Assembly: GCA_044229845.1 (NCBI GenBank)
Contig: JBGASG010000017.1
Span: 1-49,197, forward strand
Direction: 5' to 3'
Length of the DNA: 49,197 bases
Source of the DNA: Candidatus Obscuribacteraceae bacterium
Lineage (GTDB): Bacteria > Cyanobacteriota > Vampirovibrionia > Obscuribacterales > Obscuribacteraceae
Every line of letters begins with the position of its first letter. Position 1 is the stretch's first letter. Below the pieces are notes generated by a model. The model had not been told where the DNA came from. It was given only the letters and a program-made list of their open reading frames with translations, and did no database searches. Below, in pieces: positions 1-49,197 of this stretch. The position numbers and the translations under genes are program-made.

Positions 1-139
1 CCTGGCCGCACAGAACATCGCGAAGAAATGGACCATGCCGCTGCGGGACTGGGGCGCAGCAATGAATCAATTTTCAATAGAGTTCGCAGGAAGGATCGCG
101 CCGTGACTCAACCTTTGACACAAATCGATTGACAGATCC
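1..139 (+). mobile_element. Right end of an IS256-family element, with terminal inverted repeat at about 113-139
   Basis: The transposase tail is followed by TTTGACACAAATCGATTGACAGATCC, which resembles IS256 right ends (..ACACAAA....TGACAG.CC). The left end is outside the window, so the exact boundary is unverified. Confidence 0.7.
2..106 (+). CDS. IS256-family transposase, C-terminal fragment (cut by window edge)
   Basis: Frame 2 reads LAAQNIAKKWTMPLRDWGAAMNQFSIEFAGRIAP*, matching the typical IS256 transposase tail (L..I.KKWTMP...W..A.NQF...F..R). Confidence 0.85.
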   Translation: MAAQNIAKKWTMPLRDWGAAMNQFSIEFAGRIAP

Positions 140-911
140 GGCAACCGGACTTTCCGTAGCCGGCATGCTAATCGTCCGCAAACGCGTCGGCGTGGCGACG
201 TTGACAACCTATCATGAGGTAGCCGGCTATCTCCTCTCAGTAGTCGGAACTTTGTATGCCGTTTTGCTCGGTTTCATTATCGTCGAAGCCATGCAACACA
301 TCCAAGATTTACGTGTCCTTGCTGAAGACGAAGCCAGCGGTGTCGCAAACATTTTTCTGCTCTCCAACGGACTACCATCGGACACGCGAAACACACTGCG
401 CAGAGAATGTGTTTCGTACGCGGAAGCGGTGTCCTTTGATGAATGGCCGCAAATGGAGCGCGGTGCCTTCAGCCCCAAAGCGTTCGGCGCTTGCCGCGAC
501 CTTATAAGAACAATCACCGAATTCAAACCCCAGGACTCCCAACAAGAAGGCATCCAGAACCAGCTTCTCTCAGAAATCTGCGATATGTCCTCAAAACGCC
601 GCATCCGGATCGTCAACGCTGGTCATGGCATGTCGCCCATCATGTGGGTCGTGCTGATCAGCGGCGGTCTCTTTACCGTTCTCTTCACATACTTTTTCGC
701 GGTCACACAAGTTCGCGCCCAGATCCTGATGACCACACTTGTCTCGCTGACCCTCGCCCTCAATCTCTTCGTCCTCTCCATCCTAAACTGCCCATTCTCC
801 GGAGACCTTGGCGTGAAGCCAGACAGCTTCCGCCTGAACATAATTCTCTTCAAGCATTTCGACGATGCGGGGATTCCAACCAAGGAACAACTTCCGGAGA
901 AATTCAACTAA
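129..911 (+). CDS. DUF4239/bestrophin-like membrane protein, probably 5'-disrupted by the IS256
   Basis: Motifs VGTLYAVLLGF.IVE, E.EA, W..L..GG, L..PFSGDL.V.P..F and several TM segments. The TTG start lies inside the IS end; the next in-frame ATG is at 165. Confidence 0.7.
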   Translation: MTDPATGLSVAGMLIVRKRVGVATLTTYHEVAGYLLSVVGTLYAVLLGFIIVEAMQHIQDLRVLAEDEASGVANIFLLSNGLPSDTRNTLRRECVSYAEAVSFDEWPQMERGAFSPKAFGACRDLIRTITEFKPQDSQQEGIQNQLLSEICDMSSKRRIRIVNAGHGMSPIMWVVLISGGLFTVLFTYFFAVTQVRAQILMTTLVSLTLALNLFVLSILNCPFSGDLGVKPDSFRLNIILFKHFDDAGIPTKEQLPEKFN

Positions 912-928
912 ATCCCTACCGCGTTCCA

Positions 929-976
929 CTTAAGAGTAGAAACTGAATTGATATCAATTCAGTTTCTACTCTTAAG
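929..976. repeat. 48-bp perfect palindrome, longest copy of the dispersed AACTGAATTGATATCAATTCAGTT element
   Basis: CTTAAGAGTAGAAACTGAATTGAT|ATCAATTCAGTTTCTACTCTTAAG read directly from the sequence. Confidence 0.97.
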
Positions 977-1075
977 CTCCCATCAGTTCGGTATTCGCAC
1001 CAATTCTAAATTTTGCAATCGACATTGAACTTTTTTCGCTCGCTGTCCGTATACAAAATAAAGGAAGGGTGCTGT

Positions 1076-2236
1076 ATGTATGCGACAAAAGATCCCCGTA
1101 AATTACACTTGCGTGTTGCTGAAGAAAGCACTGAGCAAACACTTTGGGAGCACCTGGCTTGGTTTGCGCGCTCGTTTCCTACGGACGAAGATTGTTTGGA
1201 AGCGCTACTGATCGCGGCCAAGATAAACACTACTGACTGCCACCATTGTCATTCCGGAAGGATTGAGCGAGAGCATGGCTCAAGAACTGGAGTCTGCATT
1301 TCTTGCAATCGTGCTACCTATGTCACGGCTGGAACATTTTTCGATCACATGCGCAGGCCTCGTACCTGGTGGTGCGTCATTGTCACACTCGCCAGCAAAC
1401 TTAAGTTTAGCGCTAAATCACTCTGGGACTTCTTGGGTGGAAGCTACTTCACGATTTGGCGAGTTATTCAGAATGTGGCAAAGGCTATCGAAACGCAAAT
1501 GACTGAATTAACTCTTGCGATTGCCTCCGGCGAATTTCTGCCAGCAATTTGTCGCCGCAGCAAAGAAACCCCGAAAGGAACGCACCCGCGTGCGGAGGAA
1601 CAAGAAGCGCGAGACGGACAACCTAGAGAGGGCACTTTTTTTGACAACGGATCGCAAGCAAGAAGGTCGCAGCAAGAAGAAGAAGAAGAAGAAGAAGAAG
1701 TTGATGATGAGGCACACAAAGAAGCCCTTCCCTCAACAGCGATGGACGCGCCTGAACTCTCTTCTGATCTTGAGTCAGCAGTCGCCGCATCACTATCGAA
1801 TGCTAGTCCAACGAACTTTGAAACACTCTCCGTTCTCACTATGATCGATGCTCCCATGCTATCTGCCACACTAACATTAATGCAGTTGGCAGGCACTGTT
1901 GTGCGAGTCGGCGGAGACCATTTTATGCTCAGAAGAGGCTCCGCGGCGGGAGGCGCGAATGCCGTCGTACGCAGTTGCTGCCAAAGTCATCGCGATGAAG
2001 CAAAATCTATCATTGAGAAGATGATTGGGCACCTCAAGACAGTCCATCGCGGTATCAGTCGAAAGTATTTACAGCGATATGCGTGTTTATACTGGTGTCT
2101 GTACAGCCAAACGTGGACGCTGGAAAACATTTTGAGCGCTTGTATGGAAGTTGGCGAACTCGAAGACCTGCAGATAACTGAGTATGTTTCACCACTGGCA
2201 ATCAATGTTCTCGAATGCTCATCAGCGGCTTCGTAA
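1076..2236 (+). CDS. IS1595-transposase-derived protein: Zn ribbon, acidic linker, DprA-like winged helix, IS1595-like C-tail; no evident DDE core
   Basis: FPTDEDCLEAL..CHHC..CISC...VTAGTFFD at the N-terminus and HRGISRKYLQRY at the C-terminus. RBS AAGGAAGG at 1061-1068 favours ATG 1076 over the track start 1013. Confidence 0.7.
   Translation: MYATKDPRKLHLRVAEESTEQTLWEHLAWFARSFPTDEDCLEALLIAAKINTTDCHHCHSGRIEREHGSRTGVCISCNRATYVTAGTFFDHMRRPRTWWCVIVTLASKLKFSAKSLWDFLGGSYFTIWRVIQNVAKAIETQMTELTLAIASGEFLPAICRRSKETPKGTHPRAEEQEARDGQPREGTFFDNGSQARRSQQEEEEEEEEVDDEAHKEALPSTAMDAPELSSDLESAVAASLSNASPTNFETLSVLTMIDAPMLSATLTLMQLAGTVVRVGGDHFMLRRGSAAGGANAVVRSCCQSHRDEAKSIIEKMIGHLKTVHRGISRKYLQRYACLYWCLYSQTWTLENILSACMEVGELEDLQITEYVSPLAINVLECSSAAS
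1676..1699 (+). repeat. (GAA)8 trinucleotide repeat encoding poly-Glu
   Basis: Read directly from the sequence. Confidence 0.95.
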
Positions 2237-2545
2237 TCCGCATCACTATTTCATCGGCACCACATATAGTATCATCTACAGAGCGCCGCCCCACCAAAAT
2301 TCGGACTGAGAACTGTTGGGTTGGGTTGCCTTGTCAAGCCTAGAACACTGCTTGCAGAGATGTCTAAAATCCATGCTCCGCCCTTGGTGGTTGACTCGCA
2401 GGCGACAATGAGTGACCTTCGGTCCCTATGCGTCAGCCCGCATATCTCCTATACTAAAGTTGGTGCCGTCCTTTTAATAATTGCCTTCTCCGCAGTCTCA
2501 GGCTGGCAACAGCCGAAACTCCCAGTCCACAGTGTTAGTCAGCAA

Positions 2546-3295
2546 ATGATACGCATCCTCTTAGTCGATGACGACATCGACTTCTGCCACATTCTAAAGG
2601 AGTCGTTGGAAGCCGCTTCCGACAACTTGCGCTTGACTCACCTGGCACACGACACGGAAGACGCGGTCAGGCTGATAGATTACAGTCTGCACCTTTTCGA
2701 CTGCATCATCATGGACCTGGCTCTGCCTAGATCCGCAATCGATACTTTCATCGAGCGCGACTCGGGTTTGAAGTTACTGGGGTATTTGCGTGCCGGCAAA
2801 CGATTCGCCGGCAGCATCGTCATGCTAACCGCGTCTTGTGCCTTTGCAGACGGGAGAATGGCATTCGAATTAGGATGTGACGCTTATCTGACCAAGCCAC
2901 GCGAATTGGACGACCTAGTAGCGGCCCTGCAGGTCTGCATTGAGAAGCGCGTCATCGTTATGTCCCCCGAGATGAGGCACTTATTTGAGGCAGAGCAGAT
3001 TACGGCGCAGGAAGCTCGCTTGCTCGACATGCTCCTTGAAGGAGACACCTGGCCGGAAATAGCTCGAGCGCTCGGTTACAAGGATGGCAATTCCGCTTGT
3101 TCCGCGGCAGATCGCGCTTTCGACAAACTGCTCACCTGGCACGATCTAGCCTACGCCGCACCAGGGCTAAAAAAACGTCAGTTAGCGCTGCGCCTGTGGA
3201 AATGGCGCAATCGAGCGGCGCAAGACACTGCTGGTCTTTTGTCCGGAGAAGATCAACCCGAGATCTCTGAAACCGGCTCCACATTTTCAAACTAA
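2546..3295 (+). CDS. Response regulator (REC plus divergent LuxR-like HTH)
   Basis: MIRILLVDDD, IIMDLALP, MLTA, YLTKP, then ITAQEARLLDMLLEGDTWPEIARALG. ATG 2546 is preferred over the track start 2321. Confidence 0.8.
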   Translation: MIRILLVDDDIDFCHILKESLEAASDNLRLTHLAHDTEDAVRLIDYSLHLFDCIIMDLALPRSAIDTFIERDSGLKLLGYLRAGKRFAGSIVMLTASCAFADGRMAFELGCDAYLTKPRELDDLVAALQVCIEKRVIVMSPEMRHLFEAEQITAQEARLLDMLLEGDTWPEIARALGYKDGNSACSAADRAFDKLLTWHDLAYAAPGLKKRQLALRLWKWRNRAAQDTAGLLSGEDQPEISETGSTFSN

Positions 3296-3317
3296 CTTAT
3301 TTGATATCACTTGAGTT
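3294..3317. repeat. Degenerate copy of the dispersed palindrome (4 mismatches)
   Basis: AACTTATTTGATATCACTTGAGTT fills the gap between the convergent regulator and ppc stop codons. Confidence 0.7.
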
Positions 3318-6176
3318 TTAGCCGGTGCTTTGTAGCCCTTCGGCAACTCCATTTATGGACATGAGAACACAGTCGAGTAGAGTATCGCTGTTTGTGATTG
3401 CTTCGCCTGGTTCGGCAAATTTGACTTCTGCCTGATTGCGTTGTTGCCGCTCCCGCAATTCTTTGATGAACCGTACCTGTAAGTAACTGAGCGGATCGAC
3501 ATACGGATTACGCAATTCGATGGAGCGTTTGAGGAAGGGGTTATCAGCGAGTAGGTCCGAGCGTTCTGCGATCGATAGGATGCCTTCGCATGTGAGCTCG
3601 AAGTCCATTTCGATAGTGGGCAGAATGCGCTCTCTCAGCGCGGGCGAACAAAGTTGATCGGCATAGTATCGTGCTATGTCCATGTCGGCTATGGCTACAG
3701 CAGTTTCGACCTTGTCGATTAACCCGCGGAAGAAAGGCCAATCACGATACATTTCGCGCGCCACGGTTAGTGCATTGGCATCCTCGTTGACGATACGCCG
3801 CCAGGCGGTTCCCACGCCGTACCACGCGGGCAGCAGGAAACGGCTTTGAGTCCAAGCGAATATCCATGGAATGGCGCGCAAGTCATTGATCGAACGAGCA
3901 TTTCGTTTGCGGCTTGCCGGACGCGAACCCAGTCGCAACTGCCCGATTTCCGTAATCGGAGTGGTTTCGTAAAAGAAATCCACGAAGTCAGGATTTTCGT
4001 ATATGAGGGAACGAAACTCGTCAAACGCAAGCTGAGAAAAACGCTCCATTAGAGCGGTCCATGACTGATGCGCCTCTGAAATCGGCTGAGAATCGCTGGT
4101 GCTAGCCTGGATAACAGCGGACGCCAATCGATCGAATGTTCGGGCCGCGATACCGGGCAAAGCGTACTTGGAGGCAATCACCTCGCCCTGCTCGGTAATC
4201 TTGATGCGTCCGGTTACCGTTCCGGGCGGCTGGGCCAGAATTGCTCGATGAGTCGGTCCGCCGCCGCGCCCGATTGTGCCGCCACGTCCGTGAAACAGTC
4301 GCAACTCGATGTTGTACTCGCGAGCCAGACGCACCAGTTCTATCTGTGCTTTATATAGCTCCCAATTGGAAGCGACAATGCCGCCGTTCTTTCCGCTGTC
4401 GGAGTAGCCGATCATTATCTCCTGCACGTCATTTCTCGTTCGTAAGTAATTCCGATAGATGGCGTTGTCCAGCAGACTCTTGAATAAAACGGGCGCCCTT
4501 CGCAGATCGTCGATAGTTTCGAACAAAGGAACAATGCTCAACGCGCGCGTCGAACCTTCGACCGGCAAGGCTTCGTGCGAGTTGCGGGCGGTACGGCAAA
4601 GTCCAGTTTCTTTGGCAAAAAGCAAGATGACGAGCAGGTCGCTTGCTTGTTCAGTCATGCTGACGATGTATGTGTCCAGGGACTGCACGCCGTACAGATC
4701 CTGACTGGCAGCCACAGTTTGAAACACCCGTATCGTATCATTCGTTTCCGCCTCGAAAGTGAGCTTCGCGGGAATCAAGGGACGCATCGTCGTCAGTTCC
4801 TGATTTAGCCAGGCAACTCGATCAGGCTCGGAAAGGCTGGCATAACCGCCGGGAATCAAATCCAGGCTGCGAGTCAGATCGTCTAGAGCGGCTGAATGCC
4901 GCTGGCTGTGCTGTCGAACGTCAAGCTTGGCCAGATGAAATCCAAAGACGTCGACTGTGTAGATCAGTCGCTGCAATTGCGTCAAACTTGCCTGGCAGCC
5001 CGACTGCTGCAATGCCTTCAGCAAAAGCATAAGCTCGGCGCGCAATTCACTCGCCTGCGCATACGCGTGCTCGGCACCACTTACCGTGCTTTCCAGACGT
5101 TCCTGAATGACGAGCAACTTCTGCCTGAATGGTTCAAACACATATCGCTTTTCCAACTTCTCAGCGAGTTGCTTGTGTTCATGCATGTCTTCTTTGAGCG
5201 AGGCAAGCAAAGCATTATCGACGGGAAGCCAGTTGGCTGAATGACTAAGCTGACTGAACAACTTCTGAACATCCTGAATGTAGCGCTTCAGAATCAAAGA
5301 GCGATGGTATAGCAGCGTTTGCTCCGTAACCTCCGGAGTTACATAAGGATTGCCATCTCGGTCTCCCCCGATCCAGCTGCCGAAGGTGATGAAACGCCGT
5401 CCGCCTGCTGCTTGCTCCGGCGCCACTTCTGGCTGTAGGCGAGCAAATAGTTCCTCGTGTACATCCAGTACCGCGTCGATGATTACCTGGTCAAAGTGAG
5501 CCAGTCCATACTGAACCTCATCGAAAACTCTTGGCTTGAAGTAGATAACATGATCACTGAGCCAGAGAGCCTCAACAACGCCGTAAAGCCCTCGCTGCAC
5601 CTCTGACTGTTCGGAGCGCGTCAACGGAGGATGGTCCCTCTTTCGAAGGAAATGTGCCAGCGCCAATTGTTTGAGCAGCACAGTGCGTCGCGTAATCTCA
5701 GTCGGATGCGCCGTGAACACCACCTGCACATCCAGTTTTTCTACAGATGCACGGCCCGCATCCGCCAATGCGCCATTCTGTCCAAGGCGCAAGAAGAGCT
5801 CCTCCAGCGAGTCGGGTTGGGGCGGCTCACCTTCTCTACTTTCATGTTGCGCTCTCCGTCGCAAGCGATGATGTTGTTCTGCGATGTTGATCAAATCGAA
5901 ATAACAAAGGAATGCTTTTATTACTTTGCGTGCGATATCAAAATCAACCGTATCAATGAGCGCGAACAATTCACTTGCAATCTGGCTGTCATCGCGATTC
6001 TCATGGCGCTGTTTGCAGAGAATTCGAAATTTCTCCACAGCCGCAAACACCTCTTCGCCCTCTAGTCGGCGAATCGTCTCACCCAAAATGTTTCCCAGAT
6101 GCCTGACATCGTCACGCAAGGGTCTATTGGCTTCTACCAGTTCCCACTGCAGGGGCGTGCTGCGAGTTGTGTCCAT
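3318..6176 (-). CDS. ppc: Phosphoenolpyruvate carboxylase
   Basis: VFTAHPTE, GSWIGGDRDGNP, QEIMIGYSDSGKNGG, FHGRGGTIGRGGGP, LRAIPWIFAW, C-terminal GLQSTG. Confidence 0.97.
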   Translation of the reverse strand: MDTTRSTPLQWELVEANRPLRDDVRHLGNILGETIRRLEGEEVFAAVEKFRILCKQRHENRDDSQIASELFALIDTVDFDIARKVIKAFLCYFDLINIAEQHHRLRRRAQHESREGEPPQPDSLEELFLRLGQNGALADAGRASVEKLDVQVVFTAHPTEITRRTVLLKQLALAHFLRKRDHPPLTRSEQSEVQRGLYGVVEALWLSDHVIYFKPRVFDEVQYGLAHFDQVIIDAVLDVHEELFARLQPEVAPEQAAGGRRFITFGSWIGGDRDGNPYVTPEVTEQTLLYHRSLILKRYIQDVQKLFSQLSHSANWLPVDNALLASLKEDMHEHKQLAEKLEKRYVFEPFRQKLLVIQERLESTVSGAEHAYAQASELRAELMLLLKALQQSGCQASLTQLQRLIYTVDVFGFHLAKLDVRQHSQRHSAALDDLTRSLDLIPGGYASLSEPDRVAWLNQELTTMRPLIPAKLTFEAETNDTIRVFQTVAASQDLYGVQSLDTYIVSMTEQASDLLVILLFAKETGLCRTARNSHEALPVEGSTRALSIVPLFETIDDLRRAPVLFKSLLDNAIYRNYLRTRNDVQEIMIGYSDSGKNGGIVASNWELYKAQIELVRLAREYNIELRLFHGRGGTIGRGGGPTHRAILAQPPGTVTGRIKITEQGEVIASKYALPGIAARTFDRLASAVIQASTSDSQPISEAHQSWTALMERFSQLAFDEFRSLIYENPDFVDFFYETTPITEIGQLRLGSRPASRKRNARSINDLRAIPWIFAWTQSRFLLPAWYGVGTAWRRIVNEDANALTVAREMYRDWPFFRGLIDKVETAVAIADMDIARYYADQLCSPALRERILPTIEMDFELTCEGILSIAERSDLLADNPFLKRSIELRNPYVDPLSYLQVRFIKELRERQQRNQAEVKFAEPGEAITNSDTLLDCVLMSINGVAEGLQSTG

Positions 6177-6274
6177 TGCTCAACCTGATTAGCGCTCGCC
6201 ACTGTTTTACCAGATTTAGTGGCCTTGGTTGTCAGCAGAAGCTGGCGGCAGCAAAGGTCGCCCGACTCGGCAAT

Positions 6275-6304
6275 GAGAACTGAATTGATATCAATTCAGT
6301 TCTC
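6275..6304. repeat. Dispersed palindrome copy (30 bp perfect)
   Basis: GAGAACTGAATTGAT|ATCAATTCAGTTCTC. Confidence 0.97.
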
Positions 6305-6334
6305 GATACTGGCAGGCGGAGCCGCCTAATCTAG

Positions 6335-6541
6335 TCAGGCGGCATCCTGGCGTGGTTCGGCCAGATCGCCCACATAACGTTCGGTTTCCAGCGAACGCAC
6401 GACGTTGTCGCGTGCCTGTAGATAACTGAACAGGGTTTGGGAGCTACGCGGATCTAGAGCGACGACACCGATTTGCCACTCGGAATATAAGTCCAGAAGC
6501 TCAAGCAAGGTCATTTGAGATAAATTGACTTCGTATCGCAT
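6335..6541 (-). CDS. Small hypothetical protein (68 aa)
   Basis: Fills the gap in a same-strand gene run; GGAGG upstream (cctcc at 6556-6560). Confidence 0.55.
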   Translation of the reverse strand: MRYEVNLSQMTLLELLDLYSEWQIGVVALDPRSSQTLFSYLQARDNVVRSLETERYVGDLAEPRQDAA

Positions 6542-6597
6542 ATGCGCATTTCACGCCTCCTTTTGGGCAGACGTGAAAATTCAGCAAACGTGCCCGT

Positions 6598-7956
6598 TTA
6601 TTTCTTTTCGCCCCCTGGCTTGTGGCGCGGTTCTTTCTGACTATTCTTGTAATTGATAACTGCTTCAGATACATCCTTCATCGCCGACTGCAGCAATATG
6701 AACGTGAGGCTTTCGTAACTTGATTGCATCAGCTTGGTCGTGGCGTGGAGACTGCCCAGTAACTCCTCTGAGAGGTTCGCGGCTTCACGGTACTGGTCAG
6801 CTGCGTCTTCGAACTGCTGCTGCTCATAGTAGAGACGTCCGAGGTGGCTGCGCGTCGTAATGATGTTCGGATGCTTGCCGGAGTAGCGATCAACGAATAT
6901 CTTCAGCGCCTTTTGCAAGTTGGATTCTGCGCGGTCGAATTCGCCCAATCGCATCAGCAGCTGTCCCAGATTGGTCATGCACAAAGCCGTGTTGGGGTGA
7001 AACTCGCCAAAGCCCTCCAGGGAAACCGAAAGAGCTTCTTCATAAAAGGAACGCGCTTGCTCGGGCTGCCCCTTCATATGTTCTATTAGTCCCAAATTGT
7101 TTAAGCAGGCAAATGTTGACTGGTGGCAATTACCGAGCAATTGGCGCCGCAAGTTCAACGATTCCAGACAGAGCGCTTGCGCCTCTTCCAGCCGCCCCTG
7201 GCGACGATATAGCTCGCCCAGATTGTTCAAGCTGACGGCGAGACGATAGCGTCCCACCGATTGGCGTGAGCGGTGGATTTCCATGGCCTCGAGCAACAAA
7301 GCTTCCGCTTCGTCGAATCGTTGCTGCATAGCTAGAATCATTGCCTGCGTTTGAAACACATTGGCCCGTATCGACCAATCCGGCGTCACCATCTTGTCGG
7401 CGGCGAACAACGCCATCTGCGCGTGCACCTCTGCATCGTCCAGTTTCCCCTGCTGGCAAAGGCACGATGCCAGGTTGTCTTCGCAGATGGCGTTGAGAAC
7501 GTGCCCGTCCCCCAGCCAAATCAGGTATGTATCGAGCAACTGTCGGTAGACGCTCTCAGCTTTTTCCGCATGTCCTTGTTGCATGTATAGCGTTGCCAGG
7601 TTGTTGAGGACCTTGGCGATGCCCGCCAGATCGCCGCCGGCGCAGAGCTTGTAGCAGCGCAGCGCCTTGTGATAATGCCATTCGGCATCGGAAAGGCGAC
7701 CCAGAGCCTGCTTAACCAGTCCGACATTGTTGTGGGAAAGGGCAATGCGCACATCATCCGCAGGTAACCCAACACAAGCGTTCATTGCCTCCCAGAAAGC
7801 ATCATGGGACTCCTCAAACCAACCTTGGGCGTAAGCCTTGCGACCTCGACTGAAAAATTTTTCCCAGTTGGATTTCTGAGCCATTTGTTTTGTGCGGTCG
7901 CGATTTGCTGTCTCGGTTGCGATTTGCTTTTCGGCTGCGAGTTGCTTTTCGGTCAC
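6598..7956 (-). CDS. Tetratricopeptide repeat protein (kinesin-light-chain-like TPRs)
   Basis: Repeated A.SLNNLG.LY..QG...EA motifs with G..HP spacers. Confidence 0.9.
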   Translation of the reverse strand: MTEKQLAAEKQIATETANRDRTKQMAQKSNWEKFFSRGRKAYAQGWFEESHDAFWEAMNACVGLPADDVRIALSHNNVGLVKQALGRLSDAEWHYHKALRCYKLCAGGDLAGIAKVLNNLATLYMQQGHAEKAESVYRQLLDTYLIWLGDGHVLNAICEDNLASCLCQQGKLDDAEVHAQMALFAADKMVTPDWSIRANVFQTQAMILAMQQRFDEAEALLLEAMEIHRSRQSVGRYRLAVSLNNLGELYRRQGRLEEAQALCLESLNLRRQLLGNCHQSTFACLNNLGLIEHMKGQPEQARSFYEEALSVSLEGFGEFHPNTALCMTNLGQLLMRLGEFDRAESNLQKALKIFVDRYSGKHPNIITTRSHLGRLYYEQQQFEDAADQYREAANLSEELLGSLHATTKLMQSSYESLTFILLQSAMKDVSEAVINYKNSQKEPRHKPGGEKK

Positions 7957-7967
7957 CCAGTTAAGTA

Positions 7968-10130
7968 TCAGTCATCCCGATCGCCTTTGCCGGCAAAGGA
8001 ACCGAAAACATCACTGGCACTAGGCTTAGCAACCTCGCCGGTCCAGGTAACTTGTTTCACTGGCTGATCGTGAGTGACGACCGGCGGAGTGAGCGCCTTC
8101 ACTTCGGTGACCAGGCGCGAGGAAGCCGAAGCAACCACTTGTTCTACACGGGTGCCGTCGCGAGGTGCGGAGGCGATACCGAAATTGAACGAACAGGTGA
8201 CCGCGCTGCCCGACCCGGCCAGCACGGTTTGCTGGAACTCGCGGCGCAGCGCCTGCATTGCCTCACCAGCTGAAACCGAATCACTCTGAGGAAACGCCAG
8301 CGCCATCCCGAAATCGCCCCAGCGCGCCCGCAGGGTTTCGGCCGTGAAGCGTTCGTGAACCAGCTGGTAGAGAGCACTCCACACCTGCAGCGCAAAATGG
8401 AAACCATGCATGACACTGATCTCGTGCAGGTGTTCGATCTCGATCAAAGCAATGGCATACGACCCCGAACCCGCTATGTTCTGGCGTTCGCAAAGATTGT
8501 AGAACGCAGCGGTAGCCAGTGAAGAGTCCGACCAGAAATCGCCGCGGTTGTATCCGCCAGCCGCCCGCGCCCGTTTCAAGTGCGCGGTGACGCGAGTGAG
8601 CAGCTCGGTTTCTACAACCGGTTTGGCAATGAAATCGTCGGCGCCGGCTTCGAACGCCAGCGTGCGCGCCTCATAGCCACCATTGGCGGTGAGAAACAAA
8701 ATCGGCAGCGACTTCCAGGTGGCATCACTGCGGATCAACCGGCAAACATCGTAGCCGCTGATTCCGGGCATCTGCACATCGAGCAGGAGCAGGTCTGGTT
8801 TGAATTCTTCCAGTGCCTGCAACGTCTGAATCGGCTCTTTCAACCCCCGCACCAGCATGCCTTCGTTATTCAAAATCGATTGCACAATCTCGGAGACTGT
8901 TTCGTCGTCCTCGACGTTGAGAACTCGCGGCTTGCGCCGCCGCGACAGCGCAATCAGTTTTTCGATGATCTGTTGCACCGTCGTGTTGGCGTCGAGGATA
9001 TAAGATATGCCGGCATAGTTGAGTTCGGCTTTGCTGAAGGCTTTGATACTCTTGCAGGTGAGCGCCAGCGGCAGAGCGAAAGCGCCTGGCAAGGCACGCA
9101 CGGTTTTGCATGATTCGAGAAGCTCATCCGGCTCGTCGGCTCTGATTATTGCACCATCGACAACGCCCTTGCCGAGCGACTGAATCAAACGGTGCTTGAC
9201 GGTCGGCACTGAGAGCACATCGACTGTGCCGCCCCAGTAACTCTTGCGCCCGATCTTTTCCGGCTCGTGCACGGCACTCAAAAAGATGATCTTCGAGGAT
9301 CCGGGGGGCAGGGCTTCCATCGGCGCTGCCGAGGACGACTTGGTGTCGACCAGCTGCTCTTTGATGTGACGCTCGGTTTCTGCGATCACTTTATTGATAT
9401 CAGTCCAGATAATTTTGGCGGTCGCCGCCTCCACCTTGCCGATGGCCATCAGCATGTCTTCGACCTTGCCGGCCATCTCGCTTACATAGTTGAGGCCCAC
9501 CGAACCGGCCGAACCCCTGATTTTATGGGCCTGCATCTGAGCATCAGCTTTGGCGTCGCGGTCACCGGCTTCGCCGCGACCGGAGGCTTCTTGCAGTTGC
9601 GCCCAGGTTTGCGGCAGATCGGCGACGTAGCCTTTGCGAACGCGTTCCAGCTTGTCAGTCTTCACCGGTGGCTGTATCTGACCGCTGGCTCCCTGATCAA
9701 CGCCGTCCGAAACCTCACCGCTGGGCATGGACTGTGGCACCACTTGCGGTGCGTTACGCAGCGAAGGCAACAAGCTTTTGATCTGATCGAGAAACAAGTT
9801 GGGCACAATCGGCTTGCGCAGAATGAGCGAAACACGATGCACGTTGCGCGCCGTGTCAAAGGTTTGTTTGTCCAACCAGTTGGCAGACAATAGAACCACT
9901 GGTGTCTTGGCGCCGGTTTCGCGGAACCGTCCCACCCACGTCAATCCGTCTTCATCAGGGAGGCGGTAGTCGACGATCACCATGGAAGGCTGTTCCTGCG
10001 CCACGAGCGTCGAGGCTTCGCGCGCCGACCGCGCCTGCATGACCGGACACCCGGTGGTCAACAGGATCTCCACCAGCAGTTTCCTGAACTTGGCGTCGTC
10101 GTCTAAAACTAGAATTGGTTGATCTTCCAC
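7968..10130 (-). CDS. Multidomain response regulator: REC, Hpt, degenerate REC, REC, degenerate GGDEF
   Basis: ILVLDDD..IVDYRLPD; Hpt AHKIRGSAGSVG; VLNVEDD..LLLDVQMPG..KP; GGDEF-like tail with RWGDFG at the signature position and TCSFNFGIASAPRDG. Confidence 0.85.
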   Translation of the reverse strand: MEDQPILVLDDDAKFRKLLVEILLTTGCPVMQARSAREASTLVAQEQPSMVIVDYRLPDEDGLTWVGRFRETGAKTPVVLLSANWLDKQTFDTARNVHRVSLILRKPIVPNLFLDQIKSLLPSLRNAPQVVPQSMPSGEVSDGVDQGASGQIQPPVKTDKLERVRKGYVADLPQTWAQLQEASGRGEAGDRDAKADAQMQAHKIRGSAGSVGLNYVSEMAGKVEDMLMAIGKVEAATAKIIWTDINKVIAETERHIKEQLVDTKSSSAAPMEALPPGSSKIIFLSAVHEPEKIGRKSYWGGTVDVLSVPTVKHRLIQSLGKGVVDGAIIRADEPDELLESCKTVRALPGAFALPLALTCKSIKAFSKAELNYAGISYILDANTTVQQIIEKLIALSRRRKPRVLNVEDDETVSEIVQSILNNEGMLVRGLKEPIQTLQALEEFKPDLLLLDVQMPGISGYDVCRLIRSDATWKSLPILFLTANGGYEARTLAFEAGADDFIAKPVVETELLTRVTAHLKRARAAGGYNRGDFWSDSSLATAAFYNLCERQNIAGSGSYAIALIEIEHLHEISVMHGFHFALQVWSALYQLVHERFTAETLRARWGDFGMALAFPQSDSVSAGEAMQALRREFQQTVLAGSGSAVTCSFNFGIASAPRDGTRVEQVVASASSRLVTEVKALTPPVVTHDQPVKQVTWTGEVAKPSASDVFGSFAGKGDRDD

Positions 10131-10179
10131 GTTCTTTTTTCGCTCCGGGGTTCCTCTAGTAACTATTTATCTCACCTGA

Positions 10180-13100
10180 TCAGGCACGCTTGAGCAGACC
10201 GCTGAGAAGGGCCTTCACTCCATCCAGAAAGTCATCGGAAGTAGTCACGCCTTTGGTCATGTGCATAGTCAGTCCAAGGGTGAGTTTCCGCTTTTCTTCC
10301 TTGCTCAGGTCTTTGGCAGTATAAACCAGCAGCGGCGTGGTTCTGGCACCGCGATCGCGCAAGTGGTTGATCACCTCGAATCCGTCGGCCTGCGGCAGCC
10401 CGACATCCAGAACGATCAGATCGGCCTGAGCCGACGTGCCCAGACTGAGCGCTTCTTCGCCGGACGCAGCCTCAATCACTTGCGCTCCCAGTGAGGCGAT
10501 CTGCTGAGATATGACCTCGCGCGTCGCCGCGTCGTCCTCGATGACAAGCACTCGTGGCGGACCTTCCCGTCGGCTGCCCACCGCCAGATAAAGCGAATTG
10601 ATCAGGCGCTGAGCATCGAACGGCTTCGGCAACCAATCAATTAGAAGCGGGTAGTTCATGGAGCTGATGTCAATCTCGGCACCGGTCATTACAATGACCG
10701 GCAGGTCTTGTTGCCCTTCGGCAACAAGACGATTGAGCAACCGCAATCCATTGCCGTCCGGCAACTGCACATCCAGCACCATGGCATCGGGCAGGCGCTT
10801 GGAGAGTTCTTTCTGAGCATCGTTCATGGTGCCGACTCGACGAATGCTGAAACCTTCGTAATCGAGCGTTTCCTTCAACGTGGCGGAGAGCACATCGTCA
10901 TCCTCGACCATCAAAACGTCGTAGCTGAAAGCTTGCAGTTCCGAAGTAAGAACCCGTTCGACCATTTCGGCATGAGAGGAAGGCAGCTCGAACCAGAAGA
11001 CCGAACCTTTGCCTTCCGTCGAATCAACGCCGATAATGCCGTCATGTTGCTGCACGATCGCCTTCGTGATCGCCAGTCCCAGTCCGGTGCCGCCTTTGAC
11101 GCGCCGGTCCGACGAATCCAATTGTTGAAACATGCCGAACAGCTTGGCCATCTCGCTTGATTTGATGCCGGGACCCTGATCGATGACCGAGACGCGGATG
11201 TTGCCAGCCAGTTTGCCGGGACTGGTGCGAATCAACACCTGCGATCCGGGCGGCGAGAACTTGATGGCGTTGGAGAGCAAATTGGTCAGCACCTGAGTGA
11301 TGCGATCCTGGTCGGCGCGGATACTGCCGGTGGTAGCAATCTCGGTCACTAATGTGACACCGGACTCAGTGGCAATGGCCGCCACCGCGTCACGGGTATC
11401 CATGATCACCTCGTCGATGAACACCTCACTGAGGTTGAGTTCCAGCTTGCCGGCCTCGATTTTCTTGATGTCGAGAATGTCGTTGATCAAACGCACCAAC
11501 CGGTCGGCTTCCGTGCGTCCGACCTGGATCAGGTGCATGGCCTTGGGCGACAGCTCGCCGCCCTTGCCGCCCTCCAGAAGTCCCAGTGCGCCGCGAATGG
11601 AAGTGAGAGGCGTGCGCAATTCGTGCGACACGGTAGAGTAAAACTCGTTGACGCGCCGCTGTATCTCTTGCCGTTCGGTGATGTCCCGGAAACAAAGCAC
11701 CGCCCCGGTGTCGCTCTCGCTCATCTTGAGCGGCGTGCTCACGTATTCTACCGGGAATGTCGTTCCATCTTTGCGCTGGAAGAAGTCGTTGGCCGCTTCG
11801 TAGGCTTCCGACTTGCGAACCGATTGCTGAATCGGGCACTGTTGCGCAGTGTGATTGGTCAGCACCTTACCTTCGGGTGGATGGCGGTGAATCATGTCGT
11901 GCATGTTTCGTCCCACCAGTTCATCGGAAGTGTACCCGAGCAGTTCTTCGCCGCGGGTGTTCAGATAGACCAGATTGCCGTCGTTATCTATCTGGCAAAT
12001 ACCTTCTCCCATGCTGGAAAGAATTGCTGTCAAACGTGTTTCGGTTTCGTGGACGATCTCTTCCACCTGCTTGCGCTGAATAAACTGACCGATCTGCGAT
12101 CCCACCAGTTCGACCGAGTGCAGCAGATCCTCGTCGTAGTGTTCCAGTTTGTGGCTGAAAAGTTCGAAAACGCCAATCACCTTTTCGCTGGCTGACACGG
12201 GGAAAGCCAGTCCGGTATGCAATCCGTTTTGTTTGGCGACATCGGCGCGATCGAAAGAGGCATGCTTGGCCATGTCCTTGACCCAGACCGGTTTGTTGAG
12301 CGCCCAGGCCTGTCCCGGCAGCTCTTCGCCGGAAAGAAACCGCGTGTGCTGCGTCATGTTCAGAAACGCATCGCAGTTGTGCTCGGGCTCGTGCCAGGCG
12401 AGCGCGCAATCGAGAATATTGGAACGAGCATCGACGATCCAGAGGGCGGCGAAGGTCCAGTCCAGGTCTACGCACAGCGCTTCCAGAACTTCCATGACCG
12501 TGTTTTCCAAAGTCGAATCTTTGTTGACTGCCTGCGTAGCGGCCGATTCGATTTGCAAAAGGGTTTCGCTGCGTTCTCGGCGTAACAAAAAATGATTCAA
12601 CCAGGCGGCCGCCGCCAGAAACGAACCGAGGCTGACCACCGCCAACACAATCAGCCGGCGCCGAAAGTCACTGATAGCTTCCGTAAATACTTCCGAGCGG
12701 ATTTTCAGCGAACGGCTCTCTTCTTCCTTAATGTCGGCAAGCAACTGCTCGATCTTGTCCATGTCTTGCTTGCCCTTGTCGGTCAAAAGCACTTCCATCG
12801 CAGCGCTCAATCCCAGGCGCTCGCGCAATTTAGCTGACTTGCGCATCTCGTCGAACTTCGACTTGACGACAGGAATCAGAACCGCGACGCGCTCCTGCTG
12901 CTCTTCGTGATTCTTGGTCAAATTGGTCAGCTTCGCCAGTTCCGGATGTATGCGCTTATCAGCTTTATTGAAGGGCTCGAGATAAGTTTGCCGTCCGGTC
13001 AAGATGAAACCGCGATTGCTCGCTTCAGCAGACTGGGCTAGATTTTCGACGCGTTCTATTTGCGACAAAACATTGTGACTGTGCGTCACGTCTTCGCGTG

Positions 13101-13260
13101 CTTCTACGACCTTCTTCAAATGATCGAAGGTGACGATACCGACCACGGTCAGAATCGCCGCCATCACCACCAGTATCATCAGCGAATAAACTCTGATGCG
13201 CGTGCTGGGCTTCTTGAGAGGCAACTGACGTGTTTGCGATCTCTGGCTCACCGAGTGCAC
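10180..13260 (-). CDS. Hybrid sensor histidine kinase: CHASE3, GAF, PAS, HisKA, HATPase, two REC
   Basis: Two TMs around AEASNRGFILTG..YLEPF (CHASE3); VSHELRTPLTSI; NLLSNAIKFS; DQGPGI; GGTGLGLAI; two REC domains with Asp retained. Confidence 0.93.
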   Translation of the reverse strand: MHSVSQRSQTRQLPLKKPSTRIRVYSLMILVVMAAILTVVGIVTFDHLKKVVEAREDVTHSHNVLSQIERVENLAQSAEASNRGFILTGRQTYLEPFNKADKRIHPELAKLTNLTKNHEEQQERVAVLIPVVKSKFDEMRKSAKLRERLGLSAAMEVLLTDKGKQDMDKIEQLLADIKEEESRSLKIRSEVFTEAISDFRRRLIVLAVVSLGSFLAAAAWLNHFLLRRERSETLLQIESAATQAVNKDSTLENTVMEVLEALCVDLDWTFAALWIVDARSNILDCALAWHEPEHNCDAFLNMTQHTRFLSGEELPGQAWALNKPVWVKDMAKHASFDRADVAKQNGLHTGLAFPVSASEKVIGVFELFSHKLEHYDEDLLHSVELVGSQIGQFIQRKQVEEIVHETETRLTAILSSMGEGICQIDNDGNLVYLNTRGEELLGYTSDELVGRNMHDMIHRHPPEGKVLTNHTAQQCPIQQSVRKSEAYEAANDFFQRKDGTTFPVEYVSTPLKMSESDTGAVLCFRDITERQEIQRRVNEFYSTVSHELRTPLTSIRGALGLLEGGKGGELSPKAMHLIQVGRTEADRLVRLINDILDIKKIEAGKLELNLSEVFIDEVIMDTRDAVAAIATESGVTLVTEIATTGSIRADQDRITQVLTNLLSNAIKFSPPGSQVLIRTSPGKLAGNIRVSVIDQGPGIKSSEMAKLFGMFQQLDSSDRRVKGGTGLGLAITKAIVQQHDGIIGVDSTEGKGSVFWFELPSSHAEMVERVLTSELQAFSYDVLMVEDDDVLSATLKETLDYEGFSIRRVGTMNDAQKELSKRLPDAMVLDVQLPDGNGLRLLNRLVAEGQQDLPVIVMTGAEIDISSMNYPLLIDWLPKPFDAQRLINSLYLAVGSRREGPPRVLVIEDDAATREVISQQIASLGAQVIEAASGEEALSLGTSAQADLIVLDVGLPQADGFEVINHLRDRGARTTPLLVYTAKDLSKEEKRKLTLGLTMHMTKGVTTSDDFLDGVKALLSGLLKRA

Positions 13261-13269
13261 CCCTTCTGC

Positions 13270-13635
13270 CTAGCGGTTCTCCACAATCCGCCTGATTTCG
13301 CCCGGCAACTTCATCGGGTCGAAAGGCTTGGACAAAACACCAGCGACATCCAGAGCTCGGTAACTATCAAGTTCCTGAGCCTGCACCTTAGCGGTCATGA
13401 AGATAACCGGAATGTTAGCAGTTTGCGCGTTTTCTCTCAGCTTGGCGAGCGTCGTAACGCCATCCATCCCCGGCATCATCATGTCCAGGATAATTAAGTC
13501 CGGATTCTCTACCTGGCTGAGCTGCAACGCCTCAGGACCGGATGCCGCCAACACCACATTGAAATCATCTTCCAGGCTGATCTGGGCAATCTCGCGAATA
13601 TGGGGGTCGTCGTCAACCAGCAGGATCTTTTGCAT
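13270..13635 (-). CDS. Single-domain CheY-like response regulator
   Basis: KILLVDDD, ILDMMMPGMDG, FMTA, SKPFDP. Confidence 0.93.
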   Translation of the reverse strand: MQKILLVDDDPHIREIAQISLEDDFNVVLAASGPEALQLSQVENPDLIILDMMMPGMDGVTTLAKLRENAQTANIPVIFMTAKVQAQELDSYRALDVAGVLSKPFDPMKLPGEIRRIVENR

Positions 13636-13830
13636 TTCAGCCTCTTCCAGCTTCCCTCTAGAAACTCACGCACTTCCTGAGCTATACCCACCCAGGCCCT
13701 ATGTTTAAAGTCCTGAACCTAAACCCGATTAAGCCACAAACTAACACCGTGAGTCCAAGACGGATAACCCACGGTGTCCAATTTTCGCCAATTTTTGGCA
13801 CCGGCGTACCCCATGGTCCCGGTCCCATCC

Positions 13831-13860
13831 AAAAACTGAATTGATATCAATTCAGTTTTT
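13831..13860. repeat. Dispersed palindrome copy (30 bp perfect)
   Basis: AAAAACTGAATTGAT|ATCAATTCAGTTTTT, abutting the AraC gene stop codon. Confidence 0.97.
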
Positions 13861-14736
13861 TCAGTTCAGGGGGATGTAGATGTCGAACTCGCTGTCGGCG
13901 CCGTTCGGGCAAAATCGGTCATCATAAAGTTCGAAATCCGGCTGCCCGTCTGCATATTTGTAGTCGCTGCCGGGCAGCCAGGTACCCCAGATATATTTGA
14001 GTGTGAGCGGCAAATTGCCAATCGGACCCTTGTGAGTGAAGACTGCGTAACGTCCGGCCGGAATTCTGCAAACCACCATTCCCTCCGGTACATTATCAGC
14101 CGTTCGCACCGGCAGAGCAGCCACGTAGACAAACTGTTGTTCCGACTGTTTTTTGATGTCGGAGTGGTTCGGCATGCAAACGCCCAGTGCGTAATCAGGA
14201 TTAGTGGCACCAATTTCATGCTTGCGTTCGAGAAATCGATCCCAGAGCGCCTTGATTTGTTCGGTGGCACCCTCTGCGAATCCGCCGCCGAGACCCACGG
14301 CCAGGTCCTCGCCGCGTTCGACGATCTGTGGTTGCATGGTAAGCGTGTTTGTCATGTGAATCACCATATTTAGTGTCGTAGGTTCTTTTTTGACATAGGT
14401 CGTGCTGCCGCCCGTCTGCCTGTAGTGCCCCGGCGTCGTGCCGTACATGCGCTTGAAAGCGCGCGTGAATGCCTCCTGACTGTCGAAGCCGCTGGACACC
14501 GCCAGTTCCATGATTGCTTCGTTTCCTGAAAGCAGGCGATCGGCGGCTCGCGCCAGTCGCCGTTTACGCACGTATTGGGTAACGGATTCACCCAATACAG
14601 CCGAAAACACCCGGTGGAAATGATAGATCGAGAAACCCGCCTGCGCGGCCACATCGGCTGCAGATGGGGGTCGATCCAGATTGGCCTCGATGAACTCAAG
14701 GGCCGCTCCGACAGCATCAACGTACCGTGTTTTCAT
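13861..14736 (-). CDS. AraC-family regulator with GyrI-like effector domain (Rob-like)
   Basis: AGFSIYHFHRVF, YVRKRRL, GFDSQEAFTRAFKRMYGTTP; C-terminal IPAGRYAVFTHKG..IWGTWLP..DFELYD. Confidence 0.93.
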   Translation of the reverse strand: MKTRYVDAVGAALEFIEANLDRPPSAADVAAQAGFSIYHFHRVFSAVLGESVTQYVRKRRLARAADRLLSGNEAIMELAVSSGFDSQEAFTRAFKRMYGTTPGHYRQTGGSTTYVKKEPTTLNMVIHMTNTLTMQPQIVERGEDLAVGLGGGFAEGATEQIKALWDRFLERKHEIGATNPDYALGVCMPNHSDIKKQSEQQFVYVAALPVRTADNVPEGMVVCRIPAGRYAVFTHKGPIGNLPLTLKYIWGTWLPGSDYKYADGQPDFELYDDRFCPNGADSEFDIYIPLN

Positions 14737-14813
14737 GGCAATCGATTCTAGAAGGGAGCTCGGAGCGTGTCTTGATTGTTTTTGCTTTTATATAATTCTG
14801 CCGCGACCGCACG

Positions 14814-15635
14814 TTAGAAGAACGTCTTCACCCGAGTGCGCAGCATGCGATTCAATTCCGCCTGCACTTCACCACCGGCGAAGAAGGCTTTCTGCTGGCA
14901 GGATTTTTCCAGATCGTCCCGCGAATCACCCACGTCTTCCGGCTTCAGCGGCTTCAGGACATGCATGAACCATTGATTGCGGCGCGGTATCAGATTGACC
15001 GGGAACGGCTGCCACGGGAAAGCGGTGGTCACCGGAAACGACGGCAAGCCAAGATAACGTCCGAGTTGCTCGAAGTTCAGCCAGACATCAGCGATTTCAT
15101 CTGGCCCGACAACCGCAACCGGGTAGATCGGCACCTGCGTTTCCACCGCCGGCATCATCTTAGTCCAGTCGAAGTCTCGCACCCGATAACGATCCCCGAC
15201 GGTGCGCACGGCGCTGCCGGCCGGTTCCGGATAAAGAAACGCCAGATCACCAGCCGCGAAGATTTTCTTGGCATTATCTGCGGACCAGGGAACGAAGCCG
15301 ATCTCGACCAGAAACTGATAGAGCCGCTCGTCCTCAATGAAATCCATGTCCATCAAAATATACAAGCGCCGGCCGGTTTGGCGCTGCGACATGAGCGCAT
15401 AGGAAAGCATCAAAGCCGCCCACGGAAAAATACCGCCGGCATTGGCAACAATCAGCGCCGGGCCTTGTTTGGGCAGTCGCTCCAGGTTGGGCACGCATAC
15501 CCGCCACCAGTCCTCGTACAGAAACGCCACATAAGGCTCAATTTTGGCCAGCGTCTTTAAGTTGAATCCGAACTGGTGATCGCGCACATTTGCTCTGGTG
15601 AAGGAGCGATAACGCTGTGCGAAGTTTGTGCGCAT
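14814..15635 (-). CDS. Lysophospholipid acyltransferase-like protein with degenerate catalytic motif
   Basis: Paralogue of the upstream gene (LP.QGPALIVAN, YPE, RYRV.DF, PI.P.A.VG.DE), but NAGGIFPWAA replaces NHSGxxPxD. Confidence 0.8.
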   Translation of the reverse strand: MRTNFAQRYRSFTRANVRDHQFGFNLKTLAKIEPYVAFLYEDWWRVCVPNLERLPKQGPALIVANAGGIFPWAALMLSYALMSQRQTGRRLYILMDMDFIEDERLYQFLVEIGFVPWSADNAKKIFAAGDLAFLYPEPAGSAVRTVGDRYRVRDFDWTKMMPAVETQVPIYPVAVVGPDEIADVWLNFEQLGRYLGLPSFPVTTAFPWQPFPVNLIPRRNQWFMHVLKPLKPEDVGDSRDDLEKSCQQKAFFAGGEVQAELNRMLRTRVKTFF

Positions 15636-16513
15636 CAGTCATCCTCCCACTCGGCAAACAGCGATTTGCGCTCGCGCAGCAGATCGTTTAGATCTTTCTG
15701 AATCGTGTATTGCACTTCTTTGGCCAGTTGCCTCACCAGTTTGCGGTCGTTGGCTCTCTCAGGCGGATAGCCGAAATCGATCGGCTTGTGGATCTTCATC
15801 AGCCATTTAACGGGCAGCGGCACGAACGGCGTCGGGAAAGGCAGAAAAGGAAATGCCGGCGTGATCGGAAAGAAAGGCATGTGAAACAGCTGCTTGAGAA
15901 TCTTCACGTTCGCGAAGTTCGGCAATATTTCGTCACCACCAATGGTGGCAATGGGAATCACCGGCGTCTGGCTGCTGATTGCCAGTTGCACGAAACCAGG
16001 ATGAAAGTCATGAACGCGATAGCGTTCGCGAATTGTCTTGCCGACCCCGCGAATGCCCTCCGGATAGATGCCGACCAGCTCATCGCGCTCCAGCAGCTTC
16101 TGGGCGTTCTCCAGCGTGGCGCGCACCTGTCCGGTTTGTCTCATCCAATCGGACACACCCGGCAAATTGAAAAACCAGTCGGTAGCCAGAAACCGCACCG
16201 GGCGCGGCGTCGAATGATAGTTGATCAGTCCGCAGGTGAGCAGCGCCCCATCCAGAGGAATCAGTCCGGAGTGGTTACCAATCACCAGCGCCTTGCCGGA
16301 ATCAGGAATGTTGTGGATGCCGTGATACTTGACCTTGAAATAGTCTTCGAGCAGAAAGCGAAAAATCGGGAAGGACCAGGCATATGTGGTCAGCGAAAAA
16401 CCAAACTCATCCTCGACGCCCGCATAGCGGGCGCAGAATGCCGGCGCCCGCCGCTCCAGATCCTTGACCGGATCTGTCGGTTTTAGCGCTTTAAGAGCTT
16501 GCCAATCAACCAC
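15635..16513 (-). CDS. Lysophospholipid (PlsC/MGAT-like) acyltransferase
   Basis: GIHNIPDSGKALVIGNHSGLIPLDG, GIYPEGIRG, GFVQLA, PVIPIATIGGDE. Confidence 0.9.
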   Translation of the reverse strand: MVDWQALKALKPTDPVKDLERRAPAFCARYAGVEDEFGFSLTTYAWSFPIFRFLLEDYFKVKYHGIHNIPDSGKALVIGNHSGLIPLDGALLTCGLINYHSTPRPVRFLATDWFFNLPGVSDWMRQTGQVRATLENAQKLLERDELVGIYPEGIRGVGKTIRERYRVHDFHPGFVQLAISSQTPVIPIATIGGDEILPNFANVKILKQLFHMPFFPITPAFPFLPFPTPFVPLPVKWLMKIHKPIDFGYPPERANDRKLVRQLAKEVQYTIQKDLNDLLRERKSLFAEWEDD

Positions 16514-16662
16514 AGAAAACCTAAAACCCCCGGTCCAAAAAACACCATCATCAGGAAGCGCTTGAAGAAAATGCGCGAGAGCACGCGGGCGCGTTCCAGT
16601 TTCTCAGCGCGCGAGTCGCAGAGATTATCGTCGTCGACGGATACCGAATCAAAGTCTTGCAT
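16483..16662 (-). CDS. Small hypothetical membrane protein
   Basis: From ATG 16662 it reads MQDFD..., with a C-terminal TM segment (FLMMVFFGPGVLGFLWLI), and overlaps the acyltransferase start. The track start 16767 is also possible. Confidence 0.45.
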   Translation of the reverse strand: MQDFDSVSVDDDNLCDSRAEKLERARVLSRIFFKRFLMMVFFGPGVLGFLWLIGKLLKR

Positions 16663-16889
16663 GGTCTGTCTGCTTGCCGCCCGTTGCTTGAGATTCGCAT
16701 CTGAGGTGAATAATGCCGCCCAGTATAAGAGCTGCAAAGGTAGAGAGGTGATGCCGATACAGCGCATCTAAACAAAGTTTAACCGCCGCTTGAGAACAGC
16801 TGTTCAGTCCGTTGTTTGCGCTGGCGGGCGGAGCGCTGCGTGCCGATCGACAGAACATGCAATAATTACGCGCTCGGAGGACTAAGTAA

Positions 16890-17228
16890 ATGAGCCAAGA
16901 CTTTTCGAAGATGATGCGCGATGCGCAAGCCTCAATGGCGAAAATGCAAAAAGACATGGCCAAGATGCAGGAAGAACTTGCAAACACCACCGTCGAAGGC
17001 ACAGCCGGCGGCGGCGTGGTCAAAATCACCTGCAACGGCAACGCCGAATTCAAATCAGTGAAGATCGCCAAAGAAGCCGTCGATCCGGAAGATGTAGAAA
17101 CTCTGGAAGACCTGGTTCTGGCAGCCATCAAAGATGCATCGGGCAAGGCGCAGCAAATGCTGCAGCAAAGAGCCGGACACCTGACCGCCGGCATGAATCT
17201 GCCGCCCGGACTCGGTGGCATGTTCTAG
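16890..17228 (+). CDS. ybaB: YbaB/EbfC nucleoid-associated protein
   Basis: VEGTAGGGVVKITCNG, DPEDVETLEDLVLAA; directly upstream of recR. Confidence 0.95.
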   Translation: MSQDFSKMMRDAQASMAKMQKDMAKMQEELANTTVEGTAGGGVVKITCNGNAEFKSVKIAKEAVDPEDVETLEDLVLAAIKDASGKAQQMLQQRAGHLTAGMNLPPGLGGMF

Positions 17229-17234
17229 AGCCAG

Positions 17235-17831
17235 ATGTATTTCACGCGTCCGCTCGCCAAACTAATCGAAGAATTCCAGAAGTTCCCCGGGGTCGGACCG
17301 AAGTCCGCGCAGCGGATGGCGTTCTTCGTCCTCGATATGCCGTTCGACTCGGCGCAGTCGCTGGCCAAAACAATCATCGAAGCCAAGGAGAAGGTCAAGC
17401 ATTGCTCGCACTGCTTCAATCTCTCCGAAAACGATCCCTGCGAAATCTGTCAGGATACTCGTCGCGACAGCCATACAATCTGCGTTGTCGCTGAGGCGCG
17501 CGACTTGATTGCGCTGGAGCGCACCCGTGAGTTCAAAGGTCTCTATCACGTGTTGACCGGCCTGATTTCGCCCCTCGAGGGCAAAGGTCCGGAGAAACTT
17601 TCGATTCGCCAGTTGCTTGAGCGCGTCAGCCGCGAAGAGATCAAAGAAGTGATTCTAGCAATCAACCCGACGGTGGAAGGCGACGCCACTGTTCTGTACC
17701 TGAGCCAGATTTTGCGACCTCTGGGAACGCGTCTCTCCCGCATCGCCTTTGGTCTGCCCGTCGGCGCCGACCTGGAATACGCCGACGATGTGACATTGTC
17801 TAAGTCGCTGCAAGGGCGCCTGGAAATCTAG
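17235..17831 (+). CDS. recR: Recombination mediator RecR
   Basis: PGVGPKSAQRMA, C4 zinc finger, YHVL.G.ISPLEG, EVILA.NPTVEGDAT, GLPVGADLEYAD. Confidence 0.97.
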   Translation: MYFTRPLAKLIEEFQKFPGVGPKSAQRMAFFVLDMPFDSAQSLAKTIIEAKEKVKHCSHCFNLSENDPCEICQDTRRDSHTICVVAEARDLIALERTREFKGLYHVLTGLISPLEGKGPEKLSIRQLLERVSREEIKEVILAINPTVEGDATVLYLSQILRPLGTRLSRIAFGLPVGADLEYADDVTLSKSLQGRLEI

Positions 17832-17961
17832 CCGTACCGCACGCACCTATTGCTTGCAAGTATTGCTTCGCATTCGCACGCTCCTATCGCACCGCATACG
17901 ATACCGCTCGGTTCCCTTACTCACGCAAGGGTTGATCTGCCGGACAGCAGTACGTCGTTGT

Positions 17962-19908
17962 TTAGTCCACCTGGCTGAACTGCCGCACAAACTCAGCAAT
18001 GCGCTCTGGACTGAGCCCGTTGATTTCCAAAAGTTTGGCGCGCGCGCCATGCTCTACAAAGTGATCGCCAATGCCGAGGCAGGCTATTTCAGCCTGTTTC
18101 TCGCGGGGGCGACGAGCACGTTGAGCAGCAGACCACTCCAGGACGGCCGCTCCGAAACCGCCGGTCAAGCAACCCTCTTCCAGCGTGACGATCTTGGCGT
18201 CGCAACGGAAAACAAAAGATTCGAGCAACGATTCATCCAACGGCTTGGCACTGCGGGCGTTCACCAGGTACGGCTCTATTCCAGATTGCTTGAGCGCTGG
18301 CAACGCCTGCCGCGCAGCATCCACCATGGCGCCGTAGCACAACAGCACCACCGGGGAAGAAACTTCAGCAGCCGGCGCCTCCAGCACTTCCCACGCTTCC
18401 AGATCAATCAATTCAAATGCGGCGCGCTCTTCACCGTTGATGGCTTTGTCGCGCGGGAAACGAATGGCCGCCGGTCCCTTGCGTTCGCACGCAAGCGTGA
18501 AGACCATGTTACGCAGTTCCTTTGCATCTTTGGGTGCGAACAACCGGAAGTTAGGCACTGCTCGCATGTGGGCAATGTCGAATACACCCTGGTGGGTCTC
18601 ACCATCTTCGACCAGTCCGCCCCTGTCTATGCCAAAAAATACAGGCAAGTTGAGGATGCCCACGTCATGAATCACCTGATCCATGGCTCGCTGCAGGAAC
18701 GTAGAATAAATCGACACAACCGGGTACAGACCGGCTTTCGCCATGCCGGCCGCCATGGTGACGGCGTGCTGCTCGCAGATAGCGACATCGAAGAAACGTT
18801 TCGGATATGCCTGTCCAAAAGCCACCAGTCCACTGCCTTCTGCCGTCGCCGGTGTGATCGCCACCAGATCATCTTGCGTGGCCGCCAGGTCAATCAGTGC
18901 TTCGGTGAACACCTGCGAATATGTTTTGGCCTTAGCCTTCACTGGCGCGGGCGGATCCACCTTGTCCAGGCTGAAGGCTGTCACGCCGTGATACTTGATG
19001 GCATCAGCCTCAGCCGGGGCATAGCCCTTGCCCTTCTGCGTGATAATGTGCACTATCTGTGGTGCACTCTTATCCTTGACTGACTTCAAGGCATCGACGA
19101 CAGCCCGGACATCATGCCCGTCCACTGGACCTGTGTAATTAATGCCGAGCTTTTCGAAAACGATGCCGGGGGTGTCGAACCGTTCTTTAGCCTTCCGTTT
19201 CACCGAGCGAATCATTTCGCGCACTTGCGGACTTAGAGTCAGGTCATCCAGCCGGTCTTCGATCAAATCGAGCTTTTCCTTGATGTCCTTATAGAAGAAG
19301 GTTTCCTTGATCCGCTTCATGTACTGCGAGAAACCACCAAGGTTCTCGCTGATCGACATCTCGTTGTCGTTGAGAATAATCACTACATCGCGCTGAATGT
19401 GACCCAGATGGTTGATCGCTTCCAGCGCCATGCCGCCGGTCAAGCCGCCATCTCCGATCAAGGCAATCACTTTGTGCCGCTGCTCCAAATGATCGCGAGC
19501 TATAGCCATGCCGACTGCCAGCGAAATTGAAGTCGAGCTATGACCAGCGATAAATGCATCGTGCTCACTCTCGACCGGGTTAACGAATCCGGACAATCCC
19601 TTATATTGACGCAAAGTGTCGAACTGCTCTCTGCGTCCGGTGAGCATCTTGTGTATATACACCTGATGACCGACGTCCCAGAGGATCTTGTCGCGCGGAC
19701 TGTCAAACACATGATGCAGTCCGAGAGTAATCTCCACAATGCCGAGATTAGAAGCCAGGTGTCCACCCGTCTCTGATACGCAGCCGATCAGCTGCTGGCG
19801 CAAGTCCGCAGCCAGTCGCGTCAGCTGCTCGATAGACATGCGCTTCACATCTTCCGGCGCGCAAACGGCGGAGACGAAGGTTTGAGTAGCGTTTAGAAGC
19901 GTGGACAT
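17962..19908 (-). CDS. dxs: 1-deoxy-D-xylulose-5-phosphate synthase
   Basis: GGHLASNLG, WDVGHQ, GHSSTSIS, IGDGGLTGGMALEA, NDNEMSIS, FFDVAICEQHA. ATG 19908 is preferred over TTG 19941. Confidence 0.96.
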   Translation of the reverse strand: MSTLLNATQTFVSAVCAPEDVKRMSIEQLTRLAADLRQQLIGCVSETGGHLASNLGIVEITLGLHHVFDSPRDKILWDVGHQVYIHKMLTGRREQFDTLRQYKGLSGFVNPVESEHDAFIAGHSSTSISLAVGMAIARDHLEQRHKVIALIGDGGLTGGMALEAINHLGHIQRDVVIILNDNEMSISENLGGFSQYMKRIKETFFYKDIKEKLDLIEDRLDDLTLSPQVREMIRSVKRKAKERFDTPGIVFEKLGINYTGPVDGHDVRAVVDALKSVKDKSAPQIVHIITQKGKGYAPAEADAIKYHGVTAFSLDKVDPPAPVKAKAKTYSQVFTEALIDLAATQDDLVAITPATAEGSGLVAFGQAYPKRFFDVAICEQHAVTMAAGMAKAGLYPVVSIYSTFLQRAMDQVIHDVGILNLPVFFGIDRGGLVEDGETHQGVFDIAHMRAVPNFRLFAPKDAKELRNMVFTLACERKGPAAIRFPRDKAINGEERAAFELIDLEAWEVLEAPAAEVSSPVVLLCYGAMVDAARQALPALKQSGIEPYLVNARSAKPLDESLLESFVFRCDAKIVTLEEGCLTGGFGAAVLEWSAAQRARRPREKQAEIACLGIGDHFVEHGARAKLLEINGLSPERIAEFVRQFSQVD

Positions 19909-20106
19909 CCGATAAAAGGCAACCAGGGCACCATTTGCCAAGCATCATAGCAATGCCGGCCATACCTTGCGTTATAAGAAATTGTCCTAGCAATCAATGC
20001 CCGCACGGCCCGCCCCGTCAGGGCTTAGGACAACTTAATGGGGCACTTTTCTGCCCGATTTAGTCCTCTCCTTACAAAGACTTTGCCGAAAGGCAACACT
20101 GGCAGA

Positions 20107-20136
20107 AAAAACTGAATTGATATCAATTCAGTTTTT
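20107..20136. repeat. Dispersed palindrome copy (30 bp perfect)
   Basis: AAAAACTGAATTGAT|ATCAATTCAGTTTTT. Confidence 0.97.
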
Positions 20137-20167
20137 CCAGGTCTTGGGGCGGAAGGTCTATGGGCTC

Positions 20168-20201
20168 AAAAGGCAAGAGCCGCCAGGGTGGCGGCTCTTG
20201 C
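20168..20201 (-). terminator. Probable intrinsic terminator of the VIT/vWA gene
   Basis: 13-bp stem GCAAGAGCCGCCA/TGGCGGCTCTTGC (20173-20201), followed on the minus strand by CTTTT, about 24 nt after the stop. Confidence 0.75.
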
Positions 20202-20224
20202 TGTTTCTCACAGAGATGGCAGGT

Positions 20225-22927
20225 TCAGGCGTCCTGTTGGAAGACGATTTTGTAGGCTTTGCCATTGAATACGACGATTACTTGCCGACCGACTGCCAGG
20301 TATTTGTTTATACCGGGATTGTTCTTGAGCAGGTCGAAGTATTCTTTGGAGCCAAACGTAATCGTTTCCGGCTTGGTTTTCGCTTCATTGAAGTCGGTGT
20401 CGGTCCAGAAACCGCCGCGGTCAAAGAAGGTCTTGCCTTCCACTACCTTGACGTTGGCTGCGCCTTCGGCATCGAGGGCGACCTTTTCTTTGAGCTCACC
20501 GAGTTTCTTAGCGTTGAGGACTGCGCCCTCGCCTTTGTCGGCGGCGCCTGAGCCCATGTAGCCCATACGCATCGACATACCGGGTGCACCAACCGTGGAT
20601 TTGAATTTGCCTGCCGATGTTTGCGTGACTCCTTTCGGTCCGGAGGCGATGCTCTCGTCTCCAAAACCGGAAGCCTCTCGGCTGTCTTTAGCTACCACCG
20701 AGTCGTCTATGACTTGCATGCTGCGCGGCGCTTTGTAGAAGGCCACCGTAGAGGCGCCGTCGCGGTACATGTTGTCGCCGGGTTGGTTAACCCACTTGCC
20801 CATGTTGGTGACCGGGAGGACTGCGCCACCGCCTCCACCACCGCGGGCTGATGCAATCAGTCCAGAGCCCTTCGTTCGACGTTCGAGCGCTCCGCGGACG
20901 GTTGCGGAAGACGCCGAGCCGGCGAATGAACCCGAGCCAGAGGAGTAGGGACTCATAGCCATGGGCACCGCAGGCGGTGGTGGCACAAGTCCGGCTCTGG
21001 AACCAGTGCGGTTGCGCCAGGCGGGCGTGGCGACACCGCCGTTGCTGTTATAGCCTGGTTCTGTGACCAGGAAGGATGTGTACGCAGAGATGATCCCGTA
21101 TCTTTTCGAGAGAGCTACGATCTCATCGACCATCTCGCGGTTGTTGCCGTTTTCCTGCGCGACCTCGGTCAGGTGTCCGATGCGACGCATCGCCCAGAGA
21201 CGCGGCAGATAGGTGTGATCAGCTTCGGTTTCGGCAAACTTCACCGGAAACGAGTAGGCTTTCTGGACACCGTTGACGGTGCCGGTAACTTGCACCGTAG
21301 ATGGTGCACCAGCCTTGTAACGGCCGAGCAGCATTACCTGATTGCCGGCGAAGATGTCTTTTACTTCACGCGGGTAGACGTCTTTGACGGTGACGCCGTC
21401 ATAGGCAATTTTGACGTTGGAAAGCACCGGCGCCTTGATCTTCTGGTAGAAGCTGGAGAGCGCTGTCTCGATCGACTCGTCGGGCTCGACATACTGAGCC
21501 AATCCGTGATGTTCTTCAGCCAGCTTGTTGAGAAGCTTGGTGTTGATGTCGTAACCGACGCCGAAATCGAAAAGACGCACATCGCGTTTGGAATTGACGG
21601 TTTTCAAAAGTCCGGCAACGGTTGTTTCGCCGACAGTCGGTTCACCGTCCGTCATCAAAACCAGATACGCGGGGCGATCCGAGGTCTGATCCAGGAGAGT
21701 AGTTCCTGTGCGCAGTGCATCTCCGATGTTGGTGCCGCCGCGGGCTTCCAGATCATCGATGAATTCCAGAGCGGCTTTCTTAGATTCCGGTGTGACCGCT
21801 ACCAGCTCGGGCTTGAATGTGTCGACGTCAGTGTTGAACTGGACAATGCTGAAGCGATCGATGGAACTGAGTGAGTTGACGAAGTACTTGAGCGCTTTTT
21901 TGTTCTGTTCCATGCGCTCGCCGGCCATCGAACCGGACGTGTCTGCAACCATAACGATGTCGCGTCCGACAGCTTGTTTCGTCTCCACAGGCGGTGTGAG
22001 CGTCAACAGGTAATAGCCGTCCTCACCGACCGCCCGGTGATTGATCAGATTGGCCGCCATCTCTTTGTCGGAGACGCTGTAATAGAGCATGAAATCTTTG
22101 TCGGGCACTGAGTCCTTGGCGGCATACGAGACTTTAGCCATGTGATCGCCATCGCGCTTGGTATCAATAGTATGGGTCGGCGACCAAATCGTGCGCAGTC
22201 CCTGCTTGCTGTTCAGCTTGACGCTGACTTTCACTTCGTCGGCGGGAGCCGCCTCGCCTTCGGTCTTGAGAGGAAACTTGTATTTCAGAAGTCCGCCTTC
22301 GGCTTTCAATAGCTGAGTGTATTCCAACTCGACTTTTTTGGTTCCGTGTTTGGGAATCGGAAATATCCGCGCCCGCACCGTTTTGTTGTCGGCATACTCT
22401 AATAAGCCCGGGTCCACCATCTTGCGCACGATCTGCTCATACTCGGCACGCGCCTCCTGAGCTTCCAGAATCTTGCCTTCTACCGGTTTGCCATCGATAT
22501 GCAGCGAGAACGAACTGAAAGTCGTGTCCTCCGGCAGGGGGAACAGATAGGTCCCCGCCAGGTCACGGTCAGTGTCGTTGACGAAGGTCTGGGTTATATA
22601 GGTTTTGGCTACCTGGTCGTTGATATCTACCTTGATATCGGCGGCTTCCATGCGCAGACCGAAGGTGACGCGACCGGTGAGCACTGGACGATGTCCGGGC
22701 GCCGGCACAACGGCTCCAGGCGCCGGAACCACAACGCCCGGTCCGGGGCGCACGGGAGTTCCGGGTCTGACCACCGGCGCGGGCGGCACGACCGGCATGC
22801 CTCCCATAATCGGGTCCACTACAATGATTCCTGCAGCTTTAGCCGTCGGCACAGCCGGTCCACTGAGAACCGACAACGACACCGAAGCTGCCAGCATAAG
22901 CAAGGACGCGGCTTTGGAACGCTTCAT
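20225..22927 (-). CDS. Secreted VIT plus vWA domain protein (inter-alpha-trypsin-inhibitor-like)
   Basis: Signal peptide MKRSKAASLLML..AKA; VIT (QTFVN...GTYLFPLP); vWA MIDAS DTSGSM, GGTNI, LMTDGEPT; LWAMRRI..YGIISAYTSFLV. RBS GAGAGG before ATG 22927. Confidence 0.9.
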   Translation of the reverse strand: MKRSKAASLLMLAASVSLSVLSGPAVPTAKAAGIIVVDPIMGGMPVVPPAPVVRPGTPVRPGPGVVVPAPGAVVPAPGHRPVLTGRVTFGLRMEAADIKVDINDQVAKTYITQTFVNDTDRDLAGTYLFPLPEDTTFSSFSLHIDGKPVEGKILEAQEARAEYEQIVRKMVDPGLLEYADNKTVRARIFPIPKHGTKKVELEYTQLLKAEGGLLKYKFPLKTEGEAAPADEVKVSVKLNSKQGLRTIWSPTHTIDTKRDGDHMAKVSYAAKDSVPDKDFMLYYSVSDKEMAANLINHRAVGEDGYYLLTLTPPVETKQAVGRDIVMVADTSGSMAGERMEQNKKALKYFVNSLSSIDRFSIVQFNTDVDTFKPELVAVTPESKKAALEFIDDLEARGGTNIGDALRTGTTLLDQTSDRPAYLVLMTDGEPTVGETTVAGLLKTVNSKRDVRLFDFGVGYDINTKLLNKLAEEHHGLAQYVEPDESIETALSSFYQKIKAPVLSNVKIAYDGVTVKDVYPREVKDIFAGNQVMLLGRYKAGAPSTVQVTGTVNGVQKAYSFPVKFAETEADHTYLPRLWAMRRIGHLTEVAQENGNNREMVDEIVALSKRYGIISAYTSFLVTEPGYNSNGGVATPAWRNRTGSRAGLVPPPPAVPMAMSPYSSGSGSFAGSASSATVRGALERRTKGSGLIASARGGGGGGAVLPVTNMGKWVNQPGDNMYRDGASTVAFYKAPRSMQVIDDSVVAKDSREASGFGDESIASGPKGVTQTSAGKFKSTVGAPGMSMRMGYMGSGAADKGEGAVLNAKKLGELKEKVALDAEGAANVKVVEGKTFFDRGGFWTDTDFNEAKTKPETITFGSKEYFDLLKNNPGINKYLAVGRQVIVVFNGKAYKIVFQQDA

Positions 22928-23179
22928 ACATCTACCTCTCACAACTCCGGCGCGGGAGTCACGCCTCACCCTAAGACTACCGATCAAAGCGCCCCAATTC
23001 GCCGGGAAACAGGCTTTTGCGCCTCTAGTGTTTCCCCTAGGAAAACTGCGCGGGCTGTGGGTTACACTAGTTGGTGAGCTGATTGCACAGTGCGCTGCCC
23101 GACAACCGAGGCGAGACCGGCGTTTGTGAAACGCCCTAATGCCCTACGACCCTTGACTCCCCAAGGCCGCCACGGCCTT

Positions 23180-25141
23180 ATGTTTCAACGTCTTTTCTGG
23201 GGAGCTCTGGCAGGTGGTCTGTTTGCACTGTTTTTCGGCGATTCACCACTGCTAGAGACACTCGAGCTGAATATGCTCAATGCCCGCTATAAGATGGCCG
23301 ATCAGATAACCGCCGGACAAAACGCCGCCGGTCAGGTCGATTCCATTAAATTCGGACAGGCGAGGCTCTCCAAAGATATATGCGTCGTCGCCTTCGACGA
23401 TGTCACCCAGTTTGATTTTTCGATAGAACGCTTCAGCTCAAGTCCCGGACAGGCGTTTCTGGCTCAGGTAATCGACAGGATCGAGCAGGGCGAGCCCACG
23501 ATTGTGGCTATCGACCTCAACCTCAAAAACAGCGCCCATCCCGATCTGGTCAAAATCTTCCGCCGTTACCGCAACGTCGTGCTGGCCTGGTTTGGGGGTC
23601 TGGAAGACGAACCTGATCTGCCATCGGCTGAGCTGCTCGAACACGCCCGCCTGCACGGCTACCATGAATTGCATCACGAATCGAACGGCACCGTCGTCCG
23701 CCTGCCCGTCAAGCCGGTCCCCACCAACGCCAGCACTAAAGAGCCCTCTATCCAGCACGCCTATTCATTTACCGAGGCGATAACAACTGCGTACAACGCT
23801 ATCAAGGGTCTGAGCCCGCAAGACGAATTCGGGTCTATACAATCGGACCAGCCGGTATATCTCGATTTTCACCGCACCGATTATCCGATCTACTCCATGT
23901 CGGAAGTTGTGGCACCCCATTTCGACGCCGGCGTTTTCAAAGACCGCATTGTTTTAATCGGCTCCGTCCTCACCCCCCGCAAACCAGATACCGACCGCGA
24001 AATGGCCGACCAGACCATCACCCAGCCGTCCACCCCTATTCGCCCGCCCGGTCCGGAAGTTTTCGTCCATGCCGACGCCCTGCAATCGATTCTGTCGCGC
24101 CAGGTGGTCTACACCTTCCCTTATGCGCTGGCTCGCCACATTTTGATCATTCTGGGCGCCGCCTTCGGTGCGCTGTTCTCTGTGCTTTCTTTAGGTAAGC
24201 GTTCCGCCTACTTCATCGGCGCCGGCGCCGCCATTGTGCTGGCCGGACAGCTGTCGCTTTTGATGTTCCACGTCGCACTGCCGGTGGTGGCACCGCTCTT
24301 CATGCTGGGCTCAGGTTTCGTGATCGGGACCGTCATCTTTCTGGATACCGATTTGCGGGTGCGCAACCGCGAACTGGCTGCCGCCCGCGAGTCGATGCAG
24401 ATACGCGCCGAAGAAGAACGCAAGCGCATCGCCGGCGATCTGCACGATGAAACTCTGCCGGCGCTCTCATCGGTAGCCCGCATGATCGACGAACTGGGCG
24501 ACGAACACCAAGAAAGCGCCGTGCCCACCAAAATGCGGCGCAAACTGGATGAAACCATTCAGGAAATGCGGCGCGTCATCAACGACCTGCACCCTTCGGT
24601 CCTGGAGACCATGGGTTTTGTGCCTGCCCTGGAAAACCTGGCAGTCATGCTGCAACGCGACACCGGCATCGTTTATACGTTCACGGACGGCGACCCGGAT
24701 GCGGGCGACAACGGCGAGGGCTCGATCACCAGTTCCGGGTCCTTCATTCCTCTGGAAGGAGCCAACGAATATGAGCTCTCCGATTTCGCCAAACTGCAGC
24801 TCTACCGCATTGTTCAGGAAGCGCTCAACAATGTGGGCAAACATTCAAGAGCTAAGATAGTAGATGTATGCATAAGACAGCGTGGAGACGACCTGGAAAT
24901 ATCCATCACCGATAATGGTCAGGGCATTAATCCCAAAGCTGTGCGTCCGGATTCCCACGGGTTAACCAATATCAAACACCGCGCGCAGCTGATTGGCGCC
25001 TCTGTCGAGTGGCGCAAACCGAAAAAGTTCGAAACTGGCACAGAAATCAGACTCACAATCCCGATGCTTCGGGAAAACGGCATCCCACCAACTATTACTG
25101 CAGAGGAAAACGGGGGTAAAAATGACGGTTCTCATAGCTGA
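23180..25141 (+). CDS. CHASE2-domain sensor histidine kinase (HisKA_3/NarX type)
   Basis: N-terminal TM; CHASE2 (DICVVAFDD, FKDRIVLIG, GPEVFVHADAL); three TMs; EERKRIAGDLHDE; LYRIVQEALNNV.KHS; DNGQG; HGLTNI..RA. Confidence 0.9.
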   Translation: MFQRLFWGALAGGLFALFFGDSPLLETLELNMLNARYKMADQITAGQNAAGQVDSIKFGQARLSKDICVVAFDDVTQFDFSIERFSSSPGQAFLAQVIDRIEQGEPTIVAIDLNLKNSAHPDLVKIFRRYRNVVLAWFGGLEDEPDLPSAELLEHARLHGYHELHHESNGTVVRLPVKPVPTNASTKEPSIQHAYSFTEAITTAYNAIKGLSPQDEFGSIQSDQPVYLDFHRTDYPIYSMSEVVAPHFDAGVFKDRIVLIGSVLTPRKPDTDREMADQTITQPSTPIRPPGPEVFVHADALQSILSRQVVYTFPYALARHILIILGAAFGALFSVLSLGKRSAYFIGAGAAIVLAGQLSLLMFHVALPVVAPLFMLGSGFVIGTVIFLDTDLRVRNRELAAARESMQIRAEEERKRIAGDLHDETLPALSSVARMIDELGDEHQESAVPTKMRRKLDETIQEMRRVINDLHPSVLETMGFVPALENLAVMLQRDTGIVYTFTDGDPDAGDNGEGSITSSGSFIPLEGANEYELSDFAKLQLYRIVQEALNNVGKHSRAKIVDVCIRQRGDDLEISITDNGQGINPKAVRPDSHGLTNIKHRAQLIGASVEWRKPKKFETGTEIRLTIPMLRENGIPPTITAEENGGKNDGSHS

Positions 25142-25841
25142 TGATGAAGAACGGGATCGCACGTGGCTGAAGGATCTTCTCACCAAGAACCTGTCGGATC
25201 ATCAAGTCACCGAGTGCTCCGACGGACAGCAAGCCGTCGAGCAAGCCTTGAAGATCAAGCCGCAACTGGTCTTCCTCGACATCAAAATGCCACACCTGTC
25301 GGGCATTAAAGCCGCCGAGCAAATTCTTTTGAAGTTGCCCGAGACCGGCGTCATCATTCTTTCCAACTTCTCGGACGAAGTCTACGTCCGCCAGTTGTGG
25401 AAGATTGTCCCCGCCGACGGTGCTTTCGGCTATGTGCTCAAAAATGCCTCCAACGAACAGGTCGTGGAAGCGGCACGGGCAGTTCTATCCGGCGACTGCT
25501 GGATTCATCCCGGCATCGCTCGAGTCATTCAGAGAACTCAAAACCGAGCTACCAGCCTGACTGTCGCCGAATACGAGGCATTGATTTGCATCTCGCTGGG
25601 ACTGACCGATTCGGCAATCGCCAGGCGGCTTTATCTAACGGAAAAAGCCGTGCAAAGCCGCCTCAAATCGCTGTATTCAAAACTGGCGATTCCCGGACGA
25701 GGCGAACAATCGGACACCGAATACAACCAGCGCTGCCGCGCCGTTTACCTGTCATACCGGCGCGGACTGGTGAACCAGTCGGAGCTGGATGAGTGGGAAC
25801 AGAAAATCTTCGAACAAAAACCTGTCGGGAGCGAAAAATAA
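25122..25841 (+). CDS. NarL/LuxR-family response regulator
   Basis: MTVLIADDE, FLDIKMP, GYVLK, LT..EYEAL..ISLGLTDSAIARRLYLTEKAV. Overlaps the kinase 3' end. Confidence 0.92.
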   Translation: MTVLIADDEERDRTWLKDLLTKNLSDHQVTECSDGQQAVEQALKIKPQLVFLDIKMPHLSGIKAAEQILLKLPETGVIILSNFSDEVYVRQLWKIVPADGAFGYVLKNASNEQVVEAARAVLSGDCWIHPGIARVIQRTQNRATSLTVAEYEALICISLGLTDSAIARRLYLTEKAVQSRLKSLYSKLAIPGRGEQSDTEYNQRCRAVYLSYRRGLVNQSELDEWEQKIFEQKPVGSEK

Positions 25842-25842
25842 A

Positions 25843-27675
25843 ATGTCCAGACGACGCATCTTCACCGCCTCATCGGTCATGCTCATGGCTTGCATTTCAG
25901 CCTGGAGCCTGGAGCCGGTCAAGTCGCAGGTGCCGCCATCCAACCGGATGATGGTCAACAGCGCCAAGATGCACATTGCCTACTCGAAAGTGTCGCCCCC
26001 CTCGGGCGGCGTGCGCTTGCTGCAAGACATTTTCAATCGCGTCCGGTCGGCCCCGCAAATTGCCCTTGAGAAACAGCGCGGCAAGCGCCTCGCCGAATCT
26101 CAGCAACTGGCCAACGCCGACAGCCTCACCGACTACAGCAAAACCATTCGTCCGAAAGAGAAAGGCAAAAATCTCAGTTACGTAGCCAATGCCCCCAGCC
26201 TCTACATGCCGGCTTCCGAAAGTGAGTCATTCACACGCGGTTTAAGTGGCGCCACCAACGGCACAATCGGACCGCAAGGCGCCGATGCCAACCTGATTGC
26301 CTCTAATTCCGCCGGTGCCACGCGCTTCCGCTCCGGCGGTGGTGGCGGCGGCAGTGGTGGCAGTTTGCCGTCCGTGAACATGGGCAAGTGGGTGAAGCAA
26401 CCGGGCGACAATATGTACAGCCAGCCTCTCGCAGCAGCGAGCAGCGGCAACGCCACGCGGGTCAGCAACCGGGCCCAGACCAAGATGCAACAAATCGCCT
26501 CCAATGCCAGCCCGGCCGCATCGCTGCCACCACAGGCGGCACCACAATCCGGCGGCTATGCGATCGACGGCATGACCGCGTCCTTTGCCGGCAAGTATAA
26601 AGCTCGTCCCGGTACAAGTGCGGCGGGAGCGCTGATGGCGCCCAAGCCGATCGCTCAGTCACCGGCCGCTCCGCCGCCACCACTTTCGGTATCAATCGGC
26701 AAACTGGGACGAACGCTCAACGACACCAACAAGAAAATGGAAGAGGTCGACAAACTGGCTGCCGAACCGGCACCAGCCACTGGCGCCTACACCGAAGGCC
26801 GGCAAGGTCCGCTCACCATCTCCATGAAGAAGAAAGCCTCGGCCGCTTCCACAATCGCCTACCAAACTCCGGCGGCGCCCGCATTTCCTACCTCCGGCAA
26901 TTCATCAGTTCGTCGTGAGCGCAAAGCCGCTCAGGTAAACGACGAACGCGCCGGCGAAATTGCCGGTCAGGCGGGACAGGGCTTCTCGCAAACCGGCGTG
27001 GTCAACATCGTGCCGTCACAACAACAACAGATTGCCCAGAACACCAATATGAAAACCTACGTGCAACAGCGCTCCGGTGCCTGGAACAACGCCAACAGCC
27101 CCGGCATCTGGGAGTTTAACAAAGACACAGGGGCCGCACCGCAAGCCGAGAGCACCGAAGGCGATGCCTTCCAGAGTTCTTTCGACAGCCTGCAAAACGG
27201 TTTGCAGTCTAACAATAAGCGCTCCGACCGCGATTTGATAGCGCTTTTGCCGCCCAACGTCGTCACAGGCATTCCACTGGTGCGCCTGGGATCTTCCGAA
27301 CAGCAAGCCGCATCGGCGCTTGCCCAGCTGGGGACCATGAAAGTAGACCAGGTCAACAACTGGAAAGTCTGGACCTGGTCGAAAAACGGCGAGAAAAGCC
27401 CGGCCTTGCAGTTGTTTGTACGCCACGGTTTGCTTGATGCCATGCGCATCTTCGATCGCTCTTTGATCGGCTCCGATTTCGGAGTGACGCTTGGCGACGA
27501 CCTGAGCAAAGTCAAGGAACAGTTCGGCGAACCGGCTTTCATGGTGCCGGAACCGGCACCCGGCGCCGGACAGAACTATATATATCCAATCAGCCAGGTC
27601 GGTTTCCAAATTGCGCGCCCGGCGCCGGATCAGTCGCCCCGCGTCGTCAGCGTGCTGATTTTCCACGTTAAATAA
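25843..27675 (+). CDS. Secreted hypothetical protein: long low-complexity region plus folded C-terminal domain
   Basis: ATG 1 nt after the regulator stop; signal peptide MSRRRIFTASSVMLMACISAWS (possible twin-Arg); C-terminal repeats LGSSEQQA..LG and LGDDLSKVKEQFGEP. Confidence 0.8.
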   Translation: MSRRRIFTASSVMLMACISAWSLEPVKSQVPPSNRMMVNSAKMHIAYSKVSPPSGGVRLLQDIFNRVRSAPQIALEKQRGKRLAESQQLANADSLTDYSKTIRPKEKGKNLSYVANAPSLYMPASESESFTRGLSGATNGTIGPQGADANLIASNSAGATRFRSGGGGGGSGGSLPSVNMGKWVKQPGDNMYSQPLAAASSGNATRVSNRAQTKMQQIASNASPAASLPPQAAPQSGGYAIDGMTASFAGKYKARPGTSAAGALMAPKPIAQSPAAPPPPLSVSIGKLGRTLNDTNKKMEEVDKLAAEPAPATGAYTEGRQGPLTISMKKKASAASTIAYQTPAAPAFPTSGNSSVRRERKAAQVNDERAGEIAGQAGQGFSQTGVVNIVPSQQQQIAQNTNMKTYVQQRSGAWNNANSPGIWEFNKDTGAAPQAESTEGDAFQSSFDSLQNGLQSNNKRSDRDLIALLPPNVVTGIPLVRLGSSEQQAASALAQLGTMKVDQVNNWKVWTWSKNGEKSPALQLFVRHGLLDAMRIFDRSLIGSDFGVTLGDDLSKVKEQFGEPAFMVPEPAPGAGQNYIYPISQVGFQIARPAPDQSPRVVSVLIFHVK

Positions 27676-27803
27676 ATAGTCGCTCTAGATCGGGTACGAT
27701 CTCGGCTTATCCACTGGCAGCTGATGCACCACCGGCAGATCTACGCCGCCCACGTGCACAGGGACAGCAGGCAGCCAGGATTGGCGATTTTCCCGGAGGG
27801 GCT

Positions 27804-30098
27804 ATGGCTCAATTGAACGCGTACCAGCCACTGTACCTGAAACATCGACCACAGTCCCTCACCGATCTGGTCGGGCAGCAAGCTGTGACGCGCACCTTGA
27901 CCAACGCCATCGAACACAACCGGCTGACGCACGCCTACCTGTTTACCGGTCCGCGCGGTACCGGCAAAACCTCATCGGCACGCATTCTCGCCAAATCGCT
28001 CAACTGCCATGCCACCGAAGGACCGACTGCAACCCCCTGCCAACGTTGCTCGTCCTGTCTTGAAATTAAGAGCGGCAACTCGCCCGCCGTCTTCGAAATC
28101 GACGCCGCATCCAATAACAGCGTCGACGATGCTCGCACCTTGATCGAACGAGCGCCTCTGGTCGCAGTGGGCAGCCGTTTCAAGGTATATATCATCGACG
28201 AATGCCACATGCTCACCAAGGAAGCATTCAACGCCCTGCTGAAAACCATCGAAGATCCACCGAAGGGCGTCGTCTTCATTCTTGCCACCACCGAAGAACA
28301 CAAGGTCTTGCCCACCATTGTCAGTCGCTGCCAGCGCTTGATGTTCCGCCTGGCGCGCCTGGAAGACTTGACCGCCCACCTACAATCGGTGGCGCAAAAA
28401 GAAGGCATCGAAATCGAAGCATCCGCGTTGCAATTCATCGCCCGCCGCTCAGGAGGCGGTTTGCGGGATGCCCTCGGTCTCCTCGATCAAGCCAGCCTGC
28501 TCTCGTCCCCAGGCAAACCGGTCACCATGCCGGAGCTCCTCGGTCTTCTCGGCGCTTTGCACGAAGATGTGCTGCTCAAGATCAGCGCTGCAGTCCAGGC
28601 AAGAAACGGGCAAGAGCTGCTCTCAGCCGTTGCGGCGCTGCTCGATGAAGGACGCGAACCGGCGGTGATCGCCCAGGAACTCTCGCGGCACTTCCTCAAT
28701 TTGATCAAGGCTTCATACATGTCCGGCGGCGCGGACGCTACTGCGGTGACATCAGATGTGGTGCTGGGTTCGGCGCCCTATATTCAGGGCGTGACCGAGC
28801 AAGCACCGCATTTCGACCGGGCAGAACTGGCAATTATTCTGCAGAAACTCGACGAGCTCGAGCAGACATGCCGCCGCACCTCCCAGCCAGCCATGCATCT
28901 AGAAATAGGCATGATTTCGATCTGTCACCGTCGCGATTTCTCCATAATTGGCGAATTAGACTCGCGCCTCTCACAACTGGAGAGCGGCAATTCATCAGGG
29001 TCGACAGCGGGGCAGGCGGCATCTCCCGCGCGCCCGGCGGCACCGGTCAGCAGACCCAACCTGCCACCACCGGTGACACCGGCACCAGCGCAAGCAGCAG
29101 CACCGGCCGCATCGGCACCGGCGCCCGCAGCACCGGCCGCATCGGCGTCCGTCACAAACCCGGAACCTGCGTCACCCGACCCGATACCCGCCCCCGCGAC
29201 ACCAGCCGCGACACCAGCCGCGACACCAACGTCACCGACTCCTCCAACCGCAGAAGACGATACCGAGGAGATTCTCGCCGACGAAACTATAGAAGCGCCA
29301 GAACTCGATGACAGCGATGATCGCGAGCCGGAAGGAACCACCTACATCGAATCGGTAGCGGTAATCCCCGACCAAGCAGTGACACCACCAGCAGTACCAA
29401 ACTCCACTACGCCCAGCGCGCAGCAATCGACCGCCAGAGACAATACCGCCACCACTTCCGATACCACGTCAGGCGACGAAGACGACACCGGCGAAGACAT
29501 CGAGCACATCTGGTCGGAACTGCTCGCAGAATTGCAACAGCGGAATATTCCAACGTTCAGTATGGCCTCTACGCACGGCTTCCCGTTAGCGATTTCGCGC
29601 ACGATAATGGAAGTAGGCACCACTAAGGAAGTATTCCAGAAATCGCTCGAGCAGCGGGTGCAACACCTGCAAGCTGCGGCGCAGATAGTCTGCCGTCGCC
29701 CAATTGCTATCCGAGTCCGCCTTGTCAGCGCCGAAATGGCCGCTCCCCCTCAGAGCAAGCCTCGCCAGAGAGCCAGCGCCGGCCCACAACCTTCGTCGCA
29801 GACATCCAACGATGATGCTGACGAAATCGGTGAGCCGGCAACCCCGAACCCAATTCCGACCTCTATCTCGACGCCGGCTCCGCCCGCGTCAGCCGACAAA
29901 ACTCCTCCTGAAACAATTCCAGAGTCCGGTACTGAACCACGCAACTCTCCCCCACCGGCGCCAAACACCACGGCGGTCGAACAGCAGCATTTCGGCTCCG
30001 CCAGCAACGCCGTCGAACATGACGCAACGACCATCAAAGAGGCCTACAAGCTCTTTGAAGGTCCCGGCTCACGGCTGGTTCAGAAACCAAAGAACTAA
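27804..30098 (+). CDS. dnaX: DNA polymerase III subunit gamma/tau
   Basis: YLKHRPQ, HAYLFTGPRGTGKTS, EIDAASN, IIDECHML, FNALLKTIEDPP, SRCQ, GGLRDA; long Pro/Ala-rich linkers. Confidence 0.96.
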   Translation: MAQLNAYQPLYLKHRPQSLTDLVGQQAVTRTLTNAIEHNRLTHAYLFTGPRGTGKTSSARILAKSLNCHATEGPTATPCQRCSSCLEIKSGNSPAVFEIDAASNNSVDDARTLIERAPLVAVGSRFKVYIIDECHMLTKEAFNALLKTIEDPPKGVVFILATTEEHKVLPTIVSRCQRLMFRLARLEDLTAHLQSVAQKEGIEIEASALQFIARRSGGGLRDALGLLDQASLLSSPGKPVTMPELLGLLGALHEDVLLKISAAVQARNGQELLSAVAALLDEGREPAVIAQELSRHFLNLIKASYMSGGADATAVTSDVVLGSAPYIQGVTEQAPHFDRAELAIILQKLDELEQTCRRTSQPAMHLEIGMISICHRRDFSIIGELDSRLSQLESGNSSGSTAGQAASPARPAAPVSRPNLPPPVTPAPAQAAAPAASAPAPAAPAASASVTNPEPASPDPIPAPATPAATPAATPTSPTPPTAEDDTEEILADETIEAPELDDSDDREPEGTTYIESVAVIPDQAVTPPAVPNSTTPSAQQSTARDNTATTSDTTSGDEDDTGEDIEHIWSELLAELQQRNIPTFSMASTHGFPLAISRTIMEVGTTKEVFQKSLEQRVQHLQAAAQIVCRRPIAIRVRLVSAEMAAPPQSKPRQRASAGPQPSSQTSNDDADEIGEPATPNPIPTSISTPAPPASADKTPPETIPESGTEPRNSPPPAPNTTAVEQQHFGSASNAVEHDATTIKEAYKLFEGPGSRLVQKPKN

Positions 30099-30151
30099 GA
30101 GAAAATGCCGTCGATTTTGCCCCAAGCGCGTCCACGCGCCTGTACAACCCA

Positions 30152-30179
30152 GAAACTGAATTGATATCAATTCAGTTTC
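30152..30179. repeat. Dispersed palindrome copy (28 bp perfect)
   Basis: GAAACTGAATTGAT|ATCAATTCAGTTTC, between convergent dnaX and acylphosphatase. Confidence 0.97.
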
Positions 30180-30220
30180 CAAAACGGGGAAATGCCACCT
30201 GGTGGGCGCTGCGATACTTT

Positions 30221-30514
30221 TCAGCGGATATCAAACCGTCCGTGGTGCGAGGCGGCATCGGTCGTTTCTTCTTCTGAGACCTTCACATCTTTGACTAGCG
30301 ATGAGGGCGGTCCTTGGTGACACCAGCGTATAAGTTCGTCGACGCTCGCACGTGGACCGACAGCTTCGACACTGACAGCTCCGTCATCATCGTTTTTCAC
30401 CCAGCCCGACAAGCCAAGTAGCTTGGCTTTATCTTTTGTCGTCTGTCTATAGAAGACTCCCTGAACACGTCCTACAATCTTCAGACGAACCCTTACTAAC
30501 TCGTTATTTGACAT
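30221..30514 (-). CDS. acyP: Acylphosphatase
   Basis: GRVQGVFYR, GWVKN..DG.V, W.HQGPP. ATG 30514 gives the typical ~97-aa length. Confidence 0.92.
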   Translation of the reverse strand: MSNNELVRVRLKIVGRVQGVFYRQTTKDKAKLLGLSGWVKNDDDGAVSVEAVGPRASVDELIRWCHQGPPSSLVKDVKVSEEETTDAASHHGRFDIR

Positions 30515-30667
30515 GAGAGTGCCATTTTGGGGTGGTGGTAATGCTCTTAGGTAAATTAACCTCAATTTCTGGGGGTTTCTTGCCTCCTTATTAGACATGA
30601 GTCGTTTTTAAGGGGAATATTAAAACTGACGTTGTAGGCTCCTATTTCGGTTTTATACAAGAACGGC

Positions 30668-32344
30668 ATGCTTAAGGATCTGGCCAGTCAGAAGAAAAGC
30701 GACAGGGAAGTTATCCTTGCCGCCATCAACTCGCTTAAAGCCAAAGGCTGGCACATAAACCCATACACAGTGGCGGACGAGGCAAGAATTGCTCGCTCCG
30801 TCATCGTGCGCTCCAGCGAATACATGGACCTGGTTTCAAAGGCGCGAGGCAAGGCCGTCGCCACAACCAACCAGGTCTCGGACGAGCTGATGCGGCAGGT
30901 CGACCTCCTGGAAGAGGAGAATCGCGGACTCAAAGACCGCCTGGCTAACCTCACCCAGCAATGTGAACTTCTGGCTCTCAACGTGCAGGAAGCGTTTCAG
31001 CAAGGTTATACGACAGCCAAAGCAGAACTGGCGCTAGCCAGTGGGTTGCAGGACATCGTGCGAACAGGCACCGTCAGTAGTGGCGATACCAAACCCAGCA
31101 ATGACTTCTCAAATCACGTTCCGCACGCCCAACTCTACGAAACTCCCTCTTCATCAATCCCGCCAGCACCTGCGTACACGCATGAGGCTGCACAGCAATT
31201 CAATTCCGAAGAGCGTGGATATAGCGGCGACCAGACGACCGACTACCCGAAACCCTCACTGGATGGCTTCCAGGACGAAAGTCTCTATCAGGGCGAAGAG
31301 GATTCGTCCGAGGAAGAGAGCGAGAGCGGGGAAGACACCGGAACCGAGCCCCTGTCCTACTCACACGGAGATGAAGACGAACAGGAATGGACGGATCAGG
31401 GCTCCGAAGAGGAAGATCAGGCTGCGGTCCAGTCGGGAGCGCTCCAACAACACGATGGGGCGCAGCCAGAGTTGTACGAGGTGGACGAGCATGAGGAAGA
31501 CTCCACGGTAGAAACGGCTGAGCATGAGGTTTTCATCGCCAGTCATATTCCAGAATTACAGGAAGAACAAGCAGTAGATGCCTTTTCAGCGCGCCTGCTC
31601 GCCGCTCTAAACACAGAAGGCTCGGAAGCCGAGGTCGATCCGGACAGCGGGCTTGGCGGACAGCGTTATGACACCGGTGAGTTTGCCGAGACGGACATTC
31701 CCGACTGGGATGCGCTCGCTGAAATGGAGGAAGAAGCCTGGGAAGACGCCGGAAATCCCGCCAACCATTCAACTCAGCCTGCAGACGACTTCAACCAGAA
31801 TCTCAGCGCATTGGGAAGCATCCCGCCGCCGCCCGCTGCAGCCGTTGCGCCGACAGCGCCAACAGCGCCGACCGCACCGGCAGCACCGGACCCGAACAAA
31901 TTCAATCCCGACGACCTCAGACAACTGGTCAACAATCAACTCGAACACAATGTCAGCGCACCGCACGAGGAACCGGCTCCAGGTGAACCAGCTTCAGCCG
32001 TGCATACGCAACCGGAGCGCTCGAACAAGTTTGTCGGTTCGAACCGGCAAGGCTCGGAAGCGCTGGCCGCTCCGTCACCGGTATCACGGATGGTGCCACC
32101 GGAAATTCGTAAAGCTTGCTTGATCCTCGGTATCAAGAGCGACGAGATCACCCGGGAAAATGTCAACCGCGCCTGGAAAATGGAAATGGCCAAACCCGGG
32201 GTGCACCCGGACACCGGTGGCGACACCGAAATTGCCATCTACATCAACAATGCCAAGGAATCGCTGATGAAGTGGCTCGACATGCAAGCCCCCAAACTCG
32301 GCAAGAAATTTGGCGGCGGCGGCGGTGGCGCAAAACCGAAATAA
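30668..32344 (+). CDS. Hypothetical protein: N-terminal HTH-like/coiled coil, acidic disordered middle, C-terminal J-like domain
   Basis: C-terminal ACLILGI..ITRENVNRAWK..HPDTGG..INNAKE.L carries the J-domain HPD motif. Confidence 0.75.
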   Translation: MLKDLASQKKSDREVILAAINSLKAKGWHINPYTVADEARIARSVIVRSSEYMDLVSKARGKAVATTNQVSDELMRQVDLLEEENRGLKDRLANLTQQCELLALNVQEAFQQGYTTAKAELALASGLQDIVRTGTVSSGDTKPSNDFSNHVPHAQLYETPSSSIPPAPAYTHEAAQQFNSEERGYSGDQTTDYPKPSLDGFQDESLYQGEEDSSEEESESGEDTGTEPLSYSHGDEDEQEWTDQGSEEEDQAAVQSGALQQHDGAQPELYEVDEHEEDSTVETAEHEVFIASHIPELQEEQAVDAFSARLLAALNTEGSEAEVDPDSGLGGQRYDTGEFAETDIPDWDALAEMEEEAWEDAGNPANHSTQPADDFNQNLSALGSIPPPPAAAVAPTAPTAPTAPAAPDPNKFNPDDLRQLVNNQLEHNVSAPHEEPAPGEPASAVHTQPERSNKFVGSNRQGSEALAAPSPVSRMVPPEIRKACLILGIKSDEITRENVNRAWKMEMAKPGVHPDTGGDTEIAIYINNAKESLMKWLDMQAPKLGKKFGGGGGGAKPK

Positions 32345-32427
32345 TTGCGTGCTTTCTGACATCTTGATGTGAATTTTCGGGTATTGTTAGACGTCCCGAA
32401 GTTCAGTGTCCGAAAGGTTACTTTCCT

Positions 32428-33849
32428 ATGGCCAAACCAGTGGTTGCCATTGTCGGCCGCCCCAACGTCGGCAAATCAACATTCTTCAACAGATGTGTCG
32501 GAGCGCGCGATGCCATCGTCTACGACACACCCGGCGTGACCCGGGATCGCCTCTACCGCGAAGTTGAGTGGTCGGGCTATAAGTTTCTGCTTGTCGACAC
32601 GGGCGGACTAATGCCCGATGCCACCGAAGAGATCACGGGACAGGTAAAGCAACAAGTCAATCTGGCTATCGAAGAAGCAGACGTGATCATCTTCATCGTC
32701 GACGGTAAGCAAGGCATGACGGGAGCCGATGAAGACATCGCTAATATGCTGCGCCGCACCAAGAAGCCGCTGATTCTAGCTGCCAACAAAATCGACGAGC
32801 CGCACGAAGAAGCCAACCTGCTGGAATTCTACAAGCTGGGCATCGGAGATCCGCACCCGCTCTCGGCTCTGCGCGGTTCCGGCGGAGTGGGCGACCTGCT
32901 CGATGTGATCATCGAAGCGCTGCCCGAGCATTTACGACAGCGCGAAACCCACAACGGCGACAACTTCTCCAACACCGGCAGAGCCGGCGGCGGATATGAC
33001 GGAGGCGATTCTGAAGAACCAAGCCTCGACGAACAACGCGACGAAAGTAAGCTTTCCATCGCCATAGTCGGGCGCCCCAATGTCGGCAAATCATCGCTGG
33101 TCAACGCGCTCTCCGGCAGGCAACGGACCATCGTCAGCCCGGTTCCCGGCACCACACGCGACAGCATCGACTTGGTGATCAATCACGGCACCAAGGAGAT
33201 CACTCTCGTCGACACCGCCGGTATCCGGCGCAAGTCAAAAGTAGACTTCGGAGTCGAAGCGTTCTCCGTGGTGCGCGCCCTGCGCGCTATCGATCGCTCG
33301 GATGTAGCAGTGATCATGCTCGACGCCACACAAAACATCGCCGACCAGGATCAAAAAATTGCCTCCAAAATCGATGAGGGCGGCAAAGCCTGCGTCGTGG
33401 CATTCAACAAATGGGACTTGATCGAAGACAAATCCTCCAAGCTCATGAAAGAGTTTCAGGAAAGCGTGATCACCGATCTCCCGCACCTGAAGTGGGCGGA
33501 AGTCGTCTTCATTTCGGCGCACACAAAACAACGGCTACCCAAAATTCTGGAAGCCGCAGAGCGCGCCTTCGCCGAAACGCGCCGACGCGTCAGCACCTCA
33601 CTGCTCAATCAGATCATCAATGAAGCACAGACCTTGACTCCACCGCCCTCGGCCAGTCGCGGACGTCGGCTGCGCATCTATTACGCCACCCAGGTTGGGG
33701 TCTCGCCGCCGACATTCGTGCTTTTCGTCAACGACAACAAACTGCTCACCGACAGCTACAAAGTGTATCTGGAGAGGAAACTGCGCGAAGCCTTCGGCTT
33801 CAAAGGCACTCCGCTGAGACTGATCGCACGGCCCAAGAAACGGCAGTAG
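32428..33849 (+). CDS. der: Ribosome biogenesis GTPase Der (EngA)
   Basis: Two GRPNVGKS P-loops, PGVTRD/PGTTRD, DTGG/DTAG, C-terminal KH-like domain (PPTFVLFVN, FGFKGTP). Confidence 0.97.
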   Translation: MAKPVVAIVGRPNVGKSTFFNRCVGARDAIVYDTPGVTRDRLYREVEWSGYKFLLVDTGGLMPDATEEITGQVKQQVNLAIEEADVIIFIVDGKQGMTGADEDIANMLRRTKKPLILAANKIDEPHEEANLLEFYKLGIGDPHPLSALRGSGGVGDLLDVIIEALPEHLRQRETHNGDNFSNTGRAGGGYDGGDSEEPSLDEQRDESKLSIAIVGRPNVGKSSLVNALSGRQRTIVSPVPGTTRDSIDLVINHGTKEITLVDTAGIRRKSKVDFGVEAFSVVRALRAIDRSDVAVIMLDATQNIADQDQKIASKIDEGGKACVVAFNKWDLIEDKSSKLMKEFQESVITDLPHLKWAEVVFISAHTKQRLPKILEAAERAFAETRRRVSTSLLNQIINEAQTLTPPPSASRGRRLRIYYATQVGVSPPTFVLFVNDNKLLTDSYKVYLERKLREAFGFKGTPLRLIARPKKRQ

Positions 33850-33859
33850 GAGAATCGCG

Positions 33860-34621
33860 TTGTTCGGCTGGCTTCTGGCTATTCTTGCGGGCTACCTTTT
33901 GGGATCCATCCCTACCGGCTACTGGGTTGGGAAACTAGTCAAAGGCATCGATATCCGTGAACACGGCTCTAAGTCCACCGGCGCCACCAATGTCTTGCGA
34001 TGCGTCGGCAAGGGTCCGGCCTTGTTCGTTTTCCTCTTCGACATATTCAAAGCTTACGCTCCCGTCTGGGTGTCATCCACCTACACGCGCGAGATATCCC
34101 AGCTGGGACCAGCGATGCCCGAACAACTGATGGGCTGGCACGTGCTACCAACAGCGGTGGCAGTCATGGAACTGCTCGGACACAGCAAATCAATCTTCCT
34201 CGGCTTCACAGGCGGTGGCAAAAGCGCTGCCGTCGCCCTCGGCAGTGTGTTCGCCATGAATCCACTGGCAGCTCTTTTATCGTTCATTACCTGGCTGACA
34301 ATACTGGGCTTGAGTCGCTTTGTTTCTCTGGCATCGATTCTAGCGACAGCGAGTTCCGCAGTCTGGGTCTATCTGGTCAACACATACTTCCACGAGCATC
34401 CGCAATGGGCGTACATCCTTTACTGCTCGGTCGGCGGCTCCTACGTCATCTACCGCCACAAGGCTAATATCAAACGACTCTTGTCTGGAACCGAGCCCAA
34501 AATTGGTCAGAAAGCCGACACCGAAAAAGGTGAAACAACTGACCAGTCCAATGCGAAAAAACCAGCAGACAAAGACAAAACAAAAAACGCCGAAATTTCC
34601 AACCCGAAGAGCAACGACTGA
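33860..34621 (+). CDS. plsY: Glycerol-3-phosphate acyltransferase PlsY
   Basis: YLLGSIPTG, DIREHGS.STGATNVLR, GGGK.AA, RFVSLAS, RHKANIKRL..GTEPK; located after der. Confidence 0.94.
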   Translation: MFGWLLAILAGYLLGSIPTGYWVGKLVKGIDIREHGSKSTGATNVLRCVGKGPALFVFLFDIFKAYAPVWVSSTYTREISQLGPAMPEQLMGWHVLPTAVAVMELLGHSKSIFLGFTGGGKSAAVALGSVFAMNPLAALLSFITWLTILGLSRFVSLASILATASSAVWVYLVNTYFHEHPQWAYILYCSVGGSYVIYRHKANIKRLLSGTEPKIGQKADTEKGETTDQSNAKKPADKDKTKNAEISNPKSND

Positions 34622-34643
34622 AAATTCATACTGACTACCGTAG

Positions 34644-34669
34644 AAACTGAATTGATATCAATTCAGTTT
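34644..34669. repeat. Dispersed palindrome copy (26 bp perfect)
   Basis: AAACTGAATTGAT|ATCAATTCAGTTT. Confidence 0.97.
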
Positions 34670-34678
34670 GCAGCCCGG

Positions 34679-34702
34679 AACTGAAGTGATATCAATTCAC
34701 TT
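34679..34702. repeat. Adjacent degenerate palindrome copy (2 mismatches)
   Basis: AACTGAAGTGATATCAATTCACTT, centred 34 bp from the previous copy. Confidence 0.85.
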
Positions 34703-34764
34703 ATTGGCGAGGTCACGGACGGGGCGCGTACAATGGGCCGCCAGAAGAGATTTTGGGGGCAAAA

Positions 34765-35865
34765 ATGCTGTCCAGAGAATATTTACCGCTTGTTGCCGTG
34801 ATTATCGCAGTGTTGGGTTTTTCAAAGGCTGGGGCGGCAGCTGGACCACAAAAACCGGCAGTCCTCAAAACTAATCAGTCGCAGGTCAAACTCACTCCTG
34901 ACGAACAGGCAAATATTCGCGTCTACGAAGTCGCCAACCGAGCCGTCGTCAACATCACAACTTTGGCGAGCACCCCAGAAGAAGCCATGTTCGGCATTTT
35001 GCCCCACGCCGGCAGTGGATCGGGTGCCATCGTCAGCACCCAGGGATATATCGTCACCAATTTGCATGTTCTTGAGAACGCGCAGACTATTCGAGTCACA
35101 TTGTTCGATGGCACAACCGAAACAGCGGAACTAGTGGGAGCTGACCCACCCAACGACATCGCCGTCATCAAAATAAATCCCAAGAGCCGCAAGCTGACCG
35201 CCATCGCTATGGGCGATTCGTCGAACCTGGTCGTCGGCAGACGCGTATTCGCCATTGGCAACCCATTTGGACTGGAGCGCACGATGACGCAGGGCATCGT
35301 TTCCAGCATCGGCAGATCGCTGCGAACAGAATCAGGTCGGATGGTGAAGGGAATTATTCAAACAGACGCAGCAATCAATCCGGGCAACTCCGGCGGTCCG
35401 CTCCTCGATACCGAAGCACGCATGGTCGGCTTGAATACCGCGATTCTCAGCCGATCCGGACAGTCGGCGGGTATCGGATTTGCCATCCCGGTCAGCATCG
35501 TCAAACGGCTGGTGCCGGAGTTGATCGCCAACCACCGCATCATTCGGCCGGACCTGGGCATTTTGCAGGTCCAGCAAGTCGATGGCGGTCTGCGCATCAT
35601 ACGCCTGGATCCCAAGGGCCCGGCAGCGGAAGCCGGACTTTCCGGACCCAAATTCAGCATCTACAAAAGCGGCGGCTTCACCATTCAAAACCAGGACGTC
35701 AGTGTGGCTGATGTCATTACCGGTATCGACGATGTCAAAGTGAAGTCAGCCGATGATCTGCTGGCTTATGTCGAAACAAAGAAACCTGGGCAGACGGTGA
35801 CACTGAACATTGTCAGGCGAGGGAAGTTGATAAAAGTCACTGTAAAATTAGCTGTCAGCGCTTGA
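34765..35865 (+). CDS. HtrA/DegS-like serine protease with one PDZ domain
   Basis: Signal peptide, GSGSG, IVTNLHV, DIAVIK, IQTDAAINPGNSGGPL, C-terminal PDZ. Confidence 0.93.
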   Translation: MLSREYLPLVAVIIAVLGFSKAGAAAGPQKPAVLKTNQSQVKLTPDEQANIRVYEVANRAVVNITTLASTPEEAMFGILPHAGSGSGAIVSTQGYIVTNLHVLENAQTIRVTLFDGTTETAELVGADPPNDIAVIKINPKSRKLTAIAMGDSSNLVVGRRVFAIGNPFGLERTMTQGIVSSIGRSLRTESGRMVKGIIQTDAAINPGNSGGPLLDTEARMVGLNTAILSRSGQSAGIGFAIPVSIVKRLVPELIANHRIIRPDLGILQVQQVDGGLRIIRLDPKGPAAEAGLSGPKFSIYKSGGFTIQNQDVSVADVITGIDDVKVKSADDLLAYVETKKPGQTVTLNIVRRGKLIKVTVKLAVSA

Positions 35866-35877
35866 ACGGAGCCAATT

Positions 35878-36606
35878 TTGAGCAGAATCCTCGTAATCGA
35901 CGACGACACGGCTATCGCAGAACTTATTAAGGTCAATCTCGATCTCCTGGGACACCAGGTGACGACCGCCAACGACGGCATCAAGGGGTTGGCGCTTGCT
36001 CAGCAGAATCGTCCGGATCTGATCGTTCTCGACGTCATGATGCCGGACCTCGATGGATTTACTGTTTGTCAGAGACTGCGGCAGAATTCGTCGACCAACG
36101 GCATACCAATTTTGATGCTGACAGCACTCGGCATGACCAAAGATAAGGTCAAAGGATTTGATTCCGGCGCCGATGATTATTTGACCAAACCGTTTGAAAT
36201 TCCAGAACTGCAAGTGCGCGTGCGGGCCCTACTGCGGCGCGCCGGTTCGGTGCCGCAATCGGCTTCTCTGCCGGAGATTCTCACCGCCGGCGAAATCACC
36301 TTGATTCCGGAGAATTTGCAAGCCAAGGTCAAGGAACGCATCGTCAAACTGACGCCTACAGAATTCGAAATTCTGCACTGCTTGATGCAGCACCACGGAC
36401 AGACAGTCTCCACCGGCAAGCTGCTGGAAGAAGTCTGGGGCTATTCGCCAGATGACGACGTCGATACGATTCGGGTGCACATTCGGCACCTGCGCACCCG
36501 TCTTGAGACCCCCGATCGCAAATACATCCGCACCGTATATGGTGGCGGATATCAGCTGATCGCCGAAGGATTCGCCAAACAGGCCGGCGACAAAGACCAG
36601 GACTAA
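35878..36606 (+). CDS. rpaA: OmpR-family response regulator, RpaA orthologue-like
   Basis: [69 protein letters not shown] match cyanobacterial RpaA as recalled. Confidence 0.85.
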
Positions 36607-36760
36607 CTTTAGCCAGGACCGAACCAGGACCGAACAGGGCAGATCGAGTCTACGGTCGAGCTTCAAACTCAAGCCTGAAACTCAGCTTGCACTCAGCTTT
36701 GGCGCCTCCGTTGATTAAACCCGAGCGGCCCGGGCAACCGATCCGATACAATACATATAT

Positions 36761-39700
36761 ATGGAACGGGAAATTCCTCAAAGTTTGCAGTGGGCGCACC
36801 CACTTGTGCAGCGCTGGTTTGTCGACAAGTTCGCCACTGCAACTGAGCCGCAAGAACAGGGCTGGCCGCAGATAGTCGCTGGCAGGGCCACATTGATTGC
36901 CGCGCCTACCGGGTCGGGAAAAACGTTCGCAGCGTTTCTCTCTGCGATCAACGATTTGATTGTCCGAGCAACTGAAGGCACACTAAAAGACGAAACCCGC
37001 GTTCTGTATATTTCGCCTCTCAAAGCACTCAGCAACGACATTCAGAAAAACCTTGATGTGCCGTTGCGCGAGATTCAGCAACGCGCCAGGCAAGAAGGGC
37101 TCGAGCTGCCTGAGATGCGTGCCCAGGTGCGCACCGGCGACACCCTGACGCCCGAGCGCCAGCAGATGTTGCGCAAACCTCCACACATTCTGGTGACGAC
37201 ACCGGAGTCTCTTTACATTCTTTTGACGGCCGCTAAAAGTCGTGAACTGCTGCGCAACGTTGAAACTGTCATCGTCGATGAAATTCATGCTGTCGCCGAC
37301 GACAAGCGCGGCGCACATCTGGCATTGTCGCTCGAGCGCCTGGATGCGCTCACCTATCGCAAGCCGCAGCGCATTGGGCTCTCGGCGACCCAAAAACCGA
37401 TTGAGGCAGTGGCCGGATTTCTTGTCGGCGACACCAAACAGTTGCCCCTGATCGTCAATGTCGGACATAAACGCGAACTCGATCTGGCTGTCGAAGTGCC
37501 GGGCATGCCACTGGGACCGGTGGCATCCAACGAGATGTGGGATGAGATCAGCGACAAGATTGCTCAGCTGGTCAAAGAGCATCGCTCGACGCTTGTCTTC
37601 GTGAACACACGCCGGATGGCTGAGCGCTTCGCGATGGACCTGGGCGAGCGACTGGGTGAAGAAACTGTCGCCGCGCACCACGGCAGCATGTCTCGCAAAC
37701 TGCGCCTGGAGGCGGAGAACCGACTGAAGAACGGCGAGCTATCGGTACTGGTGGCGACCGCTTCGCTGGAGCTGGGCATTGATATCGGTGCCGTCGATCT
37801 GGTTTGCCAGCTCAATTCACCCCGCTCAATTGCCGTAGCATTGCAGCGCATCGGACGTGCCGGTCACTGGCGCGGTGCCATTCCGAAAGGCCGCCTGTTC
37901 GCCACCACTCGCGACGAGCTGGTGGAGATGGCCGCCCTGGCGCGCGCGATCAAATTGGGAGAACTGGATCGCCTGGAGATACCGGAATGTCCGATGGATA
38001 TCCTGGCTCAGCAGATTGTCGCCGCGTGCGCCGCCGATGACTGGAACGAAACCGATCTCTTCACCATGGTGCGGCGTGCCTATCCGTATCGCCATCTCAC
38101 CCTGGAGCAATTCGAGCGCACCGTCGAGATGCTCTCCGACGGCATCGCCGGACGTACCGGTCGCCATGTCGCCTGGCTCTTCCGCGACCAGGTAAATCAG
38201 CGGTTGAAGGCGCGCAGAGGCAGCCGGCTGGCTGCCATCACCAGCGGTGGTGCTATCCCGGAAACTGGTGCTTTTGCCGTAGTGGCAGAACCGGAAGGGC
38301 AGACAATCGGTTCGCTCGACGAAGACTTCGCCGTGGAAAGCAATCGCGGTGACATATTCCTGCTCGGCAATACGTCCTGGCGAATAAAACGCGTCGAGCA
38401 AAGTTCCAGCCGCGTGTTGGTCGAAGATGCGCACGGCGCACCGCCAACGGTGCCGTTCTGGCGCGGCGAAGCCCCGGCCCGCACGCGCGAGTTGTCCGCC
38501 CATGTCGCGGAATTGCGCGCCCGTGTCGACGAACTGCTGCCGGCTGATGCGCCCTTAGTTCTATCCACCGACAACACCGAAAAAATTCAGGACGCCATCG
38601 CCTGGCTGAAATCCGAGTGCCTGGTCGATACCGCCGGCGCCGAGCAGATAGCTGAATACATCTCGCAGGGGCGCGCCGTCTTGAAAGCGGTGCCTACCCA
38701 GAACACAATCGTCGCCGAGCGTTTCTTCGATGAAGGCGGCGGCATGCAGCTGGTCATTCATGCCCCATTTGGCGCCAGGATCAACAAGGCCTGGGGACTG
38801 GCACTGCGCAAACGATTCTGCCGCTCCTTCGATCTCGAGCTGCAAGCGGCCGCCACGGACGACGGACTGAATATTGCCCTCGCCGAACGACACAGTTTTC
38901 CGTTGCACGACATATTCCACTGGCTGCACCCGAACACTGTTCGTGAAGTGCTGGAACAGGCAGTCTTGCAGTCCCCGATCTTCGCCAGCCGCTGGAAATG
39001 GGATGCCGGACGGGCGCTGGCGGTGCTGCGTTTCTCCGGCGGCAAAAAAGTGCCGCCGCAATTGCAGCGTATGCGCGCCGAAGATCTCTTAGCGGCGGTG
39101 TTCCCGCAGGCAGCCGCCTGCCAGGACAACATGGATGGTGATGTCCAGATTCCCGACCACCCTTTGATCAATGAAGTCATGAAGGATGCCCTCACTGAGG
39201 CGCTGGACACTGAGGGCTTCAAACAGCTGTTGATCGATATCAATGCGGGCAAGATCAAACTGGTGGCAGTGGATACGCCCGTGCCATCGCAGTTCTCACA
39301 CGAGATTCTCAACGCCAATCCTTATTCCTATTTAGATGATGCGCCCCTGGAAGAGCGACGCGCCCGAGCTGTGCAAATGCGGCGCGTCCTCCCGGATGCG
39401 GTAGTCGACGAAATAGGGCAACTTGACGAAGCGGCCATCGCTCAGGTCGTGGAAGATTCCTGGCCCGATGTGCGGGACGCCGACGAGCTGGCGGATGTTT
39501 TGCAAAACCTGATTGCCACACCGGTGAAGCTGCCTACCCGCCCCGAGTCATCACCGGGCGCACTGTGGTTTTCGCACTTCGAGTCGTTGCGCCAACAGAA
39601 ACGTGCCACCATCGCCACGGCGGGCGGCCGTCAGTTTTTCGTTGCGGCCGAAAAGTTGACGTCCTTCCGAAATCTTTATCCCGAGTCCCAGTTCGCAGAA

Positions 39701-41239
39701 CAACTCGCCGATATCGAACGGCATCCGCTTGCAGAAGATGAAGTTCTGGTGGCAACGTTGCGCGCCTGGATGACACACTTCGGACCGACTACCGTCTCCG
39801 AGCTGGCACTCACACTGGCACTCCCGCCCCATGTAATCGAACGTGGACTGATTCTTCTGGAAGGCAAAGGTATCGTTATTCGCGGACACTTCACCGGTGG
39901 CAAACGCGTGCCGGACGCGGCATCCGCGGCCGACACGGCATCCACGACCGACACCGCATCCACGACCGACACGGCGTCCGCCATAGAATGGTGCGACCGG
40001 CGGCTGCTCTCTCGTATTCACAGGCTGACCATTTGCACTTTGCGCAAACAAATCGAGCCGGTCACAGCCGCTCAGTTCTTGCGCTGGCTGATGCACTGGC
40101 AACACGTGGCACCACATACGCAACTGGCCGGCGAGCGCGGCACCGAAGAAGTTTTGCGACAACTGCAAGGTTTCGAAATGCCGGCAAACGCCTGGGAAGC
40201 CCATATCCTCTCGCGCCGGCTGATCAAATATGACGCCAAAGTGCTGGACAATCTGTGCATGACCGGCTCGGTCGGCTGGGGTCGACTGTCTCCGCACCCT
40301 GCCACCATAGAAGGTGACGCGACCACAGATGCCGCACGACCAGCCAGCGAAAAAACGCCGCGCGCCCAAGATGCGACGCTGCGAGAAGCCGACAGCAAGA
40401 TACGCCGGGTCATCCCCACCAGCGTGGCACCGATCACCTTTTTCGTTCGGGAAGAAGCCGACTGGCTGTCGTCGCTCCACCACGATCAAGTGCCGACACC
40501 TCGCCATCTAAGTTCCGCCGCCCAGCAAGTCTACGAGTATCTGCAGCAACGCGGTGCCAGTTTCTTTCCGGACATCGTCCGCGCCAGCAATCGCCTCAAA
40601 TCCGAAGTGGAGACCGCCCTCTGGGAACTGGTCACCGCCGGATTGGTCACCGCCGACGGTTTCGATAATCTGCGAGCTTTAATAGATCCCAAACGCCGCG
40701 CCGGCACCAGCACCGGGCGCGCTCGCACCGTTCGCCCGCGCAACACCGGCGGCCGCTGGTCATGTCTCTACACCGACGACATCGGCGATCCCACGAAAGC
40801 TCTGGAAGCCACTTGCCGCATGCTCCTCAAACGTTACGGCATCGTCTTCCGCGATCTGCTGGCGCGCGAAACTGTAATACCGCGCTGGCGCGAACTGCTC
40901 AAGGGCTTCCGACGCCTGGAGGCGCGCGGCGAAATTCGCGGCGGACGCTTCATCAGCGGATTTATCGGCGAGCAATTCGGACTGCCGATTGCCGTCGAAT
41001 CGCTGCGGGCGATGCGCAAAGCCGAGCCGCTATCTGATCCGATTTTACTTAGCGCAGCCGACCCGCTCAATCTGATCGGCATTCTCGTACCCGGCGACCG
41101 CGTGCCTTCAGTTTCATCCAGGCACATCATGTTCACCGATGGTGCCACCATCAACTTCGAAGAAGTGGACATCAACAAGCTGCCGGCGCGGGTTGTCTCG
41201 CGCGGGCGCTACGGCGAATTGCCGGATGTGAGTTCCTGA
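36761..41239 (+). CDS. lhr: Lhr-like DEAD/H-box helicase (long form)
   Basis: APTGSGKT, SPLKALSNDI, PPHILVTTPESL, VDEIH, GLSAT, AHHGS, LELGIDIG, QRIGRAGH, and C-terminal LEARGEIRGGRF..GEQF, SAADPLNL. Confidence 0.93.
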   Translation: MEREIPQSLQWAHPLVQRWFVDKFATATEPQEQGWPQIVAGRATLIAAPTGSGKTFAAFLSAINDLIVRATEGTLKDETRVLYISPLKALSNDIQKNLDVPLREIQQRARQEGLELPEMRAQVRTGDTLTPERQQMLRKPPHILVTTPESLYILLTAAKSRELLRNVETVIVDEIHAVADDKRGAHLALSLERLDALTYRKPQRIGLSATQKPIEAVAGFLVGDTKQLPLIVNVGHKRELDLAVEVPGMPLGPVASNEMWDEISDKIAQLVKEHRSTLVFVNTRRMAERFAMDLGERLGEETVAAHHGSMSRKLRLEAENRLKNGELSVLVATASLELGIDIGAVDLVCQLNSPRSIAVALQRIGRAGHWRGAIPKGRLFATTRDELVEMAALARAIKLGELDRLEIPECPMDILAQQIVAACAADDWNETDLFTMVRRAYPYRHLTLEQFERTVEMLSDGIAGRTGRHVAWLFRDQVNQRLKARRGSRLAAITSGGAIPETGAFAVVAEPEGQTIGSLDEDFAVESNRGDIFLLGNTSWRIKRVEQSSSRVLVEDAHGAPPTVPFWRGEAPARTRELSAHVAELRARVDELLPADAPLVLSTDNTEKIQDAIAWLKSECLVDTAGAEQIAEYISQGRAVLKAVPTQNTIVAERFFDEGGGMQLVIHAPFGARINKAWGLALRKRFCRSFDLELQAAATDDGLNIALAERHSFPLHDIFHWLHPNTVREVLEQAVLQSPIFASRWKWDAGRALAVLRFSGGKKVPPQLQRMRAEDLLAAVFPQAAACQDNMDGDVQIPDHPLINEVMKDALTEALDTEGFKQLLIDINAGKIKLVAVDTPVPSQFSHEILNANPYSYLDDAPLEERRARAVQMRRVLPDAVVDEIGQLDEAAIAQVVEDSWPDVRDADELADVLQNLIATPVKLPTRPESSPGALWFSHFESLRQQKRATIATAGGRQFFVAAEKLTSFRNLYPESQFAEQLADIERHPLAEDEVLVATLRAWMTHFGPTTVSELALTLALPPHVIERGLILLEGKGIVIRGHFTGGKRVPDAASAADTASTTDTASTTDTASAIEWCDRRLLSRIHRLTICTLRKQIEPVTAAQFLRWLMHWQHVAPHTQLAGERGTEEVLRQLQGFEMPANAWEAHILSRRLIKYDAKVLDNLCMTGSVGWGRLSPHPATIEGDATTDAARPASEKTPRAQDATLREADSKIRRVIPTSVAPITFFVREEADWLSSLHHDQVPTPRHLSSAAQQVYEYLQQRGASFFPDIVRASNRLKSEVETALWELVTAGLVTADGFDNLRALIDPKRRAGTSTGRARTVRPRNTGGRWSCLYTDDIGDPTKALEATCRMLLKRYGIVFRDLLARETVIPRWRELLKGFRRLEARGEIRGGRFISGFIGEQFGLPIAVESLRAMRKAEPLSDPILLSAADPLNLIGILVPGDRVPSVSSRHIMFTDGATINFEEVDINKLPARVVSRGRYGELPDVSS
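39914..39985 (+). repeat. 18-bp tandem repeat, about 4 units (DTASTT-like), within lhr
   Basis: GACACGGCATCCACGACC-like units. Confidence 0.85.
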
Positions 41240-41262
41240 GCACCAGCAGCCAGAAAAGAGCA

Positions 41263-41739
41263 CTAGCAGCCAGGCAGAAACTGCGCGCACAATGCTGCAT
41301 CTTCAGCGATTTGCTTGAGCGCACGATTGCGTTCATGGAGAAACCGCCGCAGATAATGCTGCAAGTAAACAGCATCAACTATCCGACCGACAACTGAAAA
41401 TGGGCTTTCGAAGTCGAAACAGTCCTTGACCAGCGTCACGGTGCCGCGTTCCTCAAAAAAGTGATCGTGGTCGAAGCGCTTGAAAAAACCCGAGACCATC
41501 GAGTCTCGAAAGTGATGCGGTCGATCGAAAGCCACAATCCGCGAGGTCAGGTGCTGCGTCCAGACGTGTTTCGCCTGCCAGGTAACCGTGTCATTCAGAT
41601 TCATCAACCCGGTCATGACTCCGGCGACCACGTGCTCCCCGGTGTCCCGAGTGCTAAACAAGTGAGCATCGACACTGCGCGACAGATCGAAACAAACGTC
41701 GATCGGAGCACTTATCTCTGTCTCAAGTTTGATGATCAT
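41263..41739 (-). CDS. SRPBCC-family protein
   Basis: I.APID.CFDLSRSVD.H, VTW.A.H, F.D.MVSG.FKRF.HDH.F. Confidence 0.88.
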   Translation of the reverse strand: MIIKLETEISAPIDVCFDLSRSVDAHLFSTRDTGEHVVAGVMTGLMNLNDTVTWQAKHVWTQHLTSRIVAFDRPHHFRDSMVSGFFKRFDHDHFFEERGTVTLVKDCFDFESPFSVVGRIVDAVYLQHYLRRFLHERNRALKQIAEDAALCAQFLPGC

Positions 41740-41763
41740 GCATGATCAATGGTCATCAGCGAA

Positions 41764-43271
41764 CTATTTGGCGATGTGGCAAAACTGCACTGCGTTCTTG
41801 TTCAGCAGCTCCGCGCGGCTGAGTGCCGCCTCAGCAGAGCCCAGAAGCATGCGTAAGTCTTTGCAATCATCGGGAATGGTGGCAATGCCCATGCACACAG
41901 AGAGCTGAGCGGAGCCTCCCATCTTCTCGTCGAGCGGAGCGCGAGTCAGCTGTTTCATCACGCGTTCTGTAAACTTTACGGCACCCTCCGACTTGGTGTT
42001 CGGCAGTATTGCCGCGATGTCGAACATTTCATAGTGCGCCAGATAGTCTACGTCCCGCTTCACATGCGAGATGCGGCGCACGGCTTCGCCGAGCATGATC
42101 GGGGGCAGGGGCTGGTGCGTGCCATCACTGGTGGTTTCGCTGGCACGAATTTGAATCAGCACAACCGACATCGGCTTATTGTTTCGATAGTGGCGCAGGA
42201 ATTCCTGCTCCAGGAAATAGAGAAACGCGGGGTACGTGAGAAGCCCCGTTTCCGGGCGCTTGAGCGCGGTCATGACACTGCGGATGGCACCACGATCGAT
42301 GGACTTCGGACGCACGGCCCGATCGGCGGGAGGGTTTTGCACCTTCACGAAACCGCACTTGATCATGCGCACAAGCAGAGGCACCCATTGGCTGCGCAGA
42401 AGTCCCATGACGTTGATGACTTCAGTGACCGTGCGTTTATTGTCGATAGCCAGGTAGAACTGCTTCTGAAAGGTCATGTCATAAGACAGATATGAGCCGC
42501 TCTCCGCCGCCGCCGAGATAGATTCGAACTCGGCCTCGGCCAGATCGCGGCGCGCGCAGACGAGCACCGAGTTAGGCATGACGCCGTTGTTTTCCAGAAA
42601 ACGCTGCTTGTCAGCGAGCAAAACGCCCTTGAGCAAAAGTTTCTCGATGTTCTGATGGACAGTTTTGCGGTCCGAACGCACATCGGGATCGAAGCGGAAG
42701 TGCCCTTCCACCCACGTGCACAAAACCATGACGCACTCGCCGCCATACGCTTCCCGGCAACGTGCATGCAAGAGCTTGCCGTCGGCAAAGAAGACTTCAG
42801 CTTCGTCTCCCGGTGCTTTGATTGTTAGTCGTCCGGTCGCGCCCGCCATATGAATCGAATTGAATAGATTGCAGGCCAGCGTTTCGGAAAGCTCGCCCTC
42901 GAAATGCGACGTGCCCGGTGGGCGCGTCGGAGGTTTCCCCGGCACGAAGGCGGCACCTTCAATGGGCGCCTGGTACGTCGCCGGCATTTTGTACACCTGG
43001 TTGTACAAATCGGTGGACTTGATAATCTTGCCTTCTCGACCTTGCCGTCGACCGACTGCGACAGGCGCCATTCCGGTTCGCCGCCCCGCTGGTTCGAGCG
43101 CACAGACAGTTGAAACTCAACTCGCTTGTCCGGCGTAACCCAGAGCGCCTCTACCGTGGTCGGACTTTCGAAAGCCTGCGCCAGGAACTGGTCGACTTCC
43201 GCCAGTCCAGGGGTGTTCGAGAGCCGTATAGACATCGCCGGTTTAGCCATCTCGGCGGACTTATCAGACAT
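41764..43271 (-). pseudogene. DUF4388 plus degenerate GGDEF protein, frameshifted near 43030
   Basis: The N-terminal frame (ATG 43271, ..PEWRLSQSVDGKVEK) and the C-terminal frame (GKIIKSTD..FEGELSE..TGRLTI..F.DG.L.HA..W.EG.F.F; ETGLLTYPAF; AHYEMFD) overlap in different frames. Confidence 0.7.
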
Positions 43272-43463
43272 TACTTCTTCTCTATGATTACGCCGGAGCT
43301 CCCTCGCCATATACCCGGAAGCGCTGAACCGTAAAACAGACCTGCTTTTCAGCGGAAATCGGCGGTTTTGCCACGGACTCCCGGTGGAACGTAGAATTAG
43401 CGGGCATTCCTTCCTTCACAGCCGCGTTCCTTCCTTTCTCCCCGAGGCGACCGGGCGACCGTA

Positions 43464-44918
43464 ATGGCTCGAATTCTGCTGGTAGATGACGATACGCACC
43501 TCTCCAATTCCGTCCGCGACTGGCTCGTGATGGGAAGAAACGAGGTCGATCTGGCGTCCGAGGGCATCTCCGGCTACCAGCAATTGACCTCGAACCCGTA
43601 CCACCTGGCGATTATCGACTCGGACATGCCAGGAATGAGCGGCGCCGAGTTGGTCCAGCGCTTCCGCCAGGCGGGAGGGCGCACACCCATCCTGCTGCTG
43701 ACGGCAAGAAACGCTGAAGAGTACCGCCTGCCCGGCCAGAATATCGGCGCCGATGACTATTTGAGCAAGCCCTTCAATGTTCATGAGCTGGGCGCCCGCC
43801 TGCGCTCGCTGCTCAGCCACGCCGCACCGGCTCCCGCGCAATCCGCACCGGCTCCCGCACAATCCGCACCAGCTCCCGCACAATCCGCACCAGCTCCCGC
43901 ACAATCCGCACCGGCTGCCGCGCCGACACCCACCTCACAAACACCGCTCCCACCGCACCCGCAATCCACAGAACCGACGCGCGCCTGCACCACCTGCGGC
44001 CGCAAGTACGGAGCCGCAGTGGAACGCTGCACCGCCGACGGTTCCAATACTGTTTCTATTTCGGACGCCGAACTTGTAGGAGTAATGCTCAGCGACCGTT
44101 ATCAGGTCGAGGAGATGCTCGGCCTCGGCGCCTGGAGCGAGGTGTACAAAGGTCGCGATACAACAAGTGGGACACCAGTCGCTATCAAAATTCTGCATAA
44201 GCACATGGCACAAGATCCGATCAAGATCGAACGCTTTCGCCGTGAAGCGGCAACCTTAGCCAAAATAAAACATGACTGTTTGGCAGGCATCATCGACCAG
44301 GGCGCACGCAGCGGACGCCCCTACATCATCATGGAATACGTCATCGGGATGGGTCTGGACCGCATGCTAAGCCAACACGGTCGCCTCACGGTCAATCAAT
44401 GCTACGAAATCATTAGTTCCGTATGTGGTGCGCTCACCGCAGCCCACGATGCTGGACTAATTCACCGCGACCTGAAGCCCAGCAACATCTTCATCGTTAA
44501 TCGCGGTGGCATGCTGGGCGCAAAACTGCTCGACTTTGGCTTGGCAAAAGTCATCCTCACCGACGAGGACGGCTCCGCCACCCTCACCCAGAACGGCGAA
44601 GTGCTCGGCACCCCTGCCTACATGAGCCCCGAACAATGCATGGGTCATCAACTCGACAGACGCTCCGATCTTTATTCACTGGGCTGCATCCTCTATGAAA
44701 TTCTGACTGGCAAGAAACCTATCCAAGCCAAGAACGCTTACCAAGCCATGTCGGGACACATAACACGGATGCCGGATCCATTCGCGGTCGCCTGCCCGGA
44801 ACTGAGCATTTCGGCTCAGGTAGAACAGGTGGCATTCTGTTTGCTGTCAAAAGATCCTGACGACAGGTACGAAAGCGCAGAAACGTTTCTTTCCGAATTC
44901 AAAAATGCAATTCGCTAG
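43464..44918 (+). CDS. Receiver domain fused to a Hanks-type Ser/Thr kinase
   Basis: RILLVDDD..IIDSDMP..LTAR..DDYLSKPF; CTTC..C; GLGAWSEVYKG, VAIK, HRDLKPSN, DFGLAK, GTPAYMSPEQ. Confidence 0.93.
   Translation: MARILLVDDDTHLSNSVRDWLVMGRNEVDLASEGISGYQQLTSNPYHLAIIDSDMPGMSGAELVQRFRQAGGRTPILLLTARNAEEYRLPGQNIGADDYLSKPFNVHELGARLRSLLSHAAPAPAQSAPAPAQSAPAPAQSAPAPAQSAPAAAPTPTSQTPLPPHPQSTEPTRACTTCGRKYGAAVERCTADGSNTVSISDAELVGVMLSDRYQVEEMLGLGAWSEVYKGRDTTSGTPVAIKILHKHMAQDPIKIERFRREAATLAKIKHDCLAGIIDQGARSGRPYIIMEYVIGMGLDRMLSQHGRLTVNQCYEIISSVCGALTAAHDAGLIHRDLKPSNIFIVNRGGMLGAKLLDFGLAKVILTDEDGSATLTQNGEVLGTPAYMSPEQCMGHQLDRRSDLYSLGCILYEILTGKKPIQAKNAYQAMSGHITRMPDPFAVACPELSISAQVEQVAFCLLSKDPDDRYESAETFLSEFKNAIR
43824..43922 (+). 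repeat. 21-bp tandem repeat, about 4.7 units (APAPAQS linker)
   Basis: GCACC(G/A)GCTCCCGC(A/G)CAATCC units. Confidence 0.95.
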
Positions 44919-45178
44919 TGCCATAGTGCCTGGTACCGCATTTGATACCAGTTTCGGCTCGCCCGCCGCGTCAACGAGATTAAAGCAAGCAGGTTAGCCA
45001 CCACTAATTAGTCGCAATCTGTGAACAATCGATTCGATAACGAGTAATTTTCAGCAATAAATATTTCCGCAGGCAGGGTTGGCAAGTAGCTATCTGAATC
45101 CTGCCGTCCGCTTCGACGGATGGCAACAAATCGCGCATGTCAAGCAGTGAGGCGTCCCGAAAGCCACTGCCCGCCTAA

Positions 45179-45233
45179 AAACTAAAGAGATATCAATTCA
45201 GCTTCCACAGCTCAAGTGATATCTCTTCAGTTT
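45179..45233. repeat. Inverted doublet of two degenerate palindrome copies
   Basis: AACTAAAGAGATATCAATTCAGCT (45180-45203) and AGCTCAAGTGATATCTCTTCAGTT (45209-45232); the 25-bp arms are complementary at 22/25 around a TCCAC spacer. Confidence 0.8.
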
Positions 45234-45571
45234 CGGGAGGCGTAGAGATGGATATCGCCCGCTTTGCCAAGTGGTGGCATTTGTCCGATAACAATATTCC
45301 GTTAATGGTGGCACATCTAGTTGCACTATTGATGGCACTGCGGTCAATGTCAAGCGCGTCGAGATTCACGCCCGGTGCCCGTTTTGCGGCTAGTGAAATA
45401 GTTTCTATATTTGCTTTTAGATTAAGACGTTTGCTGGCGGTGTAGACATTCTTGAAATCCGCCAACTATGATGACAAGGCACATCAAATGGAAACTGACG
45501 TTTGTCTCGTCTAATGACAGTTTCGAGTTCTCAAGCCTATATTGTCAGGGTCGCTATAAGGAGCTGTTAAG

Positions 45572-47032
45572 TTGCTTTTCAACAGTCTTCAGTACTTGGT
45601 TTTTCTGCCGACGGTGTTTGTGCTGTTCTGGCTGATACCGCATAAGTTTCGCGTGCCACTATTGCTGGTGGCGAGCTATGTGTTCTACATGTCGTGGCGG
45701 CCGATCTACGGCTTGCTAATCTTTGGCTTGACGCTGGGCAACTTCTTGCTCGTGCCGTTCATTGCGAAAGCGGCCAAAGAGCACCACAAGAAGTGGTGGC
45801 TGGCGCTGGTTGTCGCCGCCAACATCGTCACGCTCGGCATATTCAAGTACGCCTACTTCGCAGTCGACACAGTCAAGGGTGGACTCAATCTCTTCGGTGT
45901 CGATTGGCGGGAACCGCACCTGCACATCATCTTGCCGTTGGGCATCTCGTTCTTCGTGTTCGAGTTCATTCACTACGCCATCGAAGTGTATCGCGGCAAG
46001 CCCACAGTCAAGAATTTCATTGACTTCTCACTGTTCGCCTCCTTCTTTCCGACACAGATCGCCGGACCGATTAAGCGCTATCAGGACTTCATTCCACAGC
46101 TCAGCATTCCCGCCAAGTTCAAGTGGGAGTATATCGATGAAGGCATGCAGCTCATCTTGATGGGTCTGACCAAGAAAGTGATTATTGCCGACAACCTGGC
46201 GCTCGTCGTGCAAGCTGGATTCAGCCACCCCGAGAAGTTTTCGTCTCTCGATATGTGGCTGATCACGTACGCGTTTGCTTTCCAGATTTTCTTTGATTTC
46301 GCCGGCTATACCGATGTCGCACGCGGCTCCGCGCTGCTCTTCGGCTATAAGGTACCGATCAACTTCAACCTGCCCTATCTGGCGTCCAACGTATCCGATT
46401 TCTGGCATCGCTGGCACATCAGCCTTTCCACCTGGTTGCGTGACTACCTATATATTCCGCTGGGCGGATCCAAAGGTGTCACCAAATGGTTCAACTACCG
46501 CAACCTCTTTATCACCATGGTGCTGGGCGGACTCTGGCACGGCGCAGCCATGCACTTCGCCTTCTGGGGCATCTATCAGGGAGTCCTGCTGATCGCTCAC
46601 CGTGAATATGTGAACCTGCTGGAGAAGGTCGGTGTCTACGAAAAGCTCAAGGCATCGAAGCTCTATCACTGGGCCTCGGTGGTTGTGACGTTCCACCTGG
46701 TCTGCATCGGTTGGGTGCTCTTCCGCGCCGATACCGAACAGATTGCGATGCAAGTCTGCACCAAGCTGGCGCAAGCGCCGGCGGCGTTGCTCAGCTTCAG
46801 CTCCTCGCAATTGCAAGTGTTGCAGATTCGCGATCCGATCATCTTCCCGGCATTGCTCGTGATTTTGCCGCTCCTGATGATTTCGCATCTGGTCGTCAAC
46901 TGGCTCAACGATAAGCAGTTCTACAAGCGTCCGCCATGGGCCGTGCAAGTAGGCGTCATGGTGGCAATGATGTGCCTGCTTACGATCTTCAGCCCCGACA
47001 ATTCACCCAGATTCATCTACTTCCAGTTCTAA
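45572..47032 (+). CDS. MBOAT O-acyltransferase (AlgI/PatA/DltB-like)
   Basis: MLFNS..YL.FLP, LPLGISFF.F, SFFP..IAGPI.R, DFAGYTD.A.G, FW.RWHISLSTWLRDYLYIPLGG, GLWHGA, FIYFQF. Confidence 0.95.
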   Translation: MLFNSLQYLVFLPTVFVLFWLIPHKFRVPLLLVASYVFYMSWRPIYGLLIFGLTLGNFLLVPFIAKAAKEHHKKWWLALVVAANIVTLGIFKYAYFAVDTVKGGLNLFGVDWREPHLHIILPLGISFFVFEFIHYAIEVYRGKPTVKNFIDFSLFASFFPTQIAGPIKRYQDFIPQLSIPAKFKWEYIDEGMQLILMGLTKKVIIADNLALVVQAGFSHPEKFSSLDMWLITYAFAFQIFFDFAGYTDVARGSALLFGYKVPINFNLPYLASNVSDFWHRWHISLSTWLRDYLYIPLGGSKGVTKWFNYRNLFITMVLGGLWHGAAMHFAFWGIYQGVLLIAHREYVNLLEKVGVYEKLKASKLYHWASVVVTFHLVCIGWVLFRADTEQIAMQVCTKLAQAPAALLSFSSSQLQVLQIRDPIIFPALLVILPLLMISHLVVNWLNDKQFYKRPPWAVQVGVMVAMMCLLTIFSPDNSPRFIYFQF

Positions 47033-48342
47033 TGGTGGCCAGCGCGCCCACTACGATTCAGCCAAAGCCAGCTGCGGGAACGCAGCCGGTTTTGCCGCAC
47101 CCGGAAATGACGGATGCTCAGCGCTCGCCGCGCCGGCTCCGCCAGAGCGTTTTCGTCTGGGCTGCGGCTCTGTTTATCGTGTTCGGCAGTGTGTGCGCCG
47201 CCAACCGGTTCGGTCAGAATCAACCAGCCAACTTCCCGCTCATGACCTGGACGGCCTGGGCGATTCAGGATTATCTGTCCCGACCGAAGCCGCCCAACAT
47301 CGCGTTTCTCGGATCGTCGTTGATGCTGGTACCGCTTTCAGGCGTCGATGCGGATTATTTGAATCGGCGGCTGGATGGCGCTCAGCACCACACCTCGCAC
47401 TACTTCCAGAGCGAGTTTCAGAAGCAAACCGGTTTTGCCATCGAGACGTTCAACTTCGCATTGCCGGGCGAAATGCCGTCCGACGCCTTCATGATCACCG
47501 ACTTCATCCTCAAGAAGAAAAAACCGAACGTGATTGTGTACGGAGTCGGACCGCGCGATTTCACCGATAACTTGCTGCCCAGCCCGGCATCGACAGATCC
47601 GTTCCGGTCGCTGTCGCGCTTCGACGATGTCTCACCGCAAGCCGGCTTGATGATGCCCGACTGGCAACAACGCTTCAGCTTCGAACTCGGAAAACTGTTC
47701 TTCTTTTATGGACAGCGCGAGGACATCGTCCACAACCTGCAGGAAACTGCGGCCGCGGCTGTCGATGCCTTCTTGCCACTGCCGCATGGCGCACAGCCCA
47801 TCTCCGCCGATACGCGGCACCTGCTGCTGCCCGAATATATGCCGACTGAACTGCAAAAGGGTCAGGCGTTCTTCCGCCCCACCGTCGCAGCGGAACGCAA
47901 GCACTTCACCGATAACTTAGAAGAGTATAGAAAACGCTACGCGAAACTGAAGAAACAAACGTTCGACACGCAACTGGCGTTCTTCACCAAGGGACTGGAA
48001 TCTGCCCGGCTGTCCGGTATCCATCCCGTCATCGTCGCCATGCCGATCACCGACGTCAACCGTGGACTCTTGCCTGACTCGACCTGGAACCTCTATCGCC
48101 AGAGCGTTCGCCAGGCGGCACAAGCGCACGGTGCCACATTCATTGATTTCTCCGAAGACAAAGACTTCGCCCTTTCTGATTTCTGCGACACGGTGCACTT
48201 GCACTCGGGCGGCGGACAGAAATTGCTCAACAAGATCATCCAGGCGATGGCAACCGACAAAGACGTGATGTCCGCAGTCAAAGCCAATCCCAACTCGCGC
48301 TTCTTGAGCGATCGGGAAGGAGGTGGCTATGCAGCCAATTGA
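47032..48342 (+). CDS. Membrane-anchored SGNH-like protein (DUF1574/AlgJ/DltD-like partner)
   Basis: ATG overlaps the MBOAT TAA; one TM; FLGSSLM, FNFALPG.MPSD, YGVGPRDF, F.DTVHL (DxxH). Confidence 0.8.
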   Translation: MVASAPTTIQPKPAAGTQPVLPHPEMTDAQRSPRRLRQSVFVWAAALFIVFGSVCAANRFGQNQPANFPLMTWTAWAIQDYLSRPKPPNIAFLGSSLMLVPLSGVDADYLNRRLDGAQHHTSHYFQSEFQKQTGFAIETFNFALPGEMPSDAFMITDFILKKKKPNVIVYGVGPRDFTDNLLPSPASTDPFRSLSRFDDVSPQAGLMMPDWQQRFSFELGKLFFFYGQREDIVHNLQETAAAAVDAFLPLPHGAQPISADTRHLLLPEYMPTELQKGQAFFRPTVAAERKHFTDNLEEYRKRYAKLKKQTFDTQLAFFTKGLESARLSGIHPVIVAMPITDVNRGLLPDSTWNLYRQSVRQAAQAHGATFIDFSEDKDFALSDFCDTVHLHSGGGQKLLNKIIQAMATDKDVMSAVKANPNSRFLSDREGGGYAAN

Positions 48343-49197
48343 TGCTGCCACCGCCTTGACGGCAGAGACTGCACCGAATGTGGAGGCAACACCGACTGCG
48401 GAGACCGCACCGAATGTGGTGCCCGCTAACGCGCCGGAAGTGAAAGTCCTGGTGGAAACGTCCGCACCGGAGCCGCCAGCACCCGCCCGCATCTGGTGGG
48501 TGAAGAGCACCTTCGCCCTCGCCATGCTGGTTTTCCTGGCTATCAACGGAGCACTGGCCTTCTTCACTCCCTTCGATTTCGATCCCTATAAATTCAATTA
48601 CAAAGGTTGGGCATGGTGGACCATGGCCGACCTGAAAGACAACCAGCAGGTGCATAACGTGGTCTTGCTGGGCTCGTCCACGATGGTCAGCGCCCTGGCC
48701 GGGTGCGACGCCAACTATCTGCAGAAGCCGCTCGACCTGACACGCTACCATTCAGCTTCCTATTTAGCCGATCTGCTGGCGGAAAAGAACGGCGGCAAGT
48801 ACAGCACCTTCAGCCTGGCAGCGCCGGGGCAGATGCCGTCAGACGCCTACCTGGCCCTGAAAGCGATGGTCGCCACCCACAACCGTCCGGACGTCGTTAT
48901 CTACGGCGTAGCACCGCGCGACTTCATCGACAGCACGCTCTCCAGCCCGGCCGACACCGAGCCGTTCAAATACCTGACCCGCTTCATCGGCATCGATGAG
49001 ATTGCCGGTGCAGTGTTCCGCGATCCGATTGCCAAACTGGACTGGTCGATGCAACGCCTGGTCTATTTGTATGGTGCATCACTCGATTTCCGCCTGGCCA
49101 CCACGGAATTGGCGACCGCCGGTCTCGACAAAATACTGCCGACGCCGCCGTCCGCGACTCCGTTTTCCTGGTGGGACAGGCAGAAGCTTTTGCCCAA
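48329..49197 (+). CDS. Second SGNH-like paralogue, partial (runs off the window; not in the ORF track)
   Basis: RBS GGAGG, ATG 48329, MQPIDAA.., TM, VVLLGSSTM, FSLAAPGQMPSD, YGVAPRDF; frame open to the window end. Confidence 0.85.
   Translation, partial: MQPIDAATALTAETAPNVEATPTAETAPNVVPANAPEVKVLVETSAPEPPAPARIWWVKSTFALAMLVFLAINGALAFFTPFDFDPYKFNYKGWAWWTMADLKDNQQVHNVVLLGSSTMVSALAGCDANYLQKPLDLTRYHSASYLADLLAEKNGGKYSTFSLAAPGQMPSDAYLALKAMVATHNRPDVVIYGVAPRDFIDSTLSSPADTEPFKYLTRFIGIDEIAGAVFRDPIAKLDWSMQRLVYLYGASLDFRLATTELATAGLDKILPTPPSATPFSWWDRQKLLP

Follow-up and report, generated by a model that had tools for sequence, protein, structure and literature searches.

The palindrome repeated along the DNA analysed here (the window, 49,197 nucleotides from a Candidatus Obscuribacteraceae bacterium, which is related to cyanobacteria but non-photosynthetic) is the local dialect of a larger family of sites; in the neighbourhood of its gene, the paralogue encoded in the window probably binds this dialect, and we predict that it attracts ComM, the branch-migration helicase involved in integrating DNA taken up by the cell, to those sites, a combined reading that we favour tentatively, at a little under an even chance. 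It builds on direct observations: each site cluster contains one gene for a partner protein, a site lies directly upstream of each gene, each gene has its own dialect, site density decays over about 50 kb and the site cores are constrained.

The ten copies listed in an initial annotation of the window, six exact and four degenerate, were all recovered between called genes, with the 3294 copy touching a stop codon (Table 1). The exact copies of the 24-mer core are embedded in longer perfect palindromes, with a GAT|ATC centre devoid of spacer or loop. Convergent ORFs flank the copies at 3294 and 30154, as reported. No core match was found in 100 shuffles of the window, and an Rfam search of the window gave no match. 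The sites are not an assembly artefact, a caveat raised initially, because 0.97-0.99 of the words of window positions 700-3400 are present in 14 DNA runs from 8 studies (each run flagged as a possible source), and because all nine loci of the window contig (ten copies) are found at the same places in the sister genome G001.

Table 1. Palindromic sites and partner-gene features in the window.
Feature	Position	Strand	Remarks
Gene-proximal (upstream) site, exact	929..976	.	48-bp perfect loop-less palindrome, arms 24 bp; core 941-964; centre 123 nt before partner-gene ATG
Promoter-like element ATTGAACTTTTT	1024..1035	+	Between upstream site and gene; conserved; putative function
Partner gene, 386 aa	1076..2236	+	Beside copy 929-976; Zn ribbon and HTH, both IS1595-derived, then an acidic linker, a winged helix of DprA type and C-terminal helices of IS1595 type; DDE core lacking
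Zinc ribbon C55/C58/C74/C77	1238..1306	+	99-100% conserved, 268 sequences
Helix-turn-helix, residues 112-139	1409..1492	+	
R161-S162...H170-P171..E174 motif	1553..1597	+	Near-invariant; occupies former place of first DDE strand
DprA winged helix PF17782, residues 224-280	1745..1915	+	Putative ComM-binding module; 26.2 bits, cut-off 22.9
Degenerate site	3294..3317	.	4 mismatches; convergent genes either side
Exact site	6275..6304	.	30-bp perfect palindrome, arms 15 bp; core start 6278
Exact site	13831..13860	.	30-bp perfect palindrome, arms 15 bp; core start 13834
Exact site	20107..20136	.	30-bp perfect palindrome, arms 15 bp; core start 20110; two copies here in G001, 95 bp apart
Exact site	30152..30179	.	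28-bp perfect palindrome, arms 14 bp; core start 30154; flanked by dnaX and acylphosphatase gene
Exact site	34644..34669	.	26-bp perfect palindrome, arms 13 bp; core start 34645; member 1 of pair 34 bp apart
Degenerate site	34679..34702	.	2 mismatches to core; member 2 of 34-bp-spaced pair
Degenerate site	45180..45203	.	4 mismatches; member 1 of pair 29 bp apart
Degenerate site	45209..45232	.	5 mismatches; member 2 of 29-bp-spaced pair

The extrapolation to hundreds of copies did not hold for the exact word, of which the 5.16-Mb genome (G000; assembly 88% complete, dnaA missing from it) contains nine copies, six of them in the window. The word belongs to a wider family of 160 sites at 91 loci, 88 of which are intergenic. 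The initial view of an undescribed, intergenic, loop-less family unlike a regulon was correct. Of the 91 loci, 25 are flanked by divergent and 15 by convergent genes, near the mix of all gaps, which contradicts the 3'-UTR RNA element also envisaged; the sites are orientation-independent. Sites in tandem arrays are spaced by 20-73 bp.

The family comprises five regional dialects, that of the window being the 'TT' dialect. Each dialect region spans ~100-200 kb and has a paralogue of the partner protein at its centre; there are exactly five (C3:200640, C6:254328, C8:370144, C18:75521 and the window ORF 1076-2236), and the same search found no sixth paralogue in G000. The three in the middle of the C3, C6 and C8 clusters were predicted beforehand, and all were then found. 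The initial annotation had missed both the partner gene and the dialects. A paralogue is present within 100 kb of 71 of the 91 loci, such DNA representing 14.6% of the genome, and from 0-5 kb to 200-300 kb away from a paralogue the loci per 100 kb number 23.6, 17.8, 14.4, 12.3, 4.7, 5.9, 2.5, 1.8, 1.2 and 0.6. Sequence alone assigned 70 of 76 loci to the correct region in leave-one-out analyses (shuffled mean 16, maximum 25). The paralogues of C3, C18 and C8 form one clade (SH-aLRT 90), and their dialects are related as well.

Comparisons of five congeneric pairs revealed 4/672 substitutions at the centre of the cores, then 9/445, 17/448 and 84/1102, and 924/7713 in the flanks, i.e. rates of 0.6% at the centre and 12% in the flanks. 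The cores are therefore under constraint, and the sites are stable across species.

Full-length members of the partner family were identified in 86 of 101 Obscuribacteraceae genomes and in none of 250 other genomes sampled from the phylum. At least two WWCCGATATCGGWW are present in 72 of the 86 genomes with a full-length member and in 1 of the 15 without, although kin are not independent in this count. In G095, a complete genome of another genus, 21/21 WCCGTTAACGGW (GTTAAC-type) are located at 3.42-4.01 Mb, with the TCC..GGA type surrounding the 3.558-Mb paralogue and the ACC..GGT type the 3.965-Mb paralogue; each type is that of its paralogue's upstream site. A GTTAAC-type upstream site belongs to just the two paralogues that those 21 sites surround, and the paralogues at 2.379 and 4.416 Mb have arm types of their own. 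G201 and G007 also harbour site clusters at their partner genes. The cluster positions of G095 and G007 map to regions of G000 almost free of sites, and cluster loci are non-orthologous between genera.

From its sequence, the partner protein is a derivative of an IS1595 transposase that lacks the DDE core and carries the winged helix of the host DprA. Its zinc ribbon and helix-turn-helix align with those of an intact IS1595 transposase (E 2e-27), the C-terminal helices align weakly, and its ESM Atlas neighbours carry PF12760/PF12762. In contrast with IS1595 transposases, the partner protein lacks the DDE residues: it has no match to PF12762 (the DDE core), and, when it is aligned with three transposases that are intact or nearly so, the VE(I/V)D and TD motifs are missing from it. 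It has no match to Y1_Tnp either. The window paralogue has a dN/dS of 0.24 relative to G001, and the partner protein also differs from IS1595 transposases in its dN/dS of 0.17-0.36. Covariation with site positions 5 and 4 is strongest for residues 123 and 125, respectively, but is not significant after tree correction; in all seven cases in which position 4 of the upstream site is T, helix residue 125 is not Ser.

The consensus of the partner winged helix is near-identical to that of the host DprA. In Vibrio cholerae, DprA residues L350/E353/L354 are described as binding ComM, with E353Q tolerated, and the corresponding domain of Helicobacter pylori DprA as not binding DNA (10.1101/2024.10.21.619469). 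By our reading of the LxLELEL motif, rather than by alignment, L266, L269 and E270 of the partner protein (conservation 0.91, 0.95 and 0.91 in 258 sequences) may correspond to these three residues, and the window protein has Gln at the position matching E353. The system shares with the DprA-ComM recruitment reported there for natural transformation the winged-helix family PF17782 and interface-type residues, and ComM (93/101 family genomes, at C6:216173 in G000), DprA (G000) and ComEC (5/5 genomes examined) are present. The difference is that the winged helix is fused here to a putative sequence-specific double-strand DNA-binding module, and in DprA to a core that binds single-stranded DNA.

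The model that best accommodates these data, we infer, is a cis-acting site-binding protein that recruits ComM. Very probably, taking these steps jointly, a dimer would read two half-sites through the retained zinc ribbon and helix-turn-helix, a cis preference would keep it local, and the upstream site would serve for autoregulation. We propose that the protein is confined to its neighbourhood because of this cis preference, which is known for transposases (PMC5009743). The captured winged helix might dock ComM and so turn bound sites into places where ComM is loaded, or into decoys, for recombination of the transformation type in the surroundings of the gene, a step whose chances we see as nearly balanced; gene and linked sites would therefore benefit. 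Bound sites could on rare occasions be copied locally or undergo slippage and fold-back, giving rise to further sites, to arrays in tandem and to arms that mirror each other, and selection would retain those readable by the local paralogue. Counting against this model, satellite sites are absent at 30 of 51 homologous loci and no fresh insertion was seen in the genomes compared. Satellites are present for 3/13 paralogues with upstream arms of at least 20 bp and 11/22 with shorter arms. In its boldest form, which is possible but less secure, an ex-transposase that has lost cutting would be a cis-acting, sequence-specific ComM loader, each paralogue's palindrome code marking a 100-200-kb territory and steering recombination there.

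Weighing REP-like and protein-site readings, as first suggested, was justified. REPtrons (REP/REPIN with RAYT), especially Ma and Mb of Marinomonas MWYL1, are described as similar in that a domesticated transposase gene is paired with intergenic palindromes of a class specific to it, with several such pairs in a genome, arrays in tandem, and REPs concentrated beside the tnpA-REP gene to which they belong (PMC8266576). The present family, too, has numerous intergenic copies, tandem arrays and a class matched to the gene. A REPtron-like selfish element, in which the palindrome is copied to nearby places, either by the protein itself, using a cryptic active site, or by an IS1595 helper transposase, and clusters record local spread outward from the gene, is nevertheless unlikely. 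It would account for the exponential-like density decay from the gene, for the lineage-specific gene expansions in the tree, for the near-invariant polar residues (R70, R161, S162, H170, E174, S328, K330, Q333) and for the mirror-image arms beyond the core (266/376 positions paired vs 140 in shuffles; 14 double changes keep pairing and 4 break it), and intact IS1595 copies are present in G204. However, the DDE residues and RNase H core are gone, and most invariant residues come from non-catalytic parts of the transposase. RAYTs are HUH/Y1 proteins, whereas the partner derives from a DDE family, and no HUH/Y1 gene lies near the clusters: Y1_Tnp matches in G000 (C8:30.5 kb, C14, C1) are all outside them, and G095 has none. 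The family also differs from REPtrons by the lack of a loop and of GTAG (a tetranucleotide 5' of the palindrome in REPs; seen at 5/160 sites, GGAG at 22/160), by the captured DprA winged helix and by clusters that are old and constrained rather than recent. Neither terminal repeats nor target duplications were found at the sites, with direct repeats of at least 6 at 0/48 solitary sites (control mean 1.1). A site half showed no significant resemblance to two tested IS ends, and when four IS ends were scored, 9-43% of shuffles reached the score.

Somewhat less likely still is a local chromosome organiser, in which a dimer bridges sites to fold or anchor a 100-200-kb domain and the winged helix, with no link to ComM, serves as another module for binding DNA or a partner. 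In the matS/MatP, parS/ParB, SBS/SlmA and NBS/Noc systems, a single protein reads palindromes that are concentrated in one part of the chromosome and linked to the origin or terminus, whereas up to five dialects here each follow a movable paralogue. CENP-B, a eukaryotic domesticated-transposase DNA-binding protein whose boxes offer a further parallel to such an organiser, and SETMAR exemplify proteins that keep the DNA-binding domain, lose catalysis, acquire a new module and have dispersed cognate sites; the present system is bacterial, by contrast, and its palindromes are clustered round the gene itself, with paralogue-specific sequences. Intergenic sites irrespective of orientation, constrained cores, domain-sized clusters, the synapsis of two ends by transposase ancestors and the absence of ParB_N from 35/38 family genomes at least 90% complete are in keeping with an organiser. 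On the other side, ParB_N is also uncommon elsewhere in the class (33/112), clusters are not orthologous between genera, copy number per family genome ranges from none to >10, with 15/101 lacking a full-length member, and in G095 (dnaA at 2.832 Mb) the clusters at 2.379, 3.558, 3.965 and 4.416 Mb lie -0.45, +0.73, +1.13 and +1.58 Mb from dnaA. The parS- or matS-like sites proposed initially are unsupported, because ParB_N is absent from G000 and was retrieved from 0/5 relatives, clusters are non-orthologous and their distance to dnaA is not fixed; those of G095 are away from the origin, and G000 has five clusters rather than one conserved terminus domain.

A conventional transcription factor that controls its own gene, with either a local regulon or decoys, is improbable: 92/113 homologous loci with complete upstream DNA have a family site 40-330 nt ahead of the gene, before the promoter-like element, TTGAAC is within 140 nt of the gene start in 103/113, the element precedes all five G000 paralogues and many loci hold the upstream site alone, but 15/91 loci lie between convergent genes, neighbour genes are unrelated and differ between genera, and a diffusing regulator leaves the density decay from its own gene unexplained.

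Whichever the mechanism, a single bacterial chromosome carries several position-coded site dialects, each linked to a movable paralogue, and this system extends through an entire family of uncultured Cyanobacteriota. It offers a natural series of protein-site pairs for the study of specificity and site co-evolution, and a setting in which protein action restricted to cis can be tested over distances of tens of kilobases. It possibly represents a domesticated mobile gene that co-opts the DprA-ComM interface to manipulate natural transformation. If true, the ComM-loader reading would make the protein comparable, in bacteria, to those that specify hotspots, and would reveal a new way for selfish genes to persist.

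The initial annotation reported six exact and four degenerate copies of the AT-rich palindrome in the window, all of which were recovered (see table), the starts given for the exact copies being those of extended perfect palindromes; none of 100 shuffled window sequences gave a match. The window corresponds to contig C10 of a 5.16-Mb genome (hereafter called G000), which is 88% complete. The expectation of hundreds of exact copies per genome did not hold, as the genome-wide search yielded nine, six of them within the window. Using a symmetric profile (score at least 14), we collected 160 sites in G000, grouped into 91 loci, and none in the reversed genome with the same profile and score. Most loci (88 of 91) are intergenic, with every gene orientation represented. 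The two bases adjoining the GATATC centre, which define the dialect, vary by region of the genome, and cluster assignment from sequence alone was correct for 70 of 76 loci (shuffled mean, 16). The dialects are identical in the sister genome, G001, which also gives the contig order C10, C16, C15, with TT sites flanking the left end of the window on both sides. The alignment with G001 revealed a segment of ~8 kb present in two copies in G000, ~90% alike, each with one exact TT site.

Half-site dialects of the G000 clusters and coordinates of features
Feature	Location	Description
Half-sites	C10	TT 15/20
Half-sites	C6	CC 42/42
Half-sites	C3	GC 64/74
Half-sites	C18	GT 62/84
Half-sites	C8	GT/GC mixed
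Exact copies	window 929, 6275, 13831, 20107, 30152, 34644	start positions
Degenerate copies	window 3294, 34679, 45180, 45209	start positions
Partner gene	window 1076-2236	fifth family member
comM	G000 C6:216173-217684	within CC cluster
~8-kb segment	G000 C15:1-8420 and C16:9166-17500	two copies
L217	G001 C4:145696-146889	frameshifted member
ORF end	window 2-106	C-terminal end, left contig edge
22-bp AT-rich repeat (family D4)	window 17644-17665 and 19976-19997	one copy upstream of dxs, one within recR
21-bp tandem repeats	window 43822-43926	Pro/Ala/Gln linker of response-regulator/Ser-Thr kinase fusion

In other genera, the clusters occupy places non-orthologous to those of G000, and each harbours one member of the same orphan protein family. 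We predicted before searching that the C3, C6 and C8 clusters would contain one member each, and this was borne out: each of the five G000 clusters contains a single member, no further member occurs in the genome, and the fifth is the partner gene in the window. Every one of the five is closely preceded by sites and accompanied by the element ATTGAACTTTTT. The stretches reaching up to 100 kb from a member make up 14.6% of the genome and contain 71 of the 91 loci; locus density per 100 kb falls from 23.6 (<5 kb) to 12.3 (20-40 kb), ~5 (40-80 kb) and <2 (>100 kb).

An independent test came from G095, a complete genome of another genus, in which GTTAAC forms the centre of the sites upstream of two paralogues (3.558 and 3.965 Mb). 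All 21 GTTAAC-centre sites of this genome (control 4) surround these two genes, and their outer bases divide them between the two in agreement with each one's upstream site. The paralogues at 2.379 and 4.416 Mb have their own arm types. Loci L018-L019 (4.06-4.08 Mb), 300 kb away from the 4.416-Mb paralogue, share its arm type and are possibly part of a cluster separated by rearrangement. In G000, comM is 38 kb from the C6 paralogue, with a site ~900 bp downstream; this placement is probably due to chance, because in G095 comM is found elsewhere (2.157 Mb).

The protein matches Pfam DprA_WH above cut-off, and relatives also show a weak IS1595 Zn ribbon. Alignment of the family profile with an intact IS1595 transposase extends across Zn ribbon and HTH (E 2e-27), with a weak match at the C-terminal helices; an acidic linker and winged helix take the place of the DDE motifs and intervening core. 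The predicted structure is confident apart from the linker (pLDDT 83.8); the fold predicted for a natural member devoid of winged helix (pLDDT 90.8) had no match among solved structures. Four paralogues gave dN/dS values of 0.17-0.36 relative to G001. The C3, C18 and C8 paralogues, which have related dialects, fall together (SH-aLRT 90) in a quick tree built from 115 of 120 protein sequences, five short or weak rows being omitted. The paralogues of one MAG form a separate clade, indicating that the expansions are lineage-specific. The top covarying columns pair helix residues 125 and 123 with site positions 4 and 5, respectively; a tree-aware test of residue 125 gave p 0.25, with too few pairs. 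A subfamily of 260-300 residues without winged helix (L152, L155, L156, L187 and L193) is preceded by long tandem arrays of 5-12 degenerate sites with a 35-37 bp period. L217 and L180/L184 (G095, 3.965 Mb) are frameshifted as assembled, through decay or sequencing error, within the winged helix or immediately ahead of it, and their site clusters are still present. Genome G204 has three intact, near-identical IS1595 copies (L195-L197), whose ends bear a loose, non-significant likeness to the half-site.

Across 122 sites in five comparisons between congeners (sites called in a single genome, alignment possibly favouring the core), substitutions numbered 4/672 at the centre and increased to 84/1102 for the outer arm, compared with 924/7713 for flanking DNA. 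Orthologous places almost always share sites, the differences being tandem gains or losses. The sites thus compared behave like constrained, putative binding sites rather than fast-moving elements. Outside the core, arm sequence is specific to the locus, yet 266 of 376 positions are mirrored in the opposite arm (140 in the shuffle), over up to 32 bp per arm, which we infer to reflect fold-back correction or hairpin selection.

Among known systems, REPtrons are nearest in layout, with palindromes near their own gene; section 10 of PMC8266576 describes Marinomonas REPs clustering close to their own genes. They differ in partner enzyme, tetranucleotide and loop: GTAG is found at only 5 of 160 sites. 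Target duplication was detected around none of 48 sites. For parS and matS, neither position nor partner fits.

Among 101 genomes of the family, at least two copies of WWCCGATATCGGWW were found in 72 of the 86 that encode a full-length member (best E <1e-25, our own cut) and in 1 of the 15 that do not. A search of 250 other genomes of the phylum did not find the protein, and 681 representatives (50% identity) match it at E 1e-30.

The ORF end at the left window edge resembles the end of an IS256-type transposase and is probably the reason for the contig break; a Pfam search with its 34 residues gave no match, and G001 lacks 129 bp there. The D4 and 21-bp repeats are further features of the window. 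Of 38 Obscuribacteraceae genomes at least 90% complete, only 3 have ParB_N, as do 33 of 112 other genomes of the class at this level of completeness.

Several observations count against the proposed mechanism, in which each paralogue would bind its local dialect and recruit the ComM helicase. No satellite, i.e. site beyond the upstream one, lies within ~10 kb at 30 of 51 homologous loci (at least two at 16 of 51), eight loci of one MAG have essentially the upstream site alone, and ~20 scattered G095 sites are distant from every paralogue. The winged helix is missing in 10 of 268 members, MarR and Z-alpha folds match this domain as well, and two paralogues with site clusters are frameshifted as assembled. 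A literature search, at the level of listings, returned no description of the palindrome or protein family. The proposed mechanism is plausible, and the apparently undescribed protein-plus-site system is real and conserved, with a striking positional code.
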